Of a stretch of 64,000 nt of DNA, positions 1 through 64,000 are shown piece after piece. Origin of the DNA: Azolla caroliniana (taxonomy: Eukaryota; Plantae; Polypodiophyta); assembly GCA_043228905.1 (NCBI GenBank), contig JBHGNT010000012.1, positions 15,624,001 through 15,688,000 on the forward strand, in the 5' to 3' direction. The notes below the pieces were generated by a model that saw only the letters and a program-made list of their open reading frames with translations, was not told where the DNA came from and made no database searches. Within the stretch, counting starts at the first letter, position 1, and every line of letters starts with the position of its first letter. Position numbers and translations under genes: made by a program.

Positions 1-998
1 CATCTTTCTTATAGTGATTTGTTTGGTGTCTGTGGGAACCCATGGGCTTTTACCGTATTTGGGGTTTTCCATGATATATCTTGTGCACCTCTATTTCATT
101 TGTTTTCTCTCGATTTTGCTTGATTCCCTATTCCGCATTCGACTCGGTCGTGGCCGAGATCTTGTTTTTCTATCAAAGTGGTATCAGAGCATATTAGAAA
201 AATGGAAGACTCATTAGGGGGTATGTTCAAGCTACCTGACTCCAACTATTCAGTGTGGAAGTTGAAGATGAGAGACATGTTGGTTGCCGGTACAGTTTGG
301 AGACAAAAGACTAGACAAGATCGTTGCATCAACATGGGAGGTAATGCACATGAAGACAACTGCATACATAAGATACTTCATCAACATGAGCCTGTATAAC
401 AACTTCAATGAAGAGAACAAGGCTCATGAACTTTGGAAGAAGATCGACATCATGTTAGAAAACAAGAATGTTGTGAATCGAGTCTCAATATTCCGAAAAA
501 TAGTGAGACTCAGGTATCAGGATAGTGCCAGTATTGCAAAACATACGAACGCCTTCCAGGGGCTAATAAACTAGACGACCTCACTCGAAGTACCTCTAAC
601 CGATGAGGTACTGGCATTGTTGTTGCTCAGATCCCTCCCGAATAGCTGGGAGACGTTGGTGGTCACACTGGGCAATGTCGGACCGGAAGGGAAAAACTTA
701 TCCCTGGCAAGAGTAAAATCGAGCTTGTTGGATGAGGAAGCTCGTTGGAAGGACAAGGAGGCAATTTCCGACCCGAAGGCCCTAGTCACGAAAAGTGACA
801 CACATAGATGGAGATGCCGAAACAAGAGTCCCCAGAACCGAGAGAAGTCGGGGACAAGGTCGAAGTCAAGGTTGAGGCCCACGTGCTTCTATTGTGGGAA
901 GCCAGGGCACTTCTAGAAGAATTGTTGGCACTTCCGAAAGGAGAAAGGGGGAGCTAACAACGCTGACTCGAAGAAGAGTTCGGATTGAAAAGGAACGT

Positions 999-2204
999 TG
1001 TTGTGAAGATTTTCGGCAATAGTGTGAAAATCACATAAAACGTACAAAATCGAGTATGAATCACATAAAACAATAATAGTGAAGATAACATTTTAAATAA
1101 GTTTAATATCCAAGTACAAAATGATGGAGGTCTTCAAGAGCTTTCGAATGCACTTTATTACACAAGAAACGGACAACTAAATGTCAAGATATGAGGGTAT
1201 AAAGTTTGTGAAAGAAAAAGAGAAAACTGTGAGATATCCCACATAGGCACGACAAATACGGCTCTCATCATATATAAGGTAGAGCAAAAGCTATTATCTT
1301 TGTGTCTATGTGTGGAGCATAGAGAGTTCAAGGTAACTTGAACTAAGAGTGGAGATGGCCTAGTTACTCGTAAAGGTTTTTGGCCAACCAAAACCGGACC
1401 GACGATGGAGCCGGTGATCCGGCGGAACTGACATCCGACGGCACACCAATGGCATCCGGCGACGGCGAGGTGACGACATCCGGCGCCGGTGAGACGACGA
1501 CATCCAGCGAGGCGACGACCACCGGTAACTGGCAACATCCGGCACTGGTGAGACGACGGCATCCGGCGAGGCGGCAGCCACCGGTAACTGGTGGCATCCG
1601 ACGCCGGCGAACTGGCGTCCCGCGACTAGATAAATAAATATATAAATATATATACATATACATATATATATATACATATACAAGGAGGGCAAGTAAGGAT
1701 TCAAACTTTGCACCTCCAAGTTAGGAGTCAATTGGCTTACCACTGAGCCATGACATTTAGTTGAATTTATATTTCTATCATTGTACTTTTACATGTAAAT
1801 TCTCATACATGAGAGCTAAAATGAGCGCCACATGTAATACATGAGCGCCAAATGGCAAACCTGCATTTTATGCATGTCTTGTACCCTCACATGCATCATA
1901 TGCATGAGAGCATCTATAAAAGAAGGGATGAAAAAGAAGAAGGGTTAGGCTCTTTTGGGTTATGAAATTAAGAAGAAGAAAATTTGTTATTGAATTGATT
2001 GTGCAACTTGTTTCTTAAATCTAAAGATAAAAGTTCAATCAATCTCTCTCAATCGAAAGTCAAGCGTTTAATCTCAACTTCTCTCTTTCCTAATCTATCT
2101 TAAATACTTCCTCACTAAAGCTTGTACCGACTTCGAATCCTTCCGGTCCAGAACCCCGACGGTTCCGCCTCACGATCCGCGCGTAGTGACGGATCTTCAC
2201 GACA
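999..2204 (+). mobile_element. Solo LTR of Trp-primed Gypsy lineage inserted in Copia A
   Basis: Termini TGTTGTGAAGAT...ATCTTCACGACA; 4-bp TSD ACGT (995-998)/ATGT (2205-2208). Reverse-complement homolog of LTRs at 14315-15534 and 15974-17110. Confidence 0.9.
1690..1756 (-). promoter_or_regulatory. tRNA-like Pol III A/B-box cassette inside LTR
   Basis: Minus strand reads TGGCTCAGTGGTAAG...GTTTGAATCC with tRNA-like A-B spacing. Confidence 0.65.
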
Positions 2205-3213
2205 ATGTTGGCAATCGCGACAAGCGAGGATGAATTGTTGTTCATAAGTGAGCAGAATTAACTAAATCTTGTTGACGATGAATCGACATGGGTAGTCGAT
2301 TTGGGTGCGTTGTTCCAACTGACCCCCGATAGAAAGTGTTTCTCATCCTACAAGGTAGGAGACCACGACCTAGTAACGATGGGAATGAAGGGGCATGTCA
2401 GATAGTCGTTGTTGGAGATGTGTGTCTAGTAACATCGACTAGGTATCGACTAGTAGTCAAGGATGTTCAACACGTTCAAGAGGTTCGATTGAACCTAATA
2501 TCAGTCGGTCGGCTAGATGACGAAGGCTACATGGGTAGCATTTGGAACGACATCATGAAGTTCTGCAAAGGGAGCCTGATTGTGGCTCAAGCCCAAAAGA
2601 CAAGCACGTTGTATTTGATGTGTGCTCGGATATGTTAGGAAGAAGCAAACTTGGCAGCCAACATTGTCGGCGAACTGTGGCACAAGAGATTATGTCACAT
2701 GAGTGAGAAGGGGACGCAGAGACTTGCCGATGATAACCTCATTCCGGAGGTGAAGAACATGCAGCTTGAGAAGTGCACTGACTGCTTGGCCGGCAAGCAA
2801 AACAAAACCTCCTTCCGAACCAAGCCCCCGACAAGGAAGAAGGCACTGCGTGAACTCATGCATAACGATGTATGCTTAGTGGACACAAAGTCACATGCCG
2901 GATTGCAGTACTTGTGACCTTCATAGATGACCACAACTGGAAGTTGTGAGTCTCCACGCCAAAGATGAAGGATCAAGTACTATCCGTCTTCAAAGAAGTT
3001 CATGCTAGAGTCGAAAGAGAAACCGTCCGGAAGCTGAAGGTAGTTCGAGCACACAATGGAGGAGAATACCGAGGACAGTTCGAACAATATTGTCCGGAGA
3101 AGGGAATCTGACTCAAATACACCATGCCGAAGACGCCAGAGCTCAACGGGCTGGCCGAGAGGATGAACTAGACCATAATGGAAAGGGTCCGAAGTATGTT
3201 AGCACATGCTAAG

Positions 3214-3498
3214 TGTGGGGTATGGCGTTTGAGATGTGTCCGGAAGTATGTAAGGACTTGTAGGCTATGTGCACAACAAACAACACAAAGAGTATGACAA
3301 AAGAAATGATGGAAATGTAGACATAGTTCGAAGCTCTAATGGAAGCTCTCATTATTCCGTTACTCTTACACTCTCAGAGACTCTAGATACAAGATTGTTG
3401 TTACAGTGTTAGGTTAGAGCTTATATACTAAGCCCTAACTATTTGGACGTGTTCACACTAAGATACAAAGTGGAAGGATTCGGCCTTTTATGCCAACT
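3214..3498. mobile_element. Short solo LTR in Copia A integrase
   Basis: Starts TGTGGGG, ends TGCCAACT; 5-bp TSD CTAAG at 3209-3213 and 3499-3503. The integrase sequence resumes after it, as seen by comparison with Copia B at ~10845. Confidence 0.8.
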
Positions 3499-5551
3499 CT
3501 AAGTTGTCCAAGATGTTTTGAATTGAGGTGTTGATGACAACAATGTACCTGATTAATAGATTACCCTCGGCATCCTTGGACGGAGATGTTCCACAAAGGG
3601 TTTGAATCGGCAAAGACGTGTCATACTGACACCTGAAGGTGTTCGCCTGTCTTGCCTACATGCATGTGGCTAAGGATCAAAGGAGAAAATTGGATCCAAA
3701 ATCTCAGCCATGCATATTTCTCGGCTATGGAGATGACAAATTCAGCTACCGACTATGGGACTTAGTCGACAAGAAGGTCATTCGGAGTTGAGACATAGTC
3801 TTCATGGAGGAGAAGACTATTGTCAACTAGGAGTTAGAGAAGATCACATCCTCCCGAATAGTCGGAATCCGACGGCCGACCGAAGAACATGGAGATTGAC
3901 CGAATTCGGGACGACAATCAGAAATCAAAAGCCAGTTGGGGTCTGATTTGGAGAAGGTGTCGGATCGGTTGGAGGCCAGTCGGGTGTCAGAGAACTTCGA
4001 GGAAGCGAAGAAAGACACCCACACCTGCAAGTGGTTAAGTGTCATGTAGGACGAGATGGATTCCTTGCATGAGAGCCACACATATGAATTGATGGAGCTG
4101 CCCAAAGGAAAGAGGGCGCTCCGAAACAAGTGGGTATACAAGTTGAAACTGGGAGATGTCGGAAACCCACCGAGGTACAAAGCCCGCATTGTGGTAAAGG
4201 GTTTCCAACAGAAGAAAGGAGTCGATTTCGACGAAATATTTGCCCCGGTGGTAAAAATGACCTCCATCCGAACAATGCTGAGGATAGCAGCCAACATGGA
4301 TCTAGAAGTCGAACAGATGGATGTCAAGATGACCTTTCTGCATGGAGATTTAGAGGAAGAAATCTATATCCAGCAACCAAAAGGTTTCATCAAGAAGGGA
4401 AAGGAAAATTTGGTGTGTCGGTTGAGGAAGAGCCTTTATGGATTGAAGCAGGCTCCCCAACAATGGTACCAGAAGTTCGAATCCTTCACGATCGACCAAG
4501 GGTACCACAAAACACAGACTGCCCATTGTGTGTTTGTGAAGAAGTTCAACGGAGGAGATTGTCTTGTTCTCCTACTATATGTGGACGACAAGCTAATTGT
4601 CGGACGGAGCCAAGTGAAGATTCGAATGCTGAAGAAGGCCTTGAGCACGCCATTCTCAATGAAAGACATGGTTCCGACAAAACAAATCTTGGGGATGCAC
4701 ATAGTCCGGGATCAAACAAAGAAGATGTTATGTCTGTCATAGGAAAAATACGTGACAAAGATGCTCCAACGATTTGGCATGGAAAGCGCGAAACTGGTTG
4801 GTACGACACTCCTGAAAAATAGCAAGCTATTGTCGACATAGTGTCCGAAGACGAAGATGGAGAAAGCTGAGATTATGAAGGTACCATATGCCTCAACAAT
4901 CAGAAGCTTAATGTACGTGATGACATGTACCAGGCCGGACATTGGATATGTTGTTGGAGTCTTTAGCCAATACATGAGCAACCCTGGAAGAGAGCATTGG
5001 GCTACAGTCAAATGGATACTTCGGTACCTAAAAGGCGCCTCGAGCATATGTCTCCGATTCAATTTAGGTAACCTTATGTTAGAAGGCTTTACCGACTCGG
5101 ACATGTTGACTGATGTAGATACCAGTCGATCCACGCCTGGGTATGTGATGACTTGTGCAAGGGGAGCCATCTCATGACAATCAAGGTTGCAGAAGGCAGT
5201 CGCATTGTCGACCGCGGAAACCGAGTACATGACAGTTGTCGAAGCCGGCAAGGAACAGATATGGATGAAGGAGTTTGTCAGAGAGTTAGGAATTCGACAA
5301 GGTGAATTCCGACTCTACTGCATCAACCAAAGTTCCATCCACCTTGCTAAGAATGCGGCCTACCACTCAAGGACCAAACATATTCAAAGATGATACCATT
5401 GGCTCCGAGAGTAGGTAGAAGATAGAGAGTTTGCTTTGACAAAGATCCACACATCGGAAAACGAATCTAACATGCTGACAAAGGTATTGTCAGCATAAAG
5501 GCTAGGAGCATGTCGGATTGGTAAAGCCACATCCGAAGTGAAGGGGGAGTT

Positions 5552-6107
5552 TGTTGGGAATTAGGTCCCTTTCGGATGGGCCGAATTCAGAAGAAAAGGA
5601 AAATGTAAATAGGTTTGAGTCAAGCCTTCTCAGGCCAACCATGTAAATAACCCGAAAGTTATCTAAGTATAAAGATAACTAGGGCAAACAATAGTTGGGG
5701 TTAGAGTTAGTGAGAATTGTCTTGTTGAGTGCAATAGAGTGTAACTGAATATTGCGCATGCAAGGTCGTTGCCTCCATAGCCAGAACAGACAAAGTGTGT
5801 GTGTGTGTGAGAGAGAGAGACACACACACACACACACACACACACTAAGAGTGCCTCTATTGTAACCACCAGTCCGCGAAGTGAACGAACTCAGGTCGGT
5901 GCCTGTGTGAGTGTGTATTTGGGTTGTTGTACATCTTTCTTATAGCGATTTGTTTGGTGTCTGCGGACACCCGTGGTTTTTTACCCTATTTGGAGTTTTC
6001 CACGATATATCCTGTGCAACTCTATGTCGTTTGTTTTCTCTCGATTCTGCTTGATTCCCTATTCCGCATTTTGACTCGGTTGTGGCCGAGATCCTGTTTT
6101 TCTATCA
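5552..6107 (+). repeat. 3' LTR of Copia A
   Basis: TG...CA termini; 3' part matches 1-175; contains (TG)n(AG)n(AC)n microsatellite. Confidence 0.92.
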
Positions 6108-6488
6108 TGTCCGAGCCAAACCTTTTGACATGATCCTCATGGAGAAATCTTCGTGTCAGATAGTCAAACAAGGATTGGGACAAAATAGTGAAATAAAATT
6201 ATAATTAAGATTTTGTGAGCCATAGTAAATTTAAGAGAGTGAAAGTACAACAAGAAAGTTCGCGGCTCCGTTACATGGAGTGAACAAGTGATAGATGAAG
6301 GTTAGGATAAAATAGGAGTAAACAGAGAGGATAGGATCATGAGTAGAGGTCAAGGGGGATATCCTCAAGTTTCGATATGATGTTTCAACTAATGTCGGCC
6401 ACGTTGCCTTTTGTCGTCATTGATCTCGCACACTCTCTTGATCTGCAACCCTAGCTTTTTCTCTTGGATTTCCACAACGCTTCTGCGT

Positions 6489-7058
6489 CTCTAACTTCCT
6501 CCCCCCCCAAAGAATGAACCCTCTCCCCCTTTTTACAGGATTAGAGAGGCTCTCTCCTAAAATAAAAAAGTGGGTGTTTTTATTTTTGCATGCACCACAT
6601 TTCTTTTTTTACTTGCATGCTCTACCTTTGCTTTGGGCACCCTTGCTTTCTCTCTTTAGATTTTTGTAGCGCTTTTTCGTCTCTAACTCCAACCCCCCCC
6701 CTGGCCCCAAAATAGTAAACCTCGCCCTCCTTTTATAGGATTCGAGAGACTCTCTCCCAAAATAAAAAGTGGGTGTTTTATTTTTGCATGTACCACACTT
6801 GTTATTTTACTGGCATGCTTTGGGCACCCTTGCTTTCTCTCGTTAGAATTTTGTTGTGATTCTGCATCTCTAACTTCCTCCCCCCCAAACAATGAACCCT
6901 CTCCCCCTTTTTACAGGATTAGAGAGGCTCTCTCCTAAAATAAAAAAGTGGGTGTTTTTATTTTTGCATGCACAACACTTGTTTTTTTACTTGCATGCTC
7001 TACCTTTGCTTTGGACACCCTCACTTTCTCTCTTTAGATTTTTGTAGCGCTTTTGCGT
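6489..7058. repeat. Tandem repeat, ~190-bp unit x3
   Basis: Unit CTCTAACT..CCCCCC...AGGATT.GAGAG.CTCTCTCC.AAAATAAAAA.GTGGGTGTTTT restarts at ~6489, ~6680 and ~6868. Confidence 0.85.
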
Positions 7059-7130
7059 GATTAGAGTTATTCACTAGGTTGAAAAGAGTGTAGAGTTTGA
7101 ATATCTAACAACCCAATGTGAATTAAAGAC

Positions 7131-7653
7131 TGTAAAGAATTGGGGTGATTCTGTGTAGCGGAAGGTGTATGTATGTGTGTGTGTGTATGTGTGAGAGAGA
7201 GATAACATGTGTTATACAGAAAATAGTAAAATTGTATGAACAAGAGGAACAATAGCCAACAACAGTTACAAAGAGGAGGAGAAGGTGCTTATGTAGTCAC
7301 CTTCTCTCTATGTTCTCTCACTACAACCACCACTTGGAAAAGAGGTGGAGACTTAACTACCTACTAAATATGTATCATAGGACTTAACTTCTATGACACT
7401 TAGTTTATAATACAAGGAGGTGGGATGTTCACACACTTGGGTATTCCTAAAGTGTGTTCCCACACCAGGGAAGTTGAGTTTGATTCTCAACACACCCCTT
7501 CAAACGTAACTTCTAGTCGCCGAATAGTTGGTTCGGACTGGTCTTCGGGTCGGCTAGCCCCTGTATTTGTTTTGGTCTGACTTCGTGTCAGACGACTCCT
7601 TATCTATACTCCCCCGCAAGCTCAACTGGTTGATGGTCGAAAGACCTAGGTTC
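7131..7653 (-). mobile_element. 3' LTR (7131-7492), PPT and 3' internal remnant of a minus-strand Copia
   Basis: TGTAAAGAAT...GATTCTCAACA followed by CACCCCTTCAAAC (PPT on minus). Termini resemble LTR 44246-44885. Confidence 0.75.
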
Positions 7654-8854
7654 TGTTGGGAAACATGTCCCTCTGGATGGGAAGAGAAGTACCATGTTGG
7701 TGAGTATCTCGGCCGAGGCCGAAATAGTTTCGGAAGACTATAATTGTAAATAATCTAAAATGCCTCATGGGGGCTATACTTGTAAATAGCTAGAAAGTTG
7801 CTTTATAGTAAGAGTTGTTGATCATTATTGAAAAGTTAGAACGAGGTAGTTGCCTTTGTAACCGTGAGTGAGAGAGTGAGAGTGTAACTCTGTAGTCGTC
7901 TGTTAGACGAAGGAGATCTTGAGGATGTTGCCTCCGAGTTCTGTATTTGTACTTCCTCTCTACTATAGTGATATGTTTTCTCGGGTTTTGTGGACCCCTG
8001 TGGTTTTTCCCATTTCAGGTTTTCCACATAAAATATCGGTGTCTCAGTGCCTTCACTTTTTCCTATATGTGTACTAGTTCTTGGTTTCTACACACGAATA
8101 CGAATGTGAAAACGGTTGTGGCCGATCGATTCCTAACAAAGTGGTATCAGAGCTATGGAAGATTTGTTCGGCGGCATATTTAAGCTAACTGGCTCCAACT
8201 ATTCAGTGTGGAAGTCGAAGATGAGAGACATGCTCGTGTACAAAGACCTCTGGCTGCCAGTGTAATTTAGAGATAAAAGACCAGACAAGATTGATGCAAC
8301 GATGTGGGAAGTATTGCATCTGAAGGACGCCACATACATAAGGTGTTTTATAGACATGAGTCTATACAACAACTTCGGCGAAGAAATAGAAACAGACATC
8401 CTATGGAAGAAGATCGACGTCATGTTCGAAAACAAGAACATCGTGAACCGAGTCTCAGTATTTCGAAAAATCGTGAGGCTTCGGTATTAGGATGGCTCCA
8501 GTATGGCGGTGCACATCAATGCCTTCCAAGGATTGATGAACCAAACCACATCTCTAGAAGTACCTCTGGCCGACGAAGTATTAGCATTATTGTTGCTGGG
8601 ATCCCTTCCGGATAGCTGGGAGACGCTTGTTGTCACTTTGGGAAACACCAGGTCGGAAGGGAAACATCTATCCCTAGAGCAGGTGAAATCGAGCTTGCTG
8701 AATGAAGACGCTCACCGGAAGGACCGTGAGACCAATACCGACCAGGAGGCTTTAGTCACGGAAAGTGACACGATTCGGGGAAGAGGCCGAAATCGAAGTT
8801 CATAGAACCGAGATAAGTCGGGGACTAGGTCGAAGTTGAGGGGGAGACCCACGT

Positions 8855-9726
8855 TGTCGGGGTAGTTGTGGTTCGTGCAGCGAAGTCGTGGGGACTAAGG
8901 TTAAAAGGAGTTGGCTATATATTTTATAAGGCTTGTGCAACAATGTTAGAAAGATTAAGGATAGGAAGAACAAGAGTTAGAAGTAATGTGCGAGAGAGAG
9001 ACGAGCATAGACAAGAGACAGAGACAATGTATCATTGAAGAATTGAAATGGTATGATAAGAACAAACTTTATATTAAAAATACAAGATTTTACCAACTGT
9101 ACAATGTTGATACAAGATACGACTTTTCTTCCTTAAACTCTAGATTCGAAATCTTGACTCCGATTTTGAAACACGAGGCTCCTCACCAAATGAACTAACT
9201 TCTTTGATTGATGAATTCTTTGATTTCTTACTTCAAAACACGAGCCTCTTCCCAAAGACCTAACTTGTTTGTTTAATTATCTTATTTTCTAAGTTTCTCT
9301 TCCTTACTTTCCTTCCCCCTCTTTATATAGTTGTTCTCATGCAAATGATAATGTGTGGGTGCATAACATGCATGTGATGCATGATAGCCATCATGCTCAT
9401 CTAAGCTCCCATGTATGAAAATATATATGGGATAACTATAATGATGGACATAAAAATTTAAAATAAATAACCTAGCTTAGTGGTGTAGGCTTTGTGCTTG
9501 GTATACAAGGTTGAGGGTTCAAATCCCTCAATTTTACTTAATACAATATTTAGGTTTATTCTTATATAGTGAAGCATTCTTGAGAACATTTTTAAAAACA
9601 AATAGCCTAGCTTAGTGGTATATACATTGTGCTTGGTTTATAAGGTTGTGGGTTCAAGTGTTTGAAATATTATTAAATACAACATTTAAGTTTATTTTTA
9701 TATCGTGAAGCAAATCCTTCACGACA
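8855..9726 (-). mobile_element. Solo LTR inserted in Copia B gag
   Basis: TGTCGG...CTTCACGACA; perfect 4-bp TSD ACGT (8851-8854, 9727-9730). The host resumes at the CFYCGKPG zinc knuckle. Orientation inferred from CTATATAAAG on minus ~9320. Confidence 0.88.
9468..9660 (+). promoter_or_regulatory. Two tandem tRNA-like A/B-box cassettes inside solo LTR
   Basis: TAGCTTAGTGG...GGTTCAAATCC (9473-9527) and TAGCTTAGTGG...GGTTCAAG (9608-9658). Confidence 0.65.
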
Positions 9727-12700
9727 ACGTGCTTCTATTGTGGGAAGCCAGGGAACTTCCAGAAAAATTGTCGACACTTTCAAAAGGAGAAAGGGGGAGC
9801 TGATGGTGTAGAGCTGAAGAAAATCCCGGACAGAAAGAACACCTTAGCAATTGCTGTGAGTAAGGAGGAGTTGTTGCTCATCAATGAGCAAAAAGAAGTG
9901 AATCTCGCTAGCGAAGAATTGATATGGGTGGTCGATTCGTGTGCGTTGTTCCACCTAACCCCTGACCAAAAGTAATTCTCATCCTATAGAGCCGGAGATC
10001 TCGGATCCGTTAAGATGGGAAATGAAGGAGCATGTTGAATCGTCGACATTGGAGATGTGTGTTTGGAAACCTCAACCGGGTGGGTGCAAACTCATGTTGA
10101 GAGATGTACGACACGTTCCTGAGGTTCGATTGAACCTAATATCAGCCGGTAGGCTAGATGATGAATGCTACACGGGTAGCATCTGAAACAGTGTCATGAA
10201 GTTCTGCCGAGGAAGTCTGATCATGGCTTGAGCTCGGAAGGCCAACACACTATACATAATGAATGCTCGAATATGCTGAGGGGAAGCAAACATGGCAGTC
10301 GACACGATCGGTGAACTATGGCACAAGAGGTTGTGCCATATGAGCTAGAAGGGGATGCGAAAGCTTTCTGAGGACAACCTCGTTCCTGAGGTGAAGAATG
10401 TGCAACTTGAGAAGTGCACAGATTTCTTGGCCAGTAAGTAGAATCGAACATCCTTCCGAACGAGGCCCCCGATGAGAAAGAAAATGCCATTGGAACTCAT
10501 GCATACAGACGTATGCTATGTGGACACGAAGTCGCATGGTGGTTCACAGTATTTCGTGACCTTCATTGACGATTGTAGCAGGAAGTTGTGGGCTTCCGTG
10601 CTAAAGTCGAAGGATCAAGTGTTATCTATCTTCAAAGAGTTCTAAGCGAGGACCGAGAGAGAAACCAGCCGAAAACTGAAGGCAGTCCGAGCGGACAATG
10701 GCGGAGAGTACCGTGGACCGTTTGCGGAATATTGCCGATCAAGGAATCCGGCTTGAGTATACCATGCCGAAGATGCTAGAGCTTAATGGGCTGGCTGAGA
10801 GAATGAACCAGACCGTAATGGAAAGGGTCCGAAGTATGCTTGCACATGCTAAGTTACCGAAGAAATTCTAGGCTGAGGCACTCATGACGGCAACGTATGT
10901 GATAAAATGATCACCCTCACTACCCTTAGATGGTGATATTCCACAAAGGGTGAGGAGTGGCAAAGAGGTATCATACTGACATTTGAGGGTATTCGGTTGT
11001 CTTGCTTATGTACATGTGGCAAAGGACTAGAGGGGGAAGTTGGACCCGAAATCTCGGCCATGCATATTTCTCGGCTACGACAATGATGAATTTGGCTATC
11101 GGCTATGGGACTTAGTCGAGAAGAAAGTGATTAGGAGCCACAACATTGTCTTCATGGAGGAAAAGACAATAGTTGATTGGGAGATTGAGAATAAGTCTCC
11201 AACTATCGAATCGAGTAGAAGCCGAATCAATCGAAGTCAAATTTGAGCTAGTCAACTGAGTTAATACTCGGAAAAATCGAGAACCAACTGAAGAGTGAGG
11301 GGAAACGGCCGAACAAGGAACCAAATTCGAATCACCCGAAGAAGTCGAAGAAGAACAGACCGTGCTGAATGGAGGCCGTAGATACCCCATAAGAGAAAGG
11401 GGCCCCCCCCGAAGATTTCCGGATGAAGAGCATGTGCTGCTAACTGATGAGGGGAAGCCGGAAAGATTTGAAGAAGCCAAAGAAGATACCCACAACCAAA
11501 AGTGGTTGAGTGCCATGCAATAGGAGATGGATTCTTTGCATCAGAATCACGCATATGAATTGACCGAACTGTCGAGAGGAAAGAAGGCACTTCGGAATAA
11601 ATGGGTATACAAGTTGAAATCGGGAGGGGGTGGGAATCCACCCACATACAAAGCACGAATCATCATGAAAGGTTTTCAACATAAGAAGAGTGTCGATTTT
11701 GACGAAATATTTTCCTCGGTCATAAAGATGACGTCAATCTGAACCGTGTTGAGCATCGCGGCCAACATGGATCTCGATGTCGAGCAATTGGATGTCAAGA
11801 CGACGTTTCTACACGGTGATCTCAAAGAGATCTATATGCACCAGCTGGAAGGATTTGTCGAGAAAGGTAAAGAGAACCTGGTATGGCGATTAAGGAAGAG
11901 CTTGTATGGGTTGAAGCACGCACCTCGGTAATGGTACTGAAAATTCGAATCCTTCATGACCGACAACAGGTACCACAAAACGCAGGCTGATCACTGCATA
12001 TTTGTGAAGAAATTCGACGGAGGAGATTTCCTCATCCTTCTGTTGTACGTGGACGACATGCTGATTGTCGGACGAGACCATACGAAGATCCAAGTGCTGA
12101 AGAAGGGCTTGAGCAGATCGTTTTCAATGAAGGATATGGGTCCAACAAAGCAAATCCTAGGGATGCACATTGTTCAAGATTGAACAAAGAAATTGTTGTG
12201 GCTGTCACAAGAAAAATACGTGACAAAGGTGCTCCAAAGATTCGGCATGGAAAACGCGAAACCGGTCGGCTCGACACTACCGACAAACTACAAGCTAAGC
12301 AAAGAACAATGTCCGAAATCGAAAACCGAGAAGGCCGAGATGTCAAAGGTTCCTTATGCCTCGATAGTTAGAAGCCTAATGTATGCGATGGTATGTACCA
12401 GGTCGGACATAGGATATGTAGTCGGTGTGGTTAGCCGATATATGAGCAACCCCGGATGAGAGCATTGGAATGACGTGAAGTGGATACTTCGGTACCTAAA
12501 AGGCATCTTGAACGTGTGTCTCAGTTTCGGTTCAGGTAACCCCACAATGGAAGGTTATACTGACTCCGACATGTCGGCTGATGTGGATACCAGTCAATCC
12601 ACGTCCGAGTATGTAATGACTTATGCAGGGGAGCTGTTTCATGGCAGTCGAGGCTGCAGAAGGCCGTGGCGTTGTCGACAACGAAAGCCGAATATATGGC

Positions 12701-13416
12701 CGCAGCGGAAGCCGACAAGGAAATCATATGGATGAAGGAGTTTATCAGTGAGCTGGGAGTTCAGCAAGAGCAATTCCAACTCCATTGTGATAACCAGAGT
12801 GTCATCCACCTTGTGAAAAATGCCGCCTACCACTCAAGGACCAAACACATCCAGAGAAGATATTATTGGCTCCGAGAGAGAGTAAAAGAAAAGAAGTTTG
12901 CTCTAGTGAAGATCCACATAGCCGAAAAAGGATCGGATATGCTGTCGAAGGTGCTATCAGCCGAAAAGCTAAACATGTGCCGACCGAGAGTCAGTTTGGT
13001 GAAGTACCCCATGCCGGAGTGAAGGGGGAGTTTGTTGGGAAACATGTCCCTCCATATGGGAAGAGAAGTACCGTGTTAGTGAGTATCTCGGCCGAGGTCG
13101 AAATCAAAATCGAAAACCGAAATTGTTTCGGAAGACTATAATTGTAAATAATCTAAAATGCCTCCTAGGGGCTATACTTGTAAATAGCTAGAAAGTTGCT
13201 TTGATTTATAAGCAACTAGGGCAAACTTTATAGTAAGAGTTGTTTATCATTATTGAAAAGTTAGAATGAGGTAGTTGCCTCTGTAACCATGAGTAAGAGA
13301 GTGAGAGTGTAACTCTATAGTCGTCTGTCAGACGAAGGAGAACTCGAGGTCGTTGCCTTCGAGTTCCGTATTTGTACTTCCTCTCTACTATAGCGATCTA
13401 TTTTCTCGGGGTTTGT

Positions 13417-15534
13417 CACATCTAAAGGGTTCTTTTCCTTTTGGGGCCCGATGATTCATGTTCGCTAGTGTGACTGTCTCGAACTTCTTCGCCAGTTCTT
13501 TGATGATGTCATCATCAATCTTCTTTTCTTCCAGGTTTCTTTGTTTAGCTTGTTCATCGACTTTTGGTTGTCTCGTTTTCTCCACAATCGATCCAGCCAA
13601 GTCGGTGTCATCAACCCATTGTCAACGCTTGTTGAGCCTATTGCACGCCCGCTTCATCGCAATCCAATTTGCCACAAGCCCGTTTGCTTGGGTATCATCT
13701 TCAAGAAGAGTCCCCAATTCTCTTTTATCCTTCATATCCACGGCTTTCAAGAAATACAAAGTCTTGTCCTCCTCAAGTAGCACTTGGTATGTGGCAGGGA
13801 GACGACTAAACATCTGGTCGAATTCGTCGTACACCCTTGAGGTGCTCATCTTCTTATTTTTCTTCTCTATCCACTTCATCAAGGCATGTCGAGTCATCCT
13901 CGACAAATCTTCCGTCACGAACTTTGCTAATATCGCTTTCTCGAATTTGGACCATGTTGTCTTGCCTTCTTGAAGCTCGATGACGCGTCTTTGGATGTTA
14001 TTGGCGACCACTCTCTTGAATCTTGTGATTTGACGCACTTCAGACACGTCCCTCTAATTCATCTCCCTTCTATATGCATCAAGGAACTTTGTAATATTCC
14101 TTCCGTCAAATTGACCTTCGAGCTCCACGACACGGTTGATAGCCTTCTCCACGCTCGCATCGTTGTCTCGAGATCTCATCATTTGTTTGACAATTAGCAT
14201 CATCTTTTCGAACTCTCCTACTTGATTGCTTGAGGATGTCATCTCCAAGTATCGGTCGATCCTCGACTTGATCCTTCCTACCGCCTCTTTCACGTCGAGT
14301 TTACCACTAAATTATGTCATGAAGCTTCGTCACTACATGCGAATCGTGAGGTGGAATCGCCGGGGTTCTGGACCGAAAGGATTCGATGTTTGCACTAACT
14401 TTAGCAAGAAAGTATTTAAGATAGAGAGAGATTGAGATAAGATAGGATGCTTGACTTTAGATTGAGAAAGATTGAAATGGAGAGAGAGAGAGAGATTAAG
14501 ATTGAACCCTTTACTTTAGATTTGAGGAACAAGATATATTATCAATTGGATAACGAATTTTCTTCTTAATATTAATTTTGATATAAAGTACAGAGCTTGC
14601 TTGATTAATACCTAGCCCGTTTTCCCTCTCCATCCACTATTTTATAAATGCCCTCATGCATATGATGCCTGTGAGGGTGCAAGACATGCATGAGATGCAT
14701 GTTTGCCATTTGGCGCTCATGTATTACATGTGATGCATGATAACCATGTCACTCAATCGAGCTCTAACATGAAAGTTTACATGTGAAAGTATAATGATAG
14801 TAAAAATATTTTTAAAGACATGACTTGGGTTAGTGGTAAGTTCATTGCCTCCTATCTTGGAGGTTCAAGCCTTGCTTGCATCCCTTTGATTACGAATTTC
14901 TAATAGGTTTTTTAGTCTAGATGATTTTGTTCATTTCACACCGAAATCGTCGCGATCAACCTATCTGATCGATCCATCTATCCGGTCCGCTTTCGACCCG
15001 GTGATCCAGTCTATCCATTCCGGTTCTGTCTGTTCCGATTCCGGTTCCGTCGCCGTCCGGTTTCGGTTTCGACACCGTCTGTTCCGGTTCCGGTTCCGGC
15101 TCCGTTGCCGTCTGATTCTGATTCCGGCTCATTCGCCGTTCAGTTCCGATTTCGGTTCCGCCAAAACCATTACGAGTAGTTAAGCCATAGTTTAGACCAA
15201 GAACATTATGTGCTCCACACATAGATAGAAAGTAATAACTTTTGGATTTGCTTATATATTGTGGGAGCCTAACTTGTCCTATCTATGTGGGATATCTCAC
15301 AGTTTTGTTTTCCTCTTCTTCTTCTTAAACTTCACACTCACATAACTTGACACTAATTTGTCCATTTCACATGTAGTAAAATGCATTCGAAAACTCTTGA
15401 AAACATCCATCTTTTCATACCAAGATATAAAACAATAGCTTCATCATTATTATTCCATATTGTGTGTGAAGAACCACACTCCATTTTGTACATTCCATGC
15501 AATTTTCACACCATTGGCGAAAATCTTTACGACA
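13417..15534 (-). mobile_element. Truncated Trp-primed Gypsy: 5' LTR (14315-15534), PBS and gag fragment
   Basis: LTR TGTCATGAAG...TTTACGACA; PBS TGGTAAACTCGACGTG (14291-14306, tRNA-Trp-like). Gag fragments 14293-14054 (GQFDGRNITKFLDAY), 14047-13622 and 13600-13417. Right flank TCGT. Confidence 0.85.
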
Positions 15535-15973
15535 TCGTAGGCTCTTTACCTTCAGGAAACACGCGAAGACTTCACTCTTTTTTGTGATCAAGAACACCTA
15601 AGTGTGTCGAGAGAAGTCATCGATGAAAGTTAGGAAATATCGGTTTCCACTGACACTCACGTTTAGTGTTGGTCCCCATACATCCGAATGGATCACATCG
15701 AGTGTATTTCGACTCCGGTTACGCTCATTGGGGAATGGAAGTCGGTGATGCTTTCCCAACTGGCAGTCTTCCTAGACTTGGCCCTTTCAGCCACTGAATT
15801 TCGGCAAGCCGAAGACGATGTTTATCGTCTGCATTTCTCAAAGCTTCGGGAAGTTGACGTGGCCGACCCGCTTGTGCCACATGTCAATATCTGATTCGAT
15901 CTTTTGTCCTTTTGCGAACATAACGGTGCTTATGTCGTTGGTCTCAAGGATAAACATGCTCCTTTCACAGCGC

Positions 15974-17110
15974 TGTCATGAAGATCCGTCACTACGCGCG
16001 GATCGTGAGGCGGAACCGCCGGGGTTCTGGACTGGAAAGACTCGAAGTTGGAGCAAGCTTTAGCGAGAAAGGAATTAAGATAGATTGAAAGAGAGAGATT
16101 GAGATAAGATAGAACACTTGATTTTAGATTGAGAGAGAGATTAAGAACTCTTGACTTTAGATTTCAAGAACAAGGTATATCATCAAAAGGATAACGAATT
16201 TTCTTCTTAACATTAATTTTGATTTAAAGTACAAAGCTTTCTTTTTTTTATCCAAGAAAATCCCCCATTGATCTTTTTCATTCCCTCTTTTATAGATTCC
16301 CTCATGCATTTGAGGGTTCAAGACATGCATAAAATGCATGTTTGCCATTTGGCGCTCATGTATTACATGTGGTGCATGATAACCATGTCACTCATTTTAG
16401 CTCTCATGTATGAGAATTTATATGTAAAAGTAAAATGATAGAAATATAAGTTCAATTAAATGTCATGGCTTAGTGGTAAGCCTATTGACTCTTAACTAGG
16501 AGGTGCAAGGTTCGAATCCTCACTTGCCCTCCTTGTATATATATATGTGATATTTATTTATTAATTTGGACGCCGGATGCCGGATGACGCCGGTTACCAG
16601 TGGTCGCTGCCGGCACCGGATGCCGTCTATTACCCGTAGCTGCCGCCGGATGCCGGCTGCCGCCGAATGTCGGTTCCACCGGCTCGCCGGCTCTGTCTCC
16701 GTCGGATCACCGGTTGCTGGTGTGCCACCGTCGCTTTGCTGGTTGCCGCCGGATTACCAGCTCCATCGCTGGTCCGGTTTTGGTTGGCCAAAACCTTTAC
16801 TCCACACATAGACACAAAGATAATAACTTTTGCTCTACCTTATATATAGTGAGAGCCTTATTCGCCCTGTCTATGTGGGATATCTCATAATTTTCTCTTT
16901 TTCTTTCGCAACTTCTTACCCACATAAATTAACACTTAGATGTTCGTTTCTTATGTAGTAAAGTGCACCTCTTCAAGATCTTCGTCTTTTATACTAAGAT
17001 ATTAAACTTACTTAGAATTAGTATATTCACTATTATTGTTTTATATGATTGACACTTGATTTTGTACGTTTTATGTGATTTTCACACCATTGCCGAAAAT
17101 CTTCACTAAA
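15974..17110 (-). mobile_element. Solo LTR of Trp-primed Gypsy lineage in Copia D
   Basis: Inverted homolog of 999-2204; TGTCATGAAGAT...ATCTTCACTAAA; TSD GCGC/ACGC. Confidence 0.88.
16461..16530 (+). promoter_or_regulatory. tRNA-like cassette with consensus Pol III A and B boxes inside LTR
   Basis: A box TGGCTTAGTGG 16466-16476; perfect B box GGTTCGAATCC 16509-16519. Confidence 0.75.
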
Positions 17111-19938
17111 ACGCCCTTGCACGATTATCATACCTTCCTCTTCTATGAAGCACCCGAGATGCATGAATAGAACTTGCATCCCCTGGTCAACGATCCAACC
17201 GATCGACACCAGGTTCTTGGCTATTTTCGGGACGTGTAGCACGTTCATGAGCTTCCCTTTTTGTCCAACGTGACTGAGGGGAACTTCACCAACATGTTCG
17301 ATGGTATACGGAGATTCGTCTCTAGTTTTGACCACTCCTTGTTTTTCCGGTCTCTCCAGGTACGAGAACCATTCCTTGTGACTTGTCATATGATTTGACA
17401 CTTCAGAGTAAACATACCACACCTTGTCTACTCTAGAGGTGTTCACGGCCATCGAATTAGCCTTGTGTTTCATTACGAAGGTTGGGCCCGATTCATTTTC
17501 AGCTCGTTCGGAGCCTTCTGCGTAGTGCGATGTTTGATGCCTCTCTACGTCTCTTCGGCTCAATCCAGCTTTGTCGGAATCGGCTCGTTTCTTCTAGCAC
17601 TCACTCTCTGTGTCCTTTCTTGCCACAATACTAGCAATCCATCGCGGCCTTCCTTTGCCGGTTTCTGACATCACCATGACTCCCCCTACTTTCGGAGGGT
17701 TCAAAATTGCTTCCTGCATTTTGATTATGCCACACGTTCTGCTCTTTTCAATCGCCTCCATTGCGCGCTGATCTGGCACGTCTGCCATGACCATAAGGCC
17801 TATCTTCCTCTATGTACAACATTTTGCTGTCGACATGCGTACTCGTCGATGCACCCGCATGATTTTCCTCTACGAGCAACATTGATTGATGCTCGAAGAA
17901 CGATGGCGTATTCTCCCTTATGCAGACCACCATTCTAAAAGCTCCGAACTTGGACGCTAGCCCTCCAAGGCACACCTGCACCATTTCATCTTCCTCGACA
18001 TTCACGTTGACGGAGGCAAGAGAATCGCATTCCTTGATTCAGGCCGTGTAATAATCCATAGACAGATCTTTCTGTTGGACATTGCTGAGCTCTTATTTGA
18101 GTTGCAGCTTCCTGGCCATTGTGCTCGCGGCGAAAATCTTCTTGAGATTTGCCCACACGTCCTTTGGCGTCTTCGCATCCCGAATGTAGCTCAAGAGCTG
18201 GTATCTCACACAGGACGCAAGGCAGTATAGAACTCTGCTTGCCGCCTGTTCCCAGGTCGAGAAGTCTTTGTGTGTCGATTCAGGTGTTGTATCGATAGCT
18301 CCATTGACATAACTCCAGTAGTCGTGCCCAAGCAGGTACTTGTCCATCTTGTACGACCAAGATGCATAGTTGCTTCTGTCTATATTCTCTATAGGAAGTG
18401 AGCTAGCCATCCCTCTATCCATTCTTATTTTTCTTCAGTTCTTCACGGTGATGTTTGTCTGTTTGTCGGCCGCAGAGGATTTCAACCCTTGCACTCTAAT
18501 ACCATGCCAACGAATAGTGTGTGTCAAAGCGTAACAGACACAACCGTGTAACACATATGACGAAGAGAAGGTTTAATGGAAAGCTTTGAACATGACACAA
18601 CATATGCAGGAGAGACAAAGAATGAGAGAGAGAGTGTGAATAGAACACACAAAACTTAGATTCAAAAATAACTCACAGTCACTCTATACAAGATGCGCAC
18701 AATCTTCGCTTTTTTTACAAGTCCTTATGGACAGATAGAAGTATAGAAGTATTGTAAGAGTACTGCCACATACTTCAATGCTCATTAATGAGCCTCCTAC
18801 ACTAACTCCCAAAATTATTCCTTACGAGGAATAACGTTCTAACGGCCTCTCGGCTTATGCACCGTTACAGCCTTTGTGCATACGGTTTTACGCACCCAGT
18901 CTACGCACTGGGTTACGCACCCATTTACGCACCCTATCTTGAGCTTGTATCTCAACATCTCATCACGAACATTCCGCCATGGTCTTCATAGTCGGAGTTG
19001 GTGGCGTAATTGGTTAGTTATGGACTTGTAGAAGCCGACTCGCGTTTCTTCTTTCAACAATCTTCTTCGTGGTGGCTGATTTTGCCGCGATATCCGCATT
19101 CGATCGATTTTTGTCGGCTTGGACTAGTATTGAAGCTCCCTTTTGCCGAACGTTGTCGTGCCTTTCGGCTCCGGATCGTTGCGTGAGTCGGGCGGAAACC
19201 ACTGAGGTTTTTCGACTAGGAGAAAAGAAAATTCTAAGGCAATGAAGAATATGAAATATGTTGTAAGAAAGAAAGATATGAAAACCTCGTGAATCCCACG
19301 AGTATAGTGTATTAGTGAGTACTCAGATTAAGAGAGAAAAATAGTTAGCAAATTCGTGAATCCCACGATTATATTATATTAATCCACCCTTGTAAAATAA
19401 GCAACAACCCCCCATACATCTTTCTCTCCTCCTTATATAAGGATGGCAGAGGCTAAGCATAGCTTCATGCTTTTTCTAAAGTGTTCATGCACACTAAATT
19501 TGCATGGGTTTCCTTTTCACGCTATGCTTTTATTTCCTAAATATAGTGCTCATGCTCGCTAGATGTGCATGAGTCATCTTTTATTGGTGTACATTTTTCT
19601 TATAAATAAAGTATTCACGCATTCTAAAAAATGCATGACTTTCCTTTTAATAAAGGTAGGCGTAAATAAAGGTCTTATACATATTAAATCTATATTTAGA
19701 ACACTTAGGATAAGTTAGTACAATGATAAAGTTGGGGTTTGTCTACGTGGAAGTGTAGGGTTTGAATCCTGCCCTATGCACGTAATAAATATTTTTAATA
19801 TTTTAGTTTATTTATTATACGTACTTTAAATCAGATATAGTATTTTACATATTTCACATAGTGTGTGATTCACACTACGACACTCGCCCCCTCCGAACCC
19901 GCACATCCTCCGGTATGTGCCGAAGTCCCCGATGCTTG

Positions 19939-21099
19939 CTATTCACCTTCATTCGAAGCTTCCTCCGATTCTCCCCTTAAGTCGACTATGAGTTGTAATC
20001 CACTTTCTTCGCTTTCCGCATCACCGCGATCTTTGTCCGATTGCTCCTTCTTGTCCGTCTTGTCTTGGATCACATAGGGTTCTTCATTAGTCCACTTCTT
20101 GAAAATCTTCACTCGTTTCCCAGCTATAGGCACTCGTAGAATCGTTCCATCCAACTCGCATAGTCGGTAAGTTCCGTTGTCGAAAACTTTCCGAACCTTG
20201 TATGGCCCGAACCACCTTTTCGCGAACTTCCGCATCGTTGTATGTTGATGATCCAAACTACTGTCGTAGACAATCACCCATTCTCCTTCTTCAATCTTCC
20301 GCGGTCGTAGTCGGTGCTTTGTGTCGAACCGTCTTTTATTCCGGAGTCGCGCTTCTTGTTGTCGGCGTATTGCTTCCGCTATGTCTTCCGGTCTTCCTTC
20401 TAGTTGTCGTATCCAGACCGCTAGTAGTTCTTCCCGGCTCATCTCTTTCTTCCATGGTAGCACTGTCCATGTCGCGATCGCAGTTTCCGTTGGCATTATC
20501 GGTGCTTGTCCGGTCATGAGTTCTGCCTGCATGTAACCGGTTACGGAGCTATGCGTCGTCCAATCCACCCATAGTGCATACGGGAACATCTGCGGCCAAT
20601 CCTTCACCCTTTTGTCGCATGCTTTCGCAAGTGCTTTGACGATCGGACTATGTCCTCGTTCGATTTTCCTGTTGGCCTCCGGATTGTATGCCGTTGTTGG
20701 TGTTAACCGAACTCCATGTTTGGTGAAGAATTCCTTAGCTTTATTAGAGTCGAGTTCTCCCCGATCCACAATCACTTGTCCTACGCACTCGTACCTGCAA
20801 AACACCTCCTCCAAAAGAAATTGGCATACCGCAAAACATGTTTTCCTTCGTAGCGCCCGACCTTCTACTTGGTTTGTGAGATCTTCCCGAGCTAACACGA
20901 AGTACTTCTTTTGTCTGATCCCGGTTGGCATGGCTACAATATCGACCATCCACTTGAAGTTGATTGTCGGTGAGAATGTCGGATGTAACTCATCTTGGTG
21001 TCGAACTCTGGAGTAGATTTGACACTTCTTGCAGCTTTCCGTGAACTCCGCTATATCTTTGTACATGTTCTTCCACCAATATTTTTGTTTGATTTTCAC
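19939..21099 (-). pseudogene. Gypsy integrase (open fragment)
   Basis: WWKNMYKDI...C..CQ; DRGE; YNPEANRKIERGH; GPY motif WFGPYKV. No chromodomain evident. Confidence 0.9.
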
Positions 21100-22591
21100 A
21101 AAAGTTTCCCATGTTCCTCAATGTCCAGCCCAATCAGATTTGTGAAATTCAGACATTATCCGGTTTTGTTGCTCTTCGTCCTGACTACCTGAAGTGGTAT
21201 GCCATCCGATCTTTTCGGCTCCCTCCATATTAATCCATTTTTCAAGAAGAACTTTTGGACTTGCCGCTTCTTACTTCGAATCTCGACTCTCTTCTCTTTA
21301 TTGTTTGATGATTCCTCGATTTCTTGTAGCACTTTTCCGATCAGCAAGCTTTCTCCATCGTATTCTTTTTCCTGGAATTCTCAGATTACGTTCACCCAGC
21401 ATATGTGCTCCGAAGCAAAGTAGTCTTCGGAAACTTCTTCATTATCGGATCTTGTTATGTCATATCCGAACCACACCCTTGATAGCATATCCGCTACCAC
21501 GTTGTCTTTTCCGGAGATGTGTCGTACCTCCGGATCAAGCAACTTAACATATGCAATCCATCTTAGCATAGCCACATCCAGTATCGTGCAACACCGCATC
21601 ATCCCGAGTATCGGAAGACAATCCGTTTCGAACACTACCTCGGCTCCGATCAAATAATCTCGATCCGATTTTATTGCCGACACAACTCCCCATAATTCTC
21701 TTTTGACTTGTGCATATTCGCGTTGCCTTTCGTTGAGAACCTTTGCTCCAAATCGAATCGGATATCACGAACCATCCAAGTCGGCTTGATTGATGACCCA
21801 TCTGATTCTGGTTGGATTTGTGTCAACCGTTACTATGATCGGTCGGTCATAGTTTGGCTTCTTTAGTGCATTTGCCCTCCGTAGTGATTTCTTGAGCTTC
21901 TTCACGGCTTTGGTATGCTCCGGTTTCCATTCGAACTTCTTACCCTTCCGCAACAAGTGATAGAGTGGGTCCGCAATATGTGCATAGTGCGGAATCCATA
22001 TGTGATAGAATGCACATGCTCCAAGAAACCTTCGGACTTCGGATTGTGACTCGCATACTTCTTCCATAGCTTGAATCGCATTAATCTTGGTTGGTGACGG
22101 TCTTCGGCCGTAGGGCCCACATAGATGTCCGACTACCAATATTTCTTCTTGCCCGAATGCCGATTTCTCATCGGAAAGTGTTAGGTGCACATCTTCCAAT
22201 TTTCGAAGCACTTTCTCGCAATCACGAATATGGTCGACTACAAACTTTAGGCATCCCCGATCATCCATAGTTTCATCTTTTTCTTCTACCGTGCATCCTT
22301 TCATTGGAATGTCATTTAGAAACGACATCGTTATCGCCGGAATGCAGTCTCGAAGCACCTTGTTCATTGCATTCATCATATGTGCGACCGAGTTCGTTGC
22401 GCCTTGTGGTAGCGTACACATTCGGACTAATCCTATCGGTGTCTGCATGGTAGTGATATCTCGGCTCTCCACAGCTAGTTGGAATTGGTCATACCCCGAG
22501 TATAGGTCTCCGATGGAGTATATCGCACGACCGGCAAATGCTTCCGCAAATTCGTCCACTATCGGACCGACTCCGGAGTTCCGGTGTCGTG

Positions 22592-25500
22592 CCTTTCGGC
22601 TCCGGATCGTTGCGTGAGTCGGGTGGGAACCGCTGGGGTTTTGGACTAGGAAGAGGAGAGTTTTAAGGCTAATAAGAATATAAATATGTTGTAAGAAAGA
22701 GTTATAGCAAACTCGTGAATCCCACGAGTGTATTGTATTTGATTAATCAATATGAATATAAGAATATAAATTTGGGTTGAAAGAGAATGATATAGAATCC
22801 TCGTGAATCCCACGAGTATAGTTTATTAATTGGTGTTTTTTAGAAACATATCCAGTTTCCAAATATTTTTCACACACAATTACATTGTGCTCCCCATCCT
22901 TATGTAGTGATGAGGAAGTCTTAGTAATCCATGCTTTTTCTCTAACTATAGACCCCATGCTTTTCCTATAGATAGACTATATGCTTTATCTAAAGTGATC
23001 ATGCTTTTTTTCTGACTTGTGCGTTTTTTATCATGCACGCTAGATGTGTATGTGTAGCTTTTTCTTTTGTTATGCGTTTTTCTAATGTTTATCCTAGCGT
23101 GAATTTACCTTTCTATGTGGGACATCTATGCTTTAACACTAATGAAATGCTAGTGTAATGGTAAGACATTACATTATTAACATGGAGGTGCAAGGTTCAA
23201 ATCTTGCCTTATGCATGTTCCATTTATTTTGCTATTTTCTTCTATTTCTTCATTTTTTATTGAATCTAATACTATATACGTTTTTCACGTAGTGTACAAA
23301 ATACACTACGACACTCACCCCCTCCAAACCCGCACATCCTCCGGTATGTGCCGAAGTTGTTGGTGTTTGTTAGTCTCCTCCGTCCGGTCTCTACCCGATT
23401 GGTTTCGTTGCCGGCTCGTAGTACCCTCGACTTCTCTTGTTATGTTGACTTTGTCTCTCCATTTGGAGCACATCCATTCTTTCCACCCGAACCATTGTCG
23501 ACATCCGATCCACCATAGTCTTCGTTCGCTTTTTGCATGGCCTTTCGGCTCCGGATCGTTGCGTGAGTCGGGTGGGAACCGCTGGGGTTTTGGACTAGGA
23601 AGAGGAGAGTTTTAAGGCTAATAAGAATATAAATATGTTGTAAGAAAGAGTTATAGCAAACTCGTGAATCCCACGAGTGTATTGTATTTGATTAATCAAT
23701 ATGAATATAAGAATATAAATTTGGGTTGAAAGAGAATGATATAGAATCCTCGTGAATCCCACGAGTATAGTTTATTAATTGGTGTTTTTTAGAAACATAT
23801 CCAGTTTCCAAATATTTTTCACACACAATTACATTGTGCTCCCCATCCTTATGTAGTGATGAGGAAGTCTTAGTAATCCATGCTTTTTCTCTAACTATAG
23901 ACCCCATGCTTTTCCTATAGATAGACTATATGCTTTATCTAAAGTGATCATGCTTTTTTTCTGACTTGTGCGTTTTTTATCATGCACGCTAGATGTGTAT
24001 GTGTAGCTTTTTCTTTTGTTATGCGTTTTTCTAATGTTTATCCTAGCGTGAATTTACCTTTCTATGTGGGACATCTATGCTTTAACACTAATGAAATGCT
24101 AGTGTAATGGTAAGACATTACATTATTAACATGGAGGTGCAAGGTTCAAATCTTGCCTTATGCATGTTCCATTTATTTTGCTATTTTCTTCTATTTCTTC
24201 ATTTTTTATTGAATCTAATACTATATACGTTTTTCACGTAGTGTACAAAATACACTACGACACTCACCCCCTCCAAACCCGCACATCCTCCGGTATGTGC
24301 CGAAGTTGTTGGTGTTTGTTAGTCTCCTCCGTCCGGTCTCTACCCGATTGGTTTCGTTGCCGGCTCGTAGTACCCTCGACTTCTCTTGTTATGTTGACTT
24401 TGTCTCTCCATTTGGAGCACATCCATTCTTTCCACCCGAACCATTGTCGACATCCGATCCACCATAGTCTTCGTTCGCTTTTTGCATGGCCTTTCGGCTC
24501 CGGATCGTTGCGTGAGTCGGGTGGGAACCGCTGGGGTTTTGGACTAGGAAGAGGAGAGTTTTAAGGCTAATAAGAATATAAATATGTTGTAAGAAAGAGT
24601 TATAGCAAACTCGTGAATCCCACGAGTGTATTGTATTTGATTAATCAATATGAATATAAGAATATAAATTTGGGTTGAAAGAGAATGATATAGAATCCTC
24701 GTGAATCCCACGAGTATAGTTTATTAATTGGTGTTTTTTAGAAACATATCCAGTTTCCAAATATTTTTCACACACAATTACATTGTGCTCCCCATCCTTA
24801 TGTAGTGATGAGGAAGTCTTAGTAATCCATGCTTTTTCTCTAACTATAGACCCCATGCTTTTCCTATAGATAGACTATATGCTTTATCTAAAGTGATCAT
24901 GCTTTTTTTCTGACTTGTGCGTTTTTTATCATGCACGCTAGATGTGTATGTGTAGCTTTTTCTTTTGTTATGCGTTTTTCTAATGTTTATCCTAGCGTGA
25001 ATTTACCTTTCTATGTGGGACATCTATGCTAGTGTAATGGTAAGACATTACATTATTAACATGGAGGTGCAAGGTTCAAATCTTGCCTTATGCATGTTCC
25101 ATTTATTTTGCTATTTTCTTCTATTTCTTCATTTTTTATTGAATCTAATACTATATACGTTTTTCACGTAGTGTACAAAATACACTACGACACTCACCCC
25201 CTCCAAACCCGCACATCCTCCGGTATGTGCCGAAGTTGTTGGTGTTTGTTAGTCTCCTCCGTCCGGTCTCTACCCGATTGGTTTCGTTGCCGGCTCGTAG
25301 TACCCTCGACTTCTCTTGTTATGTTGACTTTGTCTCTCCATTTGGAGCACATCCATTCTTTCCACCCGAACCATTGTCGACATCCGATCCACCATAGTCT
25401 TCGTTCGCTTTTTGCATGGCCTTTCGGCTCCGGATCGTTGCGTGAGTCGGGTGGGAACCGCTGGGGTTTTGGACTAGGAAGAGGAGAGTTTTAAGGCTAA

Positions 25501-26369
25501 TAAGAATATAAATATGTTGTAAGAAAGAGTTATAGCAAACTCGTGAATCCCACGAGTGTATTGTATTTGATTAATCAATATGAATATAAGAATATAAATT
25601 TGGGTTGAAAGAGAATGATATAGAATCCTCGTGAATCCCACGAGTATAGTTTATTAATTGGTGTTTTTTAGAAACATATCCAGTTTCCAAATATTTTTCA
25701 CACACAATTACATTGTGCTCCCCATCCTTATGTAGTGATGAGGAAGTCTTAGTAATCCATGCTTTTTCTCTAACTATAGACCCCATGCTTTTCCTATAGA
25801 TAGACTATATGCTTTATCTAAAGTGATCATGCTTTTTTTCTGACTTGTGCGTTTTTTATCATGCACGCTAGATGTGTATGTGTAGCTTTTTCTTTTGTTA
25901 TGCGTTTTTCTAATGTTTATCCTAGCGTGAATTTACCTTTCTATGTGGGACATCTATGCTTTAACACTAATGAAATGCTAGTGTAATGGTAAGACATTAC
26001 ATTATTAACATGGAGGTGCAAGGTTCAAATCTTGCCCTATGCATGTTCCATTTATTTTGCTATTTTCTTCTATTTCTTCATTTTTTATTGAATCTAATAC
26101 TATATACGTTTTTCACGTAGTGTACAAAATACACTACGACACTCACCCCCTCCAAACCCGCACATCCTCCGGTATGTGCCGAAGTTGTTGGTGTTTGTTA
26201 GTCTCCTCCGTCCGGTCTCTACCCGATTGGTTTCGTTGCCGGCTCGTAGTACCCTCGACTTCTCTTGTTATGTTGACTTTGTCTCTCCATTTGGAGCACA
26301 TCCATTCTTTCCACCCGAACCATTGTCGACATCCGATCCACCATAGTCTTCGTTCGCTTTTTGCATGGC
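22592..26369. repeat. Tandem array of LTR+PPT+3' internal unit (949, 949, 930, 949 bp)
   Basis: Unit starts CCTTTCGGCTCCGG at 22592, 23541, 24490 and 25420. Third unit lacks 19 bp between ATGCT repeats. Confidence 0.95.
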
Positions 26370-26778
26370 CCGCTTGGTCCTTGTCATCCGCGGTAGTATC
26401 TTTTCTTGCCCTCTTTCTTTTCTTCATCAATCTCGACTTCTTTTCGGATTTTCGGTTTAGTCGGATTAGCTTACTTCCGATTCGGTCTCGTCGGATCGTC
26501 TTTCGTTTAGTTCGGCTTCCTTTCCGATTTGTATTCGGTCGATCCGGACTCGGTTGATCGGTTTTTACCGATTCAGTGCTCTTTCGGGTCGGTTTCTTTT
26601 CTTTTCTTTTCGTCCGGATTTGCTTTCTTTTCTTCGTTTTCACCTGCCTTGTCCGGTTTGACTTTCGGCACTTCTTTCCGTTGTTCGCTACGTAGGTCCT
26701 TCGATATGTGCTCGTTGTTCGGTCCTCGTGTGGTTGTAATGCATGCTTCTTTTCTCGCCGTAGCGCGTGCTTCTTTAT

Positions 26779-28185
26779 TCACCATAACACGCGTTTCTTT
26801 ATTCGCCGTAGAGCGTGCTCTGTATTACGCGCTTCTCCCGTCGTAGACCCGACCTCCGCATTGTCGCACTTTCTTTTAGATTGGAATTTCGGATGGATCA
26901 TTTTCCATCCGAACCGACTTCCGACTTTACCTTCCTCGCCGCCATCTCCCGTCTCTCCGGTCTCACGTTGGTTCTCGGACACAACCGCCGAAGTCTCTAG
27001 ATATTGTTGGCATGAATCCTCGGTATTACCTTCTTTCGTAGTTTCACCCTTAGCATTCTTCTCGGCTATCTCTTCATCGTATTCGTCGGCTTCGACATTC
27101 GTTTTCTCTCCGCCACCTTCCGTCTCTTCGGTCTCACGTTGCCTTTCGATCGCAACCGCCGGAGTCTCTGGAATCAGTGGTGGGGAAGTCTCGATATGGC
27201 AATCCGCCATTGATTCGTCCATAGCCACCTCCGATTCGATTTCGTCTTTTGTGGCTACCTCCTTAATCACATCCGCTTCACACTCTTTATCTGCATCAAT
27301 TATGCAAACATCTATTATGCTTACCCCTTTTTGACCCGATGTCTCGGGCACTTGTATCCCGAAATTTCCTTCTACACTTGAATTATCGGCCTTATCCTTC
27401 GCCATCGTTCTTTCACAAGACAAGAGGGTAGCTTGTTTTACACCCTCTTCCGTCACACCATCATGTTGTATTTCGGCCTTCATATCGGCTCCATCGTTTG
27501 TCTTCAATCGACCATCCTTCATCGGCCATGTCGTTGACAAGATTCTCATCTTCCTCTCATCATGTCTCCGGCATACCCTTTGGACTTCGGCCCAATCTTC
27601 GGTAAGACCATTCGTACCTTCATCGTCTTCGAGTTCGATCCCGATGTCCATCCTTTCTTTTCGATCGATCGATTTTACGAACATTAGGACTTTATCCTCC
27701 CCCACCAATCGTTGTTCCCGCTCCGAGAGTCGAGCAAGACGATGCTCGAACTCTAGGAATGCTTGTGTTGCACTTTGGTGGGTCTTCTCCGATGCCACCC
27801 ATTCATCGAACTCTCGCCGATCTCGTCCCTTCGGTCTATCGTAATCATATGCCTCTTGTAAAGCTCCTTCAAAGGACCCCCATGTTGGGTTTTGTTGCCG
27901 TATCTTGTAGATTCTTTCTTGTAACTCATCCGTGGCTACCCGACTGAAGGATATCACTTGCAATCCTTCCGGTATCCCACATCGTATCATCTCCGCCTTG
28001 TAGTCACGTAGATAGCGTGACACATCGTTTCCGTTGAATTGTCCGTTTCGTTGTACGAGCCGCTTTACTGCCCCCGTGATCTCCGACATCACTCGTTGTT
28101 CTTGTAGCATCCGCTCGAACATCATCATCATCGTTATGCTCATTGCCTCTTGTTGATTCTCCATCTCCTTGCCACCCGCCTTCAC
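26779..28185 (-). CDS. Gag-like protein with acidic low-complexity C-terminus (468 aa)
   Basis: Uninterrupted ORF. The N-terminus (GQFNGNDVSRYLRDYKAEMIRCG) is nearly identical to host gag at 42377-42706; the C-terminal half is E/D/T-rich. Confidence 0.8.
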   Translation of the reverse strand: MKAGGKEMENQQEAMSITMMMMFERMLQEQRVMSEITGAVKRLVQRNGQFNGNDVSRYLRDYKAEMIRCGIPEGLQVISFSRVATDELQERIYKIRQQNPTWGSFEGALQEAYDYDRPKGRDRREFDEWVASEKTHQSATQAFLEFEHRLARLSEREQRLVGEDKVLMFVKSIDRKERMDIGIELEDDEGTNGLTEDWAEVQRVCRRHDERKMRILSTTWPMKDGRLKTNDGADMKAEIQHDGVTEEGVKQATLLSCERTMAKDKADNSSVEGNFGIQVPETSGQKGVSIIDVCIIDADKECEADVIKEVATKDEIESEVAMDESMADCHIETSPPLIPETPAVAIERQRETEETEGGGEKTNVEADEYDEEIAEKNAKGETTKEGNTEDSCQQYLETSAVVSENQRETGETGDGGEEGKVGSRFGWKMIHPKFQSKRKCDNAEVGSTTGEARNTEHALRRIKKRVLW

Positions 28186-30322
28186 GTCGGGTTCACCAAC
28201 TGTGTCGTGCCTTTCGGCTCCGGATCGTTGCGTGAGTCGGGTGGGAACCGCTGGGGTTTTGGACTAGGAAGAGGAGAGTTTTAAGGCTAATAAGAATATA
28301 AATATGTTGTAAGAAAGAGTTATAGCAAACTCGTGAATCCCACGAGTGTATTGTATTTGATTAATCAATATGAATATAAGAATATAAATTTGGGTTGAAA
28401 GAGAATGATATAGAATCCTCGTGAATCCCACGAGTATAGTTTATTAATTGGTGTTTTTTAGAAACATATCCAGTTTCCAAATATTTTTCACACACAATTA
28501 CATTGTGCTCCCCATCCTTATGTAGTGATGAGGAAGTCTTAGTAATCCATGCTTTTTCTCTAACTATAGACCCCATGCTTTTCCTATAGATAGACTATAT
28601 GCTTTATCTAAAGTGATCATGCTTTTTTTCTGACTTGTGCGTTTTTTATCATGCACGCTAGATGTGTATGTGTAGCTTTTTCTTTTGTTATGCGTTTTTC
28701 TAATGTTTATCCTAGCGTGAATTTACCTTTCTATGTGGGACATCTATGCTTTAACACTAATGAAATGCTAGTGTAATGGTAAGACATTACATTATTAACA
28801 TGGAGGTGCAAGGTTCAAATCTTGCCCTATGCATGTTCCATTTATTTTGCTATTTTCTTCTATTTCTTCATTTTTTATTGAATCTAATACTATATACGTT
28901 TTTCACGTAGTGTACAAAATACACTACGACACCGGATCGTGATCTTGTTCACCGGTTGCAAGTCTTAGATAAATCAGACTGACCCATTCTTCTTCGGAAC
29001 CGTAAACCATCGATTTGAGTACGGAGCATTTGATGGCTCTAGAATCCCCATTGCCACCTTCTCCTTGAGCAAGTCGATGATTTTTGGAATATGCGCCCGT
29101 GGCACCGGAATCGGCTTCAAGTTCCACGACACATGGTCAATCATGAAGATCACCATCGGCTCCACTATCTTCGGGTCAGCGCATCCTATTTCTTTCGATG
29201 TAAATGCAAATGCTCTCCCATGTCGCTCTAGCATCCCACAGAATCGTTCTTCTTCATTCTTTAATAGGAACCCACCTCCACTGATCTGAAGTTTCTTCCG
29301 GGTCTCATCCGTGAAGGCATGTCCGATATCCATGGACTTCCGAAGTGTCGGATCCCCCGAGACTTCTTTCCTCTTTTGTTCTCTATCGGCGAGTAACGGT
29401 CCCGCGACCGGCTTCACTTTCTTCTCCACGGTCTTGTATTTTGTACTTACCATTGCTTCTTCTTTGCGGAGCGCATCCGGCCCCATTTTCACAATGATCT
29501 CGTACATCTCGACCGATTCCACCGGGACTACCCGGTTTCCCTGGCTTGTATCTTCTGCGAGCTCTTCATGCCGTTGTAGTGTGCTCCCATAGAACACTTC
29601 TTCGTATATTCCCACGATTTCTTCGTCTTCTTTTATTATTGATGCCGACCGTAACTTATCCTCCACTTTTCGGTATTCTTTCTTCATTCCTCCGGTTACA
29701 GCCGTGTACGTGGATGCCCCACTCAGACCGATTTGTACTTGTTTTGCTCCGAGAGGTTTCTTCCTGTGTGTTACCCGTTCCTTTGGGTGAACACCTTCGA
29801 TAGATCTGCGGCTATCGGTATTCAAGGGCTTGGTACGTGAAGGCTCGTAACAGAGGCGTCGAGAGAGAGACAGGGCTCAGAGAGAAAACACTAGCGAGGT
29901 CTTGATAGGTGTGGGCGGCGTTGAACTCATAGGTATGGATCAAAGCACAGACTCATGGAGCAAATTGGGCACAAATCAGATATATTACTATGACAGAAAA
30001 GATTATAGAACACGGCCTATGGCCGGTGACCTTACAAGTTTATCTAGTTACGAGGGACTAAGCTAGTGCTTCCGCCTATATTTTTCTTCTCCCTCTCTCT
30101 GAGGTACTGGTCCTCGTTTAAATAACTTTTCCCCTAATACACAGCCAAGCTGTCGGTGGCCCGTGATACTCGGACTCGGCGTTTGCTAATTCCCTCATTT
30201 TACATTTCTGTCCTCTGGACAACACCTAGCACGCCCGTGGGACAGGAGCTTGTCCGTCGGACCCACGACTTACAAAATACTAACAATATTACAAAAATTG
30301 CCTTTTAGGCGTGATCCTCGTT

Positions 30323-33300
30323 TCATTCCTCTTTTAAGATGTCGAGGATGTTTTCCGGGTCCAGGGTGGTGGAAGGGTGGTCTGGTTGGACTATCGGTGT
30401 GGGGAGTTGAGTTTGGTCCGGGGGTGTCATATCTTCTCCAGCGTCTGCCTCAGGTGCGGCCGATTCTTCTGGTGGGGGTGTGGGTTCGTGGGCGCTGACC
30501 TTTACTTCGACAGGATCTGGTACCGTGTGGGCGTCCATGGGATGTCTGTTGGCCGGGGCAAGTTCCTCCTGTGCCGTGTCCGTGATCTCCTTGCTGGAAG
30601 GTTCTTCCTTCTGCTCTGTGGCCGTTGGAGGGCTGGTTGGGATGGCTGCGAGTCGTTCTCGTTCGAAGGCTTCTGCTTCTAGGCGAAACAACATCTGACC
30701 GTCATTGAAGTCCTCCATTATTTGCTCGATTGCCGCGGTGTGAGATTTTGCCAAGGACTAGTAATCCTCGGTTAAATCTGCACGCAGGTTTTGTATGTTG
30801 GCTTCGTCCATTTTGTAGAAGCCGCGGCCCTCCTTCCGTCGGTTCTTGGCGTCGGCGCGTAAAATATGCAATTCAGCAGCTTGGGCTGCCCATTCGTCTC
30901 CTGCGCGACTTAATGTTTCCTCGACCTTTTTGGTAAGGTGCTGGCGCTGTTTCTCGATCAGTATTCTGATGCGTGTCTCATCCATGTCGGGCTGTGCTCG
31001 GATGGCTGCGAATTCCTGTTTTAAGCCGCCGACCTCGGCCTGAATCTTCTGTGCTCTTAGCTCATAGATGGCTTGAGTGTTCTTTGCATCCGCGGTTACG
31101 AGCTGGAGAGCCTGCTCGTAACGCTTGGTGAGTTCTTCGGTGGCTTGCTCCCGTTCTTTTTGACACGTGGCCCGGATTTGTTCTCGTTCGACGATTCTCT
31201 CTTCTTGTAGGGCGAAGTAGGAATCCGATAATTCGTCTTTTTGCTCCAAAAGTAGCTTGCATTTGATGAAAAACTCGTCAGCCATTTCTTTAAGGGTCGT
31301 ACGCTGACTCTGTAGCTCGGCATTCTCCGCGATCATTCTCTCCTCCCGTTGGCGATTTCTTTCCTCCTGTCGATGGTTCCAGTCTTTTGCATTGTCGAGC
31401 GCGGCCTGTAGGTCTAGGACCTCCTTCTCTTTGTTTGCCACTGTGGCTGCGTATTCCTCCAGCTTGCTATTGAGTTCGGGTTCTTTGCCCGCGGCTTGCG
31501 CTTGTACCCGGCCCAGTGCTTCGTTCTGCTCGTGTATCCTTTGGTCGGCCTGGGATCTCATCTCGGCCATCTGCTTGGAAGCTTCTTCTTTTAGGCGAGC
31601 CATCGCCTGTTGATGCCATTGTTCGTGTCTCTCGGTTCGCCGTTGTTCTTCTTTAAGCTCCGCACGGTAATCCCGGAGCGGGGGTTCTGTCTGGGTTGCC
31701 ACCTCCTTGGGTGCACGAGGTGGTGGTATCTAGGTCTTCTCCATGGGCGTGGGCGCCTCGGTTGTTGTGCAGGCATCGACCATTTGTAACGAGTCCGTTT
31801 GTGTACTCGCCTGCATCGTCAGGATTGAGTCGGTGATGGTGCTTTCATCCATCATTGTTATGCGTGGAGGCGCTGGGAGGGCCTCGGTGGTCGTGACCGG
31901 AAGGCTCAAGAGTTGTTGTTCCGGCCGGTTTTGCTCCCAGGCTGCCAGCTTCTGGTTCGCAGCGTGCCATAATTCTGTAGCCATCTTAGCCTGTTTTTGG
32001 GCTATTTTTATCTTTCGGGCCATGTCTTTGGCTGCCCGCGTAGTGCGATCCAGGTCCCGATATGCCTCGATAAGGGCCGTGTTCAACTCGAGGACCTTCA
32101 TGAGGAGAGCAGCTTGTTTTGCCTGCTTCTTTCTCCCGATTTTTTGTAAAGCCCTGTCCTCCTGGGGCTCAATTTCACGTATTAGCGCGCGTTGAATCAT
32201 TGTTGTTTCGGCGTGCTCCTCCGCCATTCGAGCAGCTGCCGCGACTTGGGCTCTGGCGAGGAAGTCGACCAGCTCGAATGTCGTACCGAGGCGTAGGAGC
32301 GCACTAAATTCGTAAGCCTCCTCGGGGAGGTCCTTATACCCGAGGACTTCATCCTCCGAGATCTGCGTTGTCTGCCCATGCTCGATCTTTCCCTGGTTCA
32401 ACGATGCCTCCTCAGGGATGATGGCCAGGTTGCTCTGTCTGACAACTAAGGCTTGCTCCTGTTGTGGCTCTTTCTGTTCTTCCGAGGACTCGCGGTTAAG
32501 CCGTCTTCTCTTGCTCGGCTGTGTTTGGGGTTCCGGGGCCGGTAGTGTCGTTTCCTCCGCCTACTTCCTTTTCTGGGGTCGTGGTGGTGCAGCCTGCTGT
32601 GTGTTGGGGCGTGGGCTAGGCCCTGGGGAAGTTACCGAGGGGCGCGACGTTGGTTGTCGAATGGTGACATCATCGGCCGTGTTATCTTCCGCGGCTACCT
32701 TCTCCTCCCATTCTTGGTAGGTCTCGGAAACTGCCCTTTTTTGTTGGGGTTGAGTGGGTGGTGGTGCAGATGCGGGGTTTTGGTCAGCGGCAGGAGGTGG
32801 AGGCGATGTGGGCTCCTCCCATGCTTCGTGGCTGATGGCAACGAATTTCTCTTTCTGCCTTCGTGGTGGTGGTGGGGACGTGAGGGTGCGAGGGGAAGGA
32901 AGAGAAGAGCGTGGGTACAGAACCATCAAAAAGTGGGTAAGAACAGAGAGCATCTTCTTACCGGACTGAAATGAAGCTAAGGCGGCGTAGAGTCCCTCGC
33001 CTGTGATGATTCCCCAATCGATTCTGTTTCCTTCATACGCGCTGATGATGATGGTTGCCTTGTTCTGCGGCATGCTCGTTGGGTTCGTATGCACGAATGC
33101 ATACTCCATTAATATACGAGCAATCTCCCCAAAAGCTCTGTTGGGACCGCCATACGTGTGATATGCCTTCCCTGAGGCTGAGTACTCACCGAAGTACGCT
33201 TTCATCTTTGATGCCAGGGGTATGTCGACCTCATGGTCCCCTCCCCGTTGCAGGTCCAAAACAGCCTGAAGCACGTTGTTGGTGATGGCTTCGGGACTTA

Positions 33301-33487
33301 TACGTTTAGCCACAGTTTGGGCATCTGGGTGCGGGGGGGCATCGATGATCTTCAAGTAACCGCCCATTCCTCGTTCCTGGAGCCAAGCGCGGGTTTCTGA
33401 TGAAGCAGTAAGAGGCATGGTGGAGATGGAGACGGGGTTCGACTGTGTGGAAGCGTGAAGAAGAGTGATGAGGCGAGGGCGAGCCAC
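30323..33487 (-). pseudogene. Extra ~1050-codon ORF (globular N-terminus, Pro-rich linker, long coiled coil) broken by in-frame TAG stops
   Basis: ORF pieces 33487-32561, 32401-31730, 31702-30758 and 30754-30323 share one reading frame. The three listed internal pieces end in TAG. Confidence 0.8.
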
Positions 33488-33774
33488 AGTCGGAGCAGCA
33501 GGAAGGGGAAGTCCAGCAGAGGGGTTATGAGAGCGAAAGAGGGCTTGAGAGCAAGAGAGTTTAGCGCGATGAGAGCGAGACGGGGTTTCTGAGCTTGAGA
33601 GCGATGGAGATGGGGAGCGATAATGAACTTATGTGTTTGTGCTGCGTTTTGGAAACGGTTTTAGTAACTTACTCCTAGGGTTTTGTGCCTGAAGCGAATC
33701 CTGAAGATTCTGAGTCGTGGGTGCCATAATAAGTGACTAGCACCATGTGTCCTGAAGGTGAGTGGGGTGCTTCT

Positions 33775-34514
33775 TGACGGGAACCCAACGTTCCTTATGC
33801 GCAACGCTCGGCCACAACCGAGATTATTTTCATACACAGAAAATAGGAAATAGAACACGACACAAAGAGGAAGACAAATACACTGGAGGTTTACGTGGAA
33901 AACCCCAAACTAGGGGAAAAACCACGGCAGCCCACGGGCTGCAAACTGTCACTATGTAAGAATGTACAAAACTGTGAGTTCACGGAGGCAACGACCTCGT
34001 GCTCACAATCTTCGCCACAGGAGGCGGTTACAACAGAGGCAAAGACCTCGTCTCTCTCTCTCTCTCTCTGTACAGTTGCGCGCTCTCTCTTCTTCTTGCA
34101 CCAACAATGAAGAATAACAAAAAAAAAACACAATTAGTTTTGCCCTAAGTCATATTTATACTAATATGACTTTTCGGCTATTTACAAATATAGCCACAAT
34201 GGGCTCTCAGAAACATATTTACGAATATGTCTCTTCCTCCGGTTCATACCCGGTCTGCACCATCCGGCTCTCCGTAGCCAGGTACTCCTCATCCGGCATC
34301 CGGCTCTCCGTAGCCGAGTACTCCTCATCCAGTTCATACCGGGCCTGTATCATCCGGCTCTCCGTAGCCGGGTACTCCTCATCCGGTTCATACCGGGCCT
34401 ATATCATCCGGCTCTCCGTAGCCGGGTACTCCTCATACCGTTTCGGCCTCGGCCGAGTTTGTTTGTCGGCACTGTTCTTCTCCCTTCCCATCCGGAGGGA
34501 CCTGTTTCCCAACA
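33775..34514 (-). mobile_element. Solo LTR related to Copia A/B LTRs
   Basis: Minus strand begins TGTTGGGAAACAGGTCCCTCC (cf. 7654); TSD CTTCT/CTTCT; internal ~50-bp tandem repeats 34238-34440. Confidence 0.85.
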
Positions 34515-37500
34515 CTTCTAGTGCTTTGCATGTGCTTAAATAGGTACTAAATGAGTGGTGGCGAGGGGTGCTCCTAAAATTGTGGGTGCCTAGGTGGGTG
34601 GTGTAGGTGTAGCTAATCGGTGGCTAAACTATGGTTAATCCTACCTACTACTACTTTTATTAATTTCAAGAAGGTGGGTGAGTCCTTATTCAGGGGGACA
34701 CTTGGCCTCCTCCGTGGTGGTCTCCCGAAACTCGTTTGTGCCGTGTGGCTCGGTAAACGGGTTGGGTGGTGTAGTCCCTCGATATGGTCGAAGTCGGAAA
34801 CCTTGGCCCAGCTTTTGACAGTGTCGTCGGCGAGTGTGCCGAGCTAGAACGTCCCGTTGAACTCGTCGATAATCCAGAATGGACCGGTCCACCGAAATCT
34901 TAATTTTCCCGGCATAGACCCGAGTCGTGATTGAAAAAGAAGAACCGGTTTGCCGATGGTGAGCTCCTTTTCCAGCCCGTGTCGATGTCGATCCACGAAA
35001 GCCTTGCGTTGCCGTTGGCGTTGTTCGAGCTGGGCCATACTCTCTATCCTATCTTCGCCGAGTTCGAGGAGTTGTTCCAACCGGTATTGCTCGGATTGGG
35101 CCTCGGGGAGCCGTGCTTTGACTTGAACTTGGAGTCTCGGGACTTGGAACTCGACGGGCATTACGGCTTCTAACCCGAACGACATTCGAAAGGGGGTTGA
35201 TTGGATGCTTGTTTTGAAAGTCGTACGATACGCCCACAGCGCGCTCTGGAGTTTGTAATCCCAATCGGTCCTATTTTCATTGACGATCTTCTTCAGTATG
35301 GTTTGGAGGATTTTATTGGTCGATTCCGCCAAGCCGTTCGCCTGCGGGTTGCATGGTGTGCTTTTCTTGTGCACCACCGCGTAGTGGTGTGTAAGCTCAC
35401 GTATTATGTGATTGATGAAGTGCCCACCTTGATCACTAACGAGCTCGATTGGGCATCCGTAACGGCACCAGAGGTACTCATACACGAATTTAGCCGTGGA
35501 TGCCGCCGTGTTATCTCGGAGTGCCTTAGCCTCGACCCATTTGGTGCAGTAATCCGTGGCAACAATAATATACCTATTCCCTGTTCGGGCCGCGGGTGGT
35601 TTGAAAGGGTCTACAAAATCCAAACCCCATTTTTGACATGGGTCCAACGGAAGAATCGGCTAGTGTGGCATCTGTGACTGTTCCATTGGTTGCCCTAGTT
35701 GTTCGCACAAATCGCACTGCCAACAAAACTCTGCCCTAGTCTTTCTTCGTTGTCGGCCACCACAATCCACTTTGCCAAACTTTCCTTGCCATGGAATCCC
35801 CGGCGTAGTGCCCCCCAGCTACTCCCTGGTGGGCTTCCTGAAGAACGGCGTTCTTCTCGAATTGCCGAATCGCTCGGCGCCATATGCCGTCCGAGCCTTT
35901 GTGGTAGAGAATGTCCGAGACGAGGCAAAAATTCCGGCTACGCACTGCTAGGCGTTTTCTCATGTCAAGGGTCATGTGCTCAGGAGGTACACCGGTAGTG
36001 AGAAAATGGGTCATCTCCGTGATCCATTCATCTCCGTTATCGTTTGGTATCGTGGTCAGGTTAAATAGGTTGGCGTCCGGTAGCTCGTCGTACGTTGTTT
36101 TTGCCGGTTCCCCTGACTCAAGACGGCTCAAGTAGTTGGCGACGACATGTTGTACCCCGGGTCGATGCTGAATTTGGAAATCAAACTCTTGTAGTAGGAG
36201 CATCCACCGAGCCAACCATCCGGTGAGGGCTTGTTTATTGACCAAATAAAGAAGGGCTGAGTGATCCACGTGAAAGGTAAATTTTTGGCCCAAGAGGTAA
36301 TGCCGAAATTTATTGATGCTATAAATCATACCGAGGGCCTCCCGCTCGGTGGTGGAGTAATTCTTTTCCGCGGTCGAGAGCCGTTGGCTGGCGTAGTACA
36401 CGGGCCTATACCAATTCGGGGGTGTGCATTGCATCAGGGCACTTCCGATGGCGATGTCCGAAGCATCTACGAAGACATTAAACGGTTCGGACCAAACCGG
36501 GGACTGGACCACTGGGGCATGTGACAACATTCGTTTCAGGGTCTGATAAGCCGTTTCCTTGATTGACGTCCATTGGAAAGGAAGGCGATGGACTGCCGCG
36601 TGTAAAGGTGTCGCGAAATCAGCCAGGTGTCGTATCATTCGGCCGTGCCACCGGATCTGTCCCAAAAAAGGGCTTAGTGCCTTAGCGTTCGAGGGTGCGG
36701 TGGCATTCAGGATTGCCTTTACTTTATCCGGGTCCATAGCGATGCCTTCTTGACTGACAATGTGGCCGAGAAGGTTGCCGCGGGTTTAAACTCAATCGAG
36801 CTTGGCGACATCGGTCCAGGCAGAGTCGTAACTGGGTCATGTGTTCCCGTCGATGGCCATACACGGCGAAATCGTCGAGAAAGACTTGCATGAACGCCGG
36901 GATGTAGTCATGAAAGATTTCGGTGATGATGCGCTGGAGCGTAGCCGGCGCCGTTTTTAGACCGAACATCATAACTTCTGCTACAAAAACACCCCATTCC
37001 GTGACGAAAGCGGTTTTCTCCTGATCCTCCGGGTGCATTCTTATCTGGTTATAGCCGCTGAACCTATCGAGGAAACTGTAGCATTCGTGGCCGGCTACCA
37101 TGTCGAGGATGCTATCCGTGAATGGGAGAGGGAAACCGTCGGTGACTGTTGCCGCGTTAAGCTTCCGATAGTCGACGTAGATGCGGATTTTTCCGTTCTT
37201 CTTTGGGACCACTACGATCGGGCTCAACCACGTGGCCCGTTTAACAGGGCAAATGAAGCCCACTCGGAGTAGTTTGTCGATTTCCTCTTTGACTTTAGTG
37301 GCGTAGTTGGGGTTCATCCTGTAGCGCCTCTGCTGAACCGGCTGAGTGTCGGGTAAGATATGAATTTGATGTTGGTAGTATTGAGGATCTAGCCCCTTCA
37401 TATCGGTGTAAGACCAAGTGAAAACATCCTGGTAGTCGGTGAGCAATTTTACGAGGCATGCCCGTTCTCCGGTTGGTAGATTATTGGCAATTTGTAACGT

Positions 37501-40500
37501 ACGGGGATTCTCGTCCGAACCGAGGTTTATTGTTTCCAGGGTTGATGCTTTCACTCGTTGTGAAATGGCGAGTTCGCGTTCGAAAGCCTCCCGAGCATGA
37601 CGTAGCTCGGCAACTGTGGTTGGATCTGGTTCATCTTGGGGTGGTGACTCCTCCGTGACTTCCTCGTCTTTAGATGGCTCGATGGTTGGTAAGGCATCTA
37701 TTTCGAAGAGAGGGATGATTGTGGGATGATCATCTAGGAATTCATCGACCTCCTCATCGGCCAAACCGTCAAGCATATGGGCCCCTTCCGAGTATAACGG
37801 CGAAGTGTTGAGGGCGACGGGGACTCGTTCTTCAGTGATGATGCGGACTTTTGTCTTGCCTCTTCGGAACGAGATCATGTTGCGTTGCCAATGTTGCTTG
37901 ATATTCGTTGTAAGCAACCATGGTCGACCTAGTAACAATGGGTAGGCGCCTTGTGTCTCCAGTCTTAGCACAACGGGCGAGATCGTGAACATGTGGCCTC
38001 CGAGTGTGAAGTCGAGATGGCGGATTAAACCAATGGGGCAAACGGAGCGGGTGTCGGCCATCCGAAGCCAAAAGGGGCATGGTTCCCATTGATTCAGGCC
38101 GAGGTTGAGACACATTAACTCGCTAATAACATTTACGCCGGATCCGTCGTTGATGATGCATCCGTGCAGGTCTTGTCCCTTAATGATGATTCGCACGGCT
38201 GGGTTCTGAGAATCCATGAGTGGTAGACCGGTTCCTACTTCGGTGAGGTGTACCGGTGGCGTCACGGGCTTAGTATTGGCCTGGAGTGCCGCCAGGGTGT
38301 CCCGAAATCTCGGCATGAGTGGTAGCAGTTTATGTAGGGGCAGCGAGACGCGGGAGTTGGTAAGAACATCCCATAGCTGGTCGTCCTCCGACGACGTGGA
38401 TGGTGCCGAGGTTTGTGGTACTTCACTGGGCCCGTCTCTCATGTCAGTTTGCATGCGTACGACATTATTTTTATTGGCCGTGTCGATCCATTCTTTTGTT
38501 GCCTGACGTACTTCATCCTGGATTTGCCACTGAGTAGTCTGCGCTTTACTCCAGGTAGTGACCGTTTGAATATCAGCCATGATACTGTTCACCGCGGGTG
38601 CCTTGCCACGGTTGGTTGTCGGACATTGCGTGGTGTAGTGGCCTGGATGATTACATTTAAAACATGTCACGTTGGCCGAGCTGCTGGTGTCCGCTCAGTC
38701 TGTGTGTGGAAGCTGTTGTTGATTCTCGGTCTCGTTTGGTGGTGGGTTGTTCTGAGGTGCGTTGGAGTTGCGCTAGTCATTTTGAGGAGCATCCCGTCGG
38801 CGGTTGTCATTAGGTCTTCTATTGTTGCGTGTGTTGCGGTTGCCATTTCGCCGATCAATGCGTGAGTTCCGTCGGTCATACCGGTCATCGCGATCATCAT
38901 CATATCGGGCATAATCGTCGTGACGGTCATCATGTCAGTAATCATCGTCGATCCGGGGATCGCGGTTGGTCGTTATCCTGGTCTCGGTAGATATATCGCT
39001 CGTCCTGCCGAGAGTATGTATTTCGTGGCTCGATTTGGCGGACCGGTGCCGCCGTTGTGCGGTTCAGCATATTATATTCGCACTGCTCGACCGTGTGAGC
39101 TCGAGACTGACAGATCGGACACTGTGGTCGGTGGGGACATTCGAGGGCCAGGTGCCCTGATCCTGAACTCGTCGTGCATTGGAGGGCTTGGCGAAAGCGA
39201 TTGACCTCTTGGGGAAGAGCGTTTTGCAAGGATGTCATCGAGAAGGCCGCGCCGTGCTGGTTCTGATCGAGGGCGAGAACGCGCGCTATGACTTGTTCGA
39301 TAGTATGGTTGGCGAAATTTGTAAGTGCGAGAGTCGTTCGTAGAGGCTCTCGTAAACTAGATAGGAAAGTGTCTGGTATATGTTGTGCCGAGACATCATC
39401 GGCCACTTGTCTGTAGAGATCCTGGAACCGGATCGTGAACTACGCGACCATTTCGTGCGGTTCCTGGTATATAGAGAAGAATTGCCAGAGCAGTTCCTGT
39501 TTAGGCACCTCGCGATGAAAAAGTTCAAGGAACTTTGTGCGCACGATTTGGAAAGTGGTGGCCTCTACTATTTCGAGGCGAGAGTACCATCGTGCGGCCG
39601 GTCCATCGAGGGAGAGTGTGAACTCGGCAATCTTTGAGGCCTCGATTTCGGCCGGCGTGAGGCGGTGCGTGGAGTGGTTAGCCTGCCACGTGGATATGAA
39701 GGCACGGATGTGTGACTCTGCGTCTGGTCCGTCGGTGTATCGTGGGTATGGGTACGGCATGATGTCGTACTCTGGGTCTTCTGGTAGCACCGGAAAAGGG
39801 TTTAGTTCCGGTTGATTGACCTCCGGAGGGCTCGACGGGGGTTTTGGTGGTGAATCAACTCGTGATCGAGTGTCCGGTGGCGAGGATTGCACTAGGGAAG
39901 CCTCTGATTGCTCGGGAAAGGATTCGTTAGTGACCGCCGAGTCGGAAGTTCCTTCGACTGGCTCAGGGCGTCGGGCGGGTGGCCGAGACCTCGTGGTGCG
40001 AGAGGGCGCCGTAACGACGGCTGGTGGTTACCTTCAACGAAGTTCATTGTGCACTCACAGCCGTAACCGGGCGTGCCAAATTGTGTTACCCGTTCCTTTG
40101 GGTGAACACCTTCGATAGATCTGCGGCTATCGGTATTCAAGGGCGTGGTACGTGAAGGCTCGTAACAGAGGTGTCGAGAGAGAGACAGGGCTCAGAGAGA
40201 AAACACTAGCGAGGTCTTGATAGGCGTGGGCAGCGTTGAACTCATAGGTATGGATCAAAGCACAGACTCATGGAGCAAATTGGGCATAAATCAGATATAT
40301 TACTATGACAGAAAAGATTACAGAACATGGCCTATGGTCGGTGACCTTACAAGTTTATCTAGTTACGAGGGACTAAGCTAGTGCTTCCGCCTATATTTTT
40401 CTTCTCCCTCTCTCTGAGGTACTGGTCCTCGTTTAAATAACTTTTCCCCTAATACACAGTCGAGCTGTATGTGGCCCGTGATACTCGAACTCAGCGTTTG

Positions 40501-43500
40501 CTAATTCCCTCATTTTACATTTCTGTCCTCTGGACAACACTGTGTGGGGTATTAGGGCTTCTCGGACTATCACTTCCCCACTCCGCAACAGTCCACTCTA
40601 AAAATCCATTCTTATTTGGGACAAGAGCTCTCTCTTGTTCCTTTCATGATTTGCTAGCACCGTTAGGAATTGGACGGATTTCCCTCCGTTTTGGCTCCAA
40701 ATTCGTGCAAAAGCCACACCACTATCGAGCACCTTCGTCTCCATCCGTGACGTCGTGATAAAGGGTTGCCCGAGGATCACGGAGTGTGAGACCTCGTCTT
40801 GTACGAAGAAATTTTGGTCAATCTCGACATCCCCGATCTTCACCATCACATCCAGACAAGCCGCAAATAGATCTTTCGTTGCTTTAGTGGCCGCCCAGAT
40901 CTTCCACCCATGATTGGTGTTAATAGGCCACTTTCCCTTCCGGTAGAACTCCTTAGACATCAAATTGATCTCCGATCCGTGATCAATCAATGCTAGCACG
41001 GGCTCTTTGATGTTGCTGATTCGGACCGGAGTCTCGGTAGTTGCACGCGCCCAGTGTGGCTTTGTATAGTGGGAATTCGGAATCTCATCCTCCACTTCGG
41101 TGTCGTTCATCAGAACGGTATTTGCATTCACTATCGGTGCATTTTCCTCCATACTCTGTCTTTTTCTCTTCACGAGATCCACAAGAAGATCGTGGAACTC
41201 CTTCGCTATTCCGAGTAATTCCCGAAGCGAAAATTCTACCCGGCTATCGAGGATTCTCTCTTCGAATACCTTTTTCAAGTACGTTTGTTGTTCGATGTCC
41301 GAGGCGAGCTTGAATGTTGGAATCTTCTTTTCTTTTCCCTTCCCTCCGGAGTTCCAGCTTTCCGGTGTCTTTGATGGTCCAGCTGCATCATCTGTGCGCC
41401 GTCGTTTTTCATCCACATACACTTCATGCAATTGACATAGCGCATGTACGCTATTCTTATCTACGGGGCACTCCCATCCCATAGCTTCCCGGATACATTC
41501 CGTGGCGCTTTGGATTTCATCATGATCGGTGTTCTTCGAAATTTCTAACACTTCTGGCCAAAAAGACACCTTTGCTGCAGATGACTCCCCCACATGTATT
41601 CCCGCGGTTTTCGCATAATTGCCTTTCGCCGCGATTTCCTCCTCTAGGACCTTCTTCATGCCACCTTTCCGGAAGTTCGGTCGAAGTGGCTTCCGAGAAT
41701 CTATCGAATGAATCTGATTTCCCTCGTAGTAGATAAGATCCTGTCGTAACGCCTCCTTGTGCTCGTCGCAATCTCTCCGATCATGTTCGGTGCTATTGCA
41801 CCATATGCATCGACGGTCCATGTACTTAGAACTTGTGGGACGGTCTTCCGTCTTCTTCACCATTGTGATTTTCAGATTCTCCATCTCCTTCAGCAATTGC
41901 TCCACCGTGGTTGCGTCGATTCCCTTCTCGGTTGTAGTCTCCCGAGCCCGCGGTTGATGGTCTTCCGATCTGGATCTCGGTTTCGGAATCGGTTCCGAAA
42001 CCCTCTTTTCTTTGTTGGCAAGCCATTGCCCCCTCTTTGTGTATCTCACGACAATATCCTGCACGCTTTCTCATGTTTCGGTGAGGCCACTCTCGGTAGT
42101 CGTGTCCTCTAGAAGCACTCCAAGATCCTTCCGGTCCTAGACATCTACGGCTCATAAGAACATGATAACTTTGTCCGGTGCGAGGATAGCTTGATCTCTC
42201 GCAGACAACCTCCCCAACTGACTTTCGAATGCCGAAAACACATCGAGGACCTTCATCCCCTTGTCCGGCGTTTCCACCCAATCCTCAAATCCTCTCCGCG
42301 CTGCCTTGGAGGAGTCCTTGATAGCAAACGTGGTCTTTAATGCCTCTTCAAACGCTTACCACGTCGGATTTTGTTGTCATAGCCCGTGGATACTTGCTTG
42401 AAGCCCGTCGGTAGCCACCCGGTTGAAGGATGTCACTTGTAGTCCTTCCGAAATCCCACATCGTATCATTTCCGCCTTGTAGTCCCAAAGATAGCGTGAT
42501 ACGTCCTTTCCATTGAATTGCCCGATCAGTTGCACAAGCCGCTCTACTGCCGCTACTATTTCCGACATCACACGTTGTTCTTGAAGCATCCGCTCGAACA
42601 TCATCATCATGTTGTTAGCCTCCGGTTGATTTTCCATCTCCTTGCCACCCGTTTTCACGTCGGGTTCACCACTTGTGTCGTGCCTTTCGGCTCCGGATCG
42701 TTGCATGAGTCAGGCGGAAACCACTGAGGTTTTTCGACTAGGAGAAAAGAAAATTCTAAGGCAATGAAGAATATGAAATATGTTGTAAGAAAGAAAGATA
42801 TGAAAACCTCGTGAATCCCACGAGTATAGTGTATTAGTGAGTACTCAGATTAAGAGAGAAAAATAGTTAGCAAATTCGTGAATCCCATGATTATATTATA
42901 TTAATCCACCCTTGTAAAATAAGCAACAACCCCCCATACATCTTTCTCTCCTCCTTATATAAGGATGGCAGAGGCTAAGCATAGCTTCATGCTTTTTCTA
43001 AAGTGTTCATGCACACTAAATCTGCATGAGTTGCCTTTTTACGCTATGCTTTTATTTCCTAAATATAGTGCTCATGCTCACTAGATGTGCACGAGTCATC
43101 TTTTATTGGTGTACATTTTTCTTATAAATAAAGTATTCACGCATTCTAAAAAATGCATGACTTTCCTTTTAATAAAGGTAGGTGTAAATAAAGGTCTTAT
43201 ATGTATTAAATCTATATTTAGAACACTTAGGATAAGTTAGTACAATGGTAAGGTTGGGGTTTGTTTACATGGAGGTACAAGGTTTGAATCTTGCCCTATG
43301 CACGTAATAAATGTTTTTAATATTTTATTTTATTTATTATACATACTTTAAATCGGATATAGTATTTTACATATTTCACGTAGTGTGTGATTCACACTAC
43401 GACAACGTTCCTCGATTGTTTCCGCTTTCTTGCCAAAATTGGGAGTTATTTTCATAGGTCAGAGCTCGTCCGCCTCGTCCTTGGCCGAATCGGCCTCTTC

Positions 43501-44552
43501 TTGCTCGGTCGTGTCCTCTTCCTCCATCTGAATGTGTGTAGAGCATGTGGCCTTCCGAGGCATTGCTCTTAGTTTGAACATGATTTTCTTCAACCAATAG
43601 CATTGATTGAAGATCAAAGAAAGAGGGAGGATTCTCCCTTGCACCATATCATCATCGTCCACATTGACGCTTATTGAGCCGAGCGAGTCACAAATCTCCT
43701 TGATCTTCAAGGTGTAGGTCGAGATGGACATGTCCCGTTGTTGGATGTTGTTCAACTCTTGGTGGAGTTGAAGCTTTCATGCCATTGTGTTGGCGGCGAA
43801 TATCTTCTTGAGATTCTCCAAAGCTTCCTTTGGCATCTTGGCTTCTCGAATGTAGCCAAGCATGTGGTCATGAACACATGTCGCCAAGCAATACATCACT
43901 CGGCTTGCAGCTTGCTCCCATGTTGAGTATTCAAGAGTCGTTGGGTCGGGTCAATTTTCTTGTGCTCCTTTGATGTAGCTCCAATAACCTTGGCCGACAA
44001 GGTATTGGTGCATCTTGTACTCCCAAGATGCAAAGTTGTTTCTATCCAACTTCTTGCTAGGAAGAGTGCTCCCCATTTGAGTATTCATTCTGTCGATGTA
44101 GATTTCTTTCTTCTTTTCCTTCTCTTTCGAACACGAGCTATGTAGCGGCACTACGATAGTGATGAACTGGATTTCTTTGAATCATCAGTGTAGACACAAT
44201 ATAGGAGAATTGGCTAGATCGAGCTACCAAAGTGCTTTGATACCATGTAAAGAATCGATGGTGATTCTGTGCAGTGAAATAGGTTAGAGAGGTGTGTTAT
44301 GTGTGTGTGAGAGAGAAGGAGAGCAAAGGAGAGAAAGACACAAGATAGATGAAAATAGAATACTCAAGAAGATGCATATTTCAAAGGAGATTTAACCAAC
44401 ACATCGCTGAAGCATTATATCAATTGCACATCAATGAGTGTGTAACTCAGACTGAGGGTACGAAAGATATTGAGCAGATTGAAGAACTCGACTCCCTGAT
44501 GAAGGGAGCTTATGCTAAATATGAATGGCGCAAAGCTATACAATTAATGCGG

Positions 44553-44758
44553 CCGCAATACCAGGCAAACCTGCATCGACCTTATATCTAATAAATGCGG
44601 GTCATATTAGCTCTAGATTTACTATGGTTATCCGAGTAGCAAGGTACTATGATTTAATGAGCCATTCGTAGTTTCACAGTACAAAAAAGTTTATACTTAC
44701 ACATGCATGGCTTAATCTTTGAGACAACCATATGACTACTGGCAGGATGAACCATGTA
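44553..44758 (-). pseudogene. Degenerate 5'-terminal fragment of 18S rRNA inside Copia C LTR
   Basis: Minus strand reads TACATGGTTCATCCTGCCAGTAGTCATATGGTTGTCTCAAAGATTAAGCCATGCATGTGTAAGTATAAAC...GAATGGCTCATTAAATCA...CTACTCGGATAACCATAGTAAATCTAGAGCTAATA...GCATTTATTAGATATAAGG. This matches the universal 18S 5' end, with two short internal deletions. Confidence 0.93.
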
Positions 44759-45626
44759 ACTATCCTCTATTACGCATGCAACCCGAAAGAGGGTCAAGTG
44801 CTCTGAATATGTTACGCACTCGAGTGATCATACACTCTCAAGTGTGTGTTCACACACTAGACTAGGTTGAGCTTGATTCTCAACAGTATTCTTATTCGGT
44901 GGCTTCGTCGACTTCCTAACTATTTACCTACTTATGTCTACTTCGGAGATTTGGTCTTCTTCTCCATAATAGAGAACGATACGGGTCAACAATTTTGTGA
45001 GAAGGGTTAGGCTACCTCACACTCCAATTGTTGAAGTGACACAAGAACACTACACTATTATCCAGGCATCGTGGTCAACGGTAGTAGTCAGAGTCCCAAT
45101 GGCTCGCTTGACTCACCTTCCACGACATAATTTGGTGAACTTGACATGAAAGAGCTACAAGGGAGGATGACAACGAAAGAAGAAGATTTCACAGAAATGG
45201 TGTCAAGGATGATGATGTGTTTCGAAAGAGAAGGAGAAAAACGAGAAGCGGCTCAACATGCAGTCGAAAGCGTGGTCAAAAAAGTTAGTCGTTTCAATGG
45301 GGACAAAGTCCCAAAAATTTTAAAAGCCTACATTGCCAAAAGGATTCCACGAGATGTGAATGAGGCAATGAAGCTCAATTTTTTTTGTCAAGTGGTGGTC
45401 GTGCCAATGCATGAAGAGGTCGAAAACCTTCAAGAAGCTCATGACTCATGGGAATCCTTCGAGGAAGCGCTATTAGAGATGTACGACTACGAAGAGATGA
45501 GGGAAAGAAGTCGATATGAATTTGACCTAAGGGTAGCATCGATAAAGACCCACCAAAGCACCATGCATGCCTTCCTATAGTTCGAGCGTCGTTTTGCTCA
45601 ACTCTTGATGGGGGATCAAATATTGG

Positions 45627-46084
45627 TGTTAAGAGTGTATTATGAAAAAATAGACCAATTAAAGAAAAAGAAAGGTAAATAGATTGGATAGGAGAACCCG
45701 TTCCACCTGACCACCCTTGAGCTATGATCAAGACATAGCCAACCTACCACCAATGTTCCATACCGACAGATATTAGGATGACTAATACCTTGGAAGAGAT
45801 AACACAACCATAGTGATGAAAGCCTAGCCCGCAACACCGGTGTCTTAAGATAGCCGCCTTTGGACGTAATGTGTTTTATGAGGGTGGCGAGGCCTCATAT
45901 TTATACCTTTACCTAGGCCCCTTGAATAAATGTTCCTTTCTCAAATATTTTCCATTCATTGATTTTCAAGATCATGATAGTGCATGCACCTATCATTCCT
46001 TCTATCTAATCACATTAGTGAATATACCCTTCGTTTATGAAAATACTAGTGACCTACCCTCGCTTACATTATGTGTGCATAAAA
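45627..46084. mobile_element. Probable solo LTR within the relic gag
   Basis: Starts TGTTAAG; flanked by ATTGG/ATTGG. Gag homology to ~27700 resumes after 46089. Confidence 0.55.
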
Positions 46085-46419
46085 ATTGGTCGAGGTGAAT
46101 AAGGTCCTAATGTTCATGAAGTCGATCGATAAAAAAGAAAGCCTGATGGTCATCAGAGTCCAACTCGAGGACAATGACGATCAAACAAACTCACAAAAAA
46201 TTGGGCTGCAGTGAGAAGAGTATGCCGATGGACGAGACGAGTCAACCTTCCTAAGGAAGGCTTACAAGAGCTTAAAGGGACAAGTCAAGCCCAAAGTGAA
46301 GCCTACAATGGAGCTGAAACCTTGGGAAGGTGTGGAAGAGGAGGAAGCCACCATCTGAAAAAGTGCAGCCAAATGATGTGGTCGATACGAAGGCCCAAGT
46401 ACATACAACCACAGTATCA

Positions 46420-47110
46420 CAAGAAAAGGTGTGGAACAAGCCACCTTCTTGTTTTGCAGAGAAATGATGGTCAAGGATGAGGTAGATAACCTGAAAGAGG
46501 CGAACACCAACCCAAAAGAGGATGTGTTTTGGAACTCGTGTTGTGTTCAGGACCACAAGCAACGATGATAAAACTAGGGGAGAAGGTGTAGAACAAGTCA
46601 CCTTCTTGTCTTGCGATGAAACGAAGGCCAAGGATGAGGCGGATAACCTGAAAGAGGCGAACACCAATCCAAAAGAGGATGAGTGTTTTGGAACTCGTGT
46701 TGTGTTCAAGACCGCAAGCAACGATGATAAAACTAGGGGAGAAGGTGTGGAACAAGACACCTTCTTGTCTTTCGATGAGACGAAAGCCAAGGATATGGCG
46801 GATAACCTAAAAGAGGCGAACGACAACCCAAAAGAGGATGAGTGTTTTGGAAGTCATGTTGTGTTCAGGACCGCAAGCGACAATGATAAAATGAGGGGAG
46901 AAGGTGTGTAACAAGCCACTTGCTTGTCTTGTGATGAAACGAAGGGCAAGGACGAGGCCGGTAACATGAAAGTGACATACGTCACCCCAAGAGTGGATGA
47001 GTGTTTCAAAACACGCATTGTGTTCGGAACCTCAAGCGACGACGAAGAAACCACGGGTGAAGGTGTGGAACAAGTCACCTTCTCGACATGTGATGAAATG
47101 ACGACCGAGG
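46420..47110 (+). repeat. 159-bp (53-codon) tandem repeat x~4
   Basis: GATGAGGCGGATAACC-like anchors at 46476, 46633, 46792 and 46951. Confidence 0.85.
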
Positions 47111-48052
47111 ATAATGACGATAACACAAGACTGGAAAGGGCCATCTCGAGAGTCAACAAATCTCTTTGTTACTAAGAAGACCATCTTGCAAGAAGCATAT
47201 CTGGGAAGATGTTTTTCATTTACATTCTTGTCTTTTGGAAAGAGCGGCTAAATCAAGTCTCCAATTAGGTGAAGGTAGTATGACGACTCTATCCATTGTT
47301 GCGGAAATGAAAGGGAAGAGAGGGATGAGTGTTTCGGAGCACGCATTGCATTTAAAACACCAAGTGACGAAGAGGCAAGCATAACGAGTGTGAGGCCTTT
47401 ACGGTTAAGTTGACAACCACAGACAACAACGCCAAGACAGAGGTGGCTATGGGCAATACGACAAACGACGAAGAGGCCAAACAAAGCACAACAGTGCATG
47501 ATGAAGACCAAGGGGACCAGGAAAAGATGAAGGTTGTTCCTTGGGATGTGATTAGGACATTCAACTCGGAGGACACAATCACAAAAATCAAACGAACGGT
47601 GGTCAACTCTATCGCAAGGGCATACCAAGAAAGAGGACGAAGAGGGAAACATGCAATGTGGTCACGTAATGGCCTAAATGTGCGTATGTACTAGGGGGAG
47701 GGGCTACAAGAAGTAGTCAATGTCGATGTTCGGATGGGGCCGCACGAAGGCAAGAGCGGATCGTGACGGAAGGAGCAAGGCCGAAGTGCCTTTGACCAAG
47801 GGGACGGTCGGAACGATGGGGTAACATGCACCGTGCACAAAGGGTTATGCTCAGGAAAAGCGAGCGAGGCCACGAGAAACGATCGTGGTAATGCGAAATG
47901 CACAGACAAAGAGAAGTCGGGCTCTGATCAAAGTGTTCGGAAACCCGTGACAATAACCCGATGGCAATCAAAATCAATCACTATAGACAAAAGAGTCGGG
48001 CTCTAATCAGAGTGTTCGGAAACCCGTGACGATCACCCGATGGCAATCAATC

Positions 48053-48247
48053 GCCATAGCCATCATCATAGCCATCCCCATAGCCATAGCCATAGCCATA
48101 GCCATAGCTAGAGACATAGCCATCACCATAGCCATAGCCATCACCATAGCCATAGCCATAGCCATGGCCATAGCCATAGCCATGGCCATAGCCATCACCA
48201 TGGCCATAGCCATAGCCATGGCCATAGCCATCACCATGGCCATAGCA
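48053..48247. repeat. (GCCATA/GCCATG)n hexanucleotide microsatellite
   Basis: About 30 imperfect hexamer units. Confidence 0.95.
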
Positions 48248-48406
48248 GACCAAAATGAGAGACACCCACACACACACAAATATGAAGGAAAGGAAGAGAA
48301 GGAGTGGATGGAATGTATGCCAACAAGTTTTGTTTTGGCCCCAAATCACACACAAACTTTATATCATATCATTAGGAGAGATACATTCCCTCATCAGACC
48401 AAACTG

Positions 48407-48641
48407 AAACCCTAATTCTCTTCTTCTACCCCCCACACAGGTTATCCAGCTACCCACATCTGCTGCACTCAAGACGCCAAGCACCCAATTCCAGATTGAC
48501 AGAGACAGAGGAGGGATTCCAGAGATGGCTACCCCGATTCCATTGATGGTTTTTCCCTGATTCTTCTGGACTTTGCTTCCTTATAAAAGAAATCCCCAAA
48601 ATTCGCACCTCTTTCCTTCATTATTCTTTTGATTAGGGTTT
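48407..48641. promoter_or_regulatory. Telo-box motifs upstream of HCCS
   Basis: AAACCCTAA at 48407-48415 and TTAGGGTTT at 48633-48641. Confidence 0.45.
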
Positions 48642-48676
48642 TTTTCTTTCTTCTCTCCTCTCTTTCCTTCCCTGCG

Positions 48677-49714
48677 ATGATGGAAGATTCCAACCAAGAC
48701 CAGAAGCAGCAGAAGAAGAAAGGCATATTTCAAGAGAAAGTCCACGATCTTTACTTCAAGGTATTTCCTGGTTCAGATTGCCCGGTTACAGGATCGGCGA
48801 GGGAAAAGCTTATCGAAGCATCGACTCGATCTCAACAAAGGAAAGAAGAAGAAAAGGCAAAGAAAGAAGAAGAAGAAGAGAAGAAACGGTACAAACATCC
48901 TCATGTTTACGATGTATATGGCCGACGAATCGACAATCAAAATTCAGAAAGAAATGAGGTATGGAGAATGCCCTCGTTTTTGTATAAACCATCTTTAATT
49001 CCTAATGTATCGGATCCTGACTTAAGAAGAAGCAATAAGCTCGATCCAACCAGCCGGTCACGAGCTCTTGATGATCCTGAACCCATCAATCCTGCCAATA
49101 GGATGCCGCTACACCCTAATCAAGACCCATCCCCAGGTCAAAAAGAGAATCTTTCTACTTTTAGGCAAAAGTCGACGATCCCCAAAGCGGGCACCGACGA
49201 GACATGGTTATATCCGTCGCCTCAAATGTTCTATAACAGTCTTGTGAGGAAGAAGAAAGCCGACGATGTTACGGAGAAGGATATGGATGCAGTGGTGGCC
49301 ACTCATAACACTGTTAATGAGGCCACATGGTCGCGCCTCCTCCAATGGGAGCGTTTGTATGGTGAGATGTATCCCGATAAGGCAGAGGAAGATCCAAGGT
49401 TGTTATATTTCCGAGGGCGGCCTCATGACCTCACCCCGAAGGCAGTTTTTAAGAAATTTCTGGGCTATGGTGTGCCATTCGATAGGCATGATTGGACTGT
49501 GGATCGAGGGGGCAGGGAGATGAGGTATGTGATTGATTTCTATTATGATGAGAGTAAGGAATGGCCTTTCTTTGTTGATGTCCGCCCGGCTTTGGATTCC
49601 CCCATGGCTGCACTCTTACGTGCTCGGATGATGATGCGAGAATTCGTTCACTCTCCGGCTTCTCATGTAGAAGAGTCATCGACGAATGTGGATTCTCATA
49701 CTAGTCCAACCTAA
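48677..49714 (+). CDS. HCCS: Holocytochrome c synthase / cytochrome c heme lyase (System III), intronless, 345 aa
   Basis: CPV heme-regulatory motif; INPANRMP; QDPSPGQKENLSTFRQKSTIPK; WLYPSPQMFYNSLVRK; heme-ligand HNTVNEATW; FRGRPHDLTPKA; PFDRHDWTVDRGG..RYVIDFY; DVRPALDS. First ATG at 48677. Confidence 0.93.
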   Translation: MMEDSNQDQKQQKKKGIFQEKVHDLYFKVFPGSDCPVTGSAREKLIEASTRSQQRKEEEKAKKEEEEEKKRYKHPHVYDVYGRRIDNQNSERNEVWRMPSFLYKPSLIPNVSDPDLRRSNKLDPTSRSRALDDPEPINPANRMPLHPNQDPSPGQKENLSTFRQKSTIPKAGTDETWLYPSPQMFYNSLVRKKKADDVTEKDMDAVVATHNTVNEATWSRLLQWERLYGEMYPDKAEEDPRLLYFRGRPHDLTPKAVFKKFLGYGVPFDRHDWTVDRGGREMRYVIDFYYDESKEWPFFVDVRPALDSPMAALLRARMMMREFVHSPASHVEESSTNVDSHTSPT

Positions 49715-49716
49715 AG

Positions 49717-49800
49717 AGAATTGATTCTATGAATCACGATGAAATAGAATTGAGTCTATGAATCATGATGAAATAGAATTGAGTCTACGAATCATGATGA
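49717..49800. repeat. 29-bp tandem repeat x3 just after the HCCS stop
   Basis: GAATTGA(T/G)TCTA(T/C)GAATCA(C/T)GATGAAATA repeated. Confidence 0.8.
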
Positions 49801-50054
49801 TCGAGTGAACACACTTTTTTCATGGGGTTCCTTTGTTTTTTCTTTTGCCACATCAAGAAAATTTGCATTCATACTCTTGTTTTGTTTTGTTCATATGAGC
49901 AACTTACCTTGATATAACGGCAAGGAGCAGGGGGGGGGGGGCTAATGAGTTCTTGTTTAAAATAATTGGGATTTAATTTTTTCTCATTGATGTAATGTGT
50001 TTCCCCGTTGTTTCTGAGTTTGTGGTTAAATGACACCACAGTGAGAACATATGT

Positions 50055-50303
50055 TGGCAAATAAAGTGATAATCTTTATAGATATTGTTGTCCAGCTGCG
50101 GATGTGTTCCTTGATGGTGTAATTATATTGACAATCAAAGATTTTGTAGAGTGGTTTTCTCTCCCCCTCCATTTTTCTTGGCAAATAAAGTGATAATCTT
50201 TATAGATATCGTTGTCCATCTGCGGATATGTTCCTTGATGGTGTAATTATATTGACAATCAAAGATTTTGTAGAGTCTTTTCCTCTCCCTCTCCATTTTT
50301 CTT
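50055..50303. repeat. ~123-bp tandem duplication
   Basis: TTGGCAAATAAAGTGATAATCTTTATAGATA... at ~50055 and ~50178. Confidence 0.85.
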
Positions 50304-52455
50304 CATCGGTAAGATCAATCTATAGTTCACATTTAGTCCTGGAAGTTCTTGCATGTAGTACCTAGTTTCATTTGTGGTGTTTAACATATATGGCATTATA
50401 AACATATCAAACATCTATGGTCTTGCATCTTATATTTGATCATGTTTTGGAAACACATCCTCATTCACTGAAAAGACTACTTGAGATATGCACTCTAGAC
50501 GTGCACTATTGATGGAAACACATCGTCATTCACTGAAAACTTGTTGAGATATGCACTCTAGATTTGCACTATTGATCGATATTGTGTATGTGATTTATTT
50601 TGCAAGGCTCTCGTGTATATTTGATTGCAACTAGTAAATCTTCTATTATAGTTCGCCATTGTATGACATACTAATGTGCGTCGGAACACAAAATGTATTG
50701 TGGTATACTTTATGAGAGCTACATGTGCAAAGCTACTTCCTTATATGTTAATATACCCCTTCATTTCATCTAGTGGATCTCCTTGTTTCGTCTTGCAAGA
50801 CTACACTGAAAACTGTTGGTTTTTTATTCTTTTAATAATTTGTCGCTAACACTTGGAGATCTTTCTTTGTCAAAAGTATTCAATGGATAATGATTGAGCT
50901 AATCTGTTCTTGCATTGGGGAGGTTGGGCTTAATGATAGCAATGAAAGATTCAATCTAGGTTTTTCAGTCTCCACCACTGGCAAGGTTTTGTTAGCAGTG
51001 TTGTATACTGTAAGAACAAATGTTTCTTTCTATTGTTCTGATATTCTGGCTAGAAGTTTGCCAGATCTCAGTTACTAAATTGCCTGGCATAGACTCAACG
51101 ATGCATCTTCTATATGAGGATCAGCATTGGCTCGCCAATATAACAGGTTTAACAACACATACCAAAGGACCGATTTCTCTATTACAATGAACTCATTCGT
51201 GATTCTGCATTTGTGCACCCTTTCATATTTTCATGGTGTTAGAAAACCTTACTAAAAATTCTGTATACCTTCTCAAAATGCTGTATGTGTTAATGCCATT
51301 TACAAGAACCTTTGTAGAAACGATGCTTGCATCAAAGTTTCATTGAGTAATTCCTTCTTTTGATTGATTATAGTACGATAAAGCCTCCTGGATTCATTTT
51401 TGCAAGGGATCTCTACCGATTGACATGTATACCAATTGTAAGCTTCTTGTGAGTTTGGACAGGTTTGAATGTAAATGTATTTGCATGGCTTGTAACATAA
51501 AAATCTCATGCAACCTAAAAATCTTGATCATATTGGCTTTTAGTGTAGATTCAAAAAGCATATTTATGTGTAACAATCGGCAACGGTTTGGTTTGGTTCA
51601 GTTTGAGAGTGTCCAAACCAAATCGGTTTGAAACCAAATTGTTGGCATAATATGACCTTGTCCGGTGACATTCCTATGATATCAGTGGTTGTGAATGAAT
51701 ATGTCTTGAGAGGTATACTTTTTTATTGCATTATTGTTTCATATGGCAATGTGTTGAACCATCCATTAGCATATCCTAATCGAACTTGGATGGGGCAAAT
51801 TATGTGCCTTCTAAGAGAACATCCAAGAAAAAGAAGGAAAGCTTTTAAAATTCTTGGATTTTTCTTCTATAACATTGTTAGAGCGAACACATTAAATTTT
51901 TTTGGCCGATTGTTGTCTCAAAAAGACTCTTGAATTTCTTATGAAGGGTGAGAATATTGCCCTCTTTTCATGATCATTAGGTACACTCATGTGTGATGGG
52001 AGTGATAACATAACACTAAGATTTGTTCGAGTGTCATAGTCTTCATGGGTTCCCATATATTCGAATGGATTATGTCAGAGACTCAATTACTCACATTTGT
52101 CTCTTGTGGGAATGGATGTCGGTGTTGCTTCTTGAGTTGGCACACTTGAAAGGCACACATCATTCATTTGATTATTGTTGAAATTTGGAATCGACCGACT
52201 TCAATGACGTCATTCACGGTTTCTAGAGGTTAATGCATCATCTCACACATATAATATCCCATAATGAAATGGATGACAATTTCTTCTAAAAGATGAAGTT
52301 AAGTCACAATAAATAAAAAATACATCTTAGAGTAATATATCTAATTGGAGAACTGCTCGAACATCCTCCCCCATAGAAGCATCATGTCAAGTTAATTAGA
52401 AATTTGAACTAATTTGGGCTTAGAACCGCATGTGGTTAGTACAAACATACTTTTA

Positions 52456-52507
<52 letters not shown>

Positions 52508-52509
<2 letters not shown>

Positions 52510-55345
52510 TTTATTATCGTCTTCAGAGGTCAAATATGACCTATGAGACCAAAAATATTACATTTCACGTGATACATGTGAAAGTGAGCAACGATTCTCG
52601 ATGTTGAAGAACATTACCAATGAATGTTACAATTGAGAGTGCACATTGTGGTTGTGAGAGAAGTTCGTGCAAGGATTGCGCTTTGTTGAAGATGTGTGGA
52701 AAAGTATGGTCGAATATGATCAAAGGCAGAGCATTGTCTCAAAGTGTGATACTTAAAACTCTCGAACTTGTTTAGGGCAAAGGGTGCATAGTTGACCACT
52801 CTTATCATTTGTGCTCCAATGCCCCGTCTCATATTACAATGCATGTGAGCAAAGTCACATGGAAGCAATGGTTTAAATGACAGATAATGGGATGGGCTCT
52901 AACATGTATCGATGCAACACGTGTAGTATAATGTGTGAAACGTGAACCTCTACATTTATCCCATGTCATGATACATTGGCGTTGCAAAAATGCCTCATTT
53001 ACTAAGGAATCTAGTGATGCATCATGAAGCAAGTGTCTTGCATCCCATCTACCAAACCATTTTTCTATATCTTGCATCCAACCCGAACACAAAATTTTGT
53101 TTTTAAGCGTCTTTTGGATCTTTTTGCTTGCTTCTCATGCAATTTTAGGAAGTCGATGTGAGGGACTTTTTTGAACCTTAAGCATATATTCAAAAACCCT
53201 TTCCATGGCCATGATCTCAATGGGAAGCGATCCTGTCTCAAGGAGGAAGGTGTAGAGCGTCTATTTCTTAGCTTGTAGAAACTTTGTAAGAAAATGTTTT
53301 TGGACATTTTCAAACTCTTTTCATGTAGATTTATGCTACCGCCCCATACTTCCACCCCATAGAGAAGAACTGGTGTCACCAAAGTTTCGAAAAGATATTT
53401 CTTGAGGACCCAACACTTAATATCTCCAATATTGCATGTGTTCTCAAACACATAGTATGCTTGCTTACACGCCTCTAAGCGGCATGTAGCACATTTATTC
53501 CATCTATGATTTGAAGGAACTTCAAGGCCAAGATATTTGAAGCTTTCCACACATTCAAGTGGCTCATTGTTGTACATAATGCATGGTTTATCTCTTTTTT
53601 GGCTCTTCACAAGCATAATCTTTGTTTTAGAGCTATTGACACTCAATTTAGTATGTATGCAAAAAAAATCCAATGCTTTCATAAGCTTTTGTGCATCTCC
53701 TAAAGTATTTGCAAAAAGCACTACATCATCCGCATATAGCAAAAGCATAATCACAACATTACGAATGACAACTTCTTTAACACATTCTTCCTTTACAAAC
53801 TTGGTAACAATTTCTTCCAATTCATCAATGCATAGACCAAATAATGTTGGTGAGAGTGAGTATCCTTGCTTAACACCAATAGTGTTATTGAAAAAATCTG
53901 AAAGTCTATCTCTCATATGCACACAACATATAACCTTCTCATAGATTCGGGAAATTGCAAGCATATATTCACTTCGCACCTCAAGTTCTTCCATTCGCCT
54001 CCAAAGATGCTCACGAGGTACCATATCAAAAGCTTTCTTGAAGTCTACAAAGCAACAATATAAACCTTTACCTCTAAGGCGACTTTCCTCCATTAATATT
54101 CGAAGGGTGACAAGGTGATCAATGGTGCTATGGTGTTTTCGAAAGTCAGCTTCTCCATAAGCTCTCTTACCATTTTTTTCAACCCATACACTTACCTTTG
54201 ATTCCAATATACATCCAAATAGTTTTGCCATTAATGAGCCAACCATGATGGTTCGATAGTTGTTTACATTATTTACATCTCCACCTTTATGTAAAGGTTT
54301 GATCCAATTTGTAGTCCAATCATACGGCATACCATGTTGCAATGCATCATTAAACATATCGATTATCCATACACGTGCTTCCTTTCCCGTCCATTTGAGC
54401 ATTTAAGCCTTTATACATTGAAGATTTGCTTGCCATTTGAGAGGCCAATTTCTTAAGTCCTATGCATATATCTTCAATTGTAAAGAAGGGAGACATATAT
54501 GAAAAAGAACCATAATACATCATCTTTCCGGCAAGAGATAACTCATATAAATCTTTACAATGCATAGACAAGCCATGAAGAGTTAAGTCACCATAACTCT
54601 CAACATGTGTCCCCTTTAGATTTCCCCAAAATATAGCACATGCATGTGCTTTCTCTTGCGTTTGGAGAAATTGTTGAGTAACTTCCCATATTCTTCTCTT
54701 TCTTTGAATAAGCTTTTTATACTCATGCAAATGCTTTTGGTCATTTTCTTTATCCTTAACTACATCCAAAACCCTAAGGCACTTTCGAGCTTCACGACAT
54801 TCTTTATCAAACCATTTTTTCAATGGCCTTCTCACAATGTATTCTCACAATCAAACCTATGCATACATTTGAGATCAATACATAAAGCCCTATGATCGAA
54901 TTCCAATGTCTATTCACCAAATGAGAATTTATGTATACAATCGAAAATATCTTAGGAAAGTAGCACATAGTCCATCACACTATTTCCGTTGTGTTTTTCT
55001 ACATGTAAAACCATTAGTGTTGGGCCATAGGAAAAACCATTTGCAAATCTTGTACTATTGCACATTTGTAGGAGTAACTTCCCAAATTGGTCTGAATATT
55101 TTTCATCGCTAGAAGAGCGGCTATACATTTGCATATCCTCTTGCATCCTTGAGATATGTGGCATGAAAGATTCTTGTGAATCAAGTTGGAAACTTCTTGT
55201 ACGAGCATTCATATCACCAAAGAAAATAACTTCCCCATTGGATTTGAAATTAGCAATATCACCTTCTAGATTAGCAACAAGTTTATCTTTATCCAAGCAA
55301 GCATAAAAGTTAGAATCTTGATGAGGAATGTAACATCCATAAGAG
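52508..55345 (-). mobile_element. Non-LTR retrotransposon (LINE, RTE/L2-like), 5'-truncated and frameshifted
   Basis: APE endonuclease GDMNART (55296-54952); RT 54402-53065 (NYRTIMV, FVDFKKAFD, GVKQG..LSPTLF, LLYADD, FKYLG). The 3' end abuts (TA)n(GA)n. Confidence 0.9.
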
Positions 55346-55680
55346 ATAGATAGATAGATAGATTCTATTATCGACTTCGGAGGTCAAATATGACCTATGA
55401 GACCAAAAATATTACATTTCACGTGATACGTGTGAAAGTGAGTAGTGACTCTCGATGTTCAAGAACTTTACCAATGAATGTTGCAATTGAGAGTGCACAT
55501 TGTGGTTGTGAGAGGAATTCATGCAAGGATTGGGCTCTTTCGAAGAGATGTGGAAAGCATGGTCGAATTTGATCATAGGTAGAGCATTGTATCAAAGTGT
55601 GATACTCAAACTCGCGAACTTGTTTAGGGCCAAGTGTGCATTGCCGACCACTCTCATCACTTGTTCCCCAACGCCATGTC

Positions 55681-56139
55681 TGTCACGGACGTAGACGAGG
55701 GGAAGGACAAGTAGGTGAGCTCACTATTAACAAAGAGAGAAAGATAGATATATAGATAGAGAGGAGCATAGACAAGAGAACAAGAGAGAGAGAGAGAGAG
55801 GGTAGACAAAAGAGCGAGAACTAAATTATGCTTCCGTAACTGGTGTTGTTCACCTTGATTGTAATCAAGGTGCACTGAAGTATTTATACAAGAATGTGGT
55901 GGTATGCATGTAAGCTAGGAAACATCTAGAGAATGCATGGAAACTTCTAAAGAGTGCATGTCTATGCATTCTCTAGAAGTTTCTTGAAAGTTCTAGTGAT
56001 TAACTTACAATGTAATAAGTTGAAACTTATATAATATAATAATGCATTGATGGAAATTATGTAGCACAATTGGTAAGGTTGCTCAATAAGACCAAGAGGT
56101 CATGGGTTCAACCCCCTACATTCCATCGTGTCTATGACA
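55681..56139 (-). mobile_element. Solo LTR inside LINE copy, carrying a tRNA-like cassette
   Basis: TIR TGTCACGGAC/GTCTATGACA; TSD ATGTC/CTGTC; GTAGCACAATTGGTAAG...GGTTCAACCCC at 56060-56120. Confidence 0.75.
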
Positions 56140-57532
56140 CTGTCTCATATTGCAATGCATGTGAGCTAAGTCGCATGGAAGAAATGGTTCAAATGGCAAA
56201 TAACGGTATAGGCTCTAACATGTATCGATGTGTACGATTTCCCCGTTCCGCAAAGAATATGGTTTTATAGTTAGGTACAACATGTGTAGTATAATGTGTG
56301 AAGTGCGAGCCTCCACATTTGTCCCATGTCATGATACATTGGCATTGCAAAAAGGCCTCATTTACAAAGGAATCTAATGATGCATCATGAAGCAAGTGGC
56401 TCGCATCCCATCTACCAAAGAGAGAGAGAGAGAGAGAGAGTGTCTTCATAGGTCAAATATGACCTATGAGACCAGAAATATAACATTTTCATATAATACG
56501 TGAAAGTAGTGATTGTCGATTTTCAAGAACTTTACTAATGAGTGTTGCAATCGAGAGTGCCTACTATGATTGTGAGAGAAATTAGTGCAAGGATTGGATT
56601 TGGTTTAAGATGTGTGGAAAGCATCGCCAGATGTTATGAAAGGTAGAGCATTGTATAAAAGTGTGAACTTGTTTAGGGCAAAGTGTGCATAATTGATACT
56701 ATCATCACTTATGCCTTGTCGCCCTAACTCACATTGTAGTGAGTATTATCTAAATTGCATGGAAGCAAAGGTTTAGATTACAGACAATGGGATGGGCTCT
56801 AACATGTACTAATATGTGTGGTTTCCCCATTTGGCGAAGAACATGGTTTTGTAGTTAGGTGAAACATATCTAGTATAATATGTGAAGCATTTTGTGCATA
56901 ATGCATGGTTTATCCTTATTTTGGCTCTTCACAAGCATAATCTTTGTTTTAGAGCTATTGACACTCAACTTAGTATGGATGCAAAACTCTTCCAATACTC
57001 TCATGAGCTTTTGTGCACATCCTAAAGTATTTACATAAAACATTGCATCATTCATATACAATAAAAGTTTATGACTATATTTCCAATGACAACTTCTTCA
57101 AAGTTTTTTTCCTTTATGAATTTGACAACTATTTGTTCTAATTCATCTATGCATAGACCAAAAGGAGTTGGTGAGAGCAGACATCCTTACTTAACGCCAA
57201 AAGTGCTATTGAAAACAATTTAACATTTCATCGCCCATACACAGACAACAATATATAACCTTCTCATATATTCAGGAATCCATGTGCCTCTAAAGATGCT
57301 CACAAGGTAACATATCAAAAGCTTTCTTGAAGTCTACAAAGCAACAATATAAACCATTACCTCTCTCTAGCGACTTGTTTCCAACAATAATCAAGGTGAC
57401 AAGGTGATCAATGGTGCCATAATGTTTTCAAAAGCCAACTGGTCCATATGCTCTCGTACCATTTTTTTTCAACCCATCCATTATACATCTAAAGAGTTTT
57501 CTTTATCAGAGAGAGAGAGAGAGAGGCCCAGA

Positions 57533-57610
57533 TGGATGTAGCTCAATTGGTAAGGTTGCCCAATGGAGACTAGGAGGTCATAGGTTCAACCCCTACATTC
57601 TATAGTGGCA
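57533..57610 (+). mobile_element. tRNA(Ala-like)-derived SINE-type head
   Basis: GGATGTAGCTCAATTGGTAAG...GGTTCAACCCCTACATTC. Decayed copies at ~59193-59262 and ~59505-59570. Confidence 0.6.
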
Positions 57611-59662
57611 TCTAGTAAATTAAGAGATATCTATGAAGTAATAGATAGGTGAGAAAGTTGGGTTTCGAACCCTAGACATAGTGTTAGTACTAGGGTTAGT
57701 ACTAGGGTAAGTTAAATACAATGAGAGGGAGAGAGATTTTATTACCATCTTTAGAGGTCAAATGTGACCTATAAGACCAAAAATATATCATTTGACATAG
57801 TACATATGAGCCTCATTCACAAAGGATCTATTAATATATCATGAAACAAGTGTGTTGCATCCCATCTTCCAAAATGATTGTAGGATAGTTATTACATTAT
57901 TTATAACTTCACATTTATGTGAAGGTTCGCACTAATTTGTAGTTCAATCATAAGGGGTGTCATTTTGCAATGCATGGTTAAACATCAATTATCCATGCAT
58001 GAGCTTCAATTCCCATCCATTTCAACATTTTGGTCTTTAAACCTTGAAGATCTCCTACATTTCGAGGCCAAATTCTTAAGCCCTGTGCATATGCCCACGG
58101 TCATAAAGGAGGATTTCAACTCATGATCAAACATATCATTTATCCACGCATGTGCTTTTTTTCCCATCCATTTGAACATTTCAGCCTTTTTACCTTGAAG
58201 ATCTCCTATATTTTTGAGAGGCCAAATTCTTAGCCCATGTGCATACATCCTCCATCGCAAGGAAGGCATGTGTGAAAGAAAATCGTAACAAATCATCTTT
58301 CAAGCATTCGATTGCTCATGTAAGTTCTTACAAATGCATAAACAAGTTCATAAGATAGATAGATATCATTTTAACTTTCAAGAGAGACCAGTTGAGATCA
58401 TTGAGAGGAGGCCAAGCTGATGGTGAGGATCAAACTATGATTATCTCAAATTTATGACTTTGATGCTATTGTGTAAATCACTTAGCCAATAGCTAGAGAA
58501 AGAGAGATCAATTTGAGTTTGAAAAATGAGGAATCTTGTCATAAAGGTTACCTTTGGATGAATGTTTAGGATAGGATTCAAACAAAAGCTAGATTTAACA
58601 ACTAAATAAATTATTGCTTGCATCAATCCTCCTTTGTATGAAAATTCCAATCATCATTTGCAACAAGCATAATGCATGGGTATTTGTAAGATTAAAAGAA
58701 TTGTTTTTACATAAGTTCTAAGTCATCTTGGAGAACAACGTTTAAAGTTATTTATTGGTGTTTGACCCCAAGCCCAAGGTATTACTTTATGATAGTGTAA
58801 GATTGACGAGATAATTTTATATTGAGGCAAGCCCCCATTTTTTGTCATGCCATAGATCCCTATTAAAAGATGTATAAGGACGAAGATGACAAGGTTCTCG
58901 ATGCATTTGTGGTCATAGTCACCATCATTTAAACATTTGTAACTGTGACAATATTACTGAGTTCAAAGAGTTGCAATGTCATGATATATGTTGTTTACTA
59001 TTCAAAGGGTTTCAAGTAATTAAAAGATTGTTCATTAAAAGTCAAACTATTGATGTTCAAGATTTGCAAGTTCAATTATTACAATAGAAGATATGATCTA
59101 GCAAGATCTTGGTGGCTTAGAAGGACATAACACAAGATTTTAACCCATACCATTAACGTCCTAAAATTACCCTAAAAAAAGGAAGGGGGGGGGGGGATGT
59201 AGCTCAATTGACCAAAGTTATCTATGAATACTTGAAAGACATGCATTCAACCCTTACATTACATAGTAGTGTTTAGTAAAGTAGTGACGCTACCAAGAAT
59301 TCCACCTTGGTTACATGCATGTGTTAGTAAAACCATGGCTTAGAATAGATGGTGGGAAGGCATGGTTATGAACTTGTGTAAATGAATGTAGATCATGGTG
59401 GACCAAAATTTGTAAATAGTAAGAAATGGGCCTGTTTCGATACATAACTATGGTTGCCCACTACCAAGGGGGGGAGGGGAGCTATTTATGAGCTTTCCCA
59501 ATCATATGTAGGAGAATTAGTCAAGTTATTCTATGAAGTCAAGAAACTCATGTGTCAACGTCTATATTTTAGAGTGACATCTATCAAATGGGTATGGGTT
59601 ACTGGGATTCAAACCCAGTTGTGAATGGGTTAGGAAAGCATGGCTAATGTGAGCAAATAAAA

Positions 59663-59709
<47 letters not shown>

Positions 59710-59881
59710 ATATATATATTAATGTCTTCAAAAGCCAAAGTGAATAAAGTAAGGGAGGGGGTTGGGAGGTGGAGGTTGACTTTGTAAACAAAAAAGGTCT
59801 CAGATCTAGGGATCTAGATCAATGCATTTTCCTTTCATCTCATTTTTCTCTACATGACATTTCATGTAGATTCACATTTCC

Positions 59882-60565
59882 ATGTCTCATAGTGATGCTA
59901 GCGATGAAAGCTTTAGCACTATTAATTCATATAACCATCATACCACCTCACATGGATCTACAAGTACTAATTCACGAGAGGACAAGGAACAACCCCCAAC
60001 CAACAAGAATGTGCCACATCAACGCATCATTGCCCCAATTGATGCAAATGTACCACATCAACACATTGTTATGACACGGTTGAAACACCTAAAGGAGATT
60101 ATGGAAGGAATGATTAGCAACCATCACAACTCTGATACTTTCATCGAATACGAAGACCTACAAAAGATTCGGGATGAGATGAAACAAGCCATGGACGTCA
60201 TAGATTCCGTGATGGAAGAATCGAGAGAGCGAAAGATGGGAAAGCTTCGTGGAAAAGTACGACGATATAAGTTGGCCTCCCAAATGATGTCAGGTAAAAT
60301 ACAAGAAGGGAAAGAGAAGAGGAAGAAGAAGGTGAAGCAAGAGAGGGCTAAGCAAAAGGCTCTCCGTGAGGTTATTGAGGAAGAGAGAGAGAAAACTATA
60401 TGTATCATTTGTCGGGAGAATCCACGAGATACCCTCGTATTGCCATGTCTTCACTTGCATTTTTGTTCCTCTTGCTTGGCCGAGCATCGAAAAGCTAAAT
60501 CGAGTACATGCCCAACTTGTCGAGGACCGATCGGAGGAAATCTACATATTCTACTCTCAACCTAG
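59882..60565 (+). CDS. Coiled-coil plus C-terminal RING-HC protein, putative E3 ubiquitin ligase (intronless, 227 aa)
   Basis: CIICRENPRDTLVLPCLHLHFCSSCL...CPTCR is a C3HC4 RING of IAP/BOI type, preceded by a charged helical region. ORF is intact. Confidence 0.78.
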   Translation: MSHSDASDESFSTINSYNHHTTSHGSTSTNSREDKEQPPTNKNVPHQRIIAPIDANVPHQHIVMTRLKHLKEIMEGMISNHHNSDTFIEYEDLQKIRDEMKQAMDVIDSVMEESRERKMGKLRGKVRRYKLASQMMSGKIQEGKEKRKKKVKQERAKQKALREVIEEEREKTICIICRENPRDTLVLPCLHLHFCSSCLAEHRKAKSSTCPTCRGPIGGNLHILLST

Positions 60566-62350
60566 TAATTGTTCATTGTATGGTTACATTTAAATTTATT
60601 GGGGGATATTTATTTGTATAACATTAAAAATGTGATTTCACAAGTTCTACAACATATTCTACTAGGAATATAGCCAAATCAAATCTATCAGAACATGAAG
60701 TTTTCCTCATGGTTAGTTGCATATTCTTTGCGTTCATGTTGTATGTAATTGCTTAACAATGTCCATGTAATGTTCAAGATGTCCTCATGGAAGATTCAAA
60801 GTTAAGTTTGAAAGTTAATCTCCTTAAACAACACCCCTTAAAATACAAGAGAAATAGTATCCATCTCGTAGAAGATAATACAAATCATCTTTGTTTTCTC
60901 TTCCATAACCAAAAGCGTTTGTGTTAGCTTTTCTTTCTTGTGTCAAGGAATGCATTGTACCCCATAACATTTGAACTCTCAACGAACATTATCTTGTTGT
61001 TTGCTTATGTTTTGGTATCTTTGTTTAGAAATGTTAGTTGTTTATATAATTCCTCGATTTCTTACTTGTGAAAAATTAAAAAGTTATATTGTAGTTCCTA
61101 ATCTCTTTATAGTGAAAAGTTGCTTGGTTATGCAATTTTTCGATCTCTTTTTAGTTGAGATATTTGTTGGTTATTGCGAAGTAGCTCTTCCAATTCGGTT
61201 CATAATAGTCATTTGGTTTCTTTGGATTGAGGCGTGTTCACACTAATTGTTTGGTCCACGAGAGGCATTTTGATCATGATTCGAAGGGCCACCTTTCCAT
61301 AATGTTTTATTTGGTGGGCCATTTATTTTTATTTAGTGAGTTTGGGTGTTTTGCATTAGGAGGTTTCATATTATTTGCCACATTATGCCCATTGCCAACA
61401 TATTGTGAGTGAGTATATTCGTATAAATTTTTTAAGTTCATCTTCATCTCTATCCTCGTCTTTTTTTAAAAGATTTTATTAAGCATGGAATCTTTATTAC
61501 TTTTAGGGAAATCTGTTATTGTCATGTGAGAAATTCTTTAGTTAATATATGCCACTCAATAAAAACATAATATAAAAATGCAATATTTTCCCTCAAAGTT
61601 CATAAAAATTGTAATATGAGAATTTCTATACCAATATGTATACCACGAAACATCTCTTAGACATACTATATGTTCATAAAAGTAGGCTACGATCATTAAG
61701 CATTTTAGCCTCGGAATCAAAGCTCACAAAACTCGAGCTTTGTTTGTACTTATATGGGCTAAAATAGAACAATTTTGATGCCTTTTCTTTAAGCTATGAA
61801 AAACTCCAAGCATATCAATTAGCATGTGTTTTTAATTAGTTTGAAATCAAATGCTTCCACTAGGGGCAGGAAATACAAAATAACTTGCTTATTCTCTAGC
61901 TCATTGGTGTATTCATGTAAAGTAGAAAATTGAATTCAACACAACCTTGCCATATATCAATCTGCAAATGGTCAAAAAACGTTTGTCCATGAGTTTGCAA
62001 ATTGCAAGCAGAATTGTGAAGCCCTTAATTTTGCCCATATTCAAAATGCCAACCTTGTTTATGAGTTGGATGACATTGCTAAGTGGGGCAATAAACCATT
62101 GATGTGCCATATAACCATTGAAGGTCATCTTCACAAATTAAATTTGTACGAAAACCTTGCATAGTCATATCTAGCACCCATATTTGCAAGGTCAAATATG
62201 TGAACGTTTGAGAGGCATGTTGATGTCCGAAACCCATGGCACCCCAAAAGTATGTGTAACATCATAGAGTAGGTATTATAGACAAAACAATGTAGCATAA
62301 CAATTGTTCATGTAATTTACCTTCTCATAGGTTTGCATACACCTCAATGT

Positions 62351-62681
62351 TAGGAGTCTGCAATGGCTTGGCAATGCAAGGAGCTTGAACCAAGCCGATA
62401 AACCATTTTTAAATGGTTTCGCGGTTTCATGGTTCAATTCAATCCTCGGTTTGAGCTTGGTTTTTCATGGCTTTGGCCGAATCAAACAGTTTTGGGCTAA
62501 ACCAGTTAAGGCTAATGGGTTTGGCAAAAAGTGGGTTCTAAACCGGTGTAGGCTTAACCAATTTGGCTAAACTGCCAATTCAGTTCAAATTTGAAAATTG
62601 CCAATCTGGTCAAGGCTTAACTCGTTTGGTTTGGGCAATGCCAAACCGGTTAAGCCAAAACCAAACCATTGCCAATTCTTA
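62351..62681. mobile_element. hAT-like MITE
   Basis: Imperfect TIRs TAGGAGTCTGCAATGG / CCATTGCCAATTCTTA; 8-bp TSD CTCAATGT/CTCAATGC; AAACC/GGTTT-rich interior. Confidence 0.6.
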
Positions 62682-63128
62682 CTCAATGCCTAGATATCCA
62701 ATGATTCAACTTGTTCTTGTTTAAATGGGCTAAACAAAATTGACCATGAATTGGGCTTGTAACCTTTGAAGGTTGGGGCCTTTTTTGTACCTCTTCATGT
62801 TGATGATGCAACTAATGATTAAGCAACTAGACATGTAATTGGAGGAAAACAACTAATTAAGGCCACTTTTCCACCAAATAACCCTTGAACCAAGGATTTG
62901 AAATGAATCTTAAATACCATCATTGTCCCAAGCCACTAAATATTGCCTAACATGGCATCTTGGAAGTAATCAACACCATCATTATTGTAGCTTATCTATC
63001 AATGTTTAGCCTAGTGTGTTCGCTCGTACCGCTCAATTTCTTGGTTTCACCTATGACAACCAACCCAAATTGTATCCAATCCAGTGTAGTGTAGTTTTGT
63101 TTCATCATGCAAAGAAAGCCTAACCAAA

Positions 63129-63440
63129 ATATACTGCCTTTGGGCACTCTCTCTCACTCAATTTTTGGGTTCCATTTATTGCCAATTAACTAGTAAATTT
63201 GTAAAGTTGTATGTTTTAAACATAACTAGTAAATTTGTTTGCTCCTCCCCTTCTATAGTGAGTTTGGAGTAGTTTTGTTGATGACACCAACATATACTGC
63301 CTTTGGGCACTCTCTCTCACTCAATTTTTGGGTTCCATTTACTGCCAATTAACTAGTAAAGTTGTAAAGTTGTATGTTTTAAACATAACTAGTAAATTTG
63401 TTTGCTCCTCCCCTTCTAAAGTGAGTTTGGAGTAATGGTT
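63129..63440. repeat. ~163-bp tandem duplication
   Basis: ATATACTGCCTTTGGGCACTCTCTCTCACTC at ~63129 and ~63292. Confidence 0.88.
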
Positions 63441-64000
63441 TGCTATTATTTAAGTTTTAGCACCATGGATTGCTCTATTTTCTTGCAATGTTCTAGTACC
63501 CTTTCTTGCAATGGCATTAGCTTAAGAATGGTGAGATTACTTTATATGCCTAAAAAGATCTTAAGTCTTTGGATGATGGTTTGTTTCCTTCCCTACAATG
63601 ATAGTGAAGAGGTAAACACCATAGGTTCATTAATAGCCCTTTGTCACTAGCAAAAAACATAACATCCATCAATATATCTTTGCACGCCGTATCGTGATTT
63701 TGCTGTCACTACAACATCATCACCATTTGTATCCCATACCACCTACTATTAACTTATTTTATACCTTTATGGTTGCCTTGAGCAGATCCAAAAGAAAGAG
63801 AGCTAGTTCCCTTCATATATCTTGACACCTTAGGCTCTCAATCTTCTCACATGTCATGGCTCCATATGGGTTTGTCACAAATCCTAAAATAATTGGTTTC
63901 CCACTTATCTTACGCTTCAAACCACTAAAATTAGCTTTAGAATCAGTTTTAAGTTTATGACTATAACGCTCAACATTGATGATGCCATTCGAGGCAAAAT

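What the first reader, a model, noticed from the sequence alone, without database searches (positions are those of the whole stretch)
999..56139. tRNA-like Pol III cassettes built into U3 of several different LTR families, always divergent from the LTR promoter
Seen: A-box/B-box modules with tRNA spacing occur at 1690-1756(-), 9468-9530 and 9603-9660, 14820-14880 (decayed), 16461-16530 (TGGCTTAGTGG...GGTTCGAATCC), 19712-19780 and 43233-43300 (weaker), 23149-23215 and its four sister LTR copies, and 56060-56120. These LTRs are otherwise poorly alignable. In each, the cassette lies upstream of the inferred TATA box and points away from element transcription. Established: Cassandra TRIMs carry 5S Pol III promoters in their LTRs, and tRNA genes and TFIIIC B-boxes act as chromatin barriers in yeasts and mammals. 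Inference: these retrotransposons carry a portable TFIIIC insulator or Pol III unit that shields their promoter inside heterochromatic nests. Orientation of the solo LTRs is inferred from TATA position.
Basis: partly seen in the sequence, partly recalled or inferred. Interest (0 to 1): 0.8.

Follow-up and report, generated by a model that had tools for sequence, protein, structure and literature searches.

The report
Backwards tRNA boxes in retrotransposon LTRs
Several related plant (likely fern) jumping-gene families carry a back-to-front tRNA-type promoter piece just upstream of their own promoter; it was likely captured from tRNA-derived repeats and likely swapped between families, most sister families lack it, and an insulator role is untested.

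Summary
Thirteen tRNA-type A/B-box modules lie in LTRs at the cited places; a generic scan gives 13 window hits against 0-2 in shuffles. PBS and PPT evidence, not only TATA position, puts all of them antisense in U3. The families are not unrelated: 12 modules sit in one Phygy-like Gypsy clade (NCGN target duplication, shared PBS), one in a 5-bp-TSD LTR. They stand for about three captures, so the shared orientation is weak evidence. The F1 and F2 modules are homologous yet lie on distant Gag branches (AU p 1e-6), which points to U3 exchange. Only 4 of 27 complete sister LTRs carry one. A free, high-copy tRNA-like repeat 86% like the F4 module lies nearby. The F1 module is mildly conserved (p 0.02), but the boxes are no better kept than the middle, and between the two LTRs of one element it is a non-CG mutation hot spot. 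Best reading: captured, inherited, optional U3 accessory; an insulator role is unshown. Closest known: Helenus (sense, short TRIMs). The scan noted a backwards tRNA relic in a probably fungal LTR before (e1-9852194).

The parts
999..2204 (+). Family F1 solo LTR (F1a) inserted in a Copia element; 4-bp TSD ACGT/ATGT
1697..1750 (-). type I tRNA-like A/B module, B box with C56T
8855..9726 (-). Family F3 solo LTR, TSD ACGT/ACGT; orientation from the PBS in L067 and L074
9473..9526 (+). type II module F3x; D, anticodon and T arms pair, acceptor stem lost; Rfam tRNA 29.7 bits
9608..9661 (+). type II module F3y, tandem duplicate shared by the family; B-box end decayed
14315..15534 (-). F1 5' LTR (F1b) followed by a decayed PBS (about 14286-14314) and a gag fragment
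14826..14872 (+). type I module with a 7-nt shorter spacing; B-box core intact
15974..17110 (-). F1 solo LTR (F1c), TSD GCGC/ACGC
16466..16519 (+). type I module, both boxes intact
19154..19882 (-). 3' LTR of coding element F2A (19154-43404, TSD ACGT/ACGT), PPT at 19883-19902
19716..19769 (+). type I module, G19A and C56T
19942..22742 (-). F2A RT-RNase H and integrase remnants (Gypsy order)
22585..28931 (-). young element F2B with a gag-like frame and no pol frame seen (TSD CCGG/CCGG; LTRs 728/729 identical), four tandem 3' LTR units and one 5' LTR; PBS 28181-28198
23151..23204 (+). type I module, box cores intact; identical copies at 24100-24153, 25030-25083, 25979-26032, 28769-28822
42654..42671 (-). 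primer-binding site of F2A (tRNA-Trp type by recall)
42676..43404 (-). 5' LTR of F2A
43238..43291 (+). type I module, C56T
55681..56139 (-). Family F4 solo LTR (459 bp, 5-bp TSD) inserted in a high-copy repeat; orientation from the PPT in sister copies
56062..56115 (+). F4 module, box cores intact, 86% like the free repeat at 57536-57607
57539..57593 (+). free tRNA-like module (S57) in a high-copy repeat between GA runs, outside any LTR; candidate donor family
59200..59254 (+). decayed free copy (S59) of the same tRNA-like head

Best explanation
The modules are tRNA-derived A/B-box heads, likely captured about three times from SINE-like repeats into the U3 promoter block of LTR retrotransposons, inherited as an optional part of U3, likely moved between Gypsy families by U3 exchange during reverse transcription, and likely kept antisense because the sense orientation would harm the element's RNA. 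Shown: position, strand, fixation within families, homology of the F1, L002, F2A and F2B modules, patchy spread over the Gag tree, absence from most sister LTRs, and a related free repeat. Inferred: the capture route, template switching as the means of exchange, and the orientation filter (a sense tRNA-like fold near the RNA 3' end would risk RNase P/Z cutting, or sense Pol III would run into the Pol II promoter; from general knowledge, untested). Any contribution to promoter strength is at most modest and dispensable.
For: No TSD of 10 bp or more brackets the LTR modules apart from AT-rich or duplication-derived matches. The module middles, with the boxes removed, are homologous among F1c, L029, L002, F2A5 and F2B (z 4.1-6.7 between families) while 15-40 nt flanks of F1 and F2 match at only 16-42%. 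F3 middles score z 0.2-3.6 against these, consistent with a separate source. Module carriers F1b, L040, F2A and F2B are rejected as one Gag clade (p-AU 1.2e-6; 18 rows, 3 changes), each with module-less near sisters. L002 joins an F1-like U3 end to another family's U5, and L064 and L038 share F1's outer U3 without the module. 4 of 27 complete PBS-flanked LTRs and 5 of 18 clusters carry it. The free copy at 57536-57607 is 86% like the F4 module and its bin has summed contig depth 233,263 against 26,000-52,000 over the F4 LTR body and about 30 in unique DNA (run X1). Boxes vary no less than the middle: A 1/11, middle 3/32, B 2/11 in four F1 LTRs; 4 of 22 box sites against 26 of 114 others in contig variants, p 0.78. 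No compensatory pair changes among six F3 modules (0 of 14 pairs).
Against: The F1 module is more conserved than its LTR as a whole (6/54 against 208/821 variable columns, p 0.02; with F1b added p 0.06), like the adjacent promoter block. Spacing stays at 43-44 nt in every module but F1b. F1 and F2 modules stay 65-72% alike in LTRs that otherwise share only a short terminal motif. The youngest element, F2B, has intact box cores around a diverged middle. Three of the four box variants in contigs keep the consensus. F3 duplicated its module. Separate captures sit in a similar place relative to the TATA box and CATGCA array. The donor for the F1/F2 type was not found: S57 is only 55-58% like it, and F1 module depth does not exceed the upstream flank (349,000 against 496,000). 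Assembled contigs of repeats can be chimeric, which could inflate the patchiness on the tree.
Confidence: 0.55

Rival explanations
1. The module is a selected TFIIIC-binding element that opens or shields the Pol II promoter, most likely on fresh, unmethylated copies, and it decays once a copy is silenced.
For: Fixed spacing and position, mild conservation in F1 (p 0.02), intact cores in young F2B and 3 of 4 contig box variants keeping the consensus, duplication in F3, spread to distant Gag branches. SINE boundaries are reported in mouse (PMC8136502, search listing only).
Against: Boxes are not kept better than the middle. C56T stands in both F2A LTRs and in the high-coverage contig L040, and L010 has lost both boxes. 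23 of 27 sister LTRs lack it. The F2A module took 9 changes at 26 G/C sites against 17 at 235 elsewhere, 8 of 9 in non-CG context. In Arabidopsis, clustered tRNA genes with intact cis-elements in heterochromatin are methylated and silent (PMC7544208, passages).
Confidence: 0.22
2. The module is transcribed by Pol III into a short RNA antisense to U3, which feeds small-RNA control of the element or acts as a decoy.
For: The local mutation excess in F2A (odds ratio 6.8, p 2.4e-4; window-scan p 0.007) is near the 7- to 10-fold excess reported for transcribed tRNA loci (PMC6130373, abstract). The only substitution and the only indel among five F2B copies lie beside the module. Runs of four T lie 5-33 nt past the B box in F2 and F3.
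Against: This rests on one LTR pair, and non-CG methylation or gene conversion explains it as well. F1a, F1c, L029, F4 and S57 have no T4 within 100 nt. No compensatory changes were found.
Confidence: 0.1
3. The antisense copy in the element's RNA pairs with the primer tRNA, like the U3 half of the Ty3 bipartite primer site, to help initiation or strand transfer.
For: It explains antisense and U3 directly. Ty3 uses U3 to bind the T and D arms of its primer (PMC5371799, passages). A tRNA-like insert in HIV-1 U3 is recalled, not read.
Against: The primer's 3' end read from the PBS does not match the T-arm and 3' side of the four modules compared, beyond the generic T loop. Most elements with the same PBS lack the module. 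The primer's D arm could not be fetched.
Confidence: 0.06
4. The modules are independent SINE insertions into single LTR copies, or chance matches.
For: A free tRNA-like repeat is abundant nearby.
Against: Same site in all family members and in both LTRs of two elements, no own TSD, 13 hits against 0-2 in shuffles, and the F1 module with its flank present in runs of three organism labels.
Confidence: 0.03

Closest known systems
Helenus / TRIMp3 (Kojima 2024, PMC10886601; parts 1-4 of 6 of the text, figure legends and supplement passages read)
   Same: tRNA-derived A/B boxes inside LTRs, not a functional tRNA, proposed origin by SINE insertion into an LTR. The paper also notes that 'not a few LTRs' in Repbase hold tRNA-like parts.
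   Different: Helenus are 311-1263 bp non-coding TRIMs, and in the supplement entries seen the module is sense, fit to drive the element. Here it is antisense, in U3, upstream of a TATA box, in 459-1220 bp LTRs of coding or gag-bearing Gypsy elements. The paper expects autonomous partners to use Pol II and lists one plant family, in Selaginella.
Phygy non-chromovirus Ty3/gypsy clade (Neumann et al. 2019, PMC6317226; passages and supplement rows)
   Same: 4-bp NCGN target duplication, a shared PBS of tRNA-Trp type (isotype recalled), Gypsy domain order.
   Different: Described from Physcomitrella. The passages read mention no tRNA-like module in the LTR. No phylogeny against the reference set could be run.
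Cassandra TRIMs (as summarised in PMC10886601)
   Same: A Pol III promoter sequence inside the LTR of a plant LTR element.
   Different: 5S-derived, drives the element's own transcript, short and non-coding. No 5S match here.
Ty3 bipartite primer-binding site (PMC5371799, passages)
   Same: Sequence complementary to tRNA in U3 of a Gypsy element's RNA.
   Different: The Ty3 site matches its own primer tRNA; these modules do not match the primer's 3' arm.

Membership tests
Phygy clade (F1, F2, F3) | 4-bp NCGN target-site duplication | tested here: met
   F2A ACGT/ACGT, F2B CCGG/CCGG, F3 ACGT/ACGT, F1c GCGC/ACGC, F1a ACGT/ATGT; criterion. F4 has 5 bp and is outside.
Phygy clade (F1, F2, F3) | tRNA-Trp primer-binding site | tested here: inconclusive
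   One shared 18-nt PBS follows F2A, F2B and F1/F3-family LTRs. That it is tRNA-Trp is recalled; the search for the gene found nothing.
Phygy clade (F1, F2, F3) | Gypsy order RT-RNase H-integrase | tested here: met
   Pfam RVT_1 and RT_RNaseH_2, then Integrase_H2C2 and rve on the minus strand of F2A.
Phygy clade (F1, F2, F3) | Placement with Phygy in an RT/RH/INT tree | not testable with these tools
   No reference set on hand. Named RT relatives are from Adiantum, Riccia and Calypogeia.
Helenus / TRIMp3 | tRNA-like A/B boxes within the LTR | tested here: met
Helenus / TRIMp3 | short non-coding element (up to about 1.3 kb) | tested here: not met
   F2A carries gag, RT, RNase H and integrase remnants; F2B has a 2-kb internal part with a 494-aa gag-like frame. 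The F4 internal part was not seen.
Helenus / TRIMp3 | module in sense orientation, able to drive the element | tested here: not met
   13 of 13 antisense; the Helenus entries seen are sense.
Cassandra | 5S rRNA-derived sequence in the LTR | tested here: not met
   No 5S match at E up to 1.
Copy-specific SINE insertion | own target-site duplication and presence in only some copies | tested here: not met
Functional tRNA gene | complete cloverleaf with acceptor stem | tested here: not met
   ARAGORN 0 genes; acceptor pairs 0-5 of 7 in 17 modules; only F3x has D 4/4, anticodon 5/5 and T 5/5.
TFIIIC barrier / B-box insulator | B box conserved above its flanks | tested here: inconclusive
   Whole module mildly conserved in F1 (p 0.02), boxes not above the middle; both cores intact in 4 of 9 distinct LTR modules.
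TFIIIC barrier / B-box insulator | TFIIIC occupancy and a chromatin boundary | not testable with these tools
   No ChIP, ATAC or bisulfite data available.
Ty3-type bipartite PBS | U3 segment complementary to the element's own primer tRNA | tested here: not met
   T-arm and 3' side differ from the primer end read off the PBS in the four modules compared; the D arm was not testable.

The most novel reading that the evidence does not exclude
Pol II-driven Gypsy elements of a fern have recruited tRNA-type A/B boxes three times as a selected, exchangeable U3 module that binds TFIIIC beside a CATGCA array, keeps new unmethylated copies open, and is traded between distant families: a mobile Pol III-type enhancer or insulator for autonomous LTR retrotransposons.
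Probability: 0.25. Interest if true: 0.72.

Novelty: new variant of a known kind. Interest (0 to 1): 0.42.

Why it matters
tRNA-derived boxes in LTRs were described as sense promoters of short TRIMs. Here they sit backwards in U3 of long, coding Gypsy LTRs and appear to have moved between Gag-distant families, with module-less sisters in what is likely the same genome or a close relative. That gives a natural with/without comparison for asking whether TFIIIC sites insulate DNA in plants, and a marker for U3 exchange between families. If the module is only a passenger, it matters mainly as a source of thousands of false tRNA or SINE calls.

Tried and rejected
The window's own genome is not held, so no genome-wide LTR census was possible. 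No RNA holder was listed for the stretch searched; run X11, only guessed to be RNA, laid 20 contigs and says nothing on expression. The F2A RT found no locus in viral contigs. A pattern for the primer tRNA gene found nothing in viral contigs. The source tRNA could not be named: the S57 5' motif matched 103 viral tRNA genes under 16 isotype-anticodon labels with no clear winner. Rfam on 20 of the 121 fetched loci found only the tRNA gene in L044 and none of the modules, so Rfam is insensitive to them. My first reading of F1b as a B-box deletion was wrong; the deletion lies between the boxes. Shared C56T in both F2A LTRs as proof that a dead B box transposed is weakened by the high local mutation rate. 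A sense module in R/U5 of L043 (A 9/10, B 10/11, spacing 49, HMM 10 bits; second copy shared with L032) may be a counter-example, but the relaxed scan also gave 3 likely chance hits in 198 kb, so it is not counted. Folding z-scores ran from -0.1 to -4.1 without a shared cloverleaf. PMC6088434 held none of four terms searched; the HIV-1 U3 paper is not held. The protein search with the RING gene gave no named hit. Contig depth is a summed k-mer figure that dips at polymorphic sites, so it was used only for coarse comparison.
Full report
Host and setting. The window is a nest of LTR retrotransposons beside a few host genes. The holocytochrome c synthase frame at 48.7-49.7 kb has ferns as best named hits, and the named relatives of the F2A reverse transcriptase are from a fern and liverworts, so the host is a non-seed land plant, likely a fern. 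No whole genome is held.

Noticed in passing
window 57525-57730: High-copy repeat of about 200 bp between GA runs with a tRNA-like module on + (57539-57593) and a second B box on - (near 57671) facing it; a contig of run X11 suggests an A-box-like motif for the second module in other copies.
   Followed up: partly
between TATA box and module in F1, F2, F3, F4 LTRs: Arrays of CATGCA/TGCATG (RY-type, B3-factor site by recall): 24 in 1,329 bp (18 per kb) against 1.6 per kb window-wide. Also seen in module-less L038 and L064.
   Followed up: partly
window 22585-26370: Four head-to-tail units of 949/930 bp, each an F2B LTR plus the PPT-side end of the internal region; they differ by one substitution and one 19-bp deletion, both beside the module.
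   Followed up: partly
window 29767-40540; site 30226-30250: Nested Gypsy element without a module. A PBS-like sequence stands where the PPT should be, as earlier notes on this genome report (e1-10597906 and others).
   Followed up: no
window 48680-49714 (+): Uninterrupted holocytochrome c synthase frame; best named hits are ferns (65% Adiantum nelumboides, 64% Plenasium), then lycophytes and hornworts.
   Followed up: partly
window 44487-44702 (-): Decayed 18S rRNA 5' fragment inside retrotransposon DNA (40.2 bits).
   Followed up: no
L044 1151-1223: tRNA-Arg(CCG) gene (Rfam 59.4 bits) a few bases from the PBS and LTR of an element like the nested Gypsy.
   Followed up: no
L043 and L032, R/U5 part of the LTR: Weak tRNA-like module in sense orientation downstream of the TATA box, duplicated in L043.
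   Followed up: partly
L002 (LTR of 780 bp): Chimeric LTR: F1-like U3 end and module joined to the U5 of another family.
   Followed up: partly
window 52488-58346: LINE reverse-transcriptase remnants (Pfam RVT_1) and related non-coding repeats that begin after GA runs.
   Followed up: no
window 48050-48250: Hexamer minisatellite that gives spurious microRNA-family hits.
   Followed up: no
window 59870-60565 (+): RING-finger frame with only three unnamed relatives found.
   Followed up: partly

What the first reader, a model, noticed from the sequence alone, without database searches (positions are those of the whole stretch)
30225..30243. Gypsy element with two facing tRNA-Arg primer sites and no polypurine tract
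Seen: element 29769-40539 encodes gag-pol on the minus strand and has a normal PBS (TGGCACGCCCGGT, 40066-40078) 5 nt inside its 5' LTR. Where the PPT should lie, 2 nt inside the 3' LTR, there is no purine run. Instead the opposite strand reads TAGCACGCCCGTGGGAC, a near copy of the tRNA-Arg(UCU)-type PBS TGGCACGCCCGGTGGGAC as I recall it. Established: LTR elements prime second-strand DNA from an RNase H-resistant PPT. Inference: the genomic RNA carries a tRNA-3'-end mimic at its 3' end. Either a second tRNA primes plus-strand synthesis on the cDNA (dual tRNA priming), or the RNA 3' region pairs with its own PBS (circularisation or self-priming). Either would be a non-canonical replication mode.
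Basis: partly seen in the sequence, partly recalled or inferred. Interest (0 to 1): 0.82.

Follow-up and report, generated by a model that had tools for sequence, protein, structure and literature searches.

The report
Second tRNA primer replaces polypurine tract
A whole lineage of plant jumping genes lacks the purine-rich signal that normally starts the second DNA strand and carries, at that exact spot, a conserved match to a host transfer RNA; rare insertions still have the real transfer RNA copied onto that end, so these elements likely start both DNA strands with host transfer RNAs, which would be a new way of copying a retroelement.

Summary
Confirmed and extended. Element 29769-40539 (non-chromoviral Ty3/gypsy) has no PPT. 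2 nt inside the 3' LTR lies a 40-nt site matching 27 of the last 28 nt of host tRNA-Arg(UCU), with a covarying hairpin inserted at A58. It is clade-wide: 15 of 15 3' LTRs picked by LTR alone, 1,340 exact motif copies, while 9 of 9 other LTR elements in a blind sample have a PPT. Self-pairing with the PBS fails as a general rule: family B primes its minus strand with tRNA-Arg(UCG) yet keeps the UCU site. Family E's site follows a second host UCU isodecoder. Three independent insertions in three sister families carry mature tRNA-Arg(UCU) (CCA, stop or misread at A58) joined through the family's own spacer to the left LTR end, as expected if a tRNA primed the plus strand. Best reading: dual tRNA priming (0.8). 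Main rival: the element's own tRNA-like RNA is the primer; 7 left ends carry 55-260 nt of element sequence. No biochemical test. Not found in 10 literature searches. This scan noted the site before on other pieces of the same genome.

The parts
29764..29768 (.). Target-site duplication CTGTG, left copy
29769..30224 (-). 3' LTR, 456 nt
30225..30226 (-). 2-nt spacer between the CCA end of the tRNA match and the LTR; the length integrase is known to trim from a linear cDNA end (established knowledge)
   Evidence: 2 nt in 30 of 30 loci; one sub-family has 4 nt
30227..30243 (+). Inverted tRNA site, core: complement of tRNA-Arg(UCU) nt 59-76 with one C (65/66) unpaired; G>A change at 30228 in this copy
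30244..30256 (.). 13-nt insertion at the tRNA 58/59 junction holding a 4-bp hairpin with compensatory changes; this copy has a mismatch at 30248
30257..30266 (+). Second arm: complement of tRNA nt 49-58 (T-arm 5' strand), one G-U type wobble in this family
30323..33628 (-). Extra ORF region 3' of pol, same sense, broken by stops; no Pfam match; conserved in sister families at 30-50% identity
34844..38694 (-). pol: zinc knuckle, protease region, RT, RNase H, integrase, in three frames (broken copy); no aRH, no chromodomain
38942..40027 (-). gag, interrupted by a stop
40066..40078 (-). 5' primer-binding site, 13-nt exact match to tRNA-Arg(UCU)
40079..40083 (-). 5-nt spacer between 5' LTR and PBS
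40084..40539 (-). 5' LTR, TATA-like box at 40433-40439
40540..40544 (.). Target-site duplication CTGTG, right copy

Best explanation
This Gypsy clade has no polypurine tract and carries a conserved inverted tRNA-Arg(UCU) site 2 nt before its 3' LTR, which likely lets a second host tRNA anneal to the finished minus-strand DNA and prime the plus strand. Shown: the site, its position, its conservation, its match to host tRNA genes, and mature tRNA joined to left LTR ends. Inferred steps: (1) a tRNA at the 5' PBS primes the minus strand (Arg-UCU or Arg-UCG, by family); (2) RNase H removes the RNA over the 3' site; (3) tRNA-Arg(UCU) pairs with the exposed DNA through nt 59-76 and 49-58, the element's hairpin looped out opposite m1A58 as a three-way junction, much as the HIV-1 primer activation signal engages the T-arm; (4) RT extends the CCA end through the 2-nt spacer into U3; (5) RNase H normally removes the tRNA and integrase trims 2 nt; (6) when removal fails, the minus strand copies the tRNA, leaving the fossils seen.
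For: Clade-wide and exact: 15 of 15 family A 3' LTRs among 30 loci chosen by LTR sequence alone; 18 of 18 family B 3' LTRs among 30 loci, two from one duplication; 30 of 30 motif loci followed by 2 nt and TG; 4 of 4 clade elements against 0 of 9 other LTR elements in two blind 200-kb blocks plus the window. All 15 tRNA-site rows form one clade, support 100/100. Match to tRNA nt 49-58 averages 8.3 of 10 against 4.2 and 4.7 in controls; hairpin pairs are Watson-Crick in 41 of 52 dereplicated sites each, shuffle maxima 37 and 34 of 10,000 shuffles (relatedness not corrected). Cofolding gives the three-way junction, 27 of 28 tRNA nt paired (RNA energies as proxy). Independent of the 5' primer: family B PBS is a 13-nt match to tRNA-Arg(UCG). 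Follows the host tRNA: a second UCU isodecoder exists in tandem arrays, and 145 matches fit it, 27 of the first 30 being 3' sites with the same 1-nt gap. Left-end fossils, three events in three families, each with the C that the element lacks, CCA and the family's own spacer: G000 C2:12.00-12.02 Mb, 56 nt, outside a 5' LTR followed by a UCG PBS and gag; C2:12.74 Mb, about 50 nt with A58 read as T; C16:17.53 Mb, circle-type LTR-LTR junction, exactly 18 nt, ending at position 58. In two of the three families the minus-strand primer is a different tRNA.
Against: No biochemical or cDNA-end data; no RNA run was available. No fossil was found for family A itself (8 matches, none family A). Seven LTR left ends carry 55, 114, 206, about 215, 222, 235 and 260 nt of the element's own upstream sequence (11 of 21 hits examined in detail), more events than the 3 tRNA fossils, so plus strands can start from genomic RNA upstream. 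The fossils could also come from a template switch from a genomic tRNA-like primer onto a packaged tRNA. The invariant 1-nt gap is unexplained for a pairing site, and my motif searches selected for it. G-U wobble lets either isodecoder pair with the family E site almost equally (-51.3 and -52.4 kcal/mol), and old G>A decay may account for some AAG copies.
Confidence: 0.8

Rival explanations
1. The element's own RNA is the plus-strand primer: a tRNA-like fold resists RNase H, is cut after its CCA, and acts as a non-purine PPT equivalent.
For: Position is exactly that of a PPT; the hairpin covaries; the segment can fold as a T-arm-like stem; 7 left ends retain element sequence.
Against: None of the 7 is limited to the 40-nt motif; lengths scatter from 55 to 260 nt. 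Three left ends carry real tRNA with A58 signatures. The site follows host isodecoders. The largest family B subgroup has lost two of the five stem pairs without compensation. The fold is no more stable than shuffles (z -0.5 and 0.0).
Confidence: 0.13
2. The 3' region pairs with the element's own PBS to circularise the RNA or to self-prime, and plus-strand priming happens some other way.
For: In families A and E the PBS and 3' site pair over 11 nt, and in E both changed at the same two positions.
Against: Family B and related subfamilies pair over only 4 nt yet are the most numerous; the change in E is explained by a real isodecoder; the site matches tRNA nt that the PBS does not cover; it gives no plus-strand primer. 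It may still be a side effect in A and E.
Confidence: 0.04
3. The site is a non-functional relic or a one-off rearrangement.
For: The T at the position-58 equivalent and the 18-nt core show the site first arose as a reverse-transcribed tRNA end.
Against: Conserved across families whose pol proteins are 53-75% identical and whose LTRs do not align, in metagenome contigs only 66-94% identical to own-genome copies, and in elements with paired LTRs and TSDs.
Confidence: 0.03

Closest known systems
Canonical Ty3/gypsy and retroviral reverse transcription (Ty3: PMC5371799, passages; HIV-1: PMC13191261, passages)
   Same: LTRs, TSD, gag-pol order, tRNA-primed minus strand, copying of tRNA that stops at or reads past m1A58 (right-end fossils).
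   Different: Both papers give an element-encoded, RNase H-resistant PPT as the plus-strand primer. Here there is none.
Bipartite 5'/3' PBS of yeast Ty3 and Drosophila Gypsy (PMC5371799, passages; PMC1635307, abstract and section 19)
   Same: A second tRNA-related site near the 3' end of the genome.
   Different: Those sites are complementary to tRNA on the RNA strand, bind inner parts of the minus-strand primer and bridge the RNA ends; Ty3 keeps its PPT. Here the RNA has tRNA sense, so only the cDNA can bind the tRNA, the match includes the CCA end, and it can be a different tRNA from the 5' primer.
HIV-1 primer activation signal (PMC13191261, passages)
   Same: Extra pairing to the T-arm of the primer tRNA beyond the 18-nt site.
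   Different: PAS acts on RNA at minus-strand initiation; here the analogous arm would act on DNA at plus-strand initiation.
Athila / OTA non-chromovirus lineages, Phygy, Selgy (PMC6317226, passages and supplement 3)
   Same: No chromodomain, no aRH, 5-bp TSD and an extra 3' ORF as in Athila.
   Different: Athila PBSs are Asp/Asn/Ala; Arg PBSs are listed only for aRH-bearing Tat groups; Phygy and Selgy have 4-bp TSDs. The paper treats the PPT as general and reports no tRNA site at the 3' LTR in the passages seen.
C. elegans Cer7 with a tRNA-like insert near the 3' end (recalled; PMC311226 was not held)
   Same: tRNA-like, CCA-ended sequence in the 3' region of a Gypsy RNA.
   Different: As recalled, proposed as a self-encoded minus-strand primer matching its own PBS; family B rules that out here. 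Not checked.

Membership tests
Ty3/gypsy LTR retrotransposon | Direct LTRs with TG...CA ends and a TSD | tested here: met
Ty3/gypsy LTR retrotransposon | Order gag-PR-RT-RH-IN; RT closest to Ty3 | tested here: met
   (best PDB match Ty3 RT 4OL8, E 8.5e-36)
Ty3/gypsy LTR retrotransposon | 5' PBS complementary to a host tRNA 3' end | tested here: met
Ty3/gypsy LTR retrotransposon | Polypurine tract next to the 3' LTR | tested here: not met
Athila (REXdb) | No aRH and no chromodomain; 5-bp TSD; extra 3' ORF | tested here: met
   definition
Athila (REXdb) | Dominant PBS Asp/Asn/Ala; Athila ORF-1 domain in some | tested here: not met
   PBS is Arg; no PF03078 match
Athila (REXdb) | Placement inside the Athila clade on RT-RH-INT trees | tested here: inconclusive
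   RNase H region only, no REXdb references; the clade groups with liverwort, fern and conifer proteins, apart from the four angiosperm rows
Tat/Ogre/Retand | Additional aRH domain | tested here: not met
Phygy / Selgy | 4-bp TSD, Trp or Ala PBS, no extra ORF | tested here: not met
   the surrounding element 19154-43404 fits Phygy and is far away on the tree
Bipartite-PBS elements (Ty3, Drosophila Gypsy) | 3' site complementary to tRNA on the genomic RNA, PPT kept | tested here: not met
   opposite orientation, no PPT
Self-priming elements (Tf1/Tcn1) | PBS pairs with the element's own RNA, no tRNA match | tested here: not met
   PBS matches host tRNAs; right-end tRNA fossils
Dual-tRNA priming (proposed) | tRNA covalently at the 5' end of plus-strand DNA in particles | not testable with these tools
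   only genomic fossils

The most novel reading that the evidence does not exclude
A clade of plant Ty3/gypsy elements has abandoned the polypurine tract and primes both DNA strands with host tRNAs, often two different ones, using a DNA-side bipartite binding site that forms a three-way junction at m1A58 and follows host tRNA isodecoder changes: a categorically new plus-strand priming route for LTR retroelements.
Probability: 0.78. Interest if true: 0.93.

Novelty: new variant of a known kind. Interest (0 to 1): 0.88.

Why it matters
The PPT is taught as a fixed part of LTR retroelement and retrovirus replication. A successful clade (well over 1,300 copies here, some with LTRs 98-99% identical) that does without it shows the plus-strand primer can come from the host. 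It makes testable how RT and RNase H choose and remove primers, ties transposition to the supply and modification of one tRNA, offers a second target for tRNA-fragment silencing, and means PPT-dependent LTR finders and orientation calls can miss or invert such elements. Even the main rival, a tRNA-like RNA acting as PPT, would be new.

Tried and rejected
One-off rearrangement: rejected. Searches were biased, as the query held the motif, so LTR-only searches and blind blocks (48, 49, 52) were used for counts. In one search, 13 of 26 rows were dropped as a tandem-repeat array without LTR ends; Copia and Tcn1-like labels there are inferred from PBS type and weak RT hits. Wrong element orientation: rejected by ORFs and the TATA-like box. 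First pattern for tRNA-Arg(UCG) found nothing; a looser one found 3 genes and 3 right-end fossils. L154, L155, L420, L429, L454-L456, L460 were read as ordinary 5' PBSs of non-autonomous families, and L061, L069-L071, L418, L453, L457-L459 as minus-primer fossils; none was counted as plus-strand evidence. L340 (10 nt) is ambiguous and not counted. Of 20 upstream stretches fetched to pair PBS with AAG-type 3' sites, only 3 gave a readable PBS: one family E element matched the second isodecoder, two non-autonomous ones did not clearly. Of 16 fetched, 5 showed the PBS directly. Folding energy of the site is not better than shuffles. No relatives in viral contigs; the 2 bacterial matches look like chance (one inspected). 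No RNA holder listed. Laid contigs showed no tRNA-LTR joint (contigs drop rare variants). Literature searches without a description of tRNA-primed plus strands; subscription journals are mostly absent, and the per-element table of PMC6317226 and bioRxiv supplements were not seen.

Full report
Observation. The element spans 29769-40539, with 456-nt LTRs that differ at 14 places, TG...CA ends and the TSD CTGTG. gag, RT, RNase H and integrase lie on the minus strand in broken frames, followed by an extra ORF region without Pfam match. The PBS at 40066-40078 matches 13 nt of host tRNA-Arg(UCU); five such genes were found among 12 pattern hits. Before the 3' LTR the longest purine run in 60 nt is 3 nt. 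The + strand there reads as a second PBS, 2 nt from the LTR.

It is a family and clade trait. Of 30 loci picked by LTR sequence alone, 15 are 3' LTRs and all 15 have the site; 13 are 5' LTRs and 2 solo LTRs. The exact 17-nt motif occurs 1,340 times in the genome, its reversed control never; the first 30 loci all continue with 2 nt and TG into many different LTRs. In two blind 200-kb blocks plus the window, 13 of 26 rows were real LTR elements: the 4 of this clade have the site, the other 9 have a purine tract. The 15 rows with the site form one clade (100/100) among 41 RNase H-region sequences; nearest named relatives are liverwort, fern and conifer proteins at 40-49% identity. The motif is also in 117 metagenome stretches, all listed ones from one assembly series, 66-94% identical to own-genome copies, and its bin is the deepest interior bin in runs of three organism labels. 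The host is likely a moss, inferred from co-resident Phygy-type and Tcn1-like elements.

Anatomy of the site. It covers 30225-30266: a 2-nt spacer, the complement of tRNA nt 59-76 with one C unpaired, a 13-nt insertion, and the complement of nt 49-58. Over 52 dereplicated sites the second arm matches 8.3 of 10 on average against 4.2 and 4.7 in flanking controls, and the two variable pairs of the inserted hairpin are Watson-Crick in 41 of 52 each, above all 10,000 shuffles; relatedness is not corrected. Cofolding with the tRNA gives a three-way junction with the hairpin looped out between nt 58 and 59. m1A58 cannot form Watson-Crick pairs and is the usual RT stop (PMC13191261, passages). On the RNA the site has tRNA sense, so only minus-strand DNA can bind a tRNA there.

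Self-pairing tested. Family B has an LTR that does not align with this one. All 18 of its 3' LTRs among 30 loci carry the same UCU site, but its PBS matches tRNA-Arg(UCG) over 13 nt and its own 3' site over only 4. Family E changed both sites at the same two positions, which first looked like self-pairing; the host proved to have a second UCU isodecoder in tandem arrays with exactly these changes. 145 matches fit it; 27 of the first 30 are gapped 3' sites, about half from family E. Wobble lets either isodecoder pair, so this is supportive, not decisive.

Fossils. Right ends that kept a copy of the minus-strand primer carry that family's PBS tRNA, 18 nt or read through to 44-56 nt. Three independent left ends carry mature tRNA-Arg(UCU) in plus sense, with the C the elements lack, CCA and the family's own spacer. 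At C2:12.00-12.02 Mb 56 nt sit outside a family B 5' LTR that is followed by its UCG PBS and gag; three copies come from one duplicated event. At C2:12.74 Mb about 50 nt with T at position 58 precede the 5' LTR of a short element with a UCG-type PBS. At C16:17.53 Mb an element with a TSD has tandem LTRs joined as right end, one T, exactly 18 tRNA nt, the 2-nt spacer, left end: a two-LTR circle junction; its own 3' site differs from the tRNA. None was found for the window's own family.

Results against. A search for LTRs with the site upstream and the PBS spacer downstream gave 21 hits. Ten are 3' LTRs with long internal flanks; of the 11 aligned in detail, 2 are tandem elements, 1 is the tRNA fossil, 1 is ambiguous, and 7 carry 55-260 nt of the element's own upstream sequence. 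Their scattered lengths fit stray priming from upstream RNA fragments, but they keep the rival alive in which the element's RNA is the primer and the fossils arise by template switching. The conserved 1-nt gap is unexplained, the fold is no more stable than shuffles, and nothing here is biochemical.

Mechanism and comparison. Most likely a second tRNA-Arg(UCU) anneals to the minus-strand DNA and primes the plus strand (0.8); the element's tRNA-like RNA as primer 0.13; self-pairing 0.04; relic 0.03. Ty3 and HIV-1 use a PPT (PMC5371799 and PMC13191261, passages). The 3' PBS of Drosophila Gypsy and Ty3 binds the minus-strand primer on the RNA (PMC1635307, abstract and section 19). REXdb lists no lineage with this set of traits (PMC6317226, passages and supplement 3); the element is Athila-like but fails the Athila PBS test. 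PMC3286476 (passages) and the ATHILAfinder preprint (abstract and section 5) added nothing. Ten searches found no description of tRNA-primed plus strands; coverage of subscription journals is poor. Nineteen earlier notes of this scan, the 8 shown all from this genome, reach the same reading; they are not independent support, and a word search for fossil or isodecoder notes found none.

Verdict. Real, clade-wide, and probably a new priming route inside a known kind of element. Interest 0.88.

Noticed in passing
window 19154-43404 and 22585-28931: The element sits inside a Phygy-type Gypsy (tRNA-Trp-type PBS, label recalled; 4-bp NCGN TSD; ordinary PPT); a related copy holds a 949-bp tandem array of LTR plus 3' internal sequence.
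   Followed up: partly
G000 C11:0.69-0.70 Mb and C22:1.43-1.50 Mb (L388-L402): Tandem arrays of a second tRNA-Arg(UCU) isodecoder with a changed acceptor stem; one array also holds a tRNA-Lys gene.
   Followed up: partly
L420, L429, L437, L438, L454-L456, L460, L154, L155: Non-autonomous elements of this clade whose 5' PBS is followed by about 17 nt complementary to the anticodon arm of tRNA-Arg(UCU), a further extended tRNA contact.
   Followed up: partly
L340 / L461 (G000 C11:7.905 Mb): An LTR joined in inverted orientation to the PBS of a non-autonomous element through the shared 10-nt tRNA end, with an 18-nt tRNA copy at its other end; possibly recombination through primer remnants.
   Followed up: partly
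L453, L457, L458, L459, L156: 18-nt tRNA copies at LTR ends all show T at the position-58 equivalent, as does the 3' site itself; likely an RT signature of m1A58.
   Followed up: partly
window 30323-33628; L203, L112: Clade-wide extra ORF of about 1,100 codons after integrase, coiled-coil-like by eye, without Pfam match.
   Followed up: no
window 46423-47164 and 48020-48283: A 159-bp tandem repeat and a degenerate 6-bp repeat array.
   Followed up: no
window 14831, 16471, 23156, 43243, 57545 and further copies: A dispersed 55-nt repeat family with tRNA-like D- and T-arm motifs, some inside Phygy-type LTRs (family D12); ARAGORN calls no tRNA in the window.
   Followed up: no
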